Source: Girardia tigrina (taxonomy: Eukaryota). Taken from it: a stretch of 64,000 nucleotides of DNA. The stretch is taken from positions 1 to 64,000 of the forward strand of contig MQRK01217620.1 of assembly GCA_001938485.1 (NCBI GenBank). The letters are read 5' to 3'. Numbering within the stretch: position 1 is the first letter of the stretch; the number at the start of each line of letters is the position of its first letter. Under the pieces are notes generated by a model. That model was not told the origin of the DNA. It did no database searches and saw nothing but the letters and a program-made list of their open reading frames with translations. Positions 1-64,000 of this stretch are shown piece by piece. Both the position numbers and the translations under genes were made by a program.

Positions 1-120
1 TTGGCAAAAATGTATTGATGTCAACGGTTCATACTTTGATTAATAAACTTTTGTTTCTGTGAATTTGCACGTCTTTGAAGTTTGTGTCCCAAAACCGCCA
101 TTATTTTTCGACCAACCTAC
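1..120. mobile_element. Terminal fragment of a mariner-like element (one TIR)
   Basis: CGCCATTATTTTTCGACCAACCTAC followed by TA resembles the reverse complement of a mariner TIR (TTAGGTTGG..AAAAGTAATGGCG). The partner end is outside the window. Confidence 0.5.
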
Positions 121-3100
121 TATATGCAGAAATTCCAAAAAAGGCAAATATTAAGAATAGTTACTGATTTAATCTCTAGACAGCGTCCAAAATACGAATT
201 TAAATTTCACAAATAAAGAATGTGTTTTTTATGTCAAAAGTACTAATAACATTTACAAATATTAAACCAAAAAAAAAATAATTTAGACAAAATGAATTAC
301 AGATATAAAAAATACGACAAAAATGCTTTATCGGAAACTATTTAAAATAAAAGTATGAAAATTAGTTATGAAATTAAAATATGGCATTATAAAAAAACCA
401 AAAACATTGTAATTCTGTAAATAATATCATATATATTTCATAATTTTAATTAAATTTTCAAAGGAAGTTGTATGCATTCTGTTATTTATATATCTTACAG
501 TAAACATTTATTCCTTCATCCAAATCTACAGGAGTCATCGTTCATCAATTATAAAGTATCTTCAGTCCATTACAAGAACAAAATATTTTTGTACAATCTT
601 AATAACTTATTTTGTTTTCTTAACAATACGTTTCTATTTATGTAAGTCCTGCGTGGAAATAGGGGATAATTTTTGTATAAATACTTAATATTATATAATC
701 TCAATATGTAAATATCGATGAATTAATGTTGGTTTTTAGAGGCAGCACAACTTATCACAACACATTTACTTTATGGAAATTATGTTCAAAATCGTAATTA
801 TTTATGTGAAAATCAACACTACAAAACAGAACGTATTGTAAATATGAAACCGAAACAATAAATTTCAAGATTCCGACTTAAGGAATAAATTACATATTCG
901 GAGAAGTTTTATTAAAAAACCATAAGAAAAACAAACAAGGTTGTATTGAAAGGAATATATCTTCATAGATCATTTAAATATTTCCAGAAAATTGTGATCA
1001 AGTTAAGTAAAGCATTAGTGTCCCATGACTTATTCAAATGATAACACAAGTAACACTGAAGTACATCTTTACTTTGTTGATCAAGGAAGCTTTGGTTTCT
1101 CACATAAGAAGGATCAGTTTTGATCTCTGGACTCCACATACAGGGATGTTGAAATTTCTCGCTCTTTTTGTTAATTTAGAATCTGTTGTATTACTTCCAG
1201 TCAACAAATTGACTTAATTTCAGCAGAATTTGAGACAGTCGATTATTTAAATTTGCTTCTTTCAGCGTCTCCCTAGTAACAATTTAACATTTTAAGATAT
1301 ATGTTCTTTCTATTTGTCATGAAATGAAAAGCACAATGACTAACATAAATTTATATTATAAAACGATGCAGTTTTAATAGTTTTTTTTAGAGAAAAACAT
1401 CCAAATTGATCGAGTGAAATAATGGCCTAATGACCATACAAATATAAAGATCAAAACTGTTAAAGTTATTTCAAAACGATTTGAATCTCGTTAAAAGAAC
1501 GATATGTCAAATCTCTCCAATATTTATCTTAATTATTCATTAGTCTCTACATTAACAAAATATTGTCAATATTTTCATCGGGTATTTCAAAAGTTACTGT
1601 CTATAATAAATATCTATATTCATCTGTTTCTGTCTTGTACAAGATTCAAATGTTGACGAGCCACAATTAATTATATTAATTTACACTATCATTAAGGCCC
1701 GTGAGAAAAGATTGTAACGCATGAATAATTAAAACTGGAGCTCTTTACAGTGATGTAACAGTTACATTCATTCATTAATTTTTATTAAAAACAAATAAAA
1801 GGTTTTTATTAAAAAATAATTTATCATCGAATGATTAAAATCAAAAAACACATTTAAGAATTGAATTTTTAAAAATATTTTTAAAAAATCTAAATTTATA
1901 TTTCAATTAATAAACATTGTAAAAAAATTATAAAGCAAAAACAAAATATGATTTATACAAAATTGAAGAAAATAACATATTTGTATATTTATCGATATTA
2001 TTATTTATATTTAGAATTTTGAAATCTGGATTATGTAATTAAAATTTTGTTCCTCATAAATTTGTTTCAATAATGAAAATTGTAGTAGAAATAAAGTTTA
2101 CAAAATTATGACTTCGAATTGTAATCACGAACCTAATACTATTAATAAGCGAATTAAAAACATTACTGTTCCAAAATTGCTCTACTACAATATACCATGA
2201 CTTAAAATGGATTCCTGCACTTGGAAATACTACATTTTTTTCATGTTACTTCTAAGGTCGGCTAGTGTTACTGATAGTACATAAATTATTTTTATCTTAT
2301 CATTATAATTCAGATTCTTTTACCAGGAATTATACTAAGTATTAGTCTTCAACACCAGAAATAATAGTTTCAGGATTTCTTTCGTTTTGGGTTACTTCAG
2401 TAAATAATATTCTTTATAATAATTTATTCAATGATTTATTGGATAGAAAAAAAATAATATTTAATATAATGATGTTATTTCTCTTCTTACACTCGTATTT
2501 AATCCTTAAAATATTCTCAATAAAAAATAATATTATTCAAAACGTTTTTTTTTATTATTGTATAAAAATAAACATTTGGGTGTAACGTTTTCCAATACAG
2601 CTTTATAATAACATATTAGTAGAAAATAAAATTATTTTAAAAACTGATTATTAAAGAAGTAATTATAAACTAATTCGAATTTCGATGTGTCGGCGCTGTT
2701 ACAGATTCCGTTGCAAAATTTGTTGAATTTTCTTATCAAAGAATATTTATTCTTTAATCAATCATGTTATTCTAATCTGATGAAAATTTCTATTTGTATG
2801 TTGATATCATTTGCTAATGCTGCAATTAATATATTTTTATTTGCTTTTTATTTTTCTGGAACTACTGAACAAAATAAAAAATCTAGGACTTTATTTTCTC
2901 AATCATAAACTTCATTCAGTTCGGTACATTGTTTTATAAAATAAATTGAATAACTCATTTTCTAAATTCTATGTTTAAAAAAATTTAATAGAAATACGTT
3001 GAAATAAATTTATGAATATTAATAATTTAATAATGATAAAAAGCGTAATTATAATATCATAGACATTAAAATGCGAAAATTTCGGAGATGATCGTTATGA

Positions 3101-6100
3101 CTAAAGCAATGTTTTACTAGATCCTGCAAATGTTTTGTAAAATTCGTAACATATTAAGAAATTATAATGAACCATGCTAATTTTTTTGAAAAAAACCGTT
3201 GTAGAAGGATATAAATATCTAACAATGAATATTTATTCAAGTTTCGAGTTTCACCTAAATATCTAAAATCACAAGTAACGATAATTTAATAACATAATAC
3301 CTTGAATATGCTACAAAAAACCAAAAAATCCTGATGAATAATTTGAATAAAAATCTTTAATCCATTATAGCATCTTAATTATCGCTAAGATAATCGGTGA
3401 GTTAATCTGGTATTTAAATGTGGAAATTGGCCTGTGTAAAAATCGGTTTGTCGTCAGGATGGTAATCGTGTCCCAAAAATAAAAAAAATAAATATCCGAC
3501 AAACTGATCTTTACTAATACTAGAGAGACTGAAATAAAACAACGAGGTTTTCTTTTATAAAAGTTATATTTTAGTGAATACCAGAAACAATAATTCCTGT
3601 AATCTACGACCACTCACTCGACAAAATAAAACGAACCAAAAGAACTCTGATAAACAATAAAAATAATGTCACCTCGGCTATCCACAAGACACCGGAACTG
3701 ATAATGAAAAGATCATTCGATTTAAGCAACACAAATGAAATAGTCGTTCGACAAAACTAGGCGTGATTCCCTTTGATGATCGGACTTTGTGAGAGAGAAT
3801 ATTATACGATGATTAATTATCGTAGTTAGCCAAATATGAATTTAAAATTTGCGATCGAAGGTATTGATCGCAATTTTAATATCATATTCTTGGCTGCGAT
3901 GCGAATTAATAATTATTATTTTCTTGTAATTTATTTTCCTTGTTGACTCTTGTCAATTTTTTTCTTATTCGAAAAAAAACATAAGCCAAAAGAAAATATA
4001 AATAACAAATAATAACGCATCACAAGATTTAGTACAGAAAACATAAAAATGTACTACAGATTAATGCGTGTACACAAACCAAAAAAAATTTCCGACACAG
4101 TCAAGCCCACCACAAAAAAATAATGGTGATTTGTGAGATATCACAGCCTGAATTCGGAATGTACTATACTACAGGGTATACTATTTCTAGTGATTTGTCA
4201 AAGTTTTCTAAGTGAACTTCACTATGTTTATTATTCTAAAGAATTTATTGCCTAATTATTTTTTACAGATTTGCACTAGAATCATCTATTCTAATATTTG
4301 TTTGAATAAAAGTTAATATTGAATATAATAATTCCTTTATTTAATCCATTAAATATTCTCAATAAACACAACTGTTCTCAAACATCAGTCGAATCTTGAT
4401 AAAAACACTTGCTAACTTAAATATATTGTAAAAATTCAATGAATTTGAAAATTGTCTATTGAATAAATATAATAAAAAGTTATTAAAATTAACCGTACAT
4501 TTTTATTATTACCGTGACGAATAACTGAAATTTGTTATTTTGACTTTGGAAATGGTTCTCGAAAATAGATGAAAAATTAGTATCTGGATGTTCGTGTTAA
4601 TTTAAAATTAATTTAAAAATATAATATAAACATAAATATTTAAACTATGAAAAGGAAATTTTTAATTTTGTTGGAGGAAAAAATTAAAACTAAAATTTTT
4701 ATAACTGATTGATCGATGAAAAATCTATCAATTAAAGTTCTATAAAAGGAAATCTATAAAATAAATTTATTTGGGGGAAATAGCAATCCTTGTTCGAATA
4801 ATTATTTTAAAATGATTCATTCTAAAATCTTATCAATTTAGTTCGATGTCAACCGATGAAAGTTTTTGTTGAGAGTCAATTCGAATTGTGATAATAATAA
4901 AAATTTTAGAAATCCAAATAGTGTTCTTAATGATTACTACAGTGTTTCTCCGCTATCAAGTGAAATCGTCGATTAGAGTGTTGAATAAGGTATTATTAAT
5001 AATAATTGTAAAGTTTTTCAACGAATAAAAAATAATAAACTTGTCGAAAACCTATTTTAAACCTATCATTTCATACCCCTAAATTTTTTGTTGTTTCATC
5101 TAGGGAAAATACCATAGGGGATATACTGTTAAAAACTCCGGGAGGATGATTTTTATTAAATCAGTTTCTCATTGTTTTTGTTTTTCCTTATTTTCAAATA
5201 AAAAAATACATAAATTACGAATCTACTAAAACATAAATTTTACACATTTATCTTTTTCTAGAACACGATTTATCTATCATGTTCGTATATTTTTTATTTA
5301 TTACCGACTTTTTCATTCATTACCTCGGTTGTGATAAAAATATAAAGAAAACATTTGGTGCTATATGATAAAGTTTCAAATTTATGATTATCCAGAAACT
5401 TAAATGATTAATAAATGCTTTAAGTGATATACAATGCAACGTTAATTTTTTTTAAAAAAATATTCGAAAATTTGAGATGCGTACTTAATTCAAACCAATT
5501 TGGTAATGCAAATAAATAGAAGTTTCATCACATACGATTATATTAAAAAATATGTTGGTTATTATATATATACTAGTAAAATTTTAGTTATAAATCTTTT
5601 AGTTATCTTGTATTCCTAAATTTATTCCTTTTTACCCTGTTTCAAAATAATTGTTATTACTAAGTTTAATTACGTACCCAAAATAAATATTTGCAAATAA
5701 ATGACTGGCCTTCCTGGTTGAAAAAATAGATTAATCGATGCTGACTTTATAACATCTGTATAAATTGATGTAATTCAAGGTATCATCAATAAATCAAATG
5801 AGATGCATCACTGCGAATTATCCCATTTAGATGTTGTATAAATATTACAATTAAAATATAACTAGATTTAGATGTGAATTAAAATTTAGATGTGTTTCTA
5901 TAATCGAATGTGTTATCAAACAAATCAAATCCATGAACGTAAGACTAAAATGATGAATCGTAAGAATAAAAGATCTCAATAAAGAGATAGAGGGGAGTTA
6001 ATCAATAAAATAGTAATTAACTTTAATGTTAAAATAAAATGTTTTTCGTATCAAGTTAATCGAATATTTTTTTTTGTATTAATATGTGATTGGGCTAACT

Positions 6101-6121
6101 CGAAAAATAAGTTTCTTTTTA

Positions 6122-6314
6122 AAGTGAAAGCCGCTTATAGTGGCCACATTCGTCCAGCCAGATTTGGCCACTATAACCAGCTGGTCATTATATCCGAAGT
6201 TCTGTTAATAAGTCATAGTCAGCACCAGAGTATGCATTAAATGTTGCTTCAAATACAGTGCGTGCATCAAGACAACCACTCTTAAGCGGTGGCCACTTTA
6301 AGCGGCTTTCACTG
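6122..6314. mobile_element. Tc1/mariner-superfamily (pogo/Tigger-like) MITE
   Basis: Near-perfect TIRs AGTGAAAGCCGCTTATAGTGGCCAC / GTGGCCACTTTAAGCGGCTTTCACTG, flanked by TA on both sides. No ORF. Confidence 0.75.
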
Positions 6315-7334
6315 TATTTTTAGGGTCCTCGAGTCCTTCTTTTTTGTTTGCCGATAGAGTTTCGGAATATACAAGTATAATGCTTTTGGTTTATGAGGGG
6401 TTAATTTTAAATTTTTATCTCGCCTGAATAGTTTATTATTTTTTAATTTAAAGGGTAAAATATTTTTATATTAATTTGCTTATTAAATATTTTAAAAAAT
6501 TAAAAATTATATAATAAATGAAAATCATAAAAAACGTAAAATATTTATTTAAAAATAAAGAAATATCTTTAATGTATCTAAATAATATTAAATATCTTAA
6601 AATTAAAAATGTCAAGAAAACAAAAATATTAAATATTTATTTATAAATAAAAATNNNNNNNNNNNNNNNNNNNNNNNNNNNNNNNNNNNNNNNNNNNNNN
6701 NNNNTAATTAAATTAAATTAACAGGAAAATTTGTTTTAGAAATGTGAATTGTTATAGTAATAAATTTTGGTGTTTAAAAAAAATGAATTCTGATATAGAC
6801 GTTGCAACCACTTCTCACATGGTTAATTGAGTAAATTTGATATTATTCTTTATCCGTTAAAAGATATTTTCGTCTCGAAATTTAACAATTTTTTGATAAA
6901 CGAAATTGTACTGCAATTAATTTTATTAATGCTCAGTTTATTTTTTAGTCCCATGTCTGTCGAATTCAAATATAAACATTTATATAAATTAGCATTACAA
7001 TTTTATACAATTTCTGGCGCAAAAAAATTGAAAAAAAGGAACTGTATTTATATTGAAAGAAGCCCTTGATAATCTTTTAAATATTTTTTTAAGAAACTAC
7101 TTATTTCAAAGGAAAGAGTATTGGCTTTTTTGGCATGTTATATAATTGGTTAGATAGCTTAGTGGGTAACAGATTATTTATATAAAAATTGGTTCTTTCT
7201 TTTCTATATTATTTATAGAGTCAAATGAGATTATATGATCCTATTAAACGATGTATAAGATTAGTTTTATGAATTAAATAGTCAGACATTAAAGTGACAT
7301 TGGAAGGATATTAAGTGACTCCAGCAAGTACATA

Positions 7335-7443
7335 TGTCTCGTGGCACAATCGCGCAAGTGTCATCGTGACGACAGAATGACTTACAGATGATTCAGTGCT
7401 ATGACGTCCGTCGATTGGATACGCCGCGATTGTGCCACTGACA
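7335..7443. repeat. Short inverted-repeat element with TGT...ACA ends (MITE-like)
   Basis: Perfect 14-bp inverted repeat GTGGCACAATCGCG (7341-7354) / CGCGATTGTGCCAC (7425-7438). No clean TSD. Confidence 0.5.
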
Positions 7444-8768
7444 ACGTAATGTATTGTGTTGCGCGGTGCGTAATTTATTTGGACACTAATTTCACTAAAT
7501 CATTCAAGACACGTTACTCGTTACTTATATTTCTTATCTTGATATTTTTAATTCCACTGAACGATATTTGGCAGATATTATATGTAGACAGAGGGCATCG
7601 TGTTCTACAAACTTTCTTTTAAATGTTAAGTGTCTACGGTTTTAGACTATTGTTAGAAAGAATGTCTTTCTTTTTTGAGTTACAAAGATAAAAGAATGGA
7701 TAGAAATCAGCTTTACTCATTTTTTTACTCCTTTTCCAATTTAGCGAGTCGCATCCTTCAACAGATCATCAAAAATATTTTCAGTCAAATATTAATCACG
7801 CTTATAATATTTATCAAATGTGCATTTGTTTATCATTTGTGTAATATTGACAATTTATTGAAATATTGGTCTTATAAGAGTCTTCGATATTCTTAACATG
7901 ATATATATAATATTATATATATATATATATATATCTTCAAATAATATTCAAAATTAAAATTATATTATTATATATTCAAAATATTATATATTCAAAATTA
8001 TTCAAAATAAGATTTTACGCCGAATTTGCGTCATTGTCGAATAAATGAACTAATCAATTTTTGCAAAATTCACTAACTATATGAAAAATTTACATTTTAA
8101 TATGAAAAAATCCTAAATTATTATGCAAAGTAGATTACAAAGGTAAAATTTTTATTCATAGTTATTTAAACTTCTTCTTTGGTGGCAAGCTGAATTGCAA
8201 ATTTTTAAAACATTTTTTAATTTTTGAAATTTTTCATATCAATTTCATAATCGAATTAAAAAAATTTTAAAAAATTGCCGAGTTCGCGAATTCGGCATAA
8301 CTATATATGTATATATATATATATATATATATNNNNNNNNNNNNNNNNNNNNNNNNNNNNNNNNNNNNNNNNNNNNNNNNNNNNNNNNNNNNNNNNNNNN
8401 NNNNNNNNNNNNNNNNNNNNNNNNNNNNNNNNNNNNNNNNNNNNNNNNNNNNNNNNNNNNNNNNNNNNNNNNNNNNNNNNNNNNNNNNNNNNNNNNNNNN
8501 NNNNNNNNNNNNNNNNNNNNNNNNNNNNNNNNNNNNNNNNNNNNNNNNNNNNNNNNNNNNNNNNNNNNNNNNNNNNNNNNNNNNNNNNNNNNNNNNNNNN
8601 NNNNNNNNNNNNNNNNNNNNNNNNNNNNNNNNNNNNNNNNNNNNNNNNNNNNNNNNNNNNNNNNNNNNNNNNNNNNNNNNNNNNNNNNNNNNNNNNNNNN
8701 NNNNNNNNNNNNNNNNNNNNNNNNNNNNNNNNNNNNNNNNNNNNNNNNNNNNNNNNNNNNNNNNNNNN

Positions 8769-8955
8769 TTGAAATAACCTTACTTTGCCCATTCTGAATG
8801 TTAATTGATGGGTTGTAGTGTCTTATTAGTAGATATTCACAAAACTGTCGTTCGTAATGTGAATCAAAACCCTTTTGTAAAACAGAATACTCATCTTTTG
8901 AAATGGATGAGGTTCTATCCTTACAGATATCTTCAATGTTTAATTTCTTCGTCAC
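8769..8955 (-). pseudogene. Penelope-like element GIY-YIG endonuclease C-terminal fragment
   Basis: YSVLQKGFDSHYERQFCEYLLIRHYNPSINIQ matches the typical PLE GIY-YIG end (F.IL....Y.R.I.EAL.I....PSLN.Q). A hammerhead motif is adjacent. The fragment runs into an N gap. Confidence 0.65.
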
Positions 8956-9030
8956 CTTTTAAAGTAAATTATATTTATTAAAATTGTAAAAATTGTATTA
9001 TTCAAACAATTAAATATTAAACATCCGAAA

Positions 9031-9072
9031 ATTGCTGATGATGATGTATGTAAACATCGAAACATGTCCAAT
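9031..9072 (+). ncRNA. Minimal type I hammerhead ribozyme (Penelope-associated)
   Basis: Stem I ATTG/CAAT; core CTGATGA (9035-9041); stem II GATGT/ACATC; GAAA (9059-9062); palindromic stem III ACATGT; GUC cleavage triplet ending at 9068. Confidence 0.75.
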
Positions 9073-9240
9073 AATTATATAAAAAAAGCTTTAATCAAAT
9101 TATATTTTCGAAATACTAAACTTGCGTTCACAAGACTCAATAATATATATGTATATATATATATATATATATACAGTTGTACATACATTGCCTCAAATGC
9201 TTTATTCAAATGAATTTTAGCATTTGTCTTTTTTGCACAG

Positions 9241-9361
9241 AGAAAAGAAACGCGAAAAGGATCGTGAAGAATTGTGGAAACAGTTAGAAGATATAAAACT
9301 AAAAAATCAGTTGGAAAATGGTGACGGCAACGGCCAAGAAGTAACGACAGCCAACTATTGA
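9241..9361 (+). CDS. PPP2R5: Terminal coding exon of a PP2A regulatory subunit B56 (PPP2R5 family)
   Basis: Acceptor TTTTTTGCACAG, then EKKREKDREELWKQLEDIKLKNQLENGDGNGQEVTTANY*, matching the B56 alpha/epsilon C-terminal EKKKEKEREELWKKLEDL. Followed by a GT-repeat 3'UTR and AATAAA (~9624, ~9682). Upstream exons were not seen, so 1-9240 is probably intronic. Confidence 0.8.
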
Positions 9362-10098
9362 TTGAACATAAACATTATATATTATCACTTTATTTTTATA
9401 AAGTAGTTGAGTGATGAATGTGTAATAAAATTTATTAAACTTTGTTTTTTGAACCTCTGAGGACGTATGTGCGAGTGTGTGTGTGTATGTGTATGTGTGT
9501 GCGTGTTTGTGTGAGCGAGCAGCGAGTTTTGATTGATTCAAAAATTAGTAAATCGATCACAATTCTGAAAATATTGAATTTAATTATCAGATGGACGACT
9601 TTGTATAGATTTGTATCGATTTAATAAAACAAATAGAAAACAAACGGACTTTTTAATTGGTACTTTTTATTTACTACTAATAATAAATATCAATATTTTG
9701 CTTTTTCGCTAGTTCTGGTATACTGTGCTCAAATATATTTCGGTACTGTTAAAAGAAAATTACTTCCGAGCGCTATTAAAGTAATTACTGCACGGATAAT
9801 ATAAAAAGGATTGTTGAATTGATCGAAAGGAGAAAAAAGAAATAATTGAAAATAAAATCGGAGCATTATTGCTTTGACAAATGAAAAGTACAGAGCTCAA
9901 TATAAATATATATAATATTATATCTTCTATATCAGGCATGTCCAACTCGAAAATTGTCTTCAAAATCTTTTTGCGGGCCACATCTACTTAGGTTTATTAA
10001 AAGTTCAAATTTTGTGTGTTAATTGAATATAAATTTACCATAAAGAAAACAAAAATTTTTTTTATAGAAACATATTTATTAATAAAAAAGAATATGAT

Positions 10099-11887
10099 TT
10101 ATTTTTTGCACCGCTTCTCATTTTTCAAATCATCAAAATTTGGTATAAAATTTTGGCTTGATGTAATTTTTAAAATTGATGCTAAATGTTCTTCAGTCAA
10201 TCTAGTTCGCTGGGCAGTTTTATTCATCTTCATTTGTGAAAAAAGCTGTTCACAAATATATGTGCTACCAAACATCGATAATATGCGAATAACAAAATGT
10301 CGAATTCTTGGAAAACGATCTGCGGGTAAGTATTCGTAAAATTCTGGAATACCAATATTTTTGGTTCAATAAAGTGTCACATCGTAGTTCTATAAACTCC
10401 ATTTGCAAACTTTCATCAATACTTTCAATGTCAACAGACATCGGAGAGCACAAAATATTTAAATGAGACTCGCTATTTTGAAAATCCGAAAACCTCTTTT
10501 CAAAATATTCTTCCAACATCTTTAATTGTTTCTCAAATTTGTCAAATTTTAATTCTGGATGTTCAAGCAAGAGTCTTAATACTTGAATAATTTGATAAAT
10601 TTTCTTTTTTTATTTGTATTTGCCACAGGGATATCTTTTGCTTGAATGTATTTATTTGGTCATACAATGAAGTTATGAGCAAGTTTCTACCCTGAAGATT
10701 AATATTGAGTTGACTGAGATGCCCAGTAATGTCAACTGAGAAAGCCAAATCATGTATCCAATTAACATCTTTCAGTTCAGAGCAGTCATAACTTTTAATT
10801 TCTAAAAAAAAGTACGATTTCGTACAACAGTTGTAAAAATCTTCTTAAAACTTTATGAATTGAAAGCCAACGAACTTCAGTATAATATGGCAAATCTTCG
10901 TATTCAGATTCCACGTCATTCAGCAATGACATAAATTCCCGATGGTTTAATCTACGTGCTCGAATAAAATTAACAACTTTAGCAACTGTTTTAAATACAT
11001 TATCAATTTTAATTACTTTTGAGCATAAGACTTGCTGGTGGATAATACAATGGAAGTGTTGAATAGATTTATTATGATGGGTTTTAACATAAGCTTTTAG
11101 TCTACCAACGACACCACGTGTACTCCAGTCATAGAAGGGGCTCCATCAGTTGCCAAAGATACCAAGTTATTCATTGGAAGATTATATTTTTTTAATAGCA
11201 ATCATAAGTGCATCGAAAATATCATCTCCAGTTGTTGTACCATGCATTGGAATTACTTCTAATAGCTCTTCAGTTATTGTCATATTCCGATCACATCTTC
11301 GAATAAAAACGGCTAACTGTGCTATATCTGTTAAATCAGCACTCTCATCGATTGCAATTGAAAACTCTTCAAAATTTAATGCCACTGAGCGAAGTTGGTC
11401 TCTTAAATTTGAAGCAATGTCAGTAATTCTATTCGCAACTGTATTTCGGGATAAACTAATGCTTTTAAATTTATTTATCATATGGAGGCATAACTCTTCA
11501 GCTGCTATTATTAAACATTCACTGATGAAATCGCATTCCATAAATGATTTTGATTTTTTGCAATTGCATGCGATAACCGATAACTAGCTTTTACGGCGGC
11601 AACATCTTCTGCAACTGGTTTAGTGAAAATGCTTTGTTGTTTACGAAGAACTGCTTTTAATTCTTAATCAAATTTTCCTCACGCATTTTTCCAACGATAT
11701 TTTTATATTCTTCATTATGGAAGGTATTGTGATGCCTTTTGTTATTGCACACCAAAATAGTTTGTCGACATATCAAGCAAAAAATTTTACCTTTTTCTTG
11801 AAGGAAAAAATATTTAATTTCCCATTTTTCTTGAAAGCAACGATGTTCACTTTCAATCGATCGTTTTTTACTCGTACTTGGCTTCAT
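10099..11887 (-). pseudogene. Frameshifted hAT transposase (GTF2IRD2/EPM2AIP1-like)
   Basis: Fragments: FQEKWEIKYFF..CLIC (BED-like), SLSRNTVANRI, FSIAIDESADLTDIAQLAVFIR, HGTTTGDDIF, MFGSTYICEQLFS. Several frameshifts. Confidence 0.9.
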
Positions 11888-13066
11888 CTACAAATTGAAG
11901 GGCTTTAATATTGTAATATTAAAGGAAAATGCATATTCTTACGGTCAAGAAATCGTTTTTATGAAATCACTTCAACCACATAAAACACAGACAGACAAAG
12001 ACGAAAACGCACATGATAATAAAATATATTTAAAAGTGTGAAGGTCAATGTGAAATCACAACTATAGAAGCATCCCGAACCTTTTTAGGACCATCTGCTA
12101 TCACCTCCCCATAGTTTCGCAGTAGACAGAGCGTTAGAAGCGCGTCGAAGAAGCTAAAACTAACGTATAACGGAACAAAACACATAAAGTACCGACAGGA
12201 CTTACACAGTGATCCGAATTGAAGAGTCAGCCCTCCCCTGATAGAGCTACGCGAGAGACACCTGCAACAATAACGCGTCCGAAGATTGCGTCGCCCTAAG
12301 AAAAGTTATTAGCACTGAAGTAGATTTAAATTAATTAAAAACCAGACGAAAAATAACAAAGTCCCTTACTGGATTTTTCAATGAAGCTAGGAGGTCATCC
12401 GACCCTCCCATGAATGAGCATCGTGAGACGAGTCCCTGAATGAAACTCACCAAGTCCTAATACCTTCTTGAGCAGAGATATACCCCTGTGAAAATACGAA
12501 AATTAATTAACAAAAACAAAGCCCAATTAAAAACTCACCATGAATCAAGAATCACCCGAAAATTTCAGCCGAGTCATCGCTGAGGCAGCCGCACACAAAT
12601 GTCCAGATTTGAAGGTGTTCCATGACACACAGGCTAGGAACCTATAATAAAATAAAAAATTTTCAAAAATTAAAAATTCTTAAGAAGACACGCTTACTCG
12701 GCCGTCCAACCAGCATTGTAGAAGTTTCTAGACTTCTTGTTGACAGCAGGCGATTGGTGGAGTTGAGACACCCCTACACGAAACCTAGAATATAAAAGGG
12801 AATCACTTTTCCAGACAGTGCGCACTTATTGACCAACAATTTTATAAAAACATCTTGTTTGAGCTATTATTTGCACACACCAACCTTAAGCAGAATTTCA
12901 AACGCACATTTTGAACGATTCGAACAATTCACATTTTAAGAACATTTCCAAGAGCATTTCCTAGCGCTATTTTGGAGGTTCAAAACTACCATTTGAGAGC
13001 ATATCGAGAGTAGAAATCGACGTGGACGAACATTCTCCGGATCCAGGAAATAAAGCGAATTGTAAT

Positions 13067-15030
13067 TGTTCGGTTTCGTTATAATTGGAATTGAAAAATA
13101 ATTAAAGTTTATGTTTTTTTTGTTAAATTTAGAGTTTTCGATAAAATTAGAATTTAAAAATAAGTAAATTTTATTAACAAAAAAAGATAAAAAAATTTTT
13201 TTTATTGTTTTTAAATGAAAATTAAAACGATATATATATTTATATGGTTATATATATATATTGAAACGGACAAAAAAAATTAAGTTTGTTTTAACGTTTT
13301 AGTTAAAGTTAATCAGTGATATTTAAAAATCTCTCGGTAACTCCGGAGAATTTTGTCGAAGTTGTAATTGTCATATAATAAAAAAATTTGATGAAAATGG
13401 AAATCTCAGTGTTTCGATAACCTGTTTGAGAGGAGAGATTTGTATACGTAAAATATTTGTATCTTTAGAAAATACAAAAGAAGGATCACAATTGAGGAGA
13501 AAATTAGTCAAAAGAAGGAATCGGAGGCAGGAAATTTATCCAAATTGAAATTTAGAAAGAAAAGAAAACCAACAAGGGAGGAAACACAGATTCGTAGTGT
13601 CATGCAGCTTTAAGGTAATGTTTCTTCAGATAAAAATACACTCTGGAGATCGTCGATATTTGCGCCTTCAGTGGGATGACGAAGAGAACGAGGTGGTACG
13701 GTGTGGATCAAAAATCGGTCATGGGAAGGAATATAGTGAAGACGAGAGAGAAGTACTGTGCGAAAAGAGAGTTGATCCTCCTGCGTCGGATCAAGGGGGG
13801 AGTATGTTCGGTTTCGTTATAATTGCAATTGAAAAATAATTAAAGTTTATGTTTTTTTTGTTAAATGTAGAGTTTTCGATAAAATTAGAATTTAAAAATA
13901 AGTAAATTTTATTAACAAAAAAAGATAAAGAAAAAAAAATTTTTTTATTGTTTCTAAATGAAAATTAAATTGATATATATATTTATATGGTTATATATAT
14001 ATATATATTGAAACGGACAAAAAAAAATTAAGTTTGTTTTAACGTTTTAGTTAAAGTTAATCAGTGATATTTGAAAATCTCTCGGTAACTCCGGAGAAAT
14101 TTGTCGAAGTTGTAATTGTCATATAATAAAAAAAAATTGATGAAAATGGATGTTAATTTGGTTATTACCAAAGAATTATTCATGTATGAATTCAAAGAAT
14201 TCGATTATTCAAAGAATTATTCGATTATGACTTTAATGCGGATTATTTTGTAAAGACATTTGTAGTTAATCACATAATAATTCTCAATCGAAAATTGCAT
14301 GTCAAATTTTGTGAAGAAATTCATGATAAATGGTATGAATTAATGCGAATCTTTCAAGGTTGTAGAAACAGTATGGGAACGAAGTCTTGGAAAATAATCA
14401 CCAACAAACACGGTGTTAAACCGACCACTGACGATCACGAAAGCGACAGTGATTCGCGATTGCAGAGATACGACGTTTACGTTACTTCGAGAGTTCATGG
14501 AGAGTGTGCGNNNNNNNNNNNNNNNNNNNNGTTGAATTGTATCGCTCTCGATTACGATCTGATTTCGATTCCTGGGAGATTAATTCAACCGGATTATTTC
14601 GTCGGTGGCTCCTCAAGTGGTTCTAATGATTGCAAAAAAGAGATCAAGTGCTCAGATATTCCCAAATCGGTCGGTGCGCTCGGACGATTACTAAATGTAT
14701 GTCCTTGTATAATTATTGTGTTTATTTATATNNNNNNNNNNNNNNNNNNNNNNNNNNNNNNNNNNNNNNNNNNNNNNNNNNAAAAATATTATCAAAAATA
14801 AAAATAATAAAGATAAAATTAAAAATAATAATAACAATAATAACAAAAACAAGAATAAAAATATTAGTAAAAATGATAAAGATAAAAATAATAAAAATAG
14901 AAAATTTAGTCAAAACATAAATGACGATAAAAATGACATTGACGTAACCGAACACTTTCCTCCCACCTTGGTGACCCGCAGGGGGTCAATATATGATGAA
15001 AGCTTCCACTGCGCTGCTACTGCATCAACA
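13067..15030 (+). mobile_element. Internally deleted BEL/Pao LTR retrotransposon nested in E1
   Basis: TGTT...AACA ends; 5-bp TSD GTAAT (13062-13066, 15031-15035). 13067-13400 is repeated at 13805-14150 (truncated 5' LTR vs 3' LTR), with a purine tract AAGGGGGGAG just before 13805. Internal FKVMFLQIKIHSGDRRYLRLQW is a Pao RT motif. Confidence 0.85.
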
Positions 15031-15193
15031 GTAATTAATTTAGTTACTTTTATTTTTTTATTGTTGCAATAAAATTTTATGATGATAAGTTTTAATGTTA
15101 TTCCTTAATTTTAATTGATTTTAATATATAAACCGAGTTAATAGTTTAAGAGGAGTAGAAAGTAGTCGTCACCGCCGCCGTCCTTCGCTATAG

Positions 15194-15367
15194 ATGTCCC
15201 GAATCGATTTTCAAACGATAGAGCCGCCAGAGTTCGTGGGGGACCATACGGTCCTGATAATCGTTGACATAATGTCAATTTCAATGGAGGCGTTTATCAG
15301 AGGCGAACACAGCGAATCGTTCCTCGACGGACTAGATTCGCCCCTTCACGTGCAGCGAACAATATAG
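15194..15367 (+). CDS. 57-aa small ORF of the long-LTR family (E1 copy)
   Basis: MSRIDFQTIEPPEFVGDHTVLIIVDIMSISMEAF...DSP aligns without gaps to the N-terminus of the E2 ORF (M1,S2,Q7,H18,V20,I23,D25,S28,I29). Below the ORF-track cutoff; translated by hand. Confidence 0.6.
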   Translation: MSRIDFQTIEPPEFVGDHTVLIIVDIMSISMEAFIRGEHSESFLDGLDSPLHVQRTI

Positions 15368-18114
15368 CGACAAAGACGAGGGAAATTCTGCTCCGCCGAA
15401 ATCGGCCGCAAACCTTAACATTTCAATCTTATAAACCAAAAAATTTTATTGAACGTCGTTTTAATTGTTATTAAATCAATATTTAAATTATTTGATGTGT
15501 ATATCTTGATATGTTTTTGAGAAAGTTAATCGACTAGAGATAATGACGACCTTATGTATAGGAAACTTAATTCAGTAGAAAAAAACAATTAAGGCAAATT
15601 ATCCGAGTTGGTCGTGAACGTAAGCATAGCGCGACTTCGATAATAAGGTTCGATGCAAAAAATCGTGAATCTAGGCGAATTTCGATTCCGCGTTGCTAGT
15701 TAAAGGTTGAATTCCGATAATTTAAACAAACGTTTTTTTATGACGTTTATTTATTCATTTATATTTATTTTTATACGCTTATTTACTTTTAACTTAACTT
15801 TATACGTTTACTATTTATAATCGAATTTAACTGGTTTTACTGAAAATTCTGAATATAATTTTATAAAAATAGTTTTATTAGTATTTTAAAAGAAATCGTT
15901 TTATTTTTAAATCACCAATTCGGTAAGCGGGAACTGATTTGGGGAAACCAAGGTTTTAAAGAAATTTATGAAATAAGTAAATGTAGTTTAGGATTTAATT
16001 GGATTGTCACTTAGTAACTGAACGATTTACGATTTAATAACTCCTTGAGAATCGCTTCAGAAAGCGTATGATATGGAATTAATCTAAATAGAACTAATCT
16101 ATTTTATAATATAGGAATATGAAGTTGTATGAAGATGAGGTGAAAATCTTTGAGTAATATTCTTGCTACCAAACTATAGAATATTTCAATATTGAGGTCG
16201 ACATTTTGAGGTTTGAAAGTGGTTCCCAGAACTACCTATTAACTCTGAATTTTATGAGAACATAGTAGGGATAATAAGCATAGTTTAGAATCATCCCCGA
16301 GCGGCGCTCAGCTAGATGGGGGCCCATAGCCAATCCCGTCTTTATCAGAACCCGAAGGTCCTTCAAACCCGGCACTGCTAGGCAGATGTCGGGCGAGAAG
16401 AAACGTCCGACCCATTATATAAATAAATACAAATGAATATCAAAACAGACGTTTGGTTGTGGCTGACCCTTAATAGCCACTGGGGGCTCAAGAGCTTTCA
16501 AAAATGTTTATGCTCGAGAGTGTCGTGACAATATTCTGTCTTAAGAAAGAAAATACTAATAAAACTCACCGGATTAAAATTTATATTTATGAAAAAAAGC
16601 TGCTCAAATTAGACCTAATGAAATTCGAAAACATAAAAAAACAATAATATCTAAACAAATTTCCTAACTATTTAAATTTAATAATTGTTGATGTGAAAAA
16701 TAAATAGAAATGCACTTGTATAAATTTTCACGAAGATTTGTTTTTATTTTTTCAATAAATTTGATTTTTAAAATAGATTTTATTTAGAAAATTTGAAAAA
16801 TTTGTTAAAATTTTAAAACCATTGCGGGCCGCGAGTTTGACATGCCTGTTCTATATCATTAAAATCACTTTGGGGTAAACGAAATATCGTTTCCTCACTT
16901 ACCCAAATTTTAAATTCAACCCTATATGGTTAAGGGTTTCAACGAAAATCAGTTGTAAATATTTTTGATTTATAATTAATATTTTTATTTAAAAGTACTT
17001 CTTAGTCTTTTAATTGTAGTGTTATTCTATAAATCCCTTAGATGCGCCAACAAAAGTATAAATCGGAAGAGTTTATATTTTTAAATATTAAATTATATTG
17101 TCTATATAAATAAATAAAGAAAATAAGAAAAGTTTAGATATATCTAAAGAAAAGCAAATTTAGATTAGTTAGAAGAAATAACAAATAAAAGAATAAAAAT
17201 AATAAATAAAAATTATTTATAAAGAGAAAGTAATTAAAAAAATAGAATATAAAAGGTGTTGGAAGTGCTGTTTGAAAGCTAGAAATATAACATAAAGGAA
17301 AATAAACATAGTTGAGAAAAACTCACCCGATGACGAAAAATCGACCAACCGCCCCGCCACAAGCATGAAACACGGCAGGGTATCCGCGAGGGTGACCCAT
17401 CGGTGACTGAAGGACTCACGAATAGAGACAATAAACCTTAACAGGAAAAAGAATTAATTAAAACAAACCCGAAAAATAATAAAGTTTCTTACCGAAACAC
17501 CCTGTGGAGCTGAGAGATCATCCGACCCCCCCGCATAGCCCCTCGCGAGGCGGACCCCTGAATGGAACCCGTGGAACGCTGGTCGATCCTCGATAGAAAT
17601 TATTCACCCTTAAAGAAAAAAAATTAATTAAAAACCAGACAAAAAATAACAAAGTCACCTACTGAATTACCCAATAGGGTTAAGGGGTCAACCGACCCTC
17701 CCACGAAAGATCTTCGCGCGGGCAATCCGTGGACGAAACCCGCGAAGTCGTAGGACCACCCTGAGAAAAGTTATAGGCCCTGAAAGATCAAACAATTAAT
17801 TAAGAAAAATAGAAAATTAATTAATCTTACCATGAGTCAACCCAGAATCCGAAAATAATCGTCAGCTGACGAATCATCCATGAATCAGCAGCAGGCATGT
17901 TTCAGAGATTTGGGAGTGTGTAAAGACACAGGAGCATTGGATCCTATAATAAAATAAAAAAGTTTTAAAATTTTCGAAAAATTTTCGAAGCACACTTACC
18001 AGTCTAACCAACCAGCATCGCAGAAATGTCAGACAGTTGGTTGGCGAGATTCGGTTGGACAGAGGAGGACGACAGGATAGCATATCTACAATATAAAAGG
18101 AAAATCATTTTTAA

Positions 18115-18391
18115 CCTTCACTCTGTGCATTGAAAATTTTCCGGCGTCTGTGCATAGGGGTCAATCGTACCCCATATACATTTTGATATATTTTGTAAGG
18201 AAAACTAACAAAATTTTAGTTTTTATTTAAATTTTTATTAATTATAATAACTTATTAATAACAAAAGATTATTAAACTTTAATAAATGAAATTTATTAAG
18301 CTTTGGCAGTTTAATTTACTTGGCTCAATTTTTTTTAAATCGCTTTTTAAATAGACTGGGGTCCATTTGACCCCAATGCACAGAGTGAAGG
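18115..18391. mobile_element. piggyBac-type MITE inserted just downstream of the E2 TATA box
   Basis: Perfect 18-bp TIRs CCTTCACTCTGTGCATTG / CAATGCACAGAGTGAAGG; TTAA TSD on both sides; subterminal GGGTC...ACCCC palindromes. Confidence 0.9.
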
Positions 18392-18836
18392 TTAACGAAG
18401 TCGCACAATTTTTATAAACAAATCAAACCCACGTGTGCCGTTACAACAACTATTAGAAACCAACCGCAATCTCCCGAGCGATATTCAAAACAGAGTTTAC
18501 CGTACCGACAGACGTCCCGAACTCATAACTCGACCCACGACTGAACGCTTCTACGTACAGACGCATCGACTGGTGAAGATTATTAGGCACCGATTAAGCA
18601 GTGAATTTCCCAGCAGACCTTCGGATACCAACCAAATTGTAATTGTTTTATTGATAATCTTGTTGATTTTATTAATCTAAATAAACAAATTTAATACCGA
18701 TATTCCTTTAGTTATTAATAATTATTCAGAATGTTTAATTAATGATTAATTTACATACCGTACATCCGTTTTTATTGTAAAGTAGATCCAGTAGAGTCGT
18801 CGTTACAGTCGTCGTCGCCGCCGCTCCTTGCCGTAA

Positions 18837-19175
18837 ATGTCCCAGACTAGCCTTCAGCCGAGTAAATCGATCAGGGTCGAGGACGGTCACATTGTCATAA
18901 TGATCATTGATGCGGGATCGATACAATTAAACCATGTATCGGAGGCGACCGCGTTGAACGAATTTCCGGTAGAGCGAAGCCACGAGTTCACGTCCGAACC
19001 CGATAGTCCCGCTGCGAACAACGTCCCCAGCGCTGAACATCAACTGGTTATCATCGACGTGAAGTCGATATCGATAGATGACATGTCGGGACTGACTAGT
19101 TCCCGTGTAAACGATAACCCACCGATGTGGGGTGAAAACGTTCAAATCGGCGCCTGCGACCTTCAGAATATTTAA
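18837..19175 (+). CDS. 112-aa small ORF of the long-LTR family (E2 copy), motif duplicated
   Basis: Contains HIVIMIIDAGSIQL and HQLVIIDVKSISI; preceded by the conserved GTCGTCGCCGCCGC leader. Confidence 0.6.
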   Translation: MSQTSLQPSKSIRVEDGHIVIMIIDAGSIQLNHVSEATALNEFPVERSHEFTSEPDSPAANNVPSAEHQLVIIDVKSISIDDMSGLTSSRVNDNPPMWGENVQIGACDLQNI

Positions 19176-21757
19176 ACAAATACATTTTTTTACTATTCTA
19201 GGTCTTATTATGTTATGAATTTAGGAATTGTTATTGTTTCGAATTTAGAATTATTACAAAAAACTAAAATTATTATCGAATTTTATGAATGATTTAATTA
19301 ATAAAATTTCCATTTCTACTGTTATTATGAATTTTACCGGATTCGGAATTTTTAAGGAAAACTAAAGCTCTATGAATAGTTTAATTTAATTATGATTTTA
19401 GGAATTAGGATTATGATTGATCTAATTTTTGGAACTAATAGAATTCTATCATTTACTATAATTTCACAGGAAATAATTTTACTACATAAACCGTTTACTG
19501 ATCTTATAAAAAACCAAACTTCCACTAATTTTATTTTGATACTAATTTCGACTCCGACCGTTGTGAATAAAATTTAAAATTTCTATTACGGAACAACCTC
19601 CATTTCTATACAATGATAAATATTTCGTAAGTTTAAATGTGGGAGTCGACTAAAGAGGTTCGGGATTGAATAAAATCTTAAAGCAAAATTTAATTTTATC
19701 ACTGATGTCACAGCAATTTGGTCTTGATTTGGTGATTTGCGATGAATTTTGGTCTTATAATTGGATCTGACGATTTTTAACGTACAATTTTAATTTAATT
19801 CTAGGTTCGAGCGAATTTACCATCAACAACCTTATACTTAAAACCCGTGAGTGTTAAGTTTGCCGATGAAATTGCTATTAGCAGTGCCACTTGTTACAGT
19901 AAAATTAATTGACTGCAAATAGATTTACTAATATGAGTTAGCGCTAGTTATTATAATTCTCAATTGAAACCCTAGCAAATCAAGGTGATTCAATTAAAAG
20001 GCTAGTAGTTAAGGTAGCGATATGTATCTGAAAGGACCTCCTAATAATAAACCCTATGACAACAACATGTGATGATGGCAAGAATACATAATGGTACCAC
20101 GTTACAATTCGATCATTTGGGCAGATAGTAAGCTGTGCCATCTAGACAAGCATAAGTGATGCATTCACCGGAGGAATATACAAATATACAGAGTGGTAAC
20201 ATACTCTTATCGATACTGACCCAGGTGGGGGGCCCATAGCCTATCCCATCTTTAGCCGAACCCGAAGGCCCCTTGAGCTTGGCACTGCTAGGCAGATGTG
20301 AGGCAAGACATGAGGCGTCCGACCCTATATACAATGTCATTAAAACCGAAATAAATTTAGAGCGGGTTGTGGTTGACCCTTAACAATCACTGGGGGCTCA
20401 TGAGCTTTTAAAAATGTTTACACTCGAGAGGGTCGTGACAAAGGTCATTATTAATTATGAAAGATTCAGATTTTAAAGTTCAAAACCTAACAAAAGTTAT
20501 TTTGAAATTCGATCAAGAGTGAATCTGATTGTGCGTCTCAGTAGTTAATTGAAATTAAATCTGATTACGCGTCTATACTAAGACTATATTGCGAACTGTT
20601 TTGATCAAATTTCGATTGCGAATTCGATACTTAATAGTATAAAAGTCGACATTCACTAGAGACAAAAGCAGAAAAAAATCAAACTATTGAGTCGGTAGAA
20701 GAACGACTGAATACGACCAAAATTGAGATGCATAAACCCATATTCCTAATATATTATATCTCGTTATATAAATCACGCTGTAAAGTGTGAAACAAAAGTT
20801 TTAAAATATAAACAATCCGAGTTGTCGTTAAGGTTCTCGGTTTTTAAATATAAAATCGACCAGGGGTCAAATAAAATATAATTTTCTCTTTTACTTGTAA
20901 TTAAATCGTGAATACTAAAATATATTTTTATAAAGAAAAATCACTGTGTTCTATTATTGATTTTTATAAACATACCAAACACTCAACAAATAGTATAAAC
21001 AAATAAAATGCAAAATTGCGGAAGAAGCGGAGGTGGTCAATCTGGATAGCCTGCATTAATACAATTCTGTTGGTACAGCGCACTCTCCGAAAGACGCCCG
21101 GAAGCCTATGAAATCGATCGAAAACCGTAGATGTTAAATGGTTAAATTAACCCAGATTTCGAATAATGGCGATTTTGATTTTTCCTACACGGAATTTCAT
21201 GAAAAATTTCATGAAAATTTCAATATTATACTAATTTATTTGATAAATGACGATTTCTATCATTTATTTCTAATTATATTTCTAAAAATCAATTTAGGTT
21301 AAATTTGCAAAATTTCGTTATCATCTGATTCACGGTTTTTCAGTCAAGCTCAAATTTTACTATGATCAAATATATGCTGATAAAATGAGAAATATTAGAG
21401 AAAAATGTCAGTAAATCCGCGTAAAGTTGAGATAACTCAGCATAGTCCGCATCTGTCTGTACAGCGCCATTGCCGAAAGGCCCTGGGAGCCGATTTATTT
21501 GACTGACTGTTAAATATCCATAGAATTCAAAACAATTGATAATAAAGTATAATAATTACGATTTAAAATAGAAATTTTAATTTAAAATAATAAAGAAATT
21601 TAAATTAAAATAATTAGAAATTTTAAATTTTAAATAGAAACTTTCAAAGTCGAAAATTCAGCTCACCCGTCATGTATGATCGGTATTTTTCCAGTAATAG
21701 AATAAAATTTTTTAAGTAATTATTTTATAATTGTTTTTAAAATGTAAAATTGATTAA

Positions 21758-24112
21758 CACTAGCAATACGGTAAGGTCATTTTGACCATTTCAATGCAGT
21801 TTTTTTAACAATATTTTAGCTTGCCAACGTAATTGAGCAATTTCCATTCTGGACATTTTTTATTTACCTGTTTAAGTGTATTGGTTTTTTAAAATGGGAG
21901 TAAAAAGTGATAAACCTGTAAAGCTGATGGTCCTTTTGACCACTTCAGAACTACCGTTTAGAAACAACAGCAACTGGTATTCAGAAGATTCTATAATGAA
22001 ATAGGACAGGATAGTGTAGTCAAAGTTCATCATGAAAATCGGAGACATTTAATCTGAATAAGTTTCTCATTTACAAACTTCCTACAAACATGAGCTGCAC
22101 AGAAAGACCAAAAGTCTGGGGTTTTGTTGTTTTGACAAATCTGGCATTTTTTGCTCTTAATGCCAAGCAAAAACTCTGAAAATATACGTGGAGGATCACA
22201 CTGTCAAGTTTTTGGGGTTAGGCCATCCAACAATCTCTTGAGAAATTCACGCCGTGAAATACGATGACCTGTCACTTTGTTATGCAGATTATACGAATTG
22301 ATTCCCGCCAAGTTCAGTAAATTATAGAAGAGTCAACGGCCAACGGCCCACTACAGACTTAACTGCTCTTACACTTCTTATCTCAGGTGTAAACATCGTA
22401 TTTTGTATCATTTTAAAATAAAACCGTGTTGGGCTTCTTTATCACCTGTGTGTAATCGGAATTGTTCCAGTGCTGTGTCGTAAAGATATCAAGATCACAA
22501 TTTTCGTGCTTTTAACTTTGTAAGAAGTCAATAAGATTCATTGTTCCTCACGATAGAAAGTTGACTAGAAAAGTTATTTTTCTCTTATATTTAATGCGAC
22601 TAGAGGCAAATCTCTCTAGTTACTGCAGAGTGTTACCACATAGGTTGTCCTGTTTTCCTTAAATGTGCGAACGAGAGACAATTGTTTAAAAATATTTTCC
22701 GCGTTAATGTTGTACCCTTTGTTTAGGTAAGGCTCGACCAATTAGAGGAGAACCTGTTCTGCTAAGGAAGTCTCTGGTCATCTTCCGCGTCCACCAACAT
22801 CCAGTTCTTGATAATAAATTTACGGTCTTGTTGCCCATATATTGGATGAATCGACATCTGGCCTTCGTGGGAAGCAATTGATCGTCACATTTCGAATTAC
22901 CATTGGGAATGTAGTGGCTCTTACGGTTGCTGGTGAATGCGTACCAAATCTGAGAAAATAGTGCGAATTTATCACGCGGAAGTCTTTTACTTATTATTGA
23001 ATCTCAAGTATTTCAAAATTTCCTTGAATCTGTCCCGTGGCATAAATCGTCGAAATATGTTGCTATCCCGTGTCGCACGCCATAGATCATTCACTGGAAC
23101 ATTTTTAGCTTCCAAAAGACTATGAGCATACAGAAGTTCTATGAAAGTTTCGACCTCATTCAAAGACAAATCCCCTTTTTCTAAAGACAACGTTCTGTCT
23201 CAACAATAGTATATTTCTGCAATAAGAGTAAATTTCAAAATATCAACTATAAAACATAGCATTAGTACAAGGGTTACCTCTATTTTTCGAATCATGCTCT
23301 CATCGAACATTAAAGAAAAATCAGATGTAAACCTTTTCATCAGACGAAATTTTCCTCTTGGCAGTTGCAGAGGGACTTGTGATGGCAGTAAATACATTGC
23401 GGGCTTCCTCTCCTTTGTACTGAACATCAGCCTTAGCTACCATTGTATTCCGCTTTTAGCTATCACCATATCAGGAACTATACTCTCCACATCTGAATCG
23501 CGTCTGGTTTCATCATCCAAATCAGACTGTTTCATAACACCATCCTTATTGGCATCATTTTTGTCAAAAAAATCATTTGCTTTTGCAACCAAAATTATCC
23601 ATGTTAATGTTTGTCAAGCTTCATCGCACATTAAAATGTTGCATCCCACGTCTAGAATAGAATAATATGACTGCTAAATGTAATAAAGCTCAAATCATGA
23701 AATGACACCTAGATCCTCACCTCAAGTAAGTTTAAAAGCAAACAGTTAAACGTTAATGATTGTGAAGAGATAAAACAAAGTAATCTATGATATTTTATTA
23801 TTCTAAGCCGACACATATTTTTGTTAAATGCACATTTTATGGCTTCATATCAAATGAAAATATTATTTTCGTTAATGAAGACCATGTTAACATAGAAATC
23901 ATATGTATTTGACTTCTGAAGATCTTATCACAGGATGTATATAACAAGAGCCTTTTTGAGAGGGAAAAGCAAAAACACGCTCTCCCTAGTTTCATCTCAA
24001 ATCGATTTTTAGTGTTACTGCATAAAAAACCTTTCGTTAAAACCCCATCTGATATTGGCCAGGCTGTTGTCAAGAAAATACTCCAAACATACTGTCATTT
24101 TCATTACCAGTG
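21758..24112 (-). mobile_element. Decayed piggyBac (PGBD4-like) transposon
   Basis: TTAA followed by a CACTAG end at 21754. Minus-strand fragments MPRDRFKEILKYLRF, TIDQLLPTKARCRFIQY, RWPLTLLYNLLNLAGINSY and a Cys-rich tail (CQIC...CAAHVC). Many stops; right boundary uncertain. Confidence 0.8.
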
Positions 24113-24945
24113 TTTTGTGAAAAAAATAAAGAAAATCTGAACAAAAAAACATCAAAATAAAAGTAATTATTTTATTTATTATTCTATCATCATAAAATTA
24201 ATTTTTGATCTTTATTTTAATATGTCAATTTTGAGGTTTTCGATTGTGATTATTTCAAAACATTAATAAACATAAAAACTTTATAATAATGTTAAAACTC
24301 AAATAATGTTATAGCCGTTCTTATAATTACATGTTTCCAGCGGATTAGAGAGAACATTGAAACCAATTTAGAATGGAGGTGATTCAGTCTAATTGTGAAT
24401 ATTGCACCGAATTTGATGCTGTTGTAGTCAGCGGTTATCGGGACGTTGATGTGTCAGTCGAGTAATTATCCTTGAAATCCAATTCTGAAAGTATCACAGT
24501 CCTTTCCGAATCTCCAGTCTCTGTGATCGAACAAGATTATGTGTCATAAATGCCGGAAGAAATGTTAATCAGAGTGTTTTTCGAGTTTCGAATTGAAGAC
24601 ATTATCGACACTTAATTGTTCTGGTTCATTATATGTGTATTGTTTCATTTGATCGATCGAATTCCCACTGAAACAATTAGAATTGAATGATAAAGTGTCT
24701 TTCTTGAGCCTGTGTGTGTTGTTGTTTGTGTTGAAATAGATCGATTTGTTTATCACATGACCTAATCTGGTTGGCTGTTAATTGTTGTGACGTCTTTGTT
24801 TATTCGAATTGATTGATCGAATCGAATTTCTGTGAATTTTTAGTTTTGTTTATTCGAATTAATTTAATAACATTTATTTTAGCTCGAGACTTTTTATTGA
24901 GATTGAGATTCACCATCTTTTTTTTTAATAGAATTTAATTCCAGT

Positions 24946-25395
24946 TTGTTAATTGTCGAATATGAATCGGTCGAGTGGATTTTGGGAAGTGTTCCGAGAT
25001 TTTCGGAAGGAAAATTTCTAAAGAGATTTAATGTGATAATAACGGCATTCGATGTAAACTTCTATATTGTTGTGGTCGGCACGAATAACAGCAATATTTC
25101 TATCATTAATCGTAAAGCTAATTTAATGGAAAATGTTTTGCTGAAAAAAGATTGTGAGGTCTGTCAATTGAAAATTATTCGCATTGTCGACGTATTGATC
25201 GCCGTCGGATTCATTGATGGATCGATTTATATCTTGACGATTCCGTTAAAGGATGTTTTGGTTTTCTATGAAATGAGTCAGTTAGTTATCCCTGTCGAAT
25301 ATAAAGCTGCCGTTTCTTGTATGACATAGAGTAAAAATGCAGAAAAGCTTTTTAGTGGAGATATTTCGGATTTGTTATCTGTGTTGAAATTAATT
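24946..25395 (+). pseudogene. TECPR2: TECPR2-like WD40 N-terminal fragment with in-frame stop
   Basis: ITAFDVN..VVVGT...LIAVGFIDGSIYIL...AVSCMT*SKNAEKLFSGD parallels TECPR2 LTALDTN..IAVGS...LVAAGTASGRV...ITALAWSPNGMKLFSGD. TAG replaces the conserved Trp. Confidence 0.7.
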
Positions 25396-25485
25396 ATCAG
25401 AATAAAACAGTTTCTACCTATGAAATTTGTAAAACAGCATCGTTAATCGAAAAAGGCAATGAAGCGTATAAATCGTTGAATTTAC

Positions 25486-25939
25486 TGTCGCGACACGGTT
25501 ATTTCGATGTGACCAAGAATTGTCTCAGTAACATCTATTCAATCTACATGGATCCGCACCGTGAGATATTTCTCAAATATATCATCGGAAACATTCTCGA
25601 TTCCCCATCGATAGACAGTTCTCGAATCTCATTCATAATTGGCACCGGCGACCGACAAGTGATCCAGCTGTCGGTATGCCTCACTCTACCCGTGAATTTT
25701 ACGGAAACGCTGTGTGCCGTTGCCCGTTTCTCGATGACCAGTAAGTTCTGTATCGAGCTCTATTTTGTGTATCTGGTGGCCGACACAATGCAGATGATAA
25801 TCGGCAACGGACTCCCATCAACCGAGCCCATTGGGGTTTACAAATCAAAGGTATTTATTTGTACCTCCCCGCGACCCGAATTCCGCCTCACAACGCCAGC
25901 GTGCCGCAGTCACGAAACCACTGCGCCTGCTCCGTTACC
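25486..25939 (-). mobile_element. Possible short GC-rich solo LTR
   Basis: GC-rich island bounded by TGTCGCGA and CGTTACCA, with AATAAA on the minus strand. No TSD found. Confidence 0.3.
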
Positions 25940-25984
25940 AACCAGTATATTTCAGAGCACTAGTTATCTAAAATTATATATATG

Positions 25985-26820
25985 AGTTTTCGATCTATTT
26001 TCCAATACTTGCAATTATTTTTCCTATCTTTGCAATCAATTTTCCAACTAAGGTTACGTAACCATCTTTTTTTAATTTTCTGGCAATCAATTTTCCAATG
26101 ATTTAATTTTAATCAATAAAATCAATAAAAATTAATAAAATTACATAAAATCAATAAAATCAAAATTGTTTTAAAACATTTTTTGATTTTTTATACATGA
26201 AAATTATAATAGAAGAAACAGTGAAATTTCTAAGGAAGACAAAGGAAATTTGTTATTAAATTTGGGTGGACCATTCAACAAAAGCAATTTCTGATGTTTT
26301 GGAGCTGAATTACTGAGTAGTTCAAAAAATTATTGAATATTTTGATAAAACTGGCGAAACAACTTCAAAGAAAAAAGGTGGTGATAGAAGATCTAAACTT
26401 GCGCTTTTGAAACTCATCAAGTTAGAGCCTGTGTGGATGAAAATTGCCTTCTTACCCTAAAAGGATTGAGTGGTAAGGTCATGGATCTTTTTGGATTGAG
26501 TATGTCTCAAAGCACCATTGACCGCTGTCTCAGGCAATTTCATTACACCTTAAAACAGATTACAATAACTCCTGCCCCACGAAACAATGGTAGTACCATT
26601 GAAAAAAGATATCAGTATGCTCAGAAGTTCAGGGAATATGAGGTAACTCATTGTGTTGAAAAATTAATTTTCTTAGATGAAGTTGGCTTTGCAGTGTCTT
26701 AGTGGTTCAAAAAAGGAAGGTCCCTTGTAGGTACATCTGCATTTGTAGAAGTTCCTGTAGTAAGAACTAGAAAATTTCTGTTCTTGCCGCCATGTATAAA
26801 AATTCAATGATTTTTAATTC
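25985..26820 (+). mobile_element. Truncated Tc1/IS630-like transposon
   Basis: KKGGDRRSKL, SQSTIDRCLRQFHYTLK, RNN..TIEKR, LIFLDEVGF (first catalytic D), GRS..G; stops and frameshifts present. Confidence 0.75.
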
Positions 26821-27544
26821 AATGTTTGTCAACAAAAGGAAGCAGAATATCAAAAATGTGCTAATGCACTTGAATAGAAACATATATAGGTACATTCAGA
26901 TTCCATATCAACACTTTCGAAAAAGTGCTGAAATATCGATTTTTCGTACATATGTGAAACCCATATGTTATATGTATTTTATTTACCATCAAACAACACT
27001 TCATGAATCGTCTTATGTACCTCATCAACAATCACAAGTACCTTGGTTACCGTAACCAAGATACATAACCTTTTATATTATATGTAAAAACGACATGTAT
27101 AAAACTCATATTATACTTAAAACGTGCATAGACATTATACATAACATGTACATGATCAGCTAAAGTACCTGAGCCTATGCATCACCCATCAAAAAAACCT
27201 TAGTTACCATAAACAATCCTGACAAAACCTGGTATTGTGTTCTTCCCACGTTAATTAATGATGATCTAATGTTAAATAAGCATTTTTTTCTTTGTGCTTT
27301 GTTTGAACAGCAATGCATTTTAGGTCTAGAAATTACACCCACACATTATAATACATTTGCAACACTTATTTAACTTACTCAAATACATAATGTAATGGAT
27401 TAAATATATATTGTCTACAGACATTATGCACAAATCTTTAATCAAGTACTCATCATTATTATCCTCAAATCTCTCAAAATAAATAAAGATATACATTTTT
27501 CAACAATAATAATTTATTAACATAGCAACTTTGTTTATAACAAT

Positions 27545-27865
27545 TGACGTTTAAGCCAGTTTATACAATAATTTCCACATAGAAATGTTAGTGGATTTTG
27601 ATACATTACATCATTATATATGACAGGTTGTTGCATTCGTTCCAATTTTGTAACCAACGTTGATGTCACCAAGTGGATCGAATACTCGAATAAGATCTTA
27701 AGTCATATGTACTACAATCCAGTGTTCTGGTAAATTAGCATTCTGAGTATTAATTAAATATCCTCCATCGAGTAGATAATCTGGAACATTATCCAACGAA
27801 TATACTCAACGGAATGGAGGATTTCCTTTCAGTACTTTTTCAATCTGATATGTACTATATATGTA
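27545..27865 (-). pseudogene. Polinton/Maverick adenain-like cysteine protease, decayed
   Basis: VYSLDNVP..GYLINTQNANLPEHWIVV..VFDPLG..YNDVMYQNPLTFLCGNYC carries the His, Asp, Gln and Cys motifs of adenain. Internal stops. Confidence 0.8.
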
Positions 27866-27959
27866 AATATAAAAAGTTTAGATACAACTTACTTCATATA
27901 GTATTTTCTGTTCGTATTTGCTGTTTACAGTTCTAATACTGTGTTTATACAATAACTGT

Positions 27960-29172
27960 TCCATCTTTTCGTATCTTTTTTTGTATCTCACTATCAAATA
28001 CTCCATATACATACATTGTAATTGCTTTATCTTATGGAATGCCTTATGGAATTTTAAATTCAATTTTAAATTGCCTGTTCGTGGCATTTGTATTTGATCA
28101 ACATCAAAATCAGGTGTCAAGACAAATGTAAAGTAGGGGAATTTTGTTTTGAAATCATCCATAGTGATTCCATTATTCATATTTTTATTCACGAGTACCA
28201 TGTTCAATATTATAGACTTGTAGTATGCTTCAGTAAATTCATTCTTTTCAAAGTCAATTTTATATGAATCTATATAATCAATTCCTCGAGATAGGGTTAG
28301 GGAGCCAATATTACAGTTGTCAAATGCTGAGCAATATGATGCATAATATCGACTAACTTCGTTACTATCTTGAAATGTTACCAGCACAAATTTCGGTAAA
28401 CGTTCATCATTGAACAGATTGTCCTTATATTCACCATGTGATCCTTTAGAAATTGAAAACTGAATAGTTCTTGCTTTTCGAATGGGATATATAGAATTTT
28501 GATTATCAAGACACATAATATGAGCCAATCTTACTGATTCTGTTGTACGAACACGTCGTATTAATAACTTTGAACTCTCAATATATTTGAGGCATAATCT
28601 CTGTTCCAGTACCACTCCTTTCATATTGAAAGATAACTTTACTTTCATTTCGATGAATCTTGATTGTTATATTGATATTTGGTATGAGATATTTCGGTTG
28701 CTCAAAAAAGTCCAAATTTAACGGTCAGCATAATATCATCAAGGTTGATTTCTGCAACCATTTAACACTTTCAGTTGCCTCACCACACTTTTTCGTATCT
28801 GAACTTAGATTTAATGTAGTATCAATGATAGCCTTTTGATAATAACTATCATTAGTATCCTCAATCTTTGTATTGTTGAGAAACACGGTCATATCTTTAC
28901 ATAAGCAATGAAAGAGGTAATTGCTCTGGGTTAATTTGGAAATGTCAACAGTAATGTCTTTTCTTGATTCATCAACTGCTTTTATTTTAATGGTAAGCAT
29001 TATATCATTCATATCTATGTATTCATCTTCACTACCGATAATATCAAACTCTATGAGATTTATTATACCCACTAATACTATCCTTAGGGTAAATATCTTC
29101 AAAAGCATATGATTATATAACATCTTGTGGCGGAGCTGCACTAAATATGTCCAATTCCGATTTGGTACTCAT
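27960..29172 (-). pseudogene. Polinton/Maverick (adintovirus-type) major capsid protein, frameshifted
   Basis: MSTKSELDIFSAAPPQ, IEFDIIGSEDEYIDMNDIMLTIK, NYLFHCL..VFLN, DNLFNDERLPKFVLV, FTFVLTPD, RTGNLKLNLKF. Confidence 0.85.
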
Positions 29173-31642
29173 TCTGAGAATATATTTTTCATACGTTTTG
29201 TTTCTTTGTTTATATCTAAACCTTTCCTTTTTCTTCCTCCACCACCTTGATCCATTATTGAAACAGCCTCACGAAAAGCACCTTTAGCATTGGACTTAAT
29301 TTCTGGTAATATATCAGCAGCAGCTTCCTTCAATATGTTACGACACGACATTTATATCACCTTACATATAGCACAAAGAATAAGGGAATAGTCTAACTCG
29401 ACTATTCCCCAGTATGTTTAGATAGGCCCCATCTAACATAGTTAACCTCATGAACCTTAAAGGCTCAGAAATACCACGTCAGACGGAGCCGAAGACTCGA
29501 ACCACTGCCAGATGATCGTAACTCATGTGAGGACCTTAAGAACCCTATAAAATAACAGCATTATTCAAATACCTTAAATTAATTAATAAAATTAATTACT
29601 GGAAAGTGCAAGCGCACTAGAGACCCGTGAATCAGCCATCTGCTGACTTCCGCGACAGTTGATGATAGGCAGCCTCGGATCGCGAACCTATAAACAAAAT
29701 AAATCAGAAAAACAGAAAGACCCCTCCCAACGATACCTTTGTAAACATGATAACCACAGACGGACGTCGGAGAATTAACGACAACGGCAGCGACATCCTG
29801 GACGAGTAACCTATAGATTAACAGATGTCAGATAAACAGTCGTCAATGAAAATGTCTAGCTTGCAATGATGATTTCCCCCGTTCCTCCCACTGAAAAATC
29901 CTGTCACTGAATAGCGGATAAACATCTGTCACACCTGTTGTTGATATTTCGCTGTAGATGAGCAATTTTATCATACAGTAACGACCCCCTCCCTTCCATC
30001 TTATCACTTAACAGGATATCGGCGAACAAACACATGTCAACAGACACATACAGATTACCCGAACGCGTCGGACAACGTATGCGTCTAATTAGATATAAAT
30101 ACTCGATGCATCTTTGCATGCAGGCACACAAAAAACGCACCTTTTACCAATATTTACGCACTTTTATACTACAATTTTATTTTACAATTTATAATCATAA
30201 ATTTGAACTATTCCTGACGATTATATCACGCAATATTTACTATCTATCAATAAAACGGAACAATTAGTGACTAGCAAGTATGATCTGTTCTTGAGTTTAA
30301 TTTTAATTTTTTATTCTGTTTATTATATTCCATTCTCATTTGATTTATACTCTCATTCATTTTGTTATTATTATCTCTTACAAACATTAAATATAACTTA
30401 TTAAAATTATTCCTTTTATTTAATCCGTATTTGGTTAGGAGTTCAGTAGATTTTATTAGAGCTATGTACTGCTACTTGATTAATTAGAGGTTCGAAAATA
30501 TTGAAATTTATCGCTGGTCTCTATCTACCGCTCCATGAGGGGGTTCCGAAGAGGAGTTTTGAGATGAATAACGATCTTAGATTGAGTACTGATCGTGTGA
30601 GAGACGTGACGAAAAGGGGTAGAGGTATGACAGGTGAGTGTGGCACACTGGCAACAAGAGAGACCGCGATGTAAACGTCGAGGTCTTATGTGTACATAAT
30701 GTAGATAGAACTTCAAATAATATGTGGTAGAATGGTTTGTCGAGTTGTTTTATTTAAATTCCTCCTTAATTGGAATAATTCTAGTTTCGATGTAATTTCT
30801 ACACTAAGAATTATTAATAACTTTTCTTGAACAAAAATAATTCAGCGGATATGTGAATCCTAACTATCGTTCTAGTTTAGTTTGCGCTTAATCTCAATGT
30901 AAAAATTTATTTAAATGAATTACCTACGGAGTATTTCATGATGAATAATAGTAAACATTATATACACATTATAACTATAAACATATTCGAAAATCCATAT
31001 CTTAGTGATAACGTCGTGAATAAAATGAAGACTAAAATAAATTGAGAATCGTTATTATAATCAATGAAAACTATTGGTAGTGACGAAGAAGCTTTTGGAG
31101 ATGTCGAAGGTCGATCACGAAAGTTCGATTGTCGCCTATTTCCTCGAGGCTCTCTTCGTCTGACGTAATTAATAAATGAATACATCAAAGTACTTACGAA
31201 TAATGGAAAACAATATCAACCCCTCGGGCAACACCCGTTACTGGTTAGAACCCGAAAGCGCTCCAAAGCGCATAAAACTTGTTGATATGTGTGGAGCAGG
31301 CGCGTCCGTTCCCTTAAGTAACGAATTCAAAGCGTGCATGAGTTGCCGTTGAACTCAAAAAACGGATGGGGGCTCTGAGTCAACAAAAATGTTGTCGAAA
31401 GAGGGGAACGCGACAAATGCTTCAACAGGCTTTTTAGTACGATTCAAGATATTTTTACCAGCACGTAATATTGCTTTACCAGCAATCTTTGCTACAGGTA
31501 TACCGAATTTCCTCATTATAGGAATTGCCTATCTGCCTAATGTAGCCTTCCAATTACCTCCATACCGTTTACCTCTAAAGTATGGAAGATTACCACCCTG
31601 TAGAGGACCACAATACATTCGTACAATATCTCTATCAATCAT
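29169..31642 (-). pseudogene. Polinton basic core (pVII-like) protein split by E3 (31642-31416 plus 29335-29169)
   Basis: The joined halves read MIDRDIVRMYCGPLQGGNLPYFRGKRYGG...KPVEA-LKEAAAD...DQGGGGRKRK...NIFSE*, with QGG/GG motifs. Its stop overlaps the MCP ATG (ATGA). Confidence 0.7.
29336..31415 (+). mobile_element. E3: divergent 2.08-kb solo-LTR-like element
   Basis: TGTTACGA...CGCGACA ends; TSD AATA/AATG (1 mismatch). Removing it restores the Polinton ORF. TATAAATA at ~30094; 3' end shares GAACCCGAA, GCGTCCG and TGGGGGCTC with E1, E2 and E4. Confidence 0.8.
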
Positions 31643-31745
31643 GTAGTTTCTTGAAATGTAAAGTTAATATAGTTTTTGCTCCAAAACTAATCTCAATAGG
31701 CCTCCAACTATCATCACGAATATTAACTTCAATTTTGCTTATACA
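31635..31745 (-). pseudogene. Polinton minor capsid (penton) C-terminal fragment
   Basis: KIEVNIRDDSWRPIEISFGAKTILTLHFKK matches the usual penton end IEI.IRD..G.P..F..GK...TLHF. Cut off by a hAT end. Confidence 0.65.
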
Positions 31746-31751
31746 TATGGA

Positions 31752-32568
31752 TAGGGTTGCCAGATGTCCGGTTTTGAACCGGACAGTCCGTTAAGTCAAC
31801 TGGTTGTTCAGTATAAAAAAATTATAAAAACCGGACTTACATTTGACGGTATTTCTCCCGAAGCTTATTTCCACAATCTTCAAATATGAGGTAATCGTAT
31901 TTTTTTATTTTTTTGGTCGCTCAAAGTTTTGAAGGACAAATAAACATTCCTAAATGGTAATTTTTTTATAGTAGTGGGCTATGGATAAATTTATTTTGGT
32001 TTAATACGAAATACAAAATATTAAAGTATTAATTCAAAGTTTTCTGCTGGTGATAAAGGGATAAATTAAATAATAAATTTTGTGGTATTTAGAGTTTGAA
32101 CTATTAAGTGAAAACTTTAATATTAAATTTGTTTTTTTATAATTTTTTTTGCCTCAAAAAAACACATTGAAGCTGAAACCGTTGCAACTTCTTCTCAACG
32201 ATTAACATCTTTCTTTGCATCGAAAGATAATTCCCAAAGCGATGCAGTAGCCCTCGCTGAATTGTTGCATATTTATCATGGTGTAAAACACCATTTATCA
32301 TACTTGGCTCAGGAATGTGGAATTAAAATTATAAAACAGTCCTTTTCTGATTCTCAAATTGCTAAAAATGTTACAGCTGGAGGTACAAAAGCTTCGGCAG
32401 TTGTACAAAATATTTTGTACCCTTTTTCAATTGAACTTGTGATAGAAGATTTTAAAAACAACGTACCGTTTTCTATTGTTACGGACGCGTCGAACAAAGG
32501 TAATCGTAAGCTATTTCCTGTGGCAATTCAATTTTATTCTTTACAAAATGGATTGAGCTTTAAAATAT
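31752..32568 (+). mobile_element. 5' part of a hAT (Blackjack-like) transposon
   Basis: Terminus TAGGGTTGCCAGATGTCCGG; transposase fragment YHGVKHHLSY..FSDSQIAK..TKA..FSIVTDASNKGNRKLFPVAIQFY. Truncated at E4. Confidence 0.75.
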
Positions 32569-32569
32569 C

Positions 32570-34562
32570 AATCGGGACCGGAGCGTCTAACAATCAACCG
32601 ACGAGCAAGCGATTCATAACCCGAAAGCGAGAACCCGAGAATTTCCGGCGCTAGGACGAATACCCGATTCAGAGCTAAACTAACGCCAGGGGAACCCAAT
32701 TACGCGTTGATACACGAAGTCCGACTACATTCCTCCGCGACCGATTTTTCTACTGGGCACAATTGTTATTGTCGATGTAAATTTAATTTTTGTATTTATT
32801 TGTCGTTTTATTATGAATTTCAATAATTTATATATTTATGAGTTTTGTTTATTTAACATTTTATTTAATCATACTCTATAGAAGTAGCTTACCTTTTCAT
32901 AGAAAGAATTAAATAGCGCCGTCGCCGCCGCCGACCGTCGTTCCCGTTATGAATTCTCACGTTACGAATCCACTTATCGAGCGTCTAGAGAATATTCTGG
33001 GGCTCCTCCCCGAGTCCGAGGTAGATGAGAACAACAATGCATTCCGAGCCGCATTGCCACTAATTATTATCGACGTGAGGTCGATAGCCCTGAGCGAGAT
33101 GCTCGAGTCGACTGGGCCGCACCATTTAGACTAACGGCGCGGAAGCTGCCCATCAACATTATGACTTAATAAATAAAGTTTTATAAACCGCAGTTTAATT
33201 CTTTCGTTCGATTTAATACTTACTTCAATTTTGTAACTTTAGGAATTTTATTAGTGAATTTTTATAATGAATATTAACACAAGTTTTGTTATTGAGTCTT
33301 TAATATTAGTAGTGAACTTGAATATCAGTTTTATTAATGAATGTTCGAGAGTATTTAATAGACGTGAAAACAAATTTAATTCGTGAATATGTAAGGGTAT
33401 TTAATCAATAATAAGCGGGAGTATAAATTTGCTAGCGAGTGTTTAGAACTATTTTAGCGCAAATAAGAAGCTCGAGTGAATTTTGTATTTAGTTTTTTTG
33501 TGTTACTAACAGCTCCTCTCTTAATTATTTTAATCAGAAAGGTTATAAATACCTTGGTTCGTAAATCCCGCAGTAACTCATCAAACGTTATGAATATAAT
33601 CCGTTCAACGGCAAGTATCATTTAAAATATTACTTAAGGTCGTTGATTAAAGTAAGGCATTAAAACAAATGCGAAGTCAGTCAATTTTAAGAAATTCGTC
33701 TTTTACTGATAGTTTTTCTTTTGCGATTTGATTACTATCGAGAGGTATTTCATAAAAAAAATTTTTTATATAAATACATATAAATCATAAATTGAGAAGT
33801 TTTACAGAATATTCTAACATTGGCCGAACGGAACTTAAATTCAAATTATCGTTAAATTCTTCTAGTTTCCTATTTTATTTTAATGATTTTACCACTAATA
33901 TTTTGGCGGGCTTCTCGACTCAATTAACAATTGTTAAGAACCAAGCGATAATTCCAAGGTTAATTCAATTTAAAACTCAGACGTTATCTGAGTTTCATCG
34001 AGTCATGCAGGGAAAAGCGAATTAAAGGGTGGGTATACTCGTGAATAGTTTAACGAGTTAAGCAATAATAAAATTTCAAGAACCGCCGATGTTAAGGAAC
34101 AGATTTGACAACAGGGCGTGAGGCGTCTGCTGTCGATAGCTGACCGATAAGATACTGTCGTACAACAAATTGAGTGGTGCGGATCTATTATACGGTTATA
34201 GCGAACCTTGACAACTTATATGTTTGAGCGCGTAAAAGTACAGAAATATTATCTCATAAAACACAATAGTACCACGACACATAAAGGTATAAGATACATC
34301 ATCCCCGAGCGACACTTTGCTAGGTGGGGGGCCCATAGCCCATCCAATCTTTACCCGAACCCGCAGGCCCTTCAGACTCGGCACTGCCAGGCAGATGTCG
34401 AGCGAGAAGAGGCGTCCGACCCATAAATAACTATATTGCATCATTGAGTATTAAAAAGTAGCATACGAATAATATAAACTGAAATCGGGTTGTGACTGAC
34501 CCTTAATAGTCACTGGGGGCTCCGAGCAAACCAAAACTGCTACAAACAAGTGGGTCGTGACA
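32570..34562 (+). mobile_element. E4: 5'-truncated copy of the long-LTR family
   Basis: Contains the sORF (32949-33134) and the conserved 3' region ending GGGTCGTGACA. Confidence 0.8.
32949..33134 (+). CDS. 61-aa small ORF of the long-LTR family (E4 copy)
   Basis: LIIIDVRSIALSEM motif; GTCGCCGCCGCC leader just upstream of the ATG. Confidence 0.55.
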   Translation: MNSHVTNPLIERLENILGLLPESEVDENNNAFRAALPLIIIDVRSIALSEMLESTGPHHLD

Positions 34563-34595
34563 AATCTCACTGGTCCGTTCATCGGGCACGCCATT

Positions 34596-35114
34596 GAGGA
34601 CATCGGATTTTTCTTCGACCTGCATCATTGTGACACTCGGATCAATTTTAGGTGGAAGTGGAATATGAATTTGATATTTAGCATGGTCGATTTCCACTCT
34701 CATTCTCTCTTCAATGTCGGTTGGAGCGACAGTTTCAGCCAAATCAACGAAAAATTTAGCAAATTGTTTCACATCAATAATATAATTAGGTTCTTCACTG
34801 TCAGCATTAATAATTTTTGTGCATCTCATTTCTTGCAAAGGATGTCCGCTCGATAAACAAACTTTATCCGCAACCAAGTCCCATAAAGCCGGCGCTTCTA
34901 ATCCCGTGTCCGATTTCTCAACTCCCGCCAATTCATTGACTCGTTTCAAGATACTTTGATTATCATCTTCACATTGTTTTATTTCTTTACTATATGGCGC
35001 AGCACCATAAGTTTTCAACAAGGCAATAATATCTCCTTCATCGAGCGATTTAATTAGTTTTTTATCCTTATCATCTTTTAATTTTCTCTGATCATTTCCC
35101 AGATAATCAGGCAT
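34596..35114 (-). pseudogene. PSMC2: Truncated 26S proteasome ATPase subunit 7 (Rpt1) N-terminal copy
   Basis: [86 protein letters not shown]. Stops before the AAA domain, has substitutions at invariant residues and is intronless over this span. Confidence 0.9.
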
Positions 35115-35443
35115 TTGCTCAATAATATCTCTTTAAAAAATGGCTGCTTTTAACTCAAATTCAAAATATCACTGCACCAAAAAATTTATTTATAATCAAA
35201 TTAATAATATTATTCGATTAAAACAAAATCGAATTAACCGAATATTTTTTTCGGAAAAACAAATCAACACCAAAAAAATCATTATCATTTAATTCAAGTT
35301 ACTCCCAGATTGGCCAATCTATTTTTAGATTGGCCAATCGTGGGTCGTCTATTTATAGACCGAATTTTGAGTAGAATTCCGTTCCACAGTGTCATTAAGA
35401 AGAGTTTCAGGGTCACAAACATCCAATAGATATATATATATTC

Positions 35444-37280
35444 CGTGGTGTGGATTTCATTCTAGTTTATTTGGATGACATTCTCATCGGCAGCGAAAAC
35501 ATAGTGGAACACAAAACACACCTTGCAACTAGATTACAAATCCTTAAGACGAACGGGTTAAATCTCAATTTAAAAAAAATGTGAATTCAACAAAACTCAA
35601 ATCAATTTCCTTGGACATACGATCGAGAAGAATACAATCTATCCTATCAAAGAGAAAATCGAGGCAATAAATTCAATTCCACCTCCCAAAAATGTTCAAG
35701 AAATCAGAAGATTTTGTGGAATGGTAAACTTTTACCACAAATTTATTCCAAATTGTTCAAACATCCTAGCTCCACTCACTGACATGATTAAGAACAAAAC
35801 CAAACTCCAAATAATTCATTGGACAGAGGAATCGATCAAAACATTCAATCAAATCAAAGATGAATTAAATAACATCACAAAATTACATATGTTACAACCA
35901 GATAGTAATCTAACGTTAACCATCGAATTTTGGGATAGGTGCAGCTTTAACACAAACTCATGACAACCAAGAAGTTCCAATATCATTTTTTTCGCAAAAA
36001 CTTAACAAAACGGAAAGTCGTTACTCCACTTTTGATCGTGAATTGTTAGCAATACACAGATCAATCAAACACTTCCAAGATTATCTTGAACATCTAACTT
36101 TTACAATTAATACAGATCACAAACCTTTGACAAATGCATTAAACTTAAAAAATCCAAGTCCAAGACAACTTATACAAACATGTTACATCTCACAATTCAA
36201 CTGTAACATAAAATACATACCAGGTAAAACAAACATCGTGGCAGATTTTTTGTCCAGAAATATGGTTACTACAATAAATTTTTTCAATTTTTTAGACATT
36301 AAAGATTTAGAAAATAAACAAGACTCCACAATAATCGAATGTAAAGACCAATCTTTCATCTTAAAGAAAATTAAAAACATCTGGTACGACAAGTCAATAA
36401 CGGGAACCATTAGACCATTAATACCTGAAGAATTAAGATCTTTATGCATCAAAAACATCCACGAACTCGGACACTATGGTTTCAAAGCAACTTACCATAT
36501 ATTAAAACACCAAGTCTGTTGGAAAAATCTCAGAAGACATAAAACAATTCATTCGAAACTGTACCATTTGTAACAAGAACAAAATAACCAAGAGACACCC
36601 TATAAAAAAATCAATTACGTTGAATTAAACAAATTAGAACATTTACACTTAGATCTAACAGGTCCACTTCCACCAAACAGAAATTATAAATACTTATTAA
36701 CAATCATAGATAGAACAACCAACTGGTTCGAGATCATCAAACTCAAAGATATCTCTGCAAATTCCATCTGTAACAAATTCGAATCAGAATGGATAGCACG
36801 CTATCCACCACCAAAAAGATTAATTACAGATCAAGGGAAACAATTTTTATCAAAACAATTTCAAAATTTATGTGAAAAATTCAATATAAGGAAAATTAAA
36901 ACAACTTACAATCCACAATCAAACGGGAAAGTGGAAATTTTTCACAGATATTTAAAACAAACACTACGAACAAAATGCAACAACTCAGATTGGCTGGAGA
37001 CTTCCGGAAGTTTGTCTTGCACTCAGACTCAAACCAAATAGTCTTGATGATAAATCACCTTATGAGAAATTAGTTGGAGTAAGATTCAATTTTGAACTCT
37101 TTAAAAGAACAAGTGAAGAACATTCCAACAGCACTAACAAACAAACAGACGCAAAAACAGCATACGTCAAAATACAAAATACTAAGGGTTTTGACGATAG
37201 ATACGATGGGCCATACAATATAATTAAAACAGGCAAGAACACAGTAACACTCAATATAAACAACAAAGATAAAACGTAAA
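35444..37280 (+). pseudogene. Ty3/Gypsy pol remnant (RT, RNase H, integrase)
   Basis: VYLDDILI, RFCGMVNFYHKFIPN, RYSTFDRELLAI, TDHKPL, HELGHYG, HLDLTGPLP, ITDQGKQF, YNPQSNGKVE; frameshifted. Confidence 0.92.
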
Positions 37281-37345
37281 ATCTACGAAATATCAAACTA
37301 AACTAATACACTTATTGACACTCCGTTTTCCCAGGGGGGTGCTAA

Positions 37346-37992
37346 TGTAATAGTCCACCGGTAAAATTAGTGTATTTTTTTTAACTTTTCAACTAACGAT
37401 GTATTTTATTTTTTTTTACATGTGCTTTCATCTGACTTGTAACTCGTGTGATGTTTATAATTGTTCCATGTACTTTTATTTATTTGTTTCGTTTTTATTT
37501 CCTGTATTATTTTTTGTTTTTTATTTATTTATTTTATAAATGTCGAAGTCAGGAAGCAAAAGGAGGTCACCATGCAGAGGTCGCGAATTGAAATTATATA
37601 ATAAAGAAATAAAATTATATAATAATCATAACTTACTATGGTTATGAAAATTTAAAAATTCAAATTGATCAAACAATCAATTAAATTTCAGAATTATAAT
37701 TACCAGATAATAAGTTTATTATTCATTATTAACTGAATATCACGAGCGAATTATTTACTATTTTGATTATTTTTGGCGACCCAACGATAATTATACGTTA
37801 TTTACTTGTGAGACAGATATATGTGATTAAATATCTCAAGCGAATTATTTATTATTTTGACCAAAAAATCGAAAATCAAACAATCAGGAAACCCATCACT
37901 CTAATAACAATTATATTATTTTTTACTGGTGAACTATATTCATACTATTACGGTATTTTTGACTAATTCGTTAATTTGTTATACCAGTTACA
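37346..37992 (+). mobile_element. 3' LTR of the Gypsy element
   Basis: PPT-like AGGGGGG at ~37333 precedes TGTAA; candidate end TTACA at 37992; internal AATAAA. Confidence 0.6.
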
Positions 37993-38486
37993 TTAAACGA
38001 GTTCATTTGCAGTTGGATTATTTCATTATTATTTCGTTAAAAAAATATATATATAAAAACAATCAATTCGACTGAATATTAGGGGATTGATTGCTTTTAT
38101 AAAAATGAACGAGGTTATTTGTCATAACTTGAAAATCATCAAAAAATTCAGAAATTAATATTTCGAAAATGTTTATTTGGAAAGTGTAGTAAAACAAAGT
38201 AAAATAATCGATTGTAAATAACTGACGAAATTATTATCATAATCAAATAAGATTTTTTTTCCATTTAAATAGAGATTTTCAATTTCTTTATTTTTATTTA
38301 TATTTTCATCTTCGTTTATACGTAATTTTTTTGATTTTGTATTTGACACAATCGATTGATTTCACTCTCCACTGATTCGTTCTCTTTACCGAGCCTCATT
38401 TTACAATCAAACACAGCTCGTTTCCTTTTATTTGTGATTTTTTATTGTCACTTCTTTTTTTCTTTAAATTTTGCTTATTTTAAATT

Positions 38487-39960
38487 GCTACGCCGACTTT
38501 ACCGCGGCGACTTTACCGCGGACGACTTTACCGCGGGTGACTTTACAGCGGGCGACTTTACCGCGGAAAATTTACAACGAAATTGTGAATAAGTGAACAA
38601 TATCATCTAAAATATGAATAAAAATTTTTAATTATGTTATGATAAAACAATGAATCATACACGGGTTTAATTTTAAAACATAAATGGATAGAAAATTTCA
38701 GATCGACATGGCATTTAATTATTATTTTTAATATAAAAAATAAACAAAGAAGATACGAAAAATTAGTAAATTCCTAATTTAAAAAAAATTCAAATAACAT
38801 TCTAGAACAAATGAATAACACAGCAAAAAAATGTGATGTGTAAATAGAAGATACAAAAATATTAAACTGATATATTAAAATAATGGAATAGTAAATATAT
38901 ACTTCAATCCAAAAAGTTTAAATTATGAGCAACGCCTCTAAGATAATCCAATATTGGTAAATTAATGTATTGCTCAACGACACGTTCAATCCTCTCACTT
39001 ACTTTGGCATAAATTTGCGATGAGAATTGTGGGAATTCTTCAATTCTAAAGAGAATTTTAATGCGCTGCAAAATTAGTTGAACAAAATCTTGATCAGTAC
39101 GAAATTGATTTATCAAACTATAAACAGTTGGTTGATTGCAAGCGATAGAATTTTGAAACGCACGATGCCAATTTTCTATTGCATTGTTTGTGAGTGGTAG
39201 ATGAGAAATAACGCGGTCATATACATTCCAACACTGAATTGAATATCAAGGACGTAATCCTCGTTCTCCANGAGCACGGCCAATATATGTATCCTCAAAA
39301 TATGCAAAGACATCATCGAGTTCTGGATAATCATTAGAAAGATCAAGTAAAACCAAAAAGGCAGTGATAACATCATCCACAGGAACAAACGCTATATCCA
39401 TTATTGATTTCAGAATGGTTCTAATTTCATCATTGTTTGAATAGAGATCTGGAAGATTTGATGTTTCTTTTATTTTTTCCAAATTGATTGGTTCCTATGA
39501 AAAAAACAGCTTTTAATCCAAACGGATTTCCAGATTTTGAAGTAAAGAATTGAAGATTCAGGCTGAAAAAGTGAGAGAAAATTTTTTAGAAATTTATAAT
39601 ATTTTAAGGTATATTTTTAAAGGTATATTAACGTAAATGGAAAATTTTATTATAAATATTATATTTTAATAAAGTATTATNNNNNNNNNNNNNNNNNNNN
39701 NNNNNNNNNNNNNNNNNNNNNNNNNNNNNNTAAAGTATTATTCGGTAATAATGGCAAAAAAATATCTTAATTAAAAATTTTAAGAAAATTGAATTTATTT
39801 AATTATTTAATATTAATATTATAAATTTTTAATATTTTTTTCTGAAAAACTCCGCGGTAAAGTCGTCCGCTGTAAAGTCACCTGCGGTAAAGTCGCCCGC
39901 GGTAAAGTCGTCCGCGGTAAAGTCGCCGCGGTAAAGTCGCCGCGGTAAAGTCGCCTCACC
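38487..39960 (-). mobile_element. Internally deleted MULE/Mutator transposon
   Basis: 9-bp TSD TTTTAAATT (38478-38486, 39961-39969). TIRs are built of tandem CGACTTTACCGCGG units. Transposase C-terminus AFVPVDDV..YFEDTYIG..WNVY..TNNAIENWH..YLRGVAHN. Confidence 0.92.
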
Positions 39961-40039
39961 TTTTAAATTATATATTACTAATATTATTTTTATTTTTATT
40001 TAATATTATAAAAGTAAAAATTGCTTCAAGTTTTTAGAT

Positions 40040-41501
40040 TCGGACTTTAGGTAATTTTTACAAGGGGAAGTATAGCAAAAATATAGTGCATAGCTCGGCT
40101 GTTCGGACCTTACGTCCGTACTAATCAGAAGTTACTCTCTGATAAAATTCTCATCGGCGGGATACATTCCCGAACTAAATACAACTTCGGAACCTTCCTC
40201 GTCGGGATTATTGCTTTTACGATTATTTTGGGGCATAGCTAATGGGTGACGACGACTGGGACGACGACAAGACCTAACTTTACTCGCTGAAACTAAAATA
40301 GGTCAGAATTTATTTATTAAATATATATTAAAAACAATTTACAAATTTATACATTTATTGCAAGACTATTAAAATATAAAATTCAATACGAAATCCCGTA
40401 AAATTACATTAGATTTAAATTTGATCTCCGGAGGAACGAATTCGCAAGTGGCTTGGGTTTCGTAGAATGATTCTCCAAATTAAATTAATCTGATCGTTCT
40501 CGTCAAGGTTCCTGTTGAATCTTGCTGTCTTTAATTTATGGTTCTCGAATTTGTGTCTTTGAATTACGTCTCAAATTTTCGTCTTCGAAATACGTCTCGG
40601 CTTTGTGATCTATAAATAACTGTCGTTTTTTGTTGTCAGATTTTGTGGGCGCTCTGATGAAAAACGATTCTTCTTTTATACTGTAGAGAAAAATGTTTGT
40701 TGCTTCTTCTTGGCCAATCAGGTTCTGCCAAGTACTCGTCTGAAAATTCTGCGATGCTGGTTGGTCGGGCTTGACGGTATGTCTTCAAAATATTCTTAAA
40801 ATTTTTATTTCATTTGCTTGCTGGTGTACCGCCGCACACTCTAGAATTTTTAGAGTTCGTGTGTGGCCGCGTCACCGATGATTCATGTAGAATTGTCAGC
40901 TGGTTGCTATTCTTGGAGTTACGGCTGACTCAGGGTAACTTTGTTTTTCTTAATTAATTTTCATATCTTTACAGGGTTATATCTCCTTTCGGAAATCTGT
41001 CAGTGCTTCACGGGTTCCACCCAGGGATTCACTTCACGAGGGACTACACGGGGATGGTCGGTTGACCTCCTAGCTCAAATGGATAGTTCGGTAGGCGACT
41101 TTATTTTGAGTTCATTTTTAATTAATTTTTGTTTCTCTCAGGATTCATACCCCTTCTCACAGCTCTTCCACACATTAACGGTTCGTCTCCAGGAGTGCGT
41201 CTCTTCTCACTCTATCTGAGGTGGGATGATTGTCCGTCTCTTTCTATAGGGTAAGTTTTTATTTGATCTCGTCTGATTTTCTTTATATCGTATTTTATAG
41301 CTCTACTGCGGTGTCTGCGTCATTTTATCAGTCTACGAGGGTTCGGGATCCTCTTCACAACACTAGTGGGATCAACCAAACTTTGTATTGAGCTTTTTAA
41401 GTATATGTATCGTATCAAAACCATTTTCTTCTTTTCTTATATAACGTAGTCGTATATTTAATCCTAATACTGTCTAGTTCAATGAATTTCAGACCGCAAC
41501 A
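40040..41501 (-). mobile_element. E5: inverted, 3'-truncated copy of the long-LTR family
   Basis: TATAAAAG on the minus strand at ~40680; exon/intron array on the plus strand homologous to E1/E2; disrupted sORF from 40236 (..RE*LLISTDVRS); candidate 5' end TGTTGC at 41501. Confidence 0.75.
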
Positions 41502-43401
41502 CAAGGATATGTTATTTTTTATTATCGTTTGGTTATTTTTTTATAGTGTATGAGCATGATAGATTTTTACTTTTAAATGTCAAGCCTTATTTTTTAGCTT
41601 TTTATTCAAGGGGTGAATGAATTTACATCATCATTTTTATCAGAGTCTGATGAAGTAGTCGTATATAGTGAAATATAAATTAATATAGTTCATAATAGAC
41701 TGTATCGATTTAGAGAAATCAATATTCCTATGACATTGCAAATTAGAATGTGATGCATTGGATTATATAACTTTCGGCGACAAATTTATACAAAGAACAT
41801 ATCATTAAAGACAGTTGGGCAATATTTATTTACCGTGAATTTGGGCATTTATAAATGAAGAAATTAATTGAATATGTATGTAACTTTCTTTATTATTTTA
41901 ATTAAAAGTGTTTTATTGTTCGTTATTTTTCTTTATTGACGCTAATTGTCTTCTATCATTTTTTTGTAAGTAAAAATAGTCGATTCATTTGTTTCTTTGG
42001 ATCAACTATTTTTACAATCATTTTAGATTAGATAGAATGAAGAGAGCCCCGAGAAGATAAACGTTGGTCTGTCCGCGTGCCCCTTGCATGCTACGGGCAG
42101 CTTGCCTCATCCTCACAGGGTTCCTCGCTCTTTCAACCACCGTTCAAAAGGTACATTCGCTTCGAATCTCGATTATGACTTTGTAAAACATTTCATAGAT
42201 GATGACATGTTCAAATTTTATGACTCGAATTTTATTAAGTTTACTTATTCAGTTTGTCAAATATAACTCAGCCTTTCCTCAGAAATATCACTTCGTCGAA
42301 CTCAATAATTGGAATTTGCTAATTCTAATAATACGTCCGTGAACATCTGTCACTATTATCTTTGTTCACCTTTAACATCACAGTATATTATTCTTGTAAC
42401 AATCACGGTTGTAACTCTCACCTCATGATTTTATATAAATTCTCATAAGCCAATTTACAAATTTATACAAATCTTTATATAAATTTTTCTTATTTATTCT
42501 CATTCATAAATTTATTCCGTGACTTTGTTTCATCTTGTACTATCTAATTATCCCTCTCTTGTAACTTTCACTAGTGATTTCAAAATTATTTAATATCGAA
42601 AATATCCATTCAAAGCAACATATTTAAATCAACCCTGGTGTCATACCCAACTCTTCAAACAACTAATCTCACAGCTTAAACCATTATAATAAAATAAAAA
42701 TAAATCAATAAAAAAAATCGTCAATAAAATCGTCAAAACAAAATTTATTATGAATTACGAGTTTATACAAAAAAGACTATTAAACAAATAAATAAAAGAA
42801 TGATTAAATAAAATCCAAACTGCCAAATATTAATAATAAAATAAAGAAATCCCAATTCTCGAATCACTTAATTAAAATATAATTATTAATTAGTTTAGTC
42901 CAAATTAAGAATTTTCAAATTTTTAAATTAATCACAATTGACAATTAAATTAATCGTTATCATTATTTCTTAAGTTAATAATTCCTCACGGTAATTAGTT
43001 AAATTTAAATCAATCATAATTAATAATTAAATTAATCACTATTATTATTTCTTAAATCAATTTTAACTATTTACAGTAATTTATCCTTACAGTTATTTAC
43101 ATGACCAGGTTACGCATCAACACACAAGAACACCCATTCTGGATCTCTTGAGTGCGGAAACGAACCAATGTCTTATCCACATTTGTCTCTATTTTTGTGA
43201 CAACTATAGTCGACTCCATTAACTTGATTCTCGTTATTGTAATATAAATCAGTAGAGATTATAATAATACATTATTAGATAAAATCTGACTGTATCACAT
43301 GGATAGATATTTAAATCAAATAATAATAATAATAATAATAAAACAGCATAATAATTAGAAAGAATAACTAATTGTAATACATATATTAAACTTATAAAAT
43401 A

Positions 43402-44288
43402 TGTAACAAAATCGCCGTAATTAACGTAATTAATGAAATTAATAAAACGGACAAAATACAAATGAAATTAATAAAACAAACCAAGTGACGATTATTACCT
43501 TGTTCAGTGTTCTCCTTCGATCAAGATCAAGTAAAATTTGGACTCTAGTTCAAAATAAAATAAATACTCGCTTGGGAAATTGCTCGAAATCAAATAAAAT
43601 ATTCGTTTGGGTAGTTGCTCGAAATTGTATAGATATTCGTTGGATAATTGCCGAAATTAAATAAAATAAATAATAATTGTGCGGAGTTAAATAATTAAAA
43701 TAATAACTGTGCTCAATCGAAATTAAATAATTTAGCTGATAATCGTGCGTACTTGCGTTTGTGCGTGTAATGCATTCGTTATTTATATTAGTTTATATTA
43801 TATTTATTCGTGCAGTATCCTGTTTTTCTATCGCGATCGGGATGAAGGACGCGCAATCTCGTTATGTCGCTGACCAGACCACCTTGGAACGGACATCGAA
43901 CCAAATAAACAATTCTATGTCGGCATCGGGATAAACAGGATGTCCCTTGACTCGCGTCAGTCGCCGCGAATAAACAATCGTAGGATTCGTTTATTATTAT
44001 GTAAGTTCAACTTTTAATTAATTAATTAAGATCTTTAATTAGGGTGTTGTTTTTAGCTTTACAAGCTACTCAAATGGATCAGACTGGAAGCAGCGGACCG
44101 GAATCCCGTCCCGACTTGACATCTCGACAAGCTGGGAGCCAATTTAAAACTACTTGAGGATAGTCGAGTTTGACTATCCTCAAAACAAACGGAACATGGC
44201 TCTCATGCGTAGGGGTTGTCTGGTTTCGGAAGGGGTTTATATGAGGATAACAGGAAAGGGGTGGCATAATTTGAACTCTATCGTAACA
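43402..44288 (-). mobile_element. Probable ~0.9-kb solo LTR
   Basis: TGTTACGA start on the minus strand (same as E3) and TTGTTACA end; flanks AATA/TATA; internal short direct repeats. Left boundary uncertain. Confidence 0.45.
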
Positions 44289-44359
44289 TATATATATATA
44301 TATATATATNNNNNNNNNNNNNNNNNNNNNNNNNNNNNNNNNNNNNNNNNNNNNNNNNN

Positions 44360-44420
<61 letters not shown>
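44289..44420. repeat. (TA)n microsatellite spanning an assembly gap
   Basis: Visible directly. Similar tracts at ~7901-7934, 8302-8332, 9143-9172 and 57636-57663. Confidence 0.9.
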
Positions 44421-44423
<3 letters not shown>

Positions 44424-47404
44424 TATATATCAATAAATATCAACAAAAACAATTAACCCTCACTTTCATATGGGTTCGTGGTGTTAATTTCTTTTTGGTG
44501 TCTTTATACGAATTTATCCGCTTGTTTCTTTTTGTACAACAAAAACAATTTTGAAATTGTCAATTCAAATTAACGTTAATTTTAATCAAGTTAACAAACC
44601 TCAACTAATCACGTTGAATTCGAATTGTCCAATGGGACAAGTGAGATGCATCAAATTCTCTCTCTATTAGCGTTTGTGCGTGCCTGATTGTCGATTGGCG
44701 AGTGTGTGTGTCAATCGACAGAGTAAGAGAAGACAGGAAAAAATGATTGAAAATCACAACTTTTTGGTTAAAATTTATATGATTCGAGTTTATTGATTTC
44801 ATTTTCTCGAATATTTTCGACTGATCTTTATTTTATCGATTGTTATAATTTTTGTCGATCTGAAAACGTTATCAGAAATTTTGTGTTGAAATTTTTTTGT
44901 GAACAATTGAATTGAAGGATTATTGGAGCCTACTTTTTGTTTGTTTGAGTGAATTTCAATACAAATTAACGATTTGGTGTTGATAAAAAAAGGCAAATCT
45001 ATGTTTTGATTGTCCTAGAAAAGTCGATCAAGTTGATTGTTGAAGCAAATTCGTTGTATTGAAACGAAATGATATTATTGCAACGAAATTTGTAATTTTC
45101 TTTTACTTTTTAGGGAACAGATTATTTTAAATTGAATGGCCACTTCGAAAACAATTGATGTATATAGAGTTGATATCTGTTGATTAAAAATAAACATTTT
45201 GTAAACGAGTTAAATATTTCTGATTCTGAAAAATGATCTCTTCGATGAACAATATGAACACGATTAATAAAAAAATGAAGCATTCAAACAATCTTTTGTT
45301 AACATTGGCCCAGCACACGAACACCGAAAAAGAACGATTGCGCAATGACGCCACCTCCGTCAGATTCTCGGGGCAACCTGAGGGTCGGGCGGAACAGTTT
45401 GCTTAAAAAAATTACTCCTTAAATAATTTTTAAAAAATTAAATAATAAAAAACGAAACAAATGGTGTGAATACCATGTGACAGTATTTGATTGGACGATT
45501 TTGTAACGTGATATTTGTTTTTTGGTCGAATAGTGAATCGATCTATTTTTCTGTTAGACGTTGTTTAGTAGAAATACTTTAATAAAATCTTTTTAGGTGC
45601 GTATTTTTGGATTTGAATTTTTTCAGTGGCCATATTGTTTTATTACTTATTCAATTAACATTTATTTGGAAAAAAATCAAGTCGTCAATAAATTTGGCTA
45701 TTATTTTTGGGAGAATGTCGATAATTTGAGAGATGAGACGATTCGTATCCAAACGACAATTCGTCGATAATTTACGGGACAATATATTGCTGGTTAAGAA
45801 ATTAATGAGACTATGATAATGAGTCTAAAGCGAAAAAAGAGCTCAAAGATTAATTTCTGTTAAACAGGTAATTAAGGATGTATTTCCGACCATCATGTTA
45901 GAATCATTGGACACAATACATTTTATTTATACTTTTAATTTTTGTAATTCGTATCGTGTGTATTTTTAGGATGTGTTGTAGTACTGTGGTTTTTAAAAAA
46001 AAACTAGTGAACATATTTTGGGAACTGAGTTATTTGACTTTGAACCCCGGGTTATCGGTAACCAACCGTAAGATTATATTACTGTAATCTCCGCGTGTGT
46101 ATTTTAGTACTTAACCCTGTATACTTAAGACCAAAACTTGCCTCTCAACCACCATACCATCTGCAAGCAGTGATAGATGATGAGGACCTTCCAGGTTCCA
46201 GACCTACACAGGTTTAAGACCAGATAGGCCAGATCAGCCCTAATGGGTATGATGTGATGTTATGATTGAAGATAATTCGTATTAATGTATTGACCCCAGG
46301 ACGTGATATTGTGTGTTCTGTATTCGTGTGACATTCCCCCTAGCAGATGAAAGATTACGACAACAATCCGTTTATCATGAATTTATTCATTACGATTTAT
46401 TTACAAAAGTCTGAACTCGAATACCCTGACGCAAATCATACGTTTATGTGTGTGATTTTGATGTTAAGACGTGGTGATATGATGAAGAAAGAGATGCTAG
46501 ATAATTTTAACTATTGTGTGCTGGCTATATTTTAAAACAACGAATCAACAACTCATATAAATCAGACCAAAAAATTATTTATTGAAACACTTTACGACAT
46601 TAATACTCTTGCAGATCCTCTGCTGCTGTCGCCGTTGTATATAATCATCGCCCCTGTACTCGGCGATCGACCACTGCGTTCCTAAGGTGCGTGACTCCTT
46701 TCCTTGTGTGATTTTAACTGAAATTTGCTCAGTTTATATACTGAGTTCTTCGTTGATTTTTTCTGCGTGTCCAATTCTTACTGGTCCAAGTTCGTTTTGG
46801 AATCGTACGATCGGTACCTATTGGAACACGCCAGTTACTAATTTTAAGCTTTCTAAAATTAAAAAATTCTAGAAAATTTTGGAGTAATGACTAATGGCAA
46901 AAAATACTTTTATTTTATTTTTTGTTTTAATTTTACTTTTCCATCATGTTTTATTTTCCAGATTTCTCCTCTTCTAAAATGCGGTTGTTTAATCACATCA
47001 ACGGATCGGATGAGTGACGATCATTTACGCGCGGAATTCAAATGCCAATTCCGAATTCCATCGAGAAGTTTATTATGCTTTTCTATTATTCACAATATTT
47101 TTTGCCTCACGGAGCCAGCAAAATGCATCGGCCCGCCTCTGAGACAGTCTGGAGGAGAGTTGGGGTTTTATTTGTTTAATATGTTTCCATAAATTCGATC
47201 GAATGATTAATTGCAATTTTACGAATTTTGATGAATGTATCACTTTTCGTTCGCTTCTTCTACGTTTTTACGATATTTATTGCGTTTGATTTTGGTGTGA
47301 ATTTTTGGATTATTTCTTACGTAAATCGGTTGATATTTTGTTATTTTTGTCGATCTTTGAATAAATGAATTATTATTATTTCTTTCTGAATTTTCCTTCT
47401 TCTA

Positions 47405-48574
47405 TTAGGTTGTTCGATATGAAACGGGTCAAAATTAAAGTAAAATGTAAATCGATTTTTTTTAAATAATAACATTTTATTTTTAATCAAAATATCCCCC
47501 ATGTTGTCAACACACTGTTGCCATTTCAATGGTAACACATTTAACCCTTTAGGATAAAACACTGATTCACGAGAGTCAATGAATTCTTGAAAGGCCGTTT
47601 TCACAGCCCCCGAAGAAGTGAAATTTTTCCCCGACAAGAAGTTGTCCAAGCTTTGGAAAAAGTGGTAGTCCGNNNNNNNNNNNNNNNNNNNNNNNNNNNN
47701 NNNNNNNNNNNNNNNNNNNNNNNNNNNNNNNNNNNNNNNNNNNNNNNNNNNNNNNNNNNNNNNNNNNNNNNNNNNNNNNNNNNNNNNNNNNNNNNNNNNN
47801 NNNNNNNNNNNNNNNNNNNNNNNNNNNNNNNNNNNNNNNNNNNNNNNNNNNNNNNNNNNNNNNNNNNNNNNNNNNNNNNNNNNNNNNNNNNNNNNNNNNN
47901 NNNNNNNNNNNNNNNNNNNNNNNNNNNNNNNNNNNNNNNNNNNNNNNNNNNNNNNNNNNNNNNNNNNNNNNNNNNNNNNNNNNNNNNNNNNNNNNNNNNN
48001 NNNNNNNNNNNNNNNNNNNNNNNNNNNNNNNNNNNNNNNNNNNNNNNNNNNNNNNNNNNNNNNNNNNNNNNNNNNNNNNNNNNNNNNNNNNNNNNNNNNN
48101 NNNNNNNNNNNNNNNNNNNNNNNNNNNNNNNNNNNNNNNNNNNNNNNNNNNNNNNNNNNNNNNNNNNNNNNNNNNNNNNNNNNNNNNNNNNNNNNNNNNN
48201 NNNNNNNNNNNNNNNNNNNNNNNNNNNNNNNNNNNNNNNNNNNNNNNNNNNNNNNNNNNNNNNNNNNNNNNNNNNNNNNNNNNNNNNNNNNNNNNNNNNN
48301 NNNNNNNNNNNNNNNNNNNNNNNNNNNNNNNNNNNNNNNNNNNNNNNNNNNNNNNNNNNNNNNNNNNNNNNNNNNNNNNNNNNNNNNNNNNNNNNNNNNN
48401 NNNNNNNNNNNNNNNNNNNNNNNNNNNNNNNNNNNNNNNNNNNNNNNNNNNNNNNNNNNNNNNATATCTGTCAAGAAATACCTTATTTATTTTCATACGA
48501 TAGTTCAAAGTTAAGTTATACGCGATTGAAATGTAAGGTGTGAAGTTTGACCCGTTTCATATCGAACAACCTAA
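47405..48574 (-). mobile_element. mariner transposon, interior mostly N gap
   Basis: Perfect 29-bp TIRs TTAGGTTGTTCGATATGAAACGGGTCAAA; TA TSD; C-terminal DYHFFQSL..F..L..KWQQCV. Confidence 0.92.
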
Positions 48575-49589
48575 TATCATGTATCTTTTTGTATTTCAAC
48601 GGTTATTTTTTCAAATATATTTTGCTGAATTTTCTGAATTGTTTGCTGATTATTTTCTACCGTTTTTCATATTTGTTGGTTAAAATATCGGAATAATCTA
48701 TTTATTATTATTTTCTAATTATTTTTCTTGAAATCTTGTTGTTTGATATTGGTTTGGATTATTGTTCACGATTTGGGTTATTATAGAATTTTTCAGATTT
48801 TTTTTCATGATTTTCTACATAAATTTTCGTGGATTTTATGATTTTATCCGATTCCTGGCGCTATTCCAATATATGGGGTTTATGATTTATTATTTTTTAA
48901 CGTTTTCTGATGTGATTACTATTTTCCGTTGTTTGTGAATATTTTACGATTTTTTTGGCAATTTCTTGGATCATTTATTTGTCTAATTCTTCATGATTTA
49001 ATTATTATTTGATGTTTATCGATTTATTTTTACCATTTTACTTCAATTTTAATATTTCTTTACCAATTCTTAACAGATTTTCTCACTTTTTGCTTTATTT
49101 TATTTGCAAAATTATTCTCGGATTTATGATAATTTTATCAGATTTTTTATCTGTTTACTTTCATATATTATTTCCATTTTATCGATTATTGATTCATTTT
49201 TCCACTGTTATTTGTATTTTTATATCGTTTATGTACATTTAAACACTTTTGCTATCCATTTATCATAAATTTTTATGTTTCGTGTGAACTTCCTTGCTTT
49301 TTGTAATTCATGATCATTCTGATTATTTTTTTTTAATTTACATTTTTAATTCTTATATGTCCTGTTAGATTTTGAGTTCTATCGCAACAGATGTTTCTTT
49401 TTAGAGTTTTTATAAAAAAAATTTTTGGTTCTGATAATATTTTAGATTTTTGATATTTTACAGTTATTCTTTAACTTTTTAAAATTAAATTATTTATTTA
49501 GAATGAGAATCGTGCCAAAATTGACACCATATTTTTAATTTTGTATTTCCTATATATTTAATTGTTGTTGTGCTAGAGGGGTAAGTATC

Positions 49590-50880
49590 GAACCTTTGCC
49601 ATAGGCCAATCTTGATTTTTTTGTCCAATGTCTTACTGATGTTTTCACTATGTTGAGATTCCAATTTGAAAGCGAGAATGCCGCAAAATTGGACAAGCGA
49701 ATCTTCGAGGCCCTATATTTCGGGGTTTCGAAAAAGTCCTGCCAAAGAATAGGTGAACCTTGTCGGTACGACTCGTACCAGAGTTATCTGGTTAGTGAGG
49801 ACATCCTATAGCCAGATATATGAAAAATTAAAAGTAGCAGGCAGTTGAATTGACTACAATTTAGAGAAGATATCAAGAAGTAAGGATTTGTTAACTAATG
49901 ACTTCGGTATCAATGTCTTTTATTAATAGATATGGAGTAAGGAACCATGTCCTCATCGCAGCAATGCCGACATGGAGGACTTCAGAAATCATCGACAACA
50001 ATGACTATTTAGAGCCATTTAACAGCAAATTTTACAGTTTAATGAATGATCATATGAAGAACTTAGTTAATAATAGAAATTTCATCAATGATCTGATCAA
50101 ATTGAACTTGTGAGATGAGGACTGCAAATGCGTTCTGATAGCAAATGAAGTGTCCATTCAGAATTTTCTCACGGTGCTGGACGACATAAAGAAGCTCTAT
50201 AAGACGATGTGGGAGATCCATCAGAAAGTAATCGTAATGATTACGGTAGATCGAGCGCAATTTATCGACCAAAGTGAAAGTATTAATTTTCACATGGCAG
50301 AATCAAGTCCCCATACGCTACCTATCTGCACTTTATGTCCTGCAGGAAGGCGAGACTGATGTTTTATTTTGGTGTGTAAATTGAATAATTAATTCATGGA
50401 TTGAAGACAGGAATGTATAATCTGAGAATACACAAGAAAATCGACCCCATCCAGTTCAATCTTTACAATGAAGGAATAAACGAGCAAATAAATATGGAGG
50501 ACGAGTGACTATTGAATAAGAATTGTGTCAGAATATATTTAATTTATACATTTATTTTTTGTATTTTGTATTATGTGTCTATTTCAGATGTTTATTTATT
50601 TTTCTAAGTAACAGTTATAGTTTTGATATAAAAATTGTTTTTTTTCGTTTTGATAATAAATTTTGATTTTGAATTTGTGAAGGTGAGACTGATGTTTTAT
50701 ATTGTGGTGTGTAAATTGAATAATTAATTCAGGGATTGAAGACAAGAATTTATAATCTGAGAATACACAAGGAAGTCGACCCCATCCAGTTTAATCTTGA
50801 CAATGAATGAATAAACGAGCAAATAAATGAGGAAGACGAGTGACCATTGAATAAAAATTGTGTCAGAATTGGTTGACACA
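49590..50880 (+). pseudogene. RRM1: Ribonucleotide reductase large subunit C-terminal pseudogene with duplicated tail
   Basis: YGVRNHVLIAAMPT, EPFNS, LYKTMWEIHQK, DRAQFIDQSESINFH, GLKTGMYNLR..PIQFNL. Stops present. The last segment is duplicated at ~50350-50530 and ~50683-50868. Confidence 0.85.
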
Positions 50881-51859
50881 ATATATTTAATTTATACTTT
50901 TAATTTTTGTATTTTGTATCGTGTGCATTTTTAGGATGTTTATTTTTAGGGTTTTTATAAAAAATTTTTTGTTGGTTCTGATAATATATTTTAGATTTTT
51001 GATATTTTACAGTTTTTTTTAACTTTTTAAAATTATTTGAAGACTGTAGTAGCAAATTTTTCGTATATATATATCGTACAGTACACAACTTATTGTAAAA
51101 AAATAGTGAAAGTCTCCATTCATTATTAAGTATAGTAATTCGAGCTGTAAATTAAATCAAACCTAATGCGAAAATGATAGAATCTTTCGGCATTTGTACC
51201 GTGATAATAAGTAAGATTTAATGAAATTACTTTTGCACACAGAAGTTTGGTAACTTGAAAGGGTACATGTTTAAATCTTTTCGTAACATTATATGATAGT
51301 ATTATATAATTTTTGAAAAGTAGAAATGCCAACAATTAACAATTGTCAAAAAGGATGCTTTTTATTTACAGATACTTTCAGGAGATTTAATGATATTTGT
51401 CATACTATTTATTTTTTATCTGTATGGATTGTAAATGATTTATATTATGTAAATTATATTGTAAATCATGATATATACACGTATATATCGATGAAAATAA
51501 AAAATATCAATTGGAATATTTTGGGTTTAATTATGCTTATTCATTTTATACGAAGCAAATGATAATTTACAATAACCAAGGAATTGTTTATATCTGGTGA
51601 TAATTTTTGTGGTTTAATATAAATTTCTTGTTATTATTTTATTTATTTTTTATAGTTAAAACCAGACTCATTGGTAGCTGAATTACAGTTAACCAGTCAG
51701 CCATGTTTTTACAATATTAAAAAACTGCAATTAAATAACGATTAAATTAACGACTAAATTAACTGCCAAAATATTGTGTCATTATTTATTGAAAAACTTG
51801 TATTTTTACACCATAATCTATTAAAATAGAGAATTTTATCAATTTCATGGATTATCATC

Positions 51860-52338
51860 TCTAAAGGATGATTTAACTCCAGAAGATATTGAAAATTTTA
51901 TTATTCATCTTAATGAACTTAAATTTGACATGAAAAAAATGGATTCGAAGATATTTTGAACTTAAATTTGTACAACTGGATGAAAAATCCAAGTATAGTA
52001 AATGTTAATGAAGACGGTGCAGTGTCAAGAAAAACTCTTAGAAATCAAATATTATGAAGAAAATAAACAGAATTTTGATAATGGGGACAAGGAAAACTCA
52101 TGGCGAAGTAAAAATGCCTCTCTTGTATCCAAATATGTGGAAACAAGTATTCAATATATCGATATTTTTTCTACCTCATCTAGTAGAATTATGCTTTATT
52201 GCTCGTAACAATATTATGACCAAAGAAATACACCACCTGAATATTTCTGAAAGAGGATACATTCGCTTAATTTTTACAAACATAAAACCAGATATTAAAT
52301 ATCTACATTCGAAGCATCAGCTTCAGAAATCCTATTAA
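51860..52338 (+). pseudogene. hAT Buster (SCAND3/ZBED-like) transposase C-terminal fragment
   Basis: HLNELKFDM, QEKLLEIK, YPNMWK, LNISERGYIRLIFTNIKPDI..KHQ. Confidence 0.75.
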
Positions 52339-52617
52339 TAATACAAATAGTTAATTACATTATTTTTTTTGTTAAAAATAATTTTGTTAAAATAAATTTT
52401 GTAAAAATAATTACATTGGAAATTATTTTTCTAGGTATTTCAAAGAAATAATAAATTAATACAGAAATATGTGTTTTATTATTACTTTTAAGTAAAGGAC
52501 GTGTGATACTGTGCATTATGTATATGACTTTTTAAAACATGCGAAAATAATGATTTGGCATAGTATTATTGGGTGAACTTTTATGAAAGAGAGATAAGTA
52601 CACCGAAATTATGCTGG

Positions 52618-53050
52618 TTACTTGAAAAAAGTTCGCTCACCAAACCATTTTTCGAATTTTGAAATTTTACCATTGAAATCAATTGATTTTTTATGTTCAC
52701 TTGACTGCCCTGTTGATTGGGTGATAATGTGATCTCTAAAACTTTTCGTTTCAGTTCGTTGACGCCTTGCTTTACCACTGAATTGTTCTTCATTTTCTGA
52801 CCACTGCGACTGAGATTCTTGTAGTATCATTTGAAAATTTTCTGTTGATCTGAGGTTCAATATTGCAGCAAAGGAATCAATCGCAGCGGCCTTTTCGGCA
52901 GTTTCATGTTGTTTCTTTTTCATACGATCTTTATATGCTGCGTACACGTTAAATCCTTTTGTTAAAAATTCCTCGCCAATGGAAAACGTACACAGGTCTG
53001 TTTAGTGCCCTCCAAAAATCCACTCACCGTGATCTAAGTGTCAACGGTAA
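52618..53050 (-). pseudogene. Probable hAT (ZMYM1/Tip100-like) transposase fragment
   Basis: QKDLNVYAAY..LRSTENF..KARRQR..FRDHIITQSTG resembles the region before the hATC domain. Confidence 0.45.
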
Positions 53051-54207
53051 TTTCTGCTGTTGTATACGACTTACAACAATTTCAATTTTAAATTAAAATA
53101 CAATATTCATTTAACGTAAAAAAACATTAACAAAAAACACATTACAAAAATCGATTAATTTTAAATGTTAAAGAAAACATTTGTTTTACTATGCTAATTT
53201 AATTAAATTACAAAATAAACGATTACGAAAACCATTATGGTGAAAACTCGAAAGTCCTTTGTCAACCTCTACCGCGCGTCACTATTGGCCGCGTTGTTTG
53301 TGTAAATATGAATAAATCTTTCGAATCGCTTCTCGTATTTTTTTCTCACCGCATCTTATCTAATTTTAGGATCAATATGCGATCATCTAGGCGATCGCAA
53401 ATACCTATATCTATGATTATCGGATTGCACTCCGGAAGTGCAAAGGTGAACTACGAAACTCAGTTAAATGAGTTGATATTTTCTTTGAGCTTTCAGTACC
53501 AACACGAATCCCAGAACACTTCACAATACCGAACAGTCGATCACGGACACGGTAGCTAAAACGACAGACTTGACCGAGTGGATCCGGACGAAACCACGGG
53601 CTTATCAAGTTATGGCATCACTAGTCGTGCGGGTTTACTAAAACTCAAACACGATATCTGCTATTCGAAAATCCTAACAATTGTTGGTAGACGTCTGAGT
53701 GATGGGAATTCTGGAATGGGAAGTCATGATCCACGAAGTGTATACAGCAACCAATTGTGCATTCATTGTTGTAATGTCTTAAACATGCTTAGGTTTAGAG
53801 AAGTCAGAGGTGCTACTACTAACGAATTTCAACAGAGAGGCGAAGCTTGCTTATCCAGGAAATTTTTCTTGTAGGCCTTCCCCTCACATTCCGCTAATTT
53901 CAAACTGAAAAATTTTGCCGCATTTTTTACAATGGGCGCTGTTTTTATCGTCTCATACTGGACTCAACCACGTTTGAAATGGCAATCCATCATTATCAAT
54001 CTTATTTAACCATTCTTGTTGAAAGGAGCTCCTTCTTGGTATGCTCATTTAAAATAGCATAAAAATGAGAAACAGCATTTTCAAAAATCAAGGGGTTAAG
54101 ATTAATGTGAAATGCACTGTAAAAAAACTTCCAAACCTAGTATCATTCCATACTGTATTCAACTTCTAATTAAATCAATGATTTATCTTTTTGCATTTAA
54201 TCGTGGA

Positions 54208-54621
54208 TTATCTAATTATTGGGTTACCCAATGACGGTGTGAATGGATGAAGCGTTTGAAAAATAAAGTTTATCGAATGTGATTTGTCGTTATATCTTTC
54301 GAATCTTTCACAGAATACTTTAACCATTTTTGTATCAATTTTTGAATTGATTGATTCACATTTCGTTTTGTAAACACCAATCTTATTGGAACAGTTCTCT
54401 CTAAAAGCATATTGCTTTCTATTTAAATCATTGTAAGTTTCATCCAAAACCGACATTCGTAGATCATACAGAAACACTATGCCGTTTATTTGATTATTTC
54501 TATTTAAATTTTGATCTAAAATCGATTCGAGTTTGATAATATCAACGAGTAGAATAGGTGTATCGAAAGTCTTATCATTCAATGCTTTTGCAATTTCAAC
54601 ATTTGCGGTTCCTCTCAACAT
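54208..54621 (-). other. 137-aa ORF with weak small-GTPase-like motifs
   Basis: NGIVFLYDL and GVYKTKCE resemble the beta4 and G4 regions of Ras/Rab folds. No P-loop seen. Confidence 0.25.
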
Positions 54622-56484
54622 CGTGACCAGCCCAACTCACCACCCAGAAAAGATTTCACCTTTTTTGATCAATTCAAAACGATATTAAGTTACGTACCAA
54701 CTTTATTTCAACAATCAAAAACTCCGTCGTTTTTACAAGTTCATCAATTTACTCAACAAAACAAAACTAAAGGTCATTCTTACAATTATCAAAAATATTA
54801 CAATTAACATTTTTTTAAACAGGATTTTTCCAGAACCGAACAATTTTTTACAATTATAAAATTTTTCCTTTTTAAAAAAACCAATTACAAAATTTTATAA
54901 ATATATAAGTAATTTTTGTCCCTTTAATTTTTAAATTTAAAAAAAATTAAATATATATATTTTCTTTATCAATTTGTAACAATTATTGCATTATTTTAAA
55001 GAGTGGTAAAATAAAAGGGTTGAAAGAAAAGAAAAAAAATATATCTAGCGGTGAGGTTGATTCCTACATTAAAGTATATTTTTTTTATTTAGAAAAAAAA
55101 GAATGACGATTATCTGAATAATATAAATTCGTGCTTTATAATAAAAAAGAGCATTTACATCAATACTCAATTTTCAAAAAAGAAAATTTTTTTATTTATT
55201 ATTTTACATACCTTTTTGTCATTTTTTTAGATCCTGAATGTATGGAATTAGAGTTGCCGGTAATTCAAATTGAATAAAATTATTAATATTTGAACAAAAT
55301 ATTTCTTTTATATAAAATTCCAAATTATTAATGTGTATTTTATTAAAATCAAGAATTTTATTGAATAGAAAAGATTTAATAGAAATAAAGTCGTAGTATA
55401 TTTAGTAAATTTTTATTATTGAAAATTTTTGGAAAATATTTCGGAAGAGGGGTTTGATACCCTATTCCCCTCCACTTAGCTACGCCCTGTTAAGAACGAT
55501 CCGAATCATTGCTCAGAATTGTTACTTGTAAACAATTTTCAATTTTGAAGAAACTGTATAAAGCAAATTAACAAAATTGCTTGTTCATGAATTTCAATTA
55601 AATAATTTTTTGTGAGAAACTTTGTTTAGAAAAAATTGAGCCGAATAAAAACAAAGTCAAGGATAAATAAAAAGGGCGCAGTATTACACCGAATTCCTTG
55701 ACTCTACTACCACTAATAAGTCTCTGGGGTAATTTGGAGACTGCCGGAACAACTAACGTTTTAAAAATAGAATAATAAATTAAAAAACTTCTTCGATCGG
55801 TTACTTTTTATCGTAAGACATACCAGATTAGTTATTAAATTATATAAATTAATAAACTTAAAAATTACTGTTTGGATTATTAATGATTAGCGAATTTGTT
55901 TTTTTTTATAAAATGATTTTAAGAAAAAATCAATTTTATAATATAAATTTGATTGAACAATAACATAAAAATTAAAAAATCTTTTACAAAAACTTTTATT
56001 GATTTTAATCATTTAAATGATTATGTCAAATTCAGATGCAAATACATGTTATTAAGAAATAAATGATTTTTTCAAAGAAATTACTGGGAAATAAATTAAT
56101 TTTCGTACGGATTAAATATTTGCGAGACATTTAGTTTGATTGAATTAGTGAATTGCTTCGAATTCAATCATTTAAAAATTCTTCTACTAGTATATCAGTT
56201 TATTTAACGATCATTCGGTGATTTCCCGTCTTACAATTTATCTCATTCTGTTTTATGGGTGGTTGAAATAATTTACATCTTGATCGAACTTAAGCAGAAT
56301 TAATTAAAGAAATATGTTTTTAAAAATAAATTAAATAAAGTAATTAATTAGAAATTTTAGTTAAGTTAAAAATTTAAGTAAAATCAAAATTTAAATTTCT
56401 AAGGTAAATACTTCCAAGAAAACACATTTTTTTAGTATGAAGAAAAAATATGTAAATATATATATATAAAAATGTGTTATATAT

Positions 56485-57632
56485 TGTTGGGGTTAAAATT
56501 GTCAATTTTACTTGAAAATATAAAGGAATAAATAAATTAACGTACTTGCGTCATAATAAGTAAATTAATCATAATGGATTCGAGGAACACGAGAACGAAC
56601 TAAATCCCATGTTGTTCTTCGTGGTTTTCGGAGAGTCCTGGTCATTTTTGGAGTGGTTGAAATTAGGTTAATAATTTAAATTAATAATAATATAAAAAAA
56701 AATATAATAATTAAAATAATTGACGTTTTACCCACTCCTGGGGTATCCTCGGGAATGGAGCATAACCAATGTTCCATTCCTCCAGACATTCCCGGAGTCG
56801 GGCATATCCCACCTACCTGAATTCAAAAAAAAATAAATGGAGAAAATTTGTTAGGCCAATTGGCCTATGAGTCTATCCTCCAATAGGAAGGATAGACATT
56901 GCTCGATTTAATCTGACGTTAATGGGCATTGGACTCCCATTAGCGTCAGTTGGTGACAAGATTAACGGGTTTTTGCCCGATCGTGTTTTTGGGGAAATTA
57001 ATTCCCTGATGTTGATTTAATCTGACGGTAATGGGCCTTGGTCTCCCATTAGCGTCAGTTAGAGAATAGATTAATGGGCTGTTGCCCGATTTTAAAAAAA
57101 AATTTTGAAAAATAAAAAAAAAATTATTTTTATTTATAATTAATTTAATATATATTTTTATATAGCCCAACAGTATATAAGGGCAAAAGAATCTTTTAGA
57201 TTCACACAAAAAATTTTATTTTAAAATCTCGAGAAATCTTGGAGAAACAATTTGGAAGAATTAAATTTCTTTTCAAAAATAATTATTTGGAAGAGTTAGT
57301 CTGATCCAAAGTAACCTGAAATAGGAGAAGGAATCAGACTCTTGGAGAAATAATTATTGTTTGATTGCAACTGAGCTGGGGTAACCTGGAATAGGTGAAG
57401 CTCTTTGTGCATTTTAATTTTAAGAATCTCGCCTCCAATCAATAGTTGAAATTGTACAAGTTGTTATTTAAGCGATTGTAATTGTTTGAATCAATAAAGA
57501 TTTACAAAGAATTTTGTGTTGATCAAAGTTGTTTTCGAACCCAAACTTTTATCTGGGAATTCGGTAGCGGTGAACACCACTAAAAATCCTTCTGATAAAT
57601 TTAAGTTTCATTGGCTTTGTGCTCAAATCTCG

Positions 57633-57635
<3 letters not shown>
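56485..57635 (+). mobile_element. 1.15-kb solo LTR
   Basis: TGTTGG...CTCGACA ends; TSD ATAT (56481-56484, 57636-57639); TATATAAG at ~57174; AATAAA at ~57494; internal direct repeats (~56905-56990 and ~57015-57090). Confidence 0.75.
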
Positions 57636-57663
<28 letters not shown>

Positions 57664-58225
57664 CATGTAAAGTTAGTTGTTTAAATAATAGGGGAATCAC
57701 CGCACAATTTTTTAAAAATAAATTATTACGTTTTCGATTGTTGGACTCAAATGAAATTGTTCGAAACAGAATTTATGATTAAAGAATCCGTTAAATCGGA
57801 TAATTTTGAAATGGGATTAAACCGAATTCATTGATCGATTTTTAATTCAGTCTGCTTGATTGTGCTCCGATACAAGACGGAAGAGGTGAGTATCATTCAT
57901 TTAAGGATCTGCTTGGCGAAGGCGCTACACCGAAAAAAATTGTATTGATGCGACCTATCCAGATTGACCAAGACCTTAAGTGGATTCACTCCGGTTCGTC
58001 CGCAATTTCACATCGAAAAGTGTGACCGACAAACAAACAAACGCACTTTTTAGACAAATATTATACATATTTTTTATACATATTTGCACCTGAATTTGAC
58101 ATAATCATTTAAATGATTAAAATCAATAAACATATAATTGGAATTACACATGTGTGCAAATTTAAAGCCAAATCGAACTACAAAAAGCCGATGAAAATCG
58201 TTTAACAAGATTTGTGGTACACATA

Positions 58226-59484
58226 TTGGTTTGGCCAAAAGTCATTGCATTTTTGAGTACGTCCTAATAAAAAGCTTGAAAATATAAAACGATGTGATAA
58301 AATTTATATTCAATTATATATTCTGAAAACTTAATTTTCAGACTATGTTTATACAAAATATTAATTGATTTTGATTTAATTTCTTACTTTACCGTCAATT
58401 TGAAATGGAAAATCAAAATGAGCATATTCGTCATGTTTTGTTGCATTATTTTCGCAAAGGGAAAACCGCTGTGCAAGAAGATATGTTTTGTATGTGGTAG
58501 TGACTCCTTAAAACTTCGACAGTGTCAATACTGGTTTTCTAAATTTCGTTCTGAAAAATTTCATCTGAAAGATGCACCACGCTCTGGTCGACCAGTTGAA
58601 GTCCATGGCGACAAAATAACAGCACTGATCAAATCTAATCCACATATGACGACAAGAGAAGTTGCAGAGACTCTGGAAATATCAAAATCAAGTGTTGGAA
58701 GTCATTTAAAGAAACTTGGATTCGTCAGTAAACTCAATATGTGGTTACCACATGAACTGAAAGAAATTCATTTGGTGAAACATTTGCGATTCCCTTTTGA
58801 AGCGAGAACAAAGTGATCCATTTTTGAAGCGCTTGATTACGAAAAATGGATTGTCTACAACAATGTGGAACGCCGACGATCATGGACTAAACATGGCGAG
58901 CCTACCAAAACGATCCAAAAAGCAGAAATTCACCAAAAGAAGGTTATTCTTTGCGTCTGGTGGGATTTTAAAGGAATTGTGTTTTTTGAACTCCTTCCAA
59001 GGAATGAAACCATCAATTCAGACAGATATTGTGGTCAGCTGGAGAAATTGGCTCATTCAATTCAACAGGAACGTCCTGAATTGGCAAATCGAAAAGGAGT
59101 TGTTATTCAGCATGATAACGCAAGACCGCATACAAGTTTGACCACTCGCCAGAAACTCTTATCACTGGGTTGGGAGGTTTTACTGCACCAACTGTATTAT
59201 CAAGACTTGGGCCTATCGGGATTTTACTTATTTAGATCACTGCAGAATTCCTTAAACATAAAAACATTCGCCAGTGATGATGACATTATATCGTTCCTAG
59301 ACGGCTTTTTTGCTGACAAAGGCAAAGGTTTTTATGAATCAGGAATAATGAAGCTACCGGAAAAGTGGAAGAAAGTGATTAAAAATAATGGACAGTATAT
59401 CATGTAAAAATATTTGTGCATCCATGTCATTTTTTGATAATAAATATTTTAGTAAAAAACGCAATGACTTTTTGGCCAACCCAA
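58226..59484 (+). mobile_element. Full-length but frameshifted mariner transposon
   Basis: TIRs TTGGTTTGGCCAAAAGTCATTGC / GCAATGACTTTTTGGCCAACCCAA; TA TSD. Confidence 0.95.
58405..59407 (+). pseudogene. mariner transposase, disrupted
   Basis: DAPRSGRP, WLPHEL, KVILCVWWD, HDNARPH; degenerate YSPDL motif; frameshifts. Confidence 0.92.
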
Positions 59485-60691
59485 TAGTATGCTACATAAA
59501 TCAGTTTTCTAATTCATAAAAATTGAGAAAATATTCATTTGACATGAAGACGCTGCGTATTCCATTGTATTATGATAAGCAATGCTAAAAAAGGCTCTAG
59601 AAACAGTTGGGGCAATGTAAACCGGTAGATCTGAAGTTTCATGTAGCTCTCATAAAAAACATCAATGTTAAGTTAAATAGTTTCAAGTGATATTTTAGGA
59701 GGATTTCAAGTTTACCAATGAGAGATGAACCAAACATCGAAGCATCGAGAAAGATATAAAACATCAATTGCACTGCAATAAAACTGCGATGAAGATATGA
59801 GATATCTACATTCCATTGTAATCCAAAATGTTTCTTTTAAATTCTTCGTATAAAGAATTTTCAAATACTGTAAAAGGTTGACTGGATGTCATAAAGATGA
59901 ATGGACTCAATTATCGATTAGAATATTAAGTGATTATAGAGAATAATAAGAATAATGACGTTAGGAAAAATGAAAAATTAAGATGCAGTTAAACTGTTCT
60001 GTCGTACAGCACGAAGATAATATTAAGTCGTATGGATAAATGACAGAGGAATTCGAGTGAATCAAAAATATCTTAATCTAACGTAATTATCTCTAAATAA
60101 TTTTCATTTCCTCAGAAAAATGGAAATAGGTTACCACAAAGAATGTATAAAACAAAAATAAAACGCAAAAACATGTTTGGCAATACTGAGATTCGTTTAC
60201 TCTAAAAGTCAATGAATAACATAAATTAACAGAAGGCACAATACACAGTCAGAAATATTAGAAATTATTTGTTTATGAAGAAGAAAAAACGTAAATTATA
60301 AATCATAGCAACTTCTAAAAAGATTGTTAACTAATGAGTTTCTGTACGAATTTCTAAAAAGGAAACACAATGCGGGGGTTAGAAGTATGGAAGTCTACTT
60401 TGTCATTTCATTAAGAAAAATATGATCAATCATTTATCATTTACACGATGGAAAAAAATCCCGCTTCAATTCAGTTTTCCCGTATTTCCCGCTGTTTTAC
60501 AAAATTGCCCGCAATGCGGGATTTCTCGCACGGTCTGACATCACTGATTGTGTGGAAATATAGTCTTATTTTTAATGTACGATCACGATGGACGTTTTTG
60601 CAACATCATTTTTTAACGATAGACCACTCTAAAATATTTAAAGTTTAATATCGACTCACTGTTGATAATTTTGTTGGGGTTATGTTTATAT

Positions 60692-61030
60692 TTATCCAAT
60701 GTGTAATATTTCTAGAGACACTGTTTTTTTACGTACGGACGGTGTTTGGTATTTTATTTGTGTGTACACAATGCTCACCATTTTTCTTTGGATGCTGGAG
60801 TGGAAGCCGTGTCTCATTGTTATGGATTTGCCTATTTGGGCCGATTCCATAAATTCTTTTTGAATTTTATCTTTTATAGCTTTTATAAATTCAAAATCAG
60901 ACATCACTGACTTTTCGAATTCTCGTTTTTTAGTGAACCATTCAATTTCAGCTTCATTTGAAGTCAGTGGTGGCAGTAAATACGGCAATATTTTATCGAA
61001 AATCAAATTCGGCTTTTCATAAATATCCAA
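60692..61030 (-). other. 112-aa ORF, possible degenerate R3H-like gene fragment
   Basis: Protein-like composition. FHSSIQRKMV resembles the R3H helix but the His is missing. Confidence 0.25.
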
Positions 61031-64000
61031 AATTCAAATCAGAGTTGACAAACACAACTCAAAAATAGGAATCAAAATTACCATCAAATTTGAATAGAGC
61101 AAGAATGAACTAATTTTTTAAACATTTTTTATTGGTTGAAAACATTTTTTACACATTAATTCAAATTTAAATGAAGACTGTTTTCTCCATATGTTTTATT
61201 TTATTCACAACTTTTGCATCACAAAAACCAACACAACATCTAACGCAATTAAGTTTCATTTACCATTTTCATTTACAAGTTTCACCAATCAAACACATTG
61301 TTTTGTTTTACACACACTGCCAACCTCAACACACATTTTTTTCACACGCATACAAGATTCAAATATTGAGACAAAGATATTCAATCCTCAATCAATATAT
61401 TCGACCAATTCAATTTTTTCCCTCTCCTGTGATAATAATTCACATATTAAATCATTTTCAAATTCAAATTCGCATTCCGATCACTATTTTATTTAACTTA
61501 ATTATTTTTAATTTTACATAGTAATTTATTTTATCTTTTCTTTTTTAATCTGTTTTTTTTAATTTAATTATTTTAATTTTATTTAATTTATTTATTTTAA
61601 ATTTAAAACTGGTAAAATGTTCGGTCAAAGCGATTAATTTCCGCTCCAGATGTGTTCACTTTATTTTATTTTTTGTGTGTTTTAGCGTTTATTGTGGTTT
61701 TCCGCATGGGTTGATTTTATAGTCAATGAATATTTTTTTATCTAGTTCACATTATTTGTATTATGATTGTCTATGTTATTATTTTTATTTTTATCGTAAA
61801 CGTGATTTTTTACGGAAAATCAGTTGTGCTTCAGAACTGAGTTTTTAGCTATTTGAGATAAAAATAAAGAGACTTCTCACCCAAGTCTCTCAAATTAACA
61901 GGACAAAAGGCGACAAAGAAAATACCGAGTCGATCGAAACATTTCGTGCGAATAATGAGAAATAATTGGATTTATGAAATACTCCCAAAAACAAATAAGC
62001 ATCGAAAGTAATGCCTAACAACCCATTAAAGAAATTGAATATCAAATAATCAATAAATCAAATTACAATTAACATAACTATTTACCAATGATGAATTTAG
62101 TTTTATGTATGCAATGTACGTTATTGTTTTTTTCTTTATTGAAAAGATGATTAAAAAAGAGAGTTGATTCTAGTTTTTTATTTTTAACTAATTGTTCCAG
62201 TTTATTTATTTTTCATTAACTAGGTTCATCAAGACACAGACCTTTGCTTTTGATAAGCTTAGTTAGCCTTATTATAAATTTTATCTCTCATAGTAAAAAT
62301 AACAAATCAACACATTAGTTGTTAGATTATTCATTTGTAATTTTTACACAATGTTTATATTTTTAAATATTATGTTTATTTTTACTTTTTTATTATTAAA
62401 TGTTTTATTAATGGAAATATGTTATGAGAATTATTTTTATCTCGGATTATTATTTATTTCATTATGTACAGCTATATAACACAAGTTTGTTGTAAAAACA
62501 TATATTACCCTTTATATTGTATCAGTAAATAAATAATTAAATCTTATATAAAAAATTATTTATATTTTACGTAATATCTTTACAAAATATAACCTCGTGA
62601 GAATATTACGTTTGAATAATTTCTTATTTGCGTGGAGTGCGTGGCCGCTCTTTTTCTCATTGTTGAGTTCTGTGTGGTCTTCATTGTTGTTTGAAATTTC
62701 GCTGTACGATCTGAGCGTTATATTTTTCTATATAATGACTTGCATGGAGTCGTACAACTGCTATTATTTTATATTATTACAGCTTCTGCTTTCCAAGCAT
62801 ACGTATTTGAAGAAAGCCGGTACTCAAGATTTCACGTCGAATTATTTGTAAAGTTTCCTTCTTTCGAAATTGGGTTTCATAGTAGATATATTCAATTTAC
62901 GGATTGTTAAAATTTAAACTCATCGTATTACATTAAATCAAATTCGGCGACATTTTTCTTGAGAAAAATTTGAATTGATGGCTTATTTGGTTAAGAAAAT
63001 TTATTTTCGGTTAGATTTAGTTTTCTACTGTCCATAAAATCTTAATTTTAACTTTTATATTTTAAATCATATCAAATTAAAATTACTATTCGTTATTATA
63101 ATTAAAATAATAGGTTTTATTTATCATACAAATTTAAATCAAGGTGGTTTTCAAACGGTGACTTGTCAACCATTCTTAGTGTAACATTGCGTATTAGGAC
63201 TATGTATTATATTTTGGAGAAATCTTGTAATTGTTGTATATATTAAATATATTATAAAATTAAGTCTTTGGTGTTGTCATTTGTTATCAAAAAAGATTTT
63301 AAGCTAATGTATTAAATTTTTATTAAACCCTTGTGTAGTCGAATTGAAAGTTTGGGATTCATTTTATTAAGCAGGTGAGTGCAATCATGTGAGGACGAAT
63401 AAATTAAATAACTTCATAAAGTCTAAAATAAATTGAATTAAAAATTTATTGAAGATTTAAAGTTAAATCTTCTTTTGTTGAATATAAATATCAAGAGTTG
63501 CGTAGATGAAATAAATCCATTCAACCCAAACCCAACAATTTAATGGCGAATCGAATTCACCCTTACCAAAAATTGTGTTCTTATTGTCTTTAAAATAGGA
63601 TAGGAGACAATCCAAATGTTTAATGGAACATAAATGTTATTAACATTGAGTACTCATTGCCGTAGATTGCAGAATTCGTCTTGTGGTGCCCTAACGTTTT
63701 AGGACATTGGCTTCCAAAATTCGATAATCTATGTTTGTCATGGTTTATAAAGCAGTCAGATTAGCAAAATATTGAGTTATGAATAGGGTAACTGTTTACG
63801 TTTAATTTTTTACAGTCAATTTTTTTCATAATTTGTCAGTTGTCTGTTTTTCTACATTAAATCATATTTTTTGGATTTATGTCATTTAACTATCAAATAA
63901 ATATATTTTTAATTTAATAAAATAATTTTTCAGAAATTAACATTTAACTTTAAAAAAGTAAATGTTAAATTAAATTGCATGAAGATTTTTCATAAGTTTT

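Follow-up and report, generated by a model that had tools for sequence, protein, structure and literature searches.

The window, by which we mean the whole stretch of 64,000 nucleotides analyzed, is rich in transposons. A mobile repeat of 2-3 kb is present in it as five diverged copies, here called E1 to E5, three of them complete and two truncated. The relatedness of five elements had been claimed in a preliminary description of this DNA, whose outer coordinates mark where E1 (11912) and, on the minus strand, E5 (41501) have their 5' ends, and it was borne out by comparisons among the copies inside the window. The copies and their neighbors are as follows.

10102-11887, minus strand: hAT (Buster-type) transposase gene, decayed, with at least 4 frameshifts and 1 stop
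11912-16530, plus strand: E1, complete, 4619 bp as it stands, including gaps
17257-20440, plus strand: E2, complete, 3184 bp, 2903 bp net
29336-31415, plus strand: E3, complete but distant, 2080 bp
32575-34562, plus strand: E4, 5'-truncated, left bound approximate
34545-35114, minus strand: 26S proteasome subunit 7 (Rpt1/PSMC2) homologue, N-terminal ~190 residues
35574-37276, plus strand: Ty3/gypsy-type pol fragment, with the end of RT, RNase H, and the integrase zinc and core domains
38487-39960: MULE-like DNA transposon, foreign, interrupting E5 and holding an N gap (39681-39730)
39961-41501, minus strand: E5, 5' part only, interrupted by the MULE-like insertion

The net length of E2 leaves out a 277-bp MITE nested in it, flanked by TTAA, together with the 4-bp target duplication of that MITE; the values for E2 and E3 concur with the ~2.1-2.9 kb net previously given for the complete copies. 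A distance of 25 nt separates the ATG of the hAT gene from the start of E1, and a hAT-like ORF abuts the left edge of E4. The MULE-like insertion is bordered by a 9-bp target duplication (38478-38486 and 39961-39969), and its terminal inverted repeats are composed of tandem 15-mers. The pol fragment is 5'-truncated and carries two frameshifts and one in-frame stop. The Rpt1/PSMC2 piece, which adjoins the 3' end of E4 and is the sole piece of a conserved host gene, has its best matches in flatworms (72-77% identity), with arthropods reaching 70-71%; the remainder of the gene is missing from the window. A tRNA scan of the window returned none.

All of the modules named in the preliminary description were found, and the copies share a common layout of tandem 170-190-nt units (the array), a TATA box, a leader, a GC-rich module with an ATG, AT-rich spacers, and a 3' module of ~250 nt.

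11912-12790, plus strand: E1 array, followed by the TATA box (12791-12799) and the leader (to ~13065)
13066-15148, plus strand: E1 long spacer, with a 738-bp tandem duplication (13067-13401 and 13805-14150) and two N gaps
15149-15430, plus strand: E1 GC-rich module, with ORF 15194-15364, then spacer
16290-16530, plus strand: E1 3' module
17257-18091, plus strand: E2 array of the tandem ~170-190-nt unit, followed by the TATA box (18092-18100)
18115-18391: MITE nested in E2, whose leader extends to ~18650
18773-19178, plus strand: E2 GC-rich module, with ORF 18837-19172, then spacer
20200-20440, plus strand: E2 3' module
29336-30090, plus strand: E3 array, alternating GC/AT but less regular, followed by a TATA-like sequence (30094-30100)
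30508-30696, plus strand: E3 GC-rich island
31247-31415, plus strand: E3 3' module-like end
32575-34562, plus strand: E4 leader end, AT spacer, GC-rich module with ORF 32949-33131, spacer, and 3' module (34298-34562)
41501-40690, minus strand: E5 array, followed by a TATA-like sequence (40680-40672) and the leader
40295-40069, minus strand: E5 GC-rich module

No 3' module of E5 was found beyond the MULE-like insertion. The two gaps in the E1 spacer (14511-14530 and 14732-14781) were left unfilled, and the modules used in the argument touch no gap; at nominal gap lengths one frame is open across the first and none across the second. Besides its tandem duplication, E1 contains coding-like, possibly foreign, sequence. 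The 13067/13805 duplication was considered as a nested miniature LTR element and set aside, its start being native family sequence (compare E2 and E4).

The TATA box reads TATAAAAGG at 12791 in E1 and at 18092 in E2, with variants in E3 and E5, and 12 of 20 ungapped columns are invariant in the alignment of its region, which supports at the sequence level the TATA box proposed earlier. Three further motifs, specific to the family, were far more frequent than chance predicts: AATTAATTAA occurred 14 times (3.8 expected), 9 of them in arrays; GTCGTCGYCNCC was found 8 times (0.13 expected), always within the four GC modules; and the 5 occurrences of TCCGACCC (0.32 expected) were confined to arrays and 3' modules. 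By eye, four copies have an AATAAA, a motif common in AT-rich DNA, close to where the leader stops. By self-BLASTN, the array plus TATA region showed a weak similarity of 63-67% identity across 530-606 nt among E1, E2 and E5, and the 3'-terminal module (~250 nt) was 72-78% identical among E1, E2 and E4. What links E3 to the others is limited to an nhmmer profile match of its last ~170 nt (E=3.9e-6), compensatory pairs in the 3' module, and its layout. The layout and the 3' module-like end that had been ascribed to E3 are indeed kept, but its array is less regular and its TATA box only TATA-like.

The small sense ORFs of the GC-rich modules comprise 57 (E1), 112 (E2) and 61 (E4) codons, and about 34 (E5) and 10 (E3) by eye. 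They are barely alignable among the copies and share no conserved frame, and none yielded a Pfam match or a homologue. A search of the E2 ORF against 5.8 billion proteins gave no candidate, and one against 1.84 billion representatives gave a single marginal repetitive match (E = 1.9e-4) lacking a meaningful Pfam match. The micropeptide that had been claimed thus finds no support, since the frame is not conserved and relatives are absent, and the presence of these ORFs is most probably incidental.

TGT is present at all four 5' ends seen and GACA at all four 3' ends seen; the 5' ends of the copies are not defined by homology. E1 is flanked by ATAT on both sides (11908-11911 and 16531-16534) and E2 by AAGG, perfect 4-bp target duplications in both cases, whereas the flanks of E3 (AATA and AATG) match at 3 of 4 positions, so that the 4-bp duplications previously claimed for three complete copies are perfect in two. 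AAGG followed by TG occurs once in the 5.5 kb searched (0.14 per kb window-wide), and ATAT followed by TG occurs at 0.64 per kb. Because the latter combination is common in AT-rich DNA, the E1 duplication alone is weak evidence; we estimate from hexamer frequencies that a target duplication would arise by chance in a 300-nt zone with a probability of ~0.04 for E2 and ~0.2 for E1. Each whole copy, bounded by TGT...ACA and by its own 4-bp target duplication, is a separate insertion, and the insertions are regarded as independent because the flanks differ and because elements are nested (E1 near the hAT gene, the MULE-like transposon in E5, the MITE in E2). These observations bear on whether the units are instead immobile, i.e. 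segmentally duplicated host loci made of divergent gene pairs for spliced non-coding RNAs or small proteins, with 4-bp flanks matching by chance. The GC-rich islands, AT-rich spacers and splice-like borders on either side of the TATA box would suit such loci, as would the common flank motif of E1. However, the flanks are different at every copy, copies lie inside or against other transposons, the similarity stops exactly at TGT/ACA at four 3' ends, AAGG+TG is unique in its 5.5-kb search zone and at the expected distance from the array, and the ORFs are not conserved, all of which makes an origin as host loci highly improbable.

The TG...CA ends and 4-bp duplications had been read as an integrase-type signature, a reading that stands. 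An inverted repeat of the termini amounts to an identical run of only 3 nt, with local scores of 9-10 (shuffled mean 7.3-7.7, maximum 14-16), and terminal direct repeats are absent, a comparison of the first 400 nt with the last 400 nt scoring no higher than the shuffled mean. Ginger elements and TRIM/LARD have 4-bp duplications, TG...CA-type ends and non-coding bodies, the ends of Ginger being TGT...ACA and such DNA transposons carrying inverted repeats of tens of bases. The terminal inverted repeats of Ginger and the terminal direct repeats of TRIM/LARD were looked for in the E copies and were not found. The solo LTR is therefore favored over the alternatives tested, on account of the TGT...ACA ends, the 4-bp duplications, and the lack both of terminal direct repeats and of any terminal inverted repeat longer than 3 nt. 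We consider it reasonably probable that E1-E5 are solo LTRs left by a large LTR retroelement of the Ty3/gypsy type, in several related lineages that diverged long ago. The first ~0.8-0.9 kb would then be a U3-like region of tandem 170-190-nt units with the TATA box at its end, the next ~240 nt would be a leader ending near an AATAAA signal, and the remainder would represent a long U5-like part. The stretch downstream of the leader, about 1.1-2.1 kb net (E3, E2), is unusually long for U5. The arrangement that would define an LTR, near-identical pairs in the same orientation around gag-pol, accompanied by a primer-binding site and a polypurine tract, was not found within the window, nor was any primer-binding-site-like start after the 3' ends of the copies; the sole pol fragment has no consistent relation to any copy and is not flanked by E copies in matching orientation.

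The same ends and target duplications would also fit whole non-autonomous units moved by a retroviral-type integrase and never part of an LTR pair, either LTR-derived units that spread by themselves or non-autonomous kin of the Ginger-type DNA transposons. In favor of such units, no copy in the window is linked to an interior, and the element has promoter-like and terminal conserved modules of its own. On the other hand, the terminal inverted repeat is only 3 nt with end-versus-end scores in the shuffled range, five copies are too few to show an absence of pairs, and we know of no mechanism by which LTR-type reverse transcription would copy an LTR-less unit. We therefore regard integrase-moved units as improbable.

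The arrays contain the antisense intron-like segments noted previously, and these hold up at the sequence level. Four AT-rich segments per array (21-27% GC, 52-56 nt long in E1) lie between blocks of ~50% GC in the array alignment. Antisense GT and AG are in register at 8 of 8 boundaries in E1, at 7 in E2 and at 5 in E5; of the three other boundaries in E5, two are shifted by 4-5 nt and the third is missing. Read in antisense, the segments have GT...AG borders, a host-typical length, an AT-rich interior and a pyrimidine run before AG. Planarian genes show a short-intron peak at 45-85 bp, into which the E1 segments fall (PMC13594981), and it is this length, together with the kept GT...AG, that makes them look like introns. 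Stops occur in nearly all frames of the exon-like blocks, block lengths differ by non-multiples of 3, and substitutions lack three-base periodicity (p = 0.48-0.95), so that these antisense blocks, judged from their sequence, are not coding. Spliced-leader RNA genes were considered as the origin of the array units and rejected for want of an Rfam match.

Rather than being a regulatory part native to the element, the array could have begun as a host gene fragment, exons and short introns included, captured antisense by an ancestral element, tandemly duplicated and decayed. Introns outlast the RNA-mediated copying of retroelements only when they are antisense, which is the orientation a capture would require, and the sharp GC alternation of exon-like and intron-like blocks, the intron-typical interval lengths and the presence of gene fragments in this transposon nest (for example the proteasome subunit piece) are in agreement with a captured gene. 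Such an origin is nonetheless unlikely, since there is neither an open frame nor three-base substitution periodicity, none of the blocks yielded a protein match, and conservation is no lower in the AT-rich parts than in the GC-rich ones (67-69% versus 59-62%), the opposite of decaying exons and introns. Under the solo LTR reading, the AT-rich parts may be short spliceosomal introns of a non-coding antisense transcript that would start beside the TATA region, as for HeT-A/TART; being antisense to the copied RNA, they could persist through an RNA-copied life cycle.

No part of the element is better conserved than its final ~250 nt, the 3' module. In the four sequences of this module 93.7% of cells are paired in a structure predicted from the same four, and on that structure, with four sequences only, 16 compensatory pairs were counted versus 5.8 +/- 1.8 in shuffles (0/500) and 0-4 in slid controls. 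The consensus fold is more stable in sense (-47.2 kcal/mol) than in antisense (-34.9 kcal/mol), and the MFE z-scores were -0.15 and +1.48. Compensatory changes therefore support the structured 3' end claimed earlier; folding energy does not, being at z = -0.15 no better than that of shuffled sequence. Rfam gave no match for the whole window at gathering scores or for E2 at E<=1. An exact 19-mer of the module had four matches in metagenome contigs, all in GC-rich contigs and all chance by profile score, and none in viral contigs. The possibility that the module is an independent SINE or MITE was discarded, as the duplications span the whole unit and the module lies in constant orientation 0.9-1.2 kb past the GC module in three copies. 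A long-range helix is predicted to pair the very terminus with the internal TCCGACCC site, and may serve reverse transcription, integrase recognition or both.

The closest relatives in features are the LTRs of giant gypsy elements. Ogre LTRs measure 1.9-6.5 kb, and in the planarian Burro the whole element is longer than 30 kb and its interior reaches up to 25 kb (PMC6431247). Compared by features, Ogre and Burro/GYPSM1 LTRs resemble the E copies in being multi-kb, with TG...CA ends, a short target duplication, internal tandem repeats and a promoter inside, which in the E copies is predicted (PMC6431247). The host of E1-E5 is probably a flatworm, like the planarian host of Burro, whereas the very long part downstream of the leader sets the E copies apart from Ogre/Burro LTRs. 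To our knowledge, an antisense intron-like array has not been described for LTRs of the Ogre/Burro type, and a literature search on planarian solo LTRs found no paper.

Precedents exist, however, for the architecture, of which the preliminary description knew no account without excluding that one exists. HeT-A and TART of Drosophila and human L1 produce multiply spliced non-coding antisense transcripts from internal promoters (PMC2615633), and they share with what is proposed for the array bidirectional transcription inside the element, multiple short antisense introns and no long ORF. They differ in being non-LTR elements whose splicing was shown by cDNA; the E array is known from sequence signals, and its putative introns belong to a unit that recurs in tandem within an LTR-like repeat. 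Antisense genes are also documented in Retand, Grande, RIRE2 and HTLV-1, where the aORFs and HBZ likewise form an antisense expression unit in a reverse-transcribing element, often beside tandem repeats (PMC11963269). These encode conserved proteins and lie mostly between pol and the 3' LTR, whereas the E copies have no conserved frame and carry the unit within the repeat itself. The finding is thus not categorically new, because spliced non-coding antisense transcripts of retroelements were already known.

The earlier interpretation of the copies as LTRs acting as compact genetic systems is partly supported. Its fullest form, in which LTRs or LTR-derived units would keep a bidirectional TATA-centered promoter, a multiply spliced, non-coding antisense RNA, a spliced sense leader and a terminal structure across deep divergence, seems unlikely to us; in the terminal RNA/DNA structure the end used for integration would then pair with an internal site that recurs in each unit of the array, and the system could possibly feed into piRNA-type self-regulation. 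If the antisense segments are not spliced, the locus is an ordinary nest of old solo LTRs, mainly useful for repeat annotation of an AT-rich genome. If they are spliced, the terminal repeat of a retrovirus-like element is able to host introns and to retain them through long periods of evolution, and were the bidirectional unit real, no LTR before it would have been known to contain an intron array of its own. Splicing would also provide flatworm genomics with a defined promoter/antisense unit that could be related to the PIWI-based control of LTR elements (PMC8532177).

A modular family of elements, as proposed in the preliminary description from inspection of the sequence, is indeed present in the window. 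The shared plan is an array of tandem 170-190-nt repeats on the 5' side, followed by a TATA box, a leader, a GC-rich module with an ORF, a spacer and a 3' module. The relatedness among the five copies is weak: self-comparison gave 63-67% identity over about 600 bp for E1/E2/E5 and 72-78% over the ~250-nt 3' module for E1/E2/E4. Two nhmmer profiles, one of the 3' module and one of the array, were built by aligning the unaltered copies and used for searching, and the former matched the end of E3 with E = 3.9e-6.

Features of the window
11912-16530, plus strand: E1, complete copy
17257-20440, plus strand: E2, complete copy
18115-18391: piggyBac-type MITE of 277 bp lying within the E2 leader; its inverted ends are 18 nt long and its duplication is TTAA
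29336-31415, plus strand: E3, complete copy
~32575-34562, plus strand: E4, 5'-truncated
41501-39961, minus strand: E5, 5' part only
38487-39960: MULE-like DNA transposon inserted in E5, with a 9-bp target duplication (38478-38486 / 39961-39969)
10102-11887, minus strand: decayed hAT gene
34545-35114, minus strand: intron-less piece of a proteasome subunit 7 homologue (first ~190 residues), stopping at the E4 3' end
35574-37276: gypsy-type pol fragment
14511-14530 and 14732-14781: N gaps in the long spacer of E1
39681-39730: N gap inside the MULE-like insertion
Elsewhere in the window: piggyBac-like and Tc1-like pieces, and a mariner

The 3' ends were set by homology, since similarity breaks off at ...GTCGTGACA in E1, E2 and E4; in E3 the break comes at a diverged form of that sequence. 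The 4-bp target duplications claimed for all complete copies were perfect in two of them, the 3' flank being repeated before TGT at 11912 (ATAT, E1) and 17257 (AAGG, E2), but in E3 only three of the four letters recur at 29336. AAGG followed by TG occurs once in the 5.5 kb searched, and ATAT followed by TG is common. In E1, E2 and E5 the 5' end lies at a consistent distance, 174-237 nt, past the point where the array ceases to be alignable. The proposed TG...CA ends were thus recovered as TGT/ACA termini, and the net length of ~2.1-2.9 kb is matched by E3 (2080 bp) and by E2, which measures 2903 bp net because of the TTAA-flanked MITE nested in it. When the ends of the copies were compared, no terminal inverted repeats past TGT/ACA and no terminal direct repeats were found. 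The left end of E3 (29336-29350) agrees with the inverted E1-type 3' terminus at 12 of 15 letters; in E1 and E2 such inverted similarity between the ends is shorter.

Because an integrase-type signature occurs here without terminal inverted or direct repeats, solo LTRs of a large Ty3/gypsy-type element are the best fit, and we lean towards this reading with some reserve. The copies share their multi-kb size with the LTRs of giant gypsy elements, planarian Burro included (PMC6431247). The defining test of an LTR, copy pairs around gag-pol, gave none inside the 64-kb window. A less likely reading is that the copies were moved by an integrase without ever having possessed an interior. Another unlikely one is that they are non-mobile duplicated host loci. 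The copies are ~35% divergent with the plan kept, and two of three duplications are perfect; therefore, we infer that much of the divergence probably built up among lineages while they were active, and not after insertion. Neighbours in the same orientation lie close together (E1-E2, 726 bp; E3-E4, ~1.2 kb), are about 65% identical or less and, in E1 and E2, have their own target duplication each, suggesting nested insertion or a preference for sites near earlier copies.

Viewed in antisense, AT-rich segments alternate with blocks of ~50% GC in the E1/E2/E5 alignment: there are four segments (21-27% GC; 52-56 nt long in E1), the blocks measure 103-120 nt, and two segment-plus-block units are tandem copies of one another. 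GT/AG is in register at all eight borders in E1, seven in E2 and five in E5; of the other three in E5, two are displaced by 4-5 nt and one is missing. The segment lengths agree with the short-intron peak of planarian genes, 45-85 bp (PMC13594981), each segment has a AATTAATTAA motif, and the AT-rich parts are conserved at least as well as the GC-rich ones. The exon-like blocks, when tested singly, had stops in nearly all frames and no three-base periodicity; their lengths differ by non-multiples of three, and in the array alignment no conserved frame follows the conserved ATG beside the TATA region. The segments therefore resemble the introns of a non-coding RNA rather than those of a gene, and the antisense exon/intron array is plausible but unproven. 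Alternatively, though less likely, the array might have originated as a captured host gene fragment, a rival that the intron-like segments would fit but the lack of open frames speaks against. The interval from the last GTAAG of the E1 antisense array to the AG before the start codon of the neighbouring hAT gene (54 nt, 11888-11941, minus strand) is intron-sized and crosses the E1 terminus; it could be a coincidence or read-out splicing into that gene.

On the sense strand, the array alignment shows conservation of the TATA box and of the sequence around it. The leaders of E1, E2 and E5 (~235-250 nt) are barely alignable and finish, as judged partly by eye, at a common AATTGTWATTGT-like motif near AATAAA. 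In four copies a GTCGTCGCCGCC-type motif precedes the ATG of the GC-rich module. The micropeptide proposed there was not borne out: the ORFs are of unequal size (by tool 57, 112 and 61 codons; by eye about 34 in E5 and about 10 in E3) and gave no Pfam match or homologue in Pfam and protein database searches. The structured 3' end is plausible but unproven: helices predicted from four sequences are maintained by compensatory changes among those same four, and both the G-U pairs and the consensus energy point to the sense strand; single-sequence folding stability is unremarkable. One predicted helix is long-range, joining an internal TCCGACCC site with the terminus; TCCGACCC is restricted to arrays and 3' modules.

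None of the modules used in this argument is touched by a gap. The E1 spacer contains a 738-bp tandem duplication (94% identity, 13067-13401 and 13805-14150), with 403 bp between the copies ending in a purine run, which lies beside the gaps and could be either genuine or an artefact of assembly. At nominal gap lengths, which are estimates, one frame is open over 14511-14530 and none over 14732-14781.

The window is AT-rich (21-37% GC) and dense in transposon remnants; a tRNA scan and Rfam gave no match in the window. The MULE-like element, which splits E5, has terminal inverted repeats of about seven tandem 15-mers, and its transposase-like ORFs had no match in Pfam. The proteasome subunit 7 piece is the sole conserved host piece, with flatworm proteins as its nearest matches (72-77% identity) and arthropod ones next (70-71%), so the host is likely a flatworm and perhaps a planarian; the contig is not of human origin. 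The ATPase part of the subunit is absent across the whole window, and the piece could be either a fragment of a gene or a pseudogene. Three long ORFs (60, 138 and 256 residues; 27878-29351, minus strand) form a chain whose first ATG is 16 nt inside the E3 5' end. None of the three matched Pfam, nor the 256-residue ORF PDB; the chain may resemble a transposon protein of invertebrates that is widespread but uncharacterised. Distinct from the E family are a tandem pair of ~335 bp (80-87% identity, 50346-50999) and a dispersed 105-nt repeat (45896-46002 with 50861-50964).

If the copies are solo LTRs, the repeat array carrying the TATA box would be U3-like, the short leader downstream R-like, and the long part with the terminal structure U5-like, and the element might also produce a spliced non-coding antisense RNA. 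Such an RNA would parallel the antisense transcripts of HeT-A, TART and L1, where spliced non-coding forms have precedent (PMC2615633), and antisense genes are known in Retand-type elements and HTLV-1 (PMC11963269). The E family is probably derived from LTRs, and it is not categorically new.

Follow-up and report, generated by a model that had tools for sequence, protein, structure and literature searches.

A small open reading frame inside the long terminal repeats of a putative Burro-like retroelement of Girardia tigrina likely encodes an apparently undescribed accessory peptide

Do the long terminal repeats (LTRs) of a giant planarian retroelement carry a gene of their own, and what might its product do? 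The question was raised by a 64,000-nucleotide stretch of Girardia tigrina DNA (contig MQRK01217620.1 of GenBank assembly GCA_001938485.1, positions 1 to 64,000 of the forward strand), referred to hereafter as the window; the source assembly is AT-rich and comprises 1.43 Gb in 255,254 contigs. An initial annotation made from the letters alone had noticed a short open reading frame (ORF), E1, inside a long LTR, with relatives designated E2, E4 and E5, and had proposed an unannotated accessory peptide or a regulatory upstream ORF (uORF) with a core reminiscent of a SUMO-interacting motif (SIM). The ORFs, the LTRs and the associated sequence signals are listed in Table 1; E1, E2, E4 and the broken E5 occupy the same slot of the LTR in all four.

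Table 1. Features of the LTR ORFs and their surroundings in the window
Feature	Position	Strand	Basis or remark
E1 ORF, 57 aa + stop	15194..15367	+	translation; family dN/dS
E1 constrained core, codons 21-35 (LIIVDIMSISMEAFI)	15254..15298	+	family dN/dS, conservation
E2 ORF, 112 aa + stop	18837..19175	+	translation
E2 first motif copy, unconstrained (dN/dS 0.98)	18891..18935	+	codon model
E2 second motif copy, constrained (dN/dS 0.33)	19038..19085	+	codon model
E4 ORF, 61 aa + stop; core 33057-33101	32949..33134	+	motif at 33060
E5 ORF, ATG 40236, stop at codon 35, truncated by adjoining insertion	40085..40236	-	40085 end approximate, by eye
E1 LTR, part aligning to solo LTRs L033/L034; 5' end unplaced; ~1.96-kb secondary insertion 13068-15026 within predicted intron	12350..16530	+	alignment
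E2 LTR, part aligning to solo LTRs L012/L014/L023; small inverted-repeat insertion 18111-18395; 5' end unplaced	17433..20440	+	alignment
E4 LTR, 3' part	32567..34562	+	alignment
E5 LTR, 5' part, canonical TGTTGCGGTC start	40085..41501	-	alignment
TATA-like box, E1 LTR (start site not mapped)	12791..12797	+	conserved box
Candidate 5' splice site GTAATT, E1 (predicted)	13062..13067	+	donor-like word
Candidate 3' splice site, E1 (predicted; neighbouring AGs possible)	15149..15150	+	acceptor-like word
GTC/GCC-rich leader before E1 ATG	15165..15193	+	composition, leader pattern
TATA-like box, E2 LTR	18092..18098	+	conserved box
Predicted AT-rich intron, E2 (no spliced contig seen)	18639..18785	+	splice words

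The relationship between the ORFs was weak at the level of single sequences (pairwise tblastn of E1 against E2, E 0.66) and clear between the family profiles, which matched over residues 1-33 (hhalign probability 94.8%, E 5.2e-8). All nine gap-free identities reported earlier for E1 and E2 (M1, S2, Q7, H18, V20, I23, D25, S28 and I29) are present, a number reached in 272 of 100,000 shuffles with M1 fixed. These identities are real, but they pair E1 with the first motif copy of E2 (dN/dS 0.98), whereas the motif under selection is the second (0.33). That second copy, LVIIDVKSISI, was found as described, as were LIIIDVRSIAL in E4 and LLISTDVRS after the premature stop in E5. A further pattern claimed to be common to E1 and E2, E.S..F....DSP, did not hold: its alignment needs an eight-residue gap, it is no family feature and codons 34-67 of E2 gave a dN/dS of 1.03. 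The description of GC-rich islands behind a GC-rich leader in AT-rich surroundings was borne out (GC 0.49-0.50 in the ORFs, 0.63-0.77 in the leader and 0.17-0.25 in the flanks); that these surroundings align poorly is true between subfamilies, but within subfamilies they align at 74-93% over 0.5-2 kb.

In a DNA search the full frame was retained at 20/30 E1-type, 20/30 E2-type and 24/25 E4-type loci, counts to which the copy in the window and some duplicated records contribute, and two of six E5-type loci were open through the motif. Selection of loci by their leader gave 47 that were read (27 given and 20 chosen for differing leaders), representing 44 distinct starts; with three at contig ends and one unrelated start set aside, 40 were evaluable, and 31 of these open at least 57 codons, 21 of them exactly 57. 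Neutral simulation on the family tree, itself built from intact copies, left a mean of 6.5 of 29 lineages free of stops, with a maximum of 21 in 1000 runs.

Selection was estimated with a purpose-written codon model from copies picked as intact, one of which (L196) is misaligned after the core, under the assumption of a single tree, which module swapping between LTRs violates. In 16 E1-type copies the ORF frame gave a dN/dS of 0.50 and the mirror frame, which contains 20 stops, 0.60, with values of 1.26-1.45 in the remaining four; every frame other than that of the ORF carries stops in the E1, E2 and E4 types. Over the whole ORF the E4 type gave 0.52 (20 copies; 0.28 in its core) and the E2 type 0.82 (14 copies, not significant) or, in a further estimate, 0.88 (LRT 0.8). 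In a 57-codon set of 30 copies, left from 37 after a 92% filter and with DNA identities of 32-92% (mean 58%), constraint was strongest in codons 21-35, with a dN/dS of 0.22 when synonymous rates were free (LRT 80) against 0.92 for codons 2-20 and 0.54 for codons 36-57; the corresponding values under a shared synonymous rate were 0.28 (approximately 0.23-0.33), 0.63 and 0.60. Indels shared between copies numbered two in-frame and one frameshift within the ORFs, the latter in three records identical over 2 kb, against 31 in-frame and 107 frameshifting ones in the flanks, and no frameshift was common to independent copies. The initial annotation had named dN/dS near 1 together with frequent frameshifts in the consensus as counting against its reading; this combination was absent from the 57- and 61-aa families and was found in part in the 112-aa family (0.88 over the whole ORF, with constraint confined to the second motif). 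On these sequence comparisons the LTR ORF is, with high probability, coding and selected on its amino acids. The earlier proposal of an unannotated accessory peptide in the long LTR is supported by this selection and by the anatomy of the element described below, and a real, apparently undescribed LTR-encoded accessory peptide is the likely interpretation.

Two readings without a functional peptide have to be set against this. A neutral relic whose frame has stayed open because it is GC-rich and its copies are young would fit the 112-aa family, which is near neutral outside 16 codons, and the private stops or frameshifts seen in many copies, but the 57-aa copies are far from young at the identities given above and have nevertheless kept both length and core, while other GC-rich blocks of the LTR (the antisense exon-like blocks described below) have stops in all frames in two of the three blocks with at least 10 copies, plus frameshifting gaps. 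The dN/dS values led to its rejection for the 57- and 61-aa families, and overall we find it barely credible. The other reading is a nucleic-acid element, in which the codons for I-D-x-x-S-I would form a TCGAC-N5-GTCGA palindrome serving as an RNA hairpin or protein-binding site, with the peptide motif as a by-product. The palindrome is visible in E2, E4 and E5, and apparent compensatory pairs occur in E1, the first E2 motif and E5; against this, no pair beat column shuffles in the 30 copies, which were selected without the motif (best P 0.095 and 0.125), the codons of invariant residues differ freely in their third base, the synonymous rate is higher in the core than elsewhere (6.1 versus 4.4, LRT 5.1) and 17100-20500 contained no Rfam match at E 0.1. 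Since covariation was no better than in shuffles and synonymous change was faster in the core, selection appears to act on the peptide and not on the bases; the hairpin was rejected and is in our view very improbable.

The LTR 3' ends in the window are clear (16530, 20440 and 34562), and the 3' end gave 3,256 first-look candidates genome-wide. The 5' ends of the E1 and E2 LTRs do not have the family start TGTT[AG]CGGT, so that no target-site duplication was assigned to either; ends and duplications placed by eye (at 11912 for E1 and 17257 for E2) were dropped as non-canonical. Copies elsewhere are solo LTRs of 2.2-3.1 kb (TGT[TC][AG][CT]GGT...GACA) with TG...CA ends and a 4-bp duplication in 20 of 34 rows; several rows are one insertion listed twice and the remainder mostly have no 5' end inside the locus. 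After the ORF-slot LTRs L026 and L208 lies the primer site TGGGGGCTCAGCCGGGAT, with variants after L069 and L078, and its complement is the end of the host tRNA-Pro(TGG) genes (five genes in three loci scanned). About 55 nt before each LTR end (approximately 20388-20397, 16479-16487 and 34511-34519), CACTGGGGGCTC was seen to resemble the start of this primer site.

One contig (C77885) joins a 112-aa-type ORF, the LTR end, the tRNA-Pro primer site and small internal ORFs, and the internal DNA of a further contig (C231567) is 94% identical to it, linking the ORF-bearing LTR to Gag, Env and Pol. On the latter, whose copy is in pieces, eight ORFs of 106-155 aa precede a Gag with Pfam matches to Ty3_capsid (E 1.1e-6, narrowly below the cut-off) and zf-CCHC (E 8.8e-4); downstream, seen as a piece separate from Gag, a single 1,503-aa open frame contains Monjiviricetes_fusion (E 4e-81), an aspartyl protease and RVT_1. 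The polyprotein also has a ubiquitin fold by Pfam in 15 of 15 cases, scoring as PF00240 and not as PF11976, and a VIDLT/EIDLT word kept across subfamilies; a BCL2-like domain gave no Pfam hit at E 0.01 in the element pieces. The order of the element is thus LTR, tRNA-Pro primer site, row of small ORFs, Gag, ubiquitin folds, Env, protease and reverse transcriptase (RT). This order matches that of the Burro/GYPSM1 giant gypsy elements of planarians in the available part of their description (PMC6431247), which also gives thousands of copies, a Gag with a CCHC knuckle, a ubiquitin-type fold, a fusion domain of mononegavirus type that shares its frame with protease and RT, and accessory ORFs upstream of Gag. 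By domain order set against that published description, the element would be a Burro-like giant gypsy. The same part of the description differs in giving a MATH-domain accessory ORF upstream and neither an LTR ORF nor a row of eight ORFs of 106-155 aa (PMC6431247); a MATH ORF seen on contig C249900 is located outside the LTR, and we did not attribute it to the element.

The row of eight small ORFs between primer site and Gag was noted at L141-L142 on C231567, L095 and L155; several of them look coiled-coil-like by eye, they are separated by AT-rich spacers of about 80-100 nt, and the row gave no Pfam hit over the cut-off. A YAG stands 0-4 nt before the ATG in 7/7 of the small ORFs checked on C231567 and not before Gag, which suggests alternative cis-splicing from the LTR or operon-like trans-splicing. 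In the polyprotein pieces L247-L286, two ubiquitin-like stretches (the first by Pfam, the second by eye) flank the VIDLT/EIDLT word, with subfamilies about 50% identical, and open frames across this region reach 4,142 aa in the genome.

Within the LTR a conserved TATA-like box precedes the ATG of the ORF by about 420-520 nt. The interval is occupied in turn by a GC-rich block, an AT-rich one of about 110-150 nt and the GTC/GCC leader. Donor-like words stand at the start of the AT-rich block in 30 of 40 sequences (shuffle mean 9.1, maximum 19; reverse strand 13) and acceptor-like words at its end in 31 of 46 (shuffle mean 10.1, maximum 19; reverse strand 3), compared with 12/44 and 9/43 acceptor-like words in flanking controls; because both exceed shuffles or controls, an intron is predicted here. 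The pattern of leader plus ATG, which requires ATGYC and so leaves E4-type and MNP-type starts (see below) outside, had 275 genomic matches and one control match. The stretch was represented in part in nine of 12 listed sequencing runs, none of which contained more than 0.25 of its words; two leaf-litter libraries included small shares, from which neither host nor habitat can be concluded. Contigs of four runs (X1, X3, X4 and X7) were mapped over 18400-19190, with U3 and the LTR 5' end outside this interval. X1, which is RNA only by guess, covered 30/30 bins, one contig spanning nearly the whole E2 ORF with a 9-nt in-frame insertion and three crossing the predicted acceptor unspliced; X3, on record as RNA, covered 8/30 bins, none in the ORF, and X4 and X7 covered none. 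No contig mapped to this interval contained a joint for the predicted intron. An 85-nt skip (18517-18603), bounded by CG..GT, was not accepted as an intron and is read as a deletion carried by another copy.

The slot is not always filled by the peptide. Of 17 LTRs that were examined through their E2-like ends (four earlier ones plus 13 of 20 newly retrieved, loci already known to contain the E2 ORF being left out), not one matched the ORF of E1, E2 or E4. In eight of them the leader is of the same kind, but the ORF behind it starts MNP and has no motif (28 codons in five cases); another contains a different ORF, of 101 aa, and in the remainder the slot is deleted, gapped or unaligned. The MNP ORF showed no third-position excess (0.31/0.38/0.32, six copies), and one MNP-type LTR is on the contig that supplied the Gag/Env/Pol link. 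The presence of this ORF in the slot implies that the module behind the TATA box is exchangeable and that the peptide is supplied in trans or is optional; a motif-less 28-codon ORF in another LTR subfamily likewise means that the peptide is not needed in cis. The MNP subfamily (L287, L293, L294, L297, L302, L141, L155 and L091) was seen to combine an E2-like U3 and 3' end with a different middle module, which points to module swapping between LTRs.

Conservation in the 30 copies is concentrated in residues 23-34, with I23 and I29 invariant (30/30 each), F34 in 29/30 and S28 in 28/30, while third bases vary. The AlphaFold model of the peptide is of low confidence (pLDDT 61, pTM 0.27) and mostly extended, with two six-residue helices, and the longest hydrophobic run is about seven residues. 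A short constrained core within a loosely constrained, unfolded chain is what leads us to regard the core as quite probably a linear docking motif. In the 57-aa family an arginine at residue 55, three residues from the C terminus, was also noted in 27/30 copies; we presume that it could serve as a C-terminal degradation signal.

A four-residue core with at least three V/I/L, a loose pattern searched as a regular expression, occurs in 25 of the 31 leader-selected ORFs (I-I-V-D-I in E1), and all 27 ORFs matching a wider core have one to four D/E in the 12 residues upstream, with S/T after the core. This agrees with a loose SIM definition, a V/I/L core of four residues with acidic and serine flanks, as given in the available part of PMC12751080, and the probably disordered chain is a further likeness. 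The peptide differs from a basic SIM in that its conservation runs eight residues past the core (S-I-x-L-x-x-F); extended SIMs exist, each needing case-by-case demonstration according to the same text (PMC12751080). As S28, I29, residue 31 and F34 lie outside the four-residue SIM core, the S-I-x-L-x-x-F half needs an extended SIM or another partner, and the E5 subfamily is without the S-I-x-L half. The host SUMO was sought with PF11976, which yielded ubiquitins within the best 150 of 2,210 candidates (translations were made for 11 loci), and with a degenerate SUMO pattern, which matched nothing. PxIxIT, RVxF, LxxIxE, LIR and PDZ motifs were rejected by eye for misfit of register with the conservation profile.

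From this pattern match, and with an export-signal spacing fitting as many copies as the SIM, we tentatively predict that the core binds host SUMO through a SIM. The ubiquitin fold and the VIDLT/EIDLT word of the polyprotein were also counted in favour of this reading. A spliced LTR transcript, predicted from sequence signals for start site and intron, would be translated into a largely unfolded accessory peptide of 57-112 codons with a 15-residue selected core (translation being argued from selection), and the core may add a beta-strand to SUMO, a partner suggested by the pattern. The SUMO-bound peptide might then compete with SUMO-dependent silencing of the element, by analogy with piRNA silencing in flies, which needs SUMO and the SIM-bearing SetDB1/Wde (10.1101/533091, available part); in planarians SMEDWI-2, a nuclear PIWI protein, represses BURRO1, as stated in the available part of PMC8532177. 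The peptide could act in trans, given one LTR lineage without the motif. Anti-silencing of the element as the outcome is nonetheless unlikely on this analogy. Improbable, too, is the whole picture of a SUMO-decoy micropeptide in the transcribed part of the LTR that any solo LTR could express as well, with hundreds to thousands of 'dead' solo LTRs supplying a suppressor of SUMO-dependent piRNA/H3K9 silencing in trans and the peptide gene standing first in an array, led by the LTR and alternatively spliced, that encodes about nine small accessory proteins.

Docking of a translated accessory peptide on a partner other than SUMO is possible though doubtful, and is favoured by the span of the invariant residues, 23-34, which is wider than a SIM. 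The core can be read as what we take to be a leucine-rich nuclear export signal, I23-xx-V26-xx-I29-x-L31 with Rev-type spacing; the spacing I..V..I.L occurs in 27/31 ORFs, as against 25/31 for the SIM pattern, and also in the second E2 motif and E4, and help with RNA export might be required by an element that has many ORFs led by an acceptor. On the other side, the core follows a proline and contains many beta-branched residues, its model is extended and not helical, and apart from R55 (27/30) there is no conserved arginine-rich stretch for RNA binding. The segment S-I-S-L-E-S-F presumably also resembles a PCNA box, but in the E2 and E4 types an M stands in place of F34; further candidate partners are the ubiquitin-fold domains or small ORFs of the element and other copies of the peptide itself. 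A regulatory uORF, the second reading of the initial annotation, would have leader and start capture ribosomes on the genomic RNA and throttle the downstream genes, the core being a nascent-peptide arrest sequence. Leader and ATG do persist where the 28-codon motif-less ORF replaces the peptide, the LTR ORF would come first on RNA started in the LTR, and ATGs between TATA box and ORF cluster, by eye, in the predicted intron. We consider it unlikely, as the leader is 915-1,779 nt ahead of the LTR end, the constrained core sits mid-peptide or at varying distance from the stop with no fixed C-terminal position, and the small internal ORFs checked have a YAG of their own, so that they would not depend on scanning past the LTR ORF.

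Searches for homologues beyond the genome were almost entirely negative. E1, E2 and E4 matched no Pfam family at E 1, and PDB sequences gave no match at E 10; among near-length proteins in a collection of 5.8 billion, none of 71 candidates was confirmed for the 57-aa alignment and none of 378 for the 112-aa alignment, and none of 333 pattern matches to E1 in metagenome contigs was confirmed. The Pfam, PDB and protein-collection searches thus gave no named homologue. The single match among 1.84 billion representatives, P0003, an unnamed JGI/IMG singleton 46% identical to L228, is by its sequence a metagenome member of the peptide family; its DNA context was searched for and not found. A literature search, over listings and the openings of abstracts, returned no description of an ORF in Burro LTRs, and the available parts of PMC11410931, PMC6109357 and 10.1101/2023.11.02.565355 contain nothing on one; Grohme 2018, its supplements or Repbase may annotate such an ORF.

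The nearest working analogue is sORF1 of the Drosophila MDG1-group elements. As described in the available part of 10.1101/2025.03.14.642691, sORF1 and sORF2 are small, unspliced accessory ORFs that precede gag; a low dN/dS first drew attention to them, and their products are predicted to be a helix-turn-helix protein and a membrane fusogen. The sORF1 protein is made from a short early transcript and found in a subnuclear compartment. The LTR peptide resembles them in being a small accessory ORF ahead of gag with low dN/dS, and differs in lying within the LTR, in its predicted intron and in the absence of a long helix from its model. Neither a helix-turn-helix nor a transmembrane helix with polybasic tail was found in the peptide (two six-residue helices at low confidence, hydrophobic run of about seven), and the homologue searches gave no sequence match to these sORFs.

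Since the peptide is encoded inside the LTR, solo LTRs carry its ORF. The nearest positional analogues are Sag of MMTV and Nef of lentiviruses, whose reading frames sit upstream of the TATA box in U3 and are expressed from the 3' LTR. They share with the LTR ORF a protein-coding frame inside a retroelement LTR that is reached by splicing (predicted here), but the LTR ORF is downstream of the TATA box and four to five times shorter. Expression of MMTV Sag was eliminated by alteration of the LTR, according to the available part of the source. The peptide is a member of neither group. Small accessory ORFs are already known from gypsy elements, and one was recently identified as a fusogen; a peptide gene under selection, located within the LTR and downstream of TATA, would make solo LTRs potential genes and not inert scars, and such elements may hold many more unannotated small genes than a polyprotein-centred description suggests. 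The 15-residue core would offer a small, testable entry point to the way in which a retroelement that ranks among the largest of animals copes with silencing by its host, and should the SIM guess fail, the peptide would still represent a new accessory-protein family without a named homologue.

Several neighbouring features were noted. On the minus strand at 17327-18085, five GC-rich exon-like blocks bounded by AG/GT and separated by AT-rich gaps of about 50 nt run antisense from the TATA region, and are homologous to antisense exon-like blocks at 12300-12790 and 40690-41250. Their splice words are conserved, the first block has one frame open in 10/10 copies and gaps shift the frames; they are likely mostly non-coding antisense RNA from a two-way promoter. 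Elsewhere, multi-copy ubiquitin domains occur in L235-L245, preceded by a fragment that we take by eye to be Hsp90; these are probably captured host pieces in another mobile element. An intronless fragment of 26S proteasome subunit 7 (PRS7_OB, E 1.9e-26; 34503-35114, minus strand) runs into the end of the E4 LTR and is likely a processed copy. ORF pieces at 27878-29330 on the minus strand resemble, judged by eye, a Polinton-type capsid region; they had no Pfam support. Named by eye were also the small inverted-repeat insertion inside the E2 LTR (18111-18395), which has TTAA ends, a DNA transposon with repeated termini cutting E5 (38491-39955), a hAT-like transposase piece beside E1 (11182-11541) and a decayed ordinary gypsy pol (35460-37340).

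Follow-up and report, generated by a model that had tools for sequence, protein, structure and literature searches.

The left 1.2 kb of a long terminal repeat (LTR) in the 64,000-nucleotide stretch of Girardia tigrina DNA analysed here (the window) appears to be occupied by a compact ladder of short introns, antisense to the genomic RNA of a Burro-like giant retroelement. We are confident that the splicing of this ladder is real, and the RNA that it yields is probably non-coding and self-contained. Spliced non-coding antisense RNAs of retroelements are known; what is new, and in our judgement real, is that one should fit entirely within the LTR of a giant element that carries env. Our leading reading, to which we give a little less than even weight, is that the ladder is a multiply spliced antisense unit, likely non-coding and likely polyadenylated within the LTR, that likely acts in cis on the LTR promoter.

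The ladder lies in E2 (17257..20440, plus strand), a 3.2-kb solo LTR (TG...CA) of a Burro-like giant Ty3/gypsy element whose ends are common to other copies. An earlier note on this DNA had described five GT-AG introns on the minus strand of E2, and all five pairs of ends were confirmed as GT..AG: intron 1 (17944..17999, 56 nt, GTAAGT..TAG), intron 2 (17780..17830, 51 nt, GTAAGA..CAG), intron 3 (17609..17662, 54 nt), intron 4 (17437..17492, 56 nt) and intron 5 (17279..17326, 48 nt). The four internal GC-rich exons (17327..17943, minus strand; 17943-17831, 17779-17663, 17608-17493 and 17436-17327) likewise have the lengths given there, 113, 117, 116 and 110 nt. Intron GC is 0.18-0.25 versus 0.45-0.59 in the exons. 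Among 34 copies of the family, intron 3 begins with GT in 29 and with GC in 3 and ends with AG in 31; the corresponding counts are 32 GT and 28 AG for intron 4 and 30 GT and 29 AG for intron 5, whose flanking exon is conserved at only 0.66. For the donor of intron 3, a heuristic splice score favours 17658 over 17662.

The suggestion that some of the exons are tandem paralogues held for exons 2 and 3 (64%, z 10.8), was weak for exon 4 (z 2.9-3.8) and failed for exon 1. Exons 2-4, with exon 4 as the doubtful member, appear to have arisen by duplication of a ~171-nt unit of exon plus intron. A short motif, (T/A)CCGACCC, is found once per duplicated exon (17521-17528 and 17691-17698) and in the right-end block of the LTR (20318-20325), and can be read as a small hairpin or as a putative DNA-binding site.

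Evidence for splicing comes from contigs of four runs (X1-X4) of one sample, whose status as RNA is a guess, aligned at 80% likeness. These contigs are unstranded and carry no start, end or level, and the strand of their joints is taken from the splice signals. Contigs of three of the four runs (X1, X2 and X4) omit intron 1 exactly, with CT..AC on the sense strand; one X2 contig crosses it with 102 nt on the shorter side and 6 differences in total. Intron 2 is skipped exactly in two of the four (X1 and X3), with variants of 1-3 nt in X1, X2, X3 and X4 alike. In nine X1 contigs, loose ends at 17671 resemble the exon that comes next, across the intron-3 junction, in a sister subfamily; among the joints listed for the X1-X4 contigs none falls at introns 3, 4 or 5 or at the candidate sixth intron described below. 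Unspliced contigs of the ladder are also present in the sample. Processed DNA copies were considered as the origin of the intron-1 joint and none was found: a single tight pattern, run on a fragmented assembly, matched the joined form 0 times in the genome versus 32 times for the unspliced form. The claim that the ladder is spliced in the antisense direction is supported for introns 1 and 2, which likely-RNA contigs skip, the polarity being given by the primer-binding site (PBS; see below). Because the contigs derive mostly from sister copies, their joints do not establish transcription of E2 itself.

The splice sites also stand out by their conservation. Within the 34 copies of the family, the GT of splice sites is retained at 0.92 and the AG at 0.90, versus 0.64 and 0.66 where GT and AG occur elsewhere, and intron bodies are conserved like exons (0.75-0.97 versus 0.66-0.92). 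When compared with 21 diverged LTRs (the units aligning at close to 70% identity, the copies being related and the counts not independent), 98 of 126 splice dinucleotides are kept, as against 208 of 646 exonic and 96 of 193 intronic GT/AG; dinucleotides of A and T only are kept within introns in 1382 of 2028 cases (0.68). A comparison with 23 LTRs gave similar figures. The splice GT/AG, whose conservation the earlier note had proposed to check, are kept at 78% versus 32-50% for other GT/AG. Since the intron bodies are as conserved as the exons and A/T-only pairs are kept at 0.68, the spacers may also have a role at the DNA level.

It could be argued that the ~171-nt units are enhancer repeats made of TTAATTAA spacers and GC-rich boxes, or the relic of a captured gene, and that leaky antisense transcripts are spliced merely because AT-rich 50-nt spacers resemble introns. 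The spacer interiors are indeed well conserved, the units are repeated in tandem, like those of many U3 regions, and LTRs are frequently bidirectional promoters (PMC10186651). We nevertheless consider this explanation improbable, given the preferential retention of the splice GT/AG, the restriction of GT/AG at spacer edges to one strand in 24 LTR groups and also in E3 with its unrelated sequence, and the closing of the unit by a conserved end signal.

Ladders elsewhere bear on the same question. The earlier note had reported equivalent introns in E1 and E5, and GT..AG ends were found for four of four and three of three of them, respectively. E1 (11937..16530, plus strand; TSD ATAT) is a related solo LTR, ~70% alike to E2, with its antisense ladder at 12154-12697. 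E5 (40935..41501, plus strand) is the ladder of a related LTR that lies on the minus strand; its outer end is at 41501, with a poly(A)-signal-like motif at 41400. The similar sites in unrelated sequence that had been seen in E3 (29545..29864, minus strand), a far-diverged LTR-like element, correspond to three intron-like spacers, GT..AG of 55 and 49 nt and GC..AG of 54 nt. When both strands of the window (64 kb) were scored for short-intron candidates, 10 of the 22 top-scoring ones sat in the three ladders; the score is a heuristic and was not trained on these elements. Beyond the window, 55 LTR left ends were sorted into 24 groups and their representatives counted, which gave 53 antisense candidates versus 3 sense candidates, with 13.5 expected from 25-nt local shuffles; one of the 24 groups had no intron candidate at all. 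(A first crude scan, with 162 versus 4, included duplicates and non-LTR rows; 7 rows were removed and 7 added for the 24-group count.) In 10 LTRs that were searched for extra ladder introns, the middle of the LTR and the sense strand held only scattered candidates.

E2 is flanked by a 4-bp target site duplication, AAGG (17253-17256 and 20441-20444), and ~200 nt are missing from its left end. Copies of the ladder are numerous, with 1718 first-look candidates in the 1.43-Gb genome, of which 40 were scored. They have the left ~1.2 kb and the right 240-400 nt in common, while the middle is subfamily-specific. These copies run from TG to CA over ~3.0-3.3 kb, and among 10 copies with both ends, 8 have an exact 4-bp duplication, one matches at 3 of 4 bp and one has none. 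The conserved right-end block (20212..20440, plus strand) is followed directly by the PBS in 5' LTRs: TTTTGG stands immediately after the right end in 27 of 100 matches among those listed, and opens a common PBS that is present in 8 of 30 loci and that we take to be a match to tRNA-Pro. The opposite polarity was rejected, as the left LTR end has no common PBS in the 30 loci examined of 34 matches. With the PBS at the right end, the plus strand of the window is the sense strand of the element and the ladder is antisense. Ahead of the 3' LTR lies a short purine tract, GGAGGA(A/G), in 19 of 20 cases; a pattern for a long-purine tract gave 1 match, the actual tract being short.

The PBS is followed by a row of short ORFs and then by a giant polyprotein, which is broken. 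Its domain order by Pfam is Ty3 capsid, CCHC knuckle, ubiquitin-like, Monjiviricetes fusion domain, PR, dUTPase, RT, RH and IN. The env-type fusion domain (PF24664) was found twice between gag and PR with E 1e-25, and the dUTPase (E 0.006) and ubiquitin-like (E 3e-5) matches both fall short of the curated Pfam cut-offs. A complete copy in contig C227859 measures 28,717 bp (TSD TAGT), with LTRs that are 97-99.7% alike and a ladder in both; its LTR belongs to a sister group of the E2 family. In C219690, an LTR of the E2 family itself (88% to L034) stands ahead of the same PBS and short-ORF row. The host of the E2 ladder is the LTR of a Burro-like giant env-bearing Ty3/gypsy element, the likeness to Burro being one of described features. 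Like our element, Burro/GYPSM1, a planarian giant gypsy-like element of ~29 kb, has multi-kb LTRs, a gag CCHC knuckle, a ubiquitin-like domain, a mononegavirus-type fusion domain between gag and PR and a dUTPase between PR and RT (PMC6431247). Unlike here, the available part of that account mentions neither an antisense intron ladder nor any series of short ORFs behind the PBS, and the MATH, BIR, BCL2 and ankyrin domains that it reports by HHpred had no Pfam match in 13 ORF pieces of our element.

Two parts of the internal region deserve mention in their own right. Between the PBS and gag there are at least 7 short sense ORFs (~115-155 aa) with AT-rich spacers between them (L118:164-2517 in C222199; also L112, L114 and L120), the first of which has only two relatives and no Pfam or Atlas match. 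After the integrase, more than 1,100 codons follow (L130:6521-10000, minus strand) whose sequence has no clear Pfam match and ends in a likely membrane-spanning stretch.

Where does the antisense transcript begin and end? The octamer TATAAAAG (18092..18099, plus strand), identical in E1, E2 and E5, is a putative sense TATA box and would also serve as the pyrimidine tract of a sixth acceptor. The earlier note had the RNA transcribed opposite to the TATA promoter; the antisense direction stands, but a spliced X2 contig (record 12) covers TATAAAAG, so the antisense RNA overlaps the site, whose TATA role is itself putative. A sixth intron upstream of the ladder, with an acceptor overlapping TATAAAAG, is probable from its signals: in 12 of 18 sites, this acceptor is preceded by a GTAAG/GTAGG donor at a distance of 51-66 nt. 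In E2 the candidate intron spans 18086..18432 (minus strand; 66 nt without an inserted MITE; donor GTGGGT), and its use would define an upstream exon of 86 nt (18000..18085, minus strand), as suggested by the contigs and the acceptor survey. The X2 contig of record 12 retains part of this candidate intron. The MITE (18115..18391, 277 bp) is private to E2, has terminal inverted repeats and a TTAA duplication, and is presumably piggyBac-like; it is covered by contigs of the likely-RNA sample.

At the other end, 46 of 52 LTRs carry AATA(T/C/A)A with TGTA and a T-rich tract behind it, mostly 85-140 nt from the outer LTR end; the remaining 40,329 nt contain 2 matches. This poly(A)-signal-like motif was defined after viewing sequences and then checked on a separate set, in which 17 of 19 separately fetched 3' LTRs carry it. 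The hexamer variants seen in the LTRs are AATAAA, AATATA and AATACA, and AAUAAA, AAUAUA and AAUACA are reported planarian poly(A) signals (PMC5068929). E2 itself is deleted at its left end and has no end-signal region.

A conserved end signal inside the LTR points to a self-contained transcript and leaves unsupported the proposal that the ladder is a 5' leader which, in a 3' LTR, would run or splice into an interior antisense ORF in the manner of spliced HBZ. There is such an ORF: it has 74-114 codons, starts ~590-620 nt upstream of the 3' LTR and is found in 19 of 19 junctions, and in the one copy checked there is an acceptor-like site at 477 nt. However, this ORF, the only conserved one that the suggested search turned up, lies wholly under a sense ORF in the frame with which it has third positions in common, and the sense reading shows the stronger synonymous bias (1608/1369 versus 1394/1552); it is best seen as a wobble-sharing shadow. 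The poly(A)-like signal precedes the LTR end, and the ladder leader is packed with upstream ATGs and stops. Taken together, these observations make an HBZ-like leader very unlikely.

The observation that no reading frame is open across copies was upheld. In exons 1 and 2 each frame has stops that most copies share, there is no conserved frame, and coding exons were rejected. We also considered a small protein that was encoded by the spliced RNA and has decayed in the copies examined. A length of 117 nt (39 codons) is found for exon 2 in 29 of 34 copies and for exon 3 in most, many copies have a single running frame with just 2-4 stops, and in one copy a run of 130 codons starts from an ATG, all of which would suit such a protein. 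On the other hand, the stops are shared, exon 1 is either 113 or 123 nt among copies, 10 of 52 gap runs are multiples of three, the longest open runs are no better than shuffles (P 0.31-0.76, 4 copies) and the ladder translations do not carry over to E1, so we give a decayed small protein hardly any weight. An array of hairpins or microRNAs, or of ribozymes, was rejected as well, the exons folding no more stably than shuffled sequence, with antisense mean z of -0.1 to -1.4 (15-17 copies per exon); a Rfam search of 6 loci at E<=1 gave no match.

How might the unit work? Lying antisense to the genomic RNA, the ladder has the sole orientation in which introns survive reverse transcription. On the cis-acting reading that we prefer, RNA polymerase II would start at or beyond the sense TATAAAAG and cross it; five or six introns of ~50 nt would be spliced, as introns 1 and 2 appear to be in the one likely-RNA sample; and the transcript would end at AATA(T/C/A)A near the outer LTR end. 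An RNA of ~0.7-0.8 kb would then come from every 5', 3' and solo LTR. Conservation extends to the splice signals, the unit sizes and the end signal but not to exon sequence, frame or fold, which suggests that the act of transcription and processing outweighs the product. It is tempting to speculate that the antisense unit controls how active the overlapping sense promoter is, most likely via an open, intron-marked state in which the enhancer/promoter region of the LTR is kept transcribed and processed like a host gene. Spliced enhancer lncRNAs of mammals offer a precedent for cis action (PMC7035876), and introns counter HUSH silencing in human cells (PMC8770142). It is conceivable, though on balance unlikely, that the ladder is a form of mimicry, in which antisense introns with their own poly(A) signal over the promoter make each LTR look host-spliced and let it escape surveillance of intronless nucleic acids or piRNA licensing; a retroelement cannot retain sense introns through reverse transcription, and the ladder would for that reason be placed antisense.

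The same spliced non-coding antisense RNA could also act as a brake, being exported and cut into antisense piRNAs or siRNAs, or interfering with the sense promoter that it crosses, so that the element is limited or paused by the logic of TART/HeT-A, micropia or BLV AS1. We regard this as a real possibility, if one well short of even. The antisense RNAs of TART/HeT-A are non-coding, multiply spliced and linked to the rasiRNA pathway (PMC1636488, PMC2615633), planarian piRNAs target LTR elements including Burro (PMC8532177) and certain spliced non-coding transcripts are sources of piRNAs (bioRxiv 10.64898/2026.01.28.702291); the spliced contig here overlaps the sense TATAAAAG. Complementarity does not require splicing, however, and since the U3 is inherited via replicating elements only, a pure brake would be expected to decay unless host survival selects for it. 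Poor sequence conservation fails to separate the cis-acting reading from small-RNA production, because the antisense RNA always matches its own element.

Several known systems resemble the ladder in part. TART and HeT-A of Drosophila also have a non-coding antisense RNA, with several introns in the terminal non-coding part, and intron size and spacing are kept across diverged subfamilies as they are here. Those elements, in contrast, are non-LTR and telomeric, with RNAs that are kilobases long and run into the element (PMC1636488, PMC2615633), whereas the ladder is a compact unit with apparent start and end within the LTR and is borne by every solo LTR. BLV AS1/AS2 and HTLV-1 s-hbz are likewise spliced antisense RNAs, arising from LTR R/U5, and the BLV forms are short and judged non-coding; HBZ differs in being coding and interior, while the ladder has no dedicated antisense ORF and has its end signal in the LTR. 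A U3 ladder of 5-6 short introns is not described for BLV or HTLV-1 in the available part of PMC10186651. Multi-exonic enhancer lncRNAs are similar in that they are sequence-independent and their splicing is tied to the activity of the source regulatory region, but they come from mammalian host enhancers and the link is an association (PMC7035876). The literature searched yielded no account of such a ladder of antisense introns in the LTRs of planarians, the original Burro paper (Grohme 2018) and its supplements lying outside this coverage.

The TART/HeT-A work leaves open why those antisense RNAs are spliced (PMC1636488, PMC2615633). The question now presents itself in a compact, repeatable 1.2-kb unit with 5 or 6 introns and an end signal, in many diverged LTR families, and can thus be addressed with the RNA, piRNA and chromatin data that already exist for planarians. 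Each of hundreds or more of solo LTRs may amount to a spliced lncRNA gene that comes ready-made, which would bear on the annotation of planarian lncRNAs and on the sources of piRNAs.

We also noted features of the LTRs that touch on their modular make-up. The LTR middle changes with subfamily ~35 nt beyond TATAAAAG (window 18393-20200 and L031-L050), while subfamilies have the ladder and right end in common, and 3' internal ends that are near-identical (89-94%, L145-L164) are attached to quite different LTR left ends. The LTR modules look as if they recombine ~35 nt past TATAAAAG. Elsewhere in the window, an additional LTR right-end block (34298-34562) is 71% alike to E2, and scans found no ladder in its left part; a decayed pol fragment at 35470-37340, RT/RH/IN-like by eye, belongs to another, ordinary LTR element.

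Follow-up and report, generated by a model that had tools for sequence, protein, structure and literature searches.

A conserved RNA fold with tRNA-Pro complements at the LTR ends of Burro-type Gypsy elements, a likely primer-tRNA dock

Avian sarcoma virus forms U5-IR and U5-leader stems, and its terminal U5 bases are held in a helix; we know of no second site for the primer tRNA in this virus. According to the available sections of PMC11181671 and PMC3185550, the primer activation signal (PAS) in U5 of HIV-1 base-pairs with the primer tRNA's T arm, and a structured template lies just ahead of the PBS (primer-binding site) of HIV and avian viruses. The U5 of avian sarcoma virus pairs with the T loop of its primer (cited in the available part of PMC3185550). 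For Ty1, with its boxes 0, 1 and 2.1, and for Ty3, with its bipartite PBS, excerpts of PMC3592414 and PMC5371799 describe extra pairing with the T and D regions of the primer, and Helenus TRIMs carry tRNA-derived sequence inside the LTR (excerpt of PMC10886601). Extended primer-template pairing has been worked out for a few retroviruses and for yeast Ty1 and Ty3; animal Gypsy elements are little described in the literature searched.

The locus considered here lies in a 64-kb stretch of Girardia tigrina DNA, hereafter the window. Three divergent LTR subfamilies (A, B and C) keep both a pairing pattern and stretches that match tRNA-Pro, so the RNA likely folds into a dock for the primer. With moderate confidence, we propose that the last 240 nt of the LTR, before a tRNA-Pro PBS, form this dock and would thereby control the start of reverse transcription. 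By analogy, the domain is best read as working like the known extended primer-binding domains, namely the HIV PAS, the avian U5-T-loop pairing and the Ty1/Ty3 boxes.

The comparisons that follow draw on the same partial texts. Like the HIV-1 PAS/PBS segment, the domain has an upstream U5 motif facing the tRNA T arm and a structured template before the PBS that overlaps the integrase end, but it adds a D-loop complement, a second 9-nt site, a compact pseudoknot and a long-range helix ahead of the PBS. It resembles avian sarcoma virus in setting U5 against the T loop and in holding terminal U5 bases in a helix, whereas the avian primer is another tRNA and the avian domain is far smaller. Ty1 and Ty3 share the extra pairing with primer T and D regions, and Ty1 has a pseudoknot near its PBS; however, their short PBSs are completed by distant or downstream boxes, while here the PBS is a full 18 nt and the extra motifs all lie upstream in the LTR. 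Helenus contains a sense, tRNA-like promoter unrelated to its own PBS. Here, in contrast, the primer is matched by short antisense motifs, whose lack of collinearity with the tRNA rules out a decayed tRNA copy as their origin. The literature search, which did not extend to the original Burro genome paper, its supplements and two Ty1/PAS primary papers, yielded no description of the LTR-end structure or of a second tRNA-end site beside a pseudoknot. The available portions of PMC8532177, PMC13238120, PMC11410931 and PMC13273307 do not mention the structure.

The elements are Burro-type giant Gypsy retrotransposons, a membership that follows from domain architecture and not from sequence comparison with the named Burro-1 to -4. 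They show TG...CA ends with a target duplication, a tRNA-complementary PBS, and LTRs flanking gag, protease and reverse transcriptase (RT), as Ty3/Gypsy elements do, and the LTR-internal-LTR arrangement is seen in L122/L123. Alignment of upstream flanks gives LTRs of ~2-4.6 kb with 4-bp target duplications; the duplication is exact in 5 of 24 stretches and matches at three of four bases in 3 more, E1 comes in addition, and the remainder have no usable start. Domains found in the internal regions of subfamily A are a Ty3-type capsid, a zinc knuckle, a ubiquitin-like domain, a fusion glycoprotein, a protease and RT, with the capsid, ubiquitin and protease matches below Pfam cut-offs. In contig C231567, the fusion glycoprotein (PF24664, E 3e-81) lies upstream of the protease in one ORF, accompanied by a weak PF00240 match. 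This contig also encodes a Ty3 capsid, the protease (below cut-off) and RT, and stops inside RT; at least 21 kb, gaps included, separate its PBS from the contig end (20-25 kb for the Burro internal region). A MATH ORF is found 1.3 kb after the PBS in subfamily C.

The available part of PMC6431247 describes Burro as giant Gypsy-like LTR retrotransposons of planarians, present in thousands of copies with long LTRs, and encoding a Gag zinc knuckle, a ubiquitin/SUMO-like domain, a fusion glycoprotein placed between gag and protease, RT, plus a MATH accessory ORF. The present elements are alike in domain set, glycoprotein position, MATH ORF, LTR length and thousands of copies. That description, in the same part of the paper, concerns proteins only, with no LTR RNA structure, PBS or LTR-encoded ORF. 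Homologues of gag in other species were absent among the longer proteins searched, and a search with the MATH ORF found one matching protein.

The E1 stretch that was originally flagged recurs in the 64-kb window at 20228-20441 and 34298-34564, in a diverged form at ~31215-31415, and on the minus strand at 45974-46253 (Table 1). E1 is flanked by identical 4 bases at 11933-11936 and 16531-16534, with no PBS after it. The motif before the LTR end occurs four times at up to 2 mismatches, against 0.37 expected; three occurrences are exact, one per A-type copy. In the host genome, which is AT-rich and 1.43 Gb in size, three queries gave 2941, 2400 and 1473 first-look candidates, 40 of which were scored per query. 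No PBS was present in 26 of the 27 first copies viewed. Most copies run instead into unrelated DNA and are therefore solo LTRs. The thousands of solo LTRs, E1 included, are passive remnants. A non-LTR, DNA-transposon or MITE origin was considered in view of those 26 copies and was ruled out by the PBS-bearing ones. The 5' part of another LTR of the same family lies at 40700-41500 (minus strand) of the window.

Table 1. Features of the 64-kb window. E1 feature coordinates were read by hand from position rulers; paired cells are listed for subfamilies A, B and C in that order.
Feature	Position	Strand	Remarks
E1	11937..16530	+	Solo LTR, Burro-type Gypsy, subfamily A; internal duplication and two assembly gaps; start common with L044/L050
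Predicted LTR promoter	12791..12797	+	TATA box; CCAAT-type box about 40 nt upstream
E1 short ORF	15194..15367	+	57 aa; motif hhhhD-x-x-SI
D box	16289..16298	+	Complement of tRNA-Pro D loop; unpaired in the fold; putative pairing with tRNA
Hairpin H1	16314..16341	+	Paired cells 778/827, 410/457, 241/250
T box	16348..16354	+	Complement of 5' strand of tRNA T arm and of T loop; unpaired in the fold; putative pairing with tRNA
Long hairpin H2	16358..16404	+	Internal loop and two bulges; many double changes; paired cells 537/563, 306/327, 167/174 (lower stem) and 828/890, 416/459, 217/222 (upper stem, one unpaired position omitted in C)
P1, 5' strand of terminal helix	16405..16413	+	Paired cells 685/727, 416/469, 180/200 (94%, 89%, 90%)
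H-type pseudoknot	16454..16480	+	Stem 1, 16454-57 with 16466-69, paired cells 297/315, 267/278, 93/100; stem 2, 16459-64 with 16475-80, paired cells 468/480, 219/233, 121/124
Second site	16481..16489	+	Exact complement of last 9 nt of mature tRNA-Pro; abuts pseudoknot
P1, 3' strand, and LTR end	16520..16530	+	Integrase attachment end; LTR end 16530; E1 substitution at 16521
E2	17257..20440	+	Subfamily A solo LTR with tentative start; flanked by identical 4 bases, 17253-56 and 20441-44
E2 short ORF	18837-19175	+	
E3	29336..31415	+	Solo LTR, subfamily B; target duplication 3 of 4
E4	32570..34562	+	LTR without 5' part, subfamily A; start approximate
E4 short ORF	32949-33134	+	
E5	45974..46253	-	3' domain of subfamily C LTR; absent from the preliminary description

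The preliminary description had placed the LTR 3' end next to where a PBS would lie, and a real PBS is indeed found there: 30 copies that have TGG soon after the LTR end were retrieved, and 12 of them go on to carry one common 18-mer. This 18-mer, a few bases after the LTR end, is the exact complement of the 3' end of a host tRNA-Pro gene plus CCA; the PBS has 160 and 42 genomic matches. One subfamily B LTR (L133; G000:C175996, 601-626 and upstream) extends the PBS by a 37-nt read-through copy of tRNA-Pro(AGG), its length counted by eye, that includes the non-encoded CCA. In this copy, the element's enzyme copied tRNA-Pro. Across 91 copies, 0-4 variable bases stand between the PBS and the leader; they vary among the copies of one subfamily, which is what untemplated additions during plus-strand transfer would produce. 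A role of the D box in selecting the tRNA-Pro isoacceptor was examined in 60 of the 160 and 30 of the 42 PBS matches and rejected, there being no clear subfamily shift between PBS endings and the junction base being noisy. The CGG-type endings divide into 19 A, 3 B, 6 C (one resembling B by eye) and 2 unclassed of 30, and the TGG/AGG-type endings into 33 A, 7 B, 18 C and 3 unclassed of 61. Four further LTR ends (L141, L153, L291 and L316) carry the same tRNA-Pro PBS, fall outside subfamilies A-C and have no obvious second site. The same purine-rich tract precedes the LTR in L033 and L311; L311 also has a PBS after it, which suggests a tandem with a shared LTR.

For the fold, 249 BLAST clusters were reduced to 226 anchored copies, to 196 once short, N-rich and mis-anchored ones were dropped, and to 153 without near-duplicates (81 A, 47 B and 25 C). 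Folded separately, the three subfamilies of this set share one fold, with differing letters, over the last 240-290 nt of the LTR. It consists of H1, a linker that is unpaired in A and B and partly paired in C, H2, the 5' strand of P1, a variable spacer, the pseudoknot, a small hairpin and the LTR terminus. P1 pairs with the last ten LTR bases and encloses the spacer, the pseudoknot and the small hairpin. The first hairpin, the near-invariant 7-mer (16348-16354), the long hairpin, the terminal helix and the pseudoknot all lie where the preliminary description had put them. Its suggestion of a long-range helix that surrounds the pseudoknot and engages the terminal bases agrees with the folds of the three subfamilies and with the pairing counted in a mixed alignment. 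It held the long hairpin to be replaced in E3, but subfamily B, to which E3 belongs, keeps the one found in E1, in a register different from that given earlier.

Double changes hold the fold across the three subfamilies, and 44 of them occur in pseudoknot stem 2 within subfamily A. The mixed alignment comprises 37 copies, 33 of 40 drawn at random (7 dropped) plus E1-E4; 89.8% of its 1369 cells are paired and 235 are double-change cells. None of 500 shuffles, which ignore kinship, reaches this level, and slid controls reach 35-48%, in an alignment with nine truncated B rows, where stem 1 and subfamily C are shifted out of register. Unguided RNAalifold on the same alignment keeps H2 and stem 2, leaves P1 out, and pairs the T box with the second site. 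Five of the nine P1 pairs change on both sides in the mixed alignment, through few independent events. The paired changes that had been reported for this helix lie mostly between subfamilies, with 0, 7 and 0 double-change cells inside A, B and C. The terminal pairing had also been proposed for individual copies; in single-sequence folds it forms in E3 and E4 and partly in E2, but not in E1, in which the substitution at 16521 breaks the helix (the minimum-energy fold of E1 alone lacks P1, with z -2.05 and an equal score for the reverse strand). E3 itself is decayed and has lost part of its first hairpin to a deletion. The terminal helix is maintained in an additional subfamily, as C, with other letters, keeps it in 180 of 200 cells. 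At varying pairs G-U is commoner than A-C, indicating that the folded strand is plus-strand RNA; the opposite orientation is ruled out by the PBS, the ORFs and the G-U pairs. We note that the conserved domain can serve as a marker to find and classify these LTRs, the other 2-4 kb of which diverge fast.

As in a PAS, conserved motifs outside the PBS are complementary to the T arm and D region of the primer. This complementarity was absent from the preliminary description, which offered no function beyond structure. The second site is the best conserved motif of the domain, is identical to the first half of the PBS, and holds the sole 6- and 7-mers that half of the copies or more have in common in A, B and C alike. 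Its first bases are free and its 3' half lies in the small hairpin; the first base is invariant, has no partner in the fold, and faces the last base of the tRNA. The duplex with the tRNA end scores -19.1, -18.6 and -19.0 kcal/mol in the three subfamilies, compared with about -10 for shuffles. The D and T boxes are also among the most conserved motifs, the T-box core 5-mer being present in 88%, 81% and 88% of A, B and C copies, and D-box variants mostly still fit the D loop through wobble or one bulge. Among 14 tRNA genes, tRNA-Pro(TGG) is the sole one enriched in all three subfamilies (coverage of 22, 21 and 19 nt, against 5-6); coverage as high as 18 nt is seen for other tRNAs, in one subfamily only.

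Taken separately, the second site is strong; the D box and the T box give a modest signal, and each by itself lacks specificity. Their duplexes exceed those of shuffles by only about 1.3-2.6 sd, 11 of 15 tRNAs fit the T-box core, and threonine tRNAs bind the D box of subfamily B as well as proline tRNAs do. For the tRNA D region, the leader of subfamily A is a better partner than the D box (-16.7 vs -14.9). Because the motifs are invariant, pairing with the tRNA is not amenable to a covariation test.

On the primer-dock reading, the predicted promoter would place the domain and the PBS in one RNA, since it lies 620-850 nt into the 5' LTR; in 10 LTRs the TATA/CCAAT arrangement recurs at this distance from the 5' end. 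A hairpin with the leader would at first hide the PBS of the genomic RNA. The tRNA, by its free 3' end, would dock at the second 9-nt site, and its extension from there would be blocked by the pseudoknot immediately ahead; Gag/NC would then shift it to the full PBS. Once opened, the T arm and D loop of the tRNA may pair with the T and D boxes, and P1, a few bases ahead of the primer, would be the gate for initiation. More tentatively, the pseudoknot and second site could be a parking dock, in which the primer or a second tRNA is stacked in a non-extendable state and handed to the PBS at particle maturation. The second site bears on the open question of how primer tRNAs are chosen and loaded, and what prevents them from firing too soon. 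With covariation from thousands of diverged copies, the initiation complex can be given a testable model, for a giant element that carries env and has shaped the genome of its host.

The same conserved shape admits another function, which we regard as unlikely. H1 and H2 keep their shape, bulges and internal loops while the letters change, as protein-binding elements do, and the fold might mainly be a packaging or dimerisation signal recognised by Gag. The tRNA would then only bridge two genomes, much as Ty3 dimerises through its tRNAs (excerpt of PMC5371799), or the small hairpin over the second site, near-palindromic in many copies, would pair two RNAs. Such a role is compatible with primer docking; on its own, it leaves unexplained the complements to three separate tRNA segments and the invariant, partnerless first base of the second site.

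It is still less probable that the motifs pair inside the element's own RNA, the T or D box with the second site or the second site with a freed leader strand, and that only the PBS touches the tRNA. RNAalifold joins the T box and second site by 3-4 pairs, and in the absence of tRNA the PBS start is predicted to pair with an anti-PBS strand of the leader in 59 of 64 copies. Nested cofolding with tRNA-Pro(TGG) also places the 5' half of the tRNA on the leader in 55 of 64 copies, but this method cannot represent crossing pairs and is therefore no test of box pairing. The internal pairings are short and contain interruptions, whereas 9 of 9 positions match the tRNA.

An internal ribosome entry or nuclear export element, serving ORFs downstream of a 1.4-3.7 kb leader, has little to recommend it. 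In its favour, the domain stands well downstream of the predicted promoter and follows a short ORF, and the multi-domain fold includes a pseudoknot. Against this, no ORF starts directly after the pseudoknot, the conserved letters indicate the primer tRNA, and Rfam gave no match among 4227 models at gathering level in the window and no IRES or ribozyme match at E up to 5 in four copies, with a single unrelated weak match. A new class of self-cleaving ribozyme is the most improbable reading, despite the compact pseudoknot, the invariant unpaired bases and the ribozymes, including hammerhead motifs, known in other retroelements (available part of PMC6431247), as those Rfam searches are negative, the tRNA accounts for the invariant bases, and cleavage here would separate the PBS from the strong-stop DNA template.

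The primer-dock motifs are also seen outside the host. A metagenome contig of 7977 bases from another organism contains a repeat of about 800 bp in two copies (L330, L331); the element has a standard tRNA-Pro PBS, and in both LTR copies the second site, the T box and the D box all lie at most 130 nt from the end. The element was found by a pattern that requires the second site, and it has no clear pseudoknot and an ambiguous terminal helix. One of the three metagenome loci with the double-site pattern is a tandem-repeat false match, and viral contigs gave 0 matches to that pattern. If the parking dock were real, two-site primer loading could be common to a wider clade of tRNA-Pro-primed Gypsy elements across animals. 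Among 14 retrovirus-type tRNA-Pro control records, which are close kin and of which 7 have only 105-145 nt before the PBS, none has the second site, and the T box and a D-like box each occur in one. We take these 14 records to be of gammaretrovirus type. The lack of a second site in them is in line with the available part of PMC3185550, which states that MLV has no described extra primer contacts.

LTRs encode a short peptide, seen in subfamily A only, mostly of 57-112 aa and usually located 1.3-1.6 kb before the LTR end. Besides the ORFs in Table 1, it is present in L008-L010, L018, L019, L025, L034, L049, L127, L292 and L324. The peptide has no Pfam match, and the literature search produced no description of it. 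Only a near-invariant L[VI]IIDV.SI motif stands out from its otherwise divergent sequence, and E2-type copies carry this motif twice; of 21 motif matches, one is unrelated. The motif presumably resembles a SUMO-interacting motif. Elsewhere in the window, a MITE at about 18111-18395, with ~20-nt inverted ends and TTAA on both sides, lies just after the E2 TATA box. An unrelated broken Gypsy pol (RNase H and integrase) occupies 35500-37350, a mariner transposase lies in pieces at 58301-59407, and an ORF resembling proteasome subunit PRS7 (34503-35132, minus strand) abuts the end of E4.

Follow-up and report, generated by a model that had tools for sequence, protein, structure and literature searches.

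Results

A second tRNA-Pro complement inside the LTR

Near the 3' end of their LTRs, giant env-bearing Ty3/gypsy elements of Girardia tigrina carry a 9-nt sequence complementary to the 3'-terminal 9 nt of mature host tRNA-Pro and identical with the beginning of the true 18-nt primer site. This inner site abuts, with zero spacer in every lineage, a compact sequence of 27 to 28 nt whose two stems very probably form an H-type pseudoknot. Pseudoknot and inner site may together serve as a capped dock that holds the primer tRNA without priming.

The window analyzed was a stretch of 64,000 nt at the start of contig C217620 (MQRK01217620.1), and genome searches were done on the 1.43-Gb assembly. The pseudoknot motif is present in the window in four copies (E1 to E4), all at the coordinates given in a previous sequence-only reading, and the 9-mer that it had reported immediately 3' of the motif was found in all four. 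When both strands of the window were scanned, the 9-mer occurred four times, each time beside a pseudoknot motif. The features of the four copies are as follows.

16454 to 16489, plus strand: E1 pseudoknot (4-bp stem 1) and inner site (16481 to 16489); T-arm box at 16348 to 16354; LTR end at 16530
17259 to 20440, plus strand: E2 LTR copy, 5' side cut by another repeat
18092, plus strand: TATA-like box of the E2 LTR
18837 to 19175, plus strand: 112-codon ORF of the E2 LTR
20364 to 20390, plus strand: E2 H-type pseudoknot (putative); stem 1 is 20364-20368 with 20375-20379, stem 2 is 20369-20374 with 20385-20390, and the A-rich loop 3 is 20380-20384
20391 to 20399, plus strand: E2 inner site, complement of the tRNA-Pro CCA, the discriminator and 5 acceptor-stem bases; identical with nt 1 to 9 of the true primer site
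29336 to 31415, plus strand: E3 solo LTR of 2,080 bp with TG...CA ends and a 3/4 target-site match
31340 to 31375, plus strand: E3 pseudoknot (5+5 pairs) and inner site (31367 to 31375); T-arm box at 31248 to 31254
34487 to 34522, plus strand: E4 pseudoknot and inner site (34514 to 34522); T-arm box at 34357 to 34363; LTR end at 34562

The placement of the motif about 50 nt upstream of the LTR 3' end was likewise confirmed. The LTRs end at 16530 (E1), 20440 (E2), 31415 (E3) and 34562 (E4), and similarity to other genomic copies ceases sharply at these positions. An anchor composed of the 9-mer, 34 to 46 nt and the LTR end gave 1,953 exact matches in the genome, compared with 8 for the reversed pattern. 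The last 250 nt or so of E1 to E4 align at about 70%, and behind the LTR end all four have flanking DNA without a primer site. A relative of E3 (L370/L090) has a perfect 4-bp target-site duplication (4/4).

The tRNA end gave 13 genome matches, and tRNA-Pro was called in 7 of 8 fetched loci; the host genes terminate in the exact complement of both the 9-mer and the true site; the window itself holds no tRNA gene. The tRNA identity of the 9-mer and the domain around it had not entered the interpretation offered by the sequence-only reading.

The 9-mer is identical across all four lineages that were distinguished (see below), while the tenth base after its start is not conserved. Its per-site departure, counted after rows with at least two changes in the 9-mer had been dropped, was 0.011 to 0.041 with the departures scattered, compared with 0.022 to 0.10 for the last 9 nt of the LTR and 0.23 to 0.44 for the flanks. 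The 9-mer was exact in 28 of 30 copies retrieved by a query that ended before it, and in 136 of 184 copies that were not chosen by the 9-mer pattern, these being located by a profile that includes it. The 30 copies found by that query, which are close relatives of E4, all continued past the inner site to the normal LTR end; that none ended at the inner site suggests that it is not a productive start at a rate visible in this sample, but integrase could equally reject such ends. Folding with ViennaRNA, which predicts nested structures only, placed the 9-mer mostly inside hairpins in E1 and E2. As its 3' half also has a conserved local partner, access to the 9-mer is not assured.

Pairing and covariation of the putative pseudoknot

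The pairing was scored in 186 of 213 copies from four lineages (the main, E3, L121 and L206 types), which were found by searches with divergent copies. Ten copies were excluded for want of a recognizable LTR end, and 17 because the 9-mer differed at two or more positions or the 5' side matched poorly. Stem registers were set by hand for each lineage, using the nearest natural copy and a loop 2 of 0 or 1 nt; with this choice, which favors the structure, the paired fraction of stem 1 was 0.98 in the main, 0.95 in the E3, 0.88 in the L121 and 0.80 in the L206 type, and that of stem 2 was 0.98, 0.75, 0.92 and 0.89, respectively. Mismatches shared within a type were U.U at the fourth stem-1 pair (13 of 19 copies of the L206 type), G.G at the fifth stem-1 pair (4 copies of the main type) and G.A at the outer stem-2 pair (17 of 20 copies of the E3 type), where the G then makes up loop 1. 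Five of the 20 rows in the L121 bin do not cluster with it. An old group (L405 to L407 and L409), which stands outside the counts, has weaker stems and a 9-mer that has decayed in part.

Loop 1 of a pseudoknot of this kind requires at least one base. The 11 proposed pairs therefore cannot coexist, and the fold would consist of 4+6 or 5+5 pairs.

When 50 copies were aligned blindly with MAFFT, 94.5% of the cells in the 11 pairs were paired, a value that none of 500 shuffles reached (related sequences can beat such shuffles) and that compares with 31 to 57% for slid controls. Five pairs had changed on both sides in the same alignment, in which the E3-type rows are out of register in stem 1; four of these pairs are in stem 2 and one in stem 1, and 7 of 500 shuffles did as well. 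Against a tree-based null (112 of 120 rows by 240 columns) the stem-2 pair 20373-20386 was the best of the whole domain, and no null pair in 12 null alignments matched its score. The runner-up pair sits in the upstream hairpin described below (E 0.08). No stem-1 pair was among the top 45 in this test, in which stem 1 offers few events and the E3 rows are probably out of register.

Stem 1 has exchanged G-C for A-U at 20364-20379 in the L121 type and at 20365-20378 in the E3 and L206 types, and its junction pair has gone from U-G to U-A in the L121, E3 and L206 types. Within the window, E3 has the sole stem-1 swap, and stem 1 of E1 has 4 pairs only. In stem 2, U-A was replaced by both A-U and C-G at 20370-20389 and G-C by C-G at 20371-20388, while G-C, G-U and A-U exchanged repeatedly at 20372-20387, as did U-A, C-G and U-G at 20373-20386. 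Changes were also counted on a tree built from the non-knot columns of 173 rows. Those common to at least three copies kept the pair in 21 of 25 cases, compared with 67 of 143 private changes (Fisher p = 0.0008). The 5' strand of stem 1 and the adenines of loop 3 are conserved as sequence.

G-U cells numbered 196 and A-C cells 31; 117 of the former come from the one junction pair, without which the count is 79 to 31. This excess favors the plus strand and upholds the earlier view that G-U pairs mark the sense strand. That view had also held both stems to show compensatory change. This was significant in blind tests for stem 2; for stem 1 it was not, and is seen there in two lineage-level swaps. 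Taken together, the comparisons indicate that selection maintains an H-type arrangement of pairs in the sense strand. For stem 2 the support is good and its existence almost certain; the pseudoknot as a whole, whose stem 1 depends on the two swaps, very probably exists.

A larger predicted U5 domain

In a consensus fold of 23 copies the pseudoknot is one part of a conserved, predicted U5 domain of about 250 nt. Such domains average about 65% identity across lineages. The remaining parts, in E2 coordinates, are the following.

20223 to 20251, plus strand: upstream hairpin with a G-run (consensus fold), absent from E3
20258 to 20264, plus strand: unpaired 7-nt box complementary to tRNA-Pro nt 49 to 55 (T-stem 5' strand and loop), a candidate primer-activation-like signal (T-arm box)
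20267 to 20316, plus strand: long covarying hairpin that abuts the terminal helix; pairs 20273-20310, 20269-20315 and 20272-20311
20317 to 20325, plus strand: 5' strand of the terminal helix, closing a loop with the pseudoknot and the inner site
20396 to 20405, plus strand: predicted 3-bp mini-hairpin over the 3' half of the inner site (consensus fold), without double swaps; columns 20402-20404 conserved at 0.97 to 0.99
20430 to 20440, plus strand: 3' strand of the terminal helix and LTR 3' end, which ends in CA

Both strands of the predicted terminal helix are changed in E3. The loop that it closes in the consensus fold contains a variable A/T linker, the pseudoknot, the 9-mer and an A-rich stretch. 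Closure of this helix would bring the T-arm box up to the LTR end, and so to the true primer site. The T-arm box was exact in 58% of 173 copies, a modest excess over chance that was equaled by 9 of 300 shuffled tRNAs, and in the minor lineages in 3/20 to 8/19 copies. The T-arm region of the tRNA is the proposed target of the HIV primer activation signal and of RSV U5 (PMC3185550).

Contigs from public RNA runs gave shares of at most 0.14; they include the U5 domain, the leader and a part upstream of the TATA box, and provide no start, end or strand.

True primer site and leader

A search with the LTR end, a short spacer and the primer core gave 172 matches and none with the control. The true site behind 5' LTRs is an 18-nt complement of tRNA-Pro, matching at all 18 nt in 23 of 48 copies and at 17 or more in 39. 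The spacer between LTR end and true site is 2 to 5 nt long (3 to 4 nt in 46 of the 48). One copy (L085) has 37 nt of tRNA-Pro(AGG) complement behind its LTR, which fits read-through of a full-length tRNA-Pro primer.

Of 47 predicted folds, 43 have the true site base-paired to the leader. The leader of HTLV-1 folds back on its primer site in a similar way (PMC11251516). Among subfamilies (L009, L032, L047 and L052) the leader differs, whereas the 9-mer does not.

The host element

The LTRs that carry the pseudoknot come from giant Ty3/gypsy elements that bear env and resemble Burro in layout. An open frame of 4,142 codons (L179+L180) encodes, in this order, capsid, CCHC, candidate ubiquitin-like, mononegavirus-type fusion protein, protease, RT, RNase H and integrase parts, and the same LTR end and primer site lie about 7 kb upstream of it. 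The candidate ubiquitin-like part before Env and a candidate dUTPase between protease and RT are in the right order, with E values of 0.001 to 0.005 and matches that fall short of the Pfam cut-offs; dUTPase matches after the protease were found in L147 and L149 only. Downstream of the site-bearing LTRs there are accessory ORFs without a convincing Pfam match, and Gag follows about 7 kb further on. Gag was present in three elements that had been fetched for their primer site, and a pseudoknot-bearing LTR end with primer site was present upstream of Gag in six stretches (L178, L181, L184, L188, L191 and L194). Other stretches upstream of Gag matches were short, gapped or without an LTR end. About 20 kb separate the primer site from the integrase end, and the contig stops before any 3' LTR.

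Burro elements of planarians have a giant ORF with this domain layout (PMC6431247). Shared with Burro are Gag-CCHC, a mononegavirus-type fusion protein before the protease, RT, RNase H and integrase, and also accessory ORFs upstream of one giant ORF (PMC6431247); the candidate ubiquitin-like part and the candidate dUTPase would correspond to further Burro domains. MATH, BIR, ankyrin and BCL2-like domains were absent at E<=0.01 from five frames and at E<=0.1 from five accessory ORFs. As these domains are missing from the scanned ORFs and the likeness is by layout description, the elements are called Burro-like and not Burro. A profile of the pseudoknot gave no match at E<=1 in 80 metagenome loci (RT-IN identity 24 to 61%), which says little because these loci are distant and mostly without LTRs.

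Readings that were rejected

Several other readings of the region were tried and discarded. The 9-mer is not the real primer site of an LTR ending at the pseudoknot, since similarity extends 50 nt further and the 18-nt site is found there. Nor is U5 a decayed antisense tRNA: alignment to tRNA-Pro, sense or antisense, was reached by 12 to 51 of 200 shuffles. A tRNA-derived LTR of the Helenus type was dismissed because there is no whole-tRNA similarity in either sense and no tRNA gene in the window. In-register pairing of the leader with the 5' half of the tRNA was weakened by divergent leaders, which lose it and keep their pairing to the primer site. A pseudoknot for -1 frameshifting or readthrough was rejected, as a slippery heptamer was present in only 23 of 186 copies and lies within the A/T-rich variable linker; at the E2 site no ORF of 100 codons spans the pseudoknot. 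A polyA hexamer, which bears on U5 versus R placement, occurs upstream of the pseudoknot in 76 of 186 copies and is thus not conserved, so that a polyA-signal role was dropped. An Rfam search of positions 11000 to 38000 at E<=5 gave one chance snoRNA match, outside the elements, and none in the pseudoknot region, where an Rfam match had been looked for.

Discussion

A possible capped dock for the primer tRNA

The arrangement of these parts points to a domain that sets up reverse transcription, in which pseudoknot and inner site may act as a capped dock where the primer tRNA binds but does not prime. We put this reading a little short of an even chance. The terminal helix would loop out the pseudoknot and draw the true site and the T-arm box to one junction with the LTR end. 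The true site, folded on the downstream leader, would stay closed until a chaperone opens it, and the T-arm box would assist it. Meanwhile tRNA-Pro or its 3' fragment could pair with the inner site, its 3' end stacking on stem 2. A tRNA bound in this way would face the pseudoknot from the first base and be held, not extended. If the pseudoknot blocks extension, the primer could be held or handed over, and synthesis of a DNA missing the integrase end would be avoided.

Several observations in other elements are in keeping with such a dock. Sites of 8 to 11 nt suffice to bind the primer tRNA in Ty3, Ty1 and Gypsy (PMC11381356, PMC4974528, PMC1635307). The second site of Gypsy binds tRNA and is dispensable for cDNA synthesis (PMC1635307), the leader pseudoknot of Ty1 affects reverse transcription and not packaging (PMC3681743), and 3' tRNA fragments have been described to compete at primer sites. 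Three roles had been offered for the pseudoknot from the sequence: control of reverse-transcription initiation, an IRES domain and a nuclease block. The anatomy favors the first; no support was found for the other two.

A variant, possible but on the whole doubtful, is that the inner site is a primer reservoir or a decoy for the 3' tRNA fragments that silence LTR elements via the primer site, the true site being folded away. Either a further tRNA-Pro molecule or a 3' fragment of the tRNA would then stack on the pseudoknot and could not be extended.

Alternative explanations

In the main alternative the 9-mer would act without binding a tRNA, competing for the C-rich leader as part of an intramolecular switch in which the pseudoknot holds the 9-mer and the true site is freed for the tRNA. 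Like the dock, this would be a role in starting reverse transcription. The leader is predicted to fold on the true site in most copies (43/47), the predicted energy of the inner site with the leader (-12.1 kcal/mol) compares with -13.5 kcal/mol for the true site, and bases 7 to 9 of the 9-mer have a local partner; pairing with the leader would explain seven of the nine bases without a tRNA. We nevertheless consider the switch unlikely. The leader varies among subfamilies whereas the 9-mer is constant, the duplex with the tRNA is predicted to be much stronger (-22.6 kcal/mol for the 23-nt stretch around the inner site), and conservation stops exactly at the end of the 9-nt tRNA-end complement.

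The pseudoknot and the exposed G-run could instead be bound by the zinc knuckle of Gag for packaging or dimerization, and the likeness to the primer site would then be a leftover of a local duplication. The Ty1 pseudoknot is a main Gag-binding site (PMC4974528), Gag of the present elements carries a CCHC knuckle, and the conservation of the stem-1 5' strand and the loop-3 adenines as sequence would suit a bound protein. This explanation is quite unlikely, as it leaves the match of all nine bases, pyrimidines included, to the tRNA end unexplained, and a packaging role of the Ty1 pseudoknot could not be demonstrated (PMC3681743, PMC4974528).

An IRES domain through which ribosomes gain access to the ORFs downstream of the very long leader appears improbable. 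From the TATA-like box to the LTR end, E2 has about 2.3 kb of sequence containing 37 AUGs, and IRESs have been described in the leaders of Gypsy and MLV; a conventional IRES could be present in the long leader. Behind the pseudoknot, however, there is no conserved frame or start (41 of 186 copies are stop-free), and the distance from pseudoknot to LTR end is 47 to 50 nt in most copies. No Rfam IRES matched at E<=5, and the single-stranded motifs that are conserved indicate a link with the primer tRNA. These results lend no support to an IRES domain of intergenic type.

It is very improbable that only the stem-2 hairpin is real, with constraint on DNA or on a protein-binding sequence accounting for the conservation of stem 1 and the 9-mer. 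Significance in blind tests was indeed obtained for stem 2 alone, and nested folds give the stem-2 hairpin in three of the four window copies. But double swaps affect two different stem-1 pairs, in two lineages of 15 and 40 copies, and the change from U-G to U-A at the junction occurred twice; one shared change breaks a pair. An alternative pairing of the first with the last strand reached 0.24 to 0.89 and was below stem 1 in three of the four lineages in either register; in the L121 type the two were level (0.89 versus 0.88).

A role in stopping an exonuclease, so that a short RNA beginning with the pseudoknot would remain, is barely credible: a folded region does have a compact pseudoknot on its 5' side, but known xrRNAs need a ring of 15 to 16 nt, in flaviviruses around a three-way junction (PMC8374639), and this 27-nt, two-stem pseudoknot has neither ring nor three-way junction and no Rfam match.

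Comparison with known systems

Pseudoknots near primer sites and extra tRNA sites are already known. A duplicate of the acceptor-end site in an LTR, abutting a compact pseudoknot, was not found in the open-licence literature as far as its accessible text extends (including PMC12789967, PMC8532177, PMC4580426 and PMC10886601). Searches of that literature likewise gave no description of the LTR structure of this element; the original Burro genome paper may describe LTR and primer site, and the accessible part of PMC6431247 describes Burro without LTR RNA structure or primer site. Knowledge of RNA structure at primer sites comes almost entirely from HIV, RSV, MLV, Ty1, Ty3 and Gypsy. The present data, all from one genome, add a model of an entire initiation domain, supported by covariation, from a giant env-bearing animal lineage. 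A feature of it that the searches did not turn up elsewhere is a primer-site core duplicated inside the LTR, fixed against a putative pseudoknot and kept across lineages. If this core binds tRNA or tRNA fragments without priming, it would be a new way to manage the primer or to evade silencing by tRNA fragments.

Drosophila Gypsy is likewise an env-bearing Ty3/gypsy element with a second short tRNA site, which there comprises 11 nt and binds tRNA-Lys2 (PMC1635307). The Gypsy site is near the 3' end of the RNA and pairs with the anticodon and T stems (PMC1635307). Here, in contrast, the second site lies in U5, 50 nt before the LTR end, matches the acceptor end that the true site also matches, and directly adjoins the pseudoknot. 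Ty3 has an 8-nt acceptor-end match and further tRNA boxes (PMC11381356, PMC4974528); its parts are at opposite RNA ends and match different tRNA regions (PMC11381356, PMC4974528), whereas in the present elements a full 18-nt site is already present.

As in Ty1, a pseudoknot is found near the primer site of an LTR retrotransposon. That of Ty1 acts on reverse transcription and is accompanied by extra tRNA contacts (PMC3681743, PMC4974528), and a comparable role is conceivable here. The Ty1 structure is long-range, joining R with gag sequence (PMC3681743, PMC4974528), while the one proposed here is a local H-type pseudoknot of 27 to 28 nt with a tRNA-end complement of its own.

The T-arm box recalls the primer activation signal of HIV-1 and the contact between U5 and T loop in RSV, in which a U5 box is complementary to the 5' strand of the T arm (PMC3185550). 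The HIV signal is disputed, and for neither virus does the accessible text of that source describe a pseudoknot or a duplicated acceptor-end site (PMC3185550). Helenus and Cassandra TRIMs also have tRNA-related sequence inside the LTR (PMC10886601). In these miniature elements it is a sense tRNA copy that forms a Pol III promoter (PMC10886601), whereas the boxes described here are short and antisense and belong to a giant element.

Primer site and leader

The leaders, i.e. the RNA located 3' of the 18-nt tRNA-Pro complement behind the 5' LTRs of the giant env-bearing Burro-like Ty3/gypsy elements, mostly shared a predicted fold. In 43 of the 47 leaders a C-rich strand, located 25 to 40 nt 3' of the primer site, was predicted to pair back onto the primer site. 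According to the predicted folds the pairing was conserved and the sequence of the strand variable (e.g., in the stretches L009, L044, L047 and L052, fetched from outside the window).

One fetched stretch, L085 (G000:C175996, minus strand), contained a perfect 37-nt complement of tRNA-Pro(AGG) behind an LTR end of the E3 type. This complement is about twice as long as a normal primer site and stops a few bases short of the anticodon loop; it has the appearance of a primer-tRNA read-through that became fixed. The tRNA-Pro genes of the host were arranged in tandem with a spacing of about 650 or 220 bp (L081, L083, L084, L086 and L088).

The first 4 kb 3' of the primer site contained several coiled-coil-like accessory ORFs, some of them duplicated (L063, L067, L075 and L079), for which no convincing Pfam family was found. 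Some elements carried internal deletions and ended in a short piece of the 3' LTR (L065 and L067).

Further LTR copy and features within the LTRs

Additional LTR features in the window
about 41300-39970, minus strand: a further (fifth) copy of the LTR, resembling E1 and E2 in its promoter-side part
18837-19175 (E2, 112 codons) and 32949-33134: short ORF within the LTR, 3' of a CG-rich run
17422-17816 and 12156-12540: tandem sub-repeats (unit about 170 bp), 5' of the TATA-like box
18110-18395: small inverted-repeat element directly 3' of the E2 TATA-like box

Satellite sequence and a gap in the assembly interrupted the fifth copy, in which no knot-bearing end was seen. Similar short ORFs were present at corresponding places in E1 and in the fifth copy; a Pfam search with this ORF gave no match. 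The small inverted-repeat element also occurred in unrelated RNA contigs.

Surroundings of E3 and E4

Features around the E3 and E4 LTRs
27878-29335 and 31420-31640, minus strand: broken ORFs around the E3 insertion
34503-35132, minus strand: reading frame that matches the 26S proteasome subunit 7 OB domain (E 2e-26)
35400-37280 and 31752-32600: separate broken gypsy pol with RNase H and integrase; presumably hAT-like fragment splitting the 5' part of E4

The proteasome subunit frame adjoins the far side of the E4 LTR end, and the presence of this domain just past the LTR indicates that E4 is located within or next to a host gene or gene remnant. The broken ORFs flanking E3 gave no Pfam match in the two frames scanned; they resemble Polinton-type capsid and core genes.
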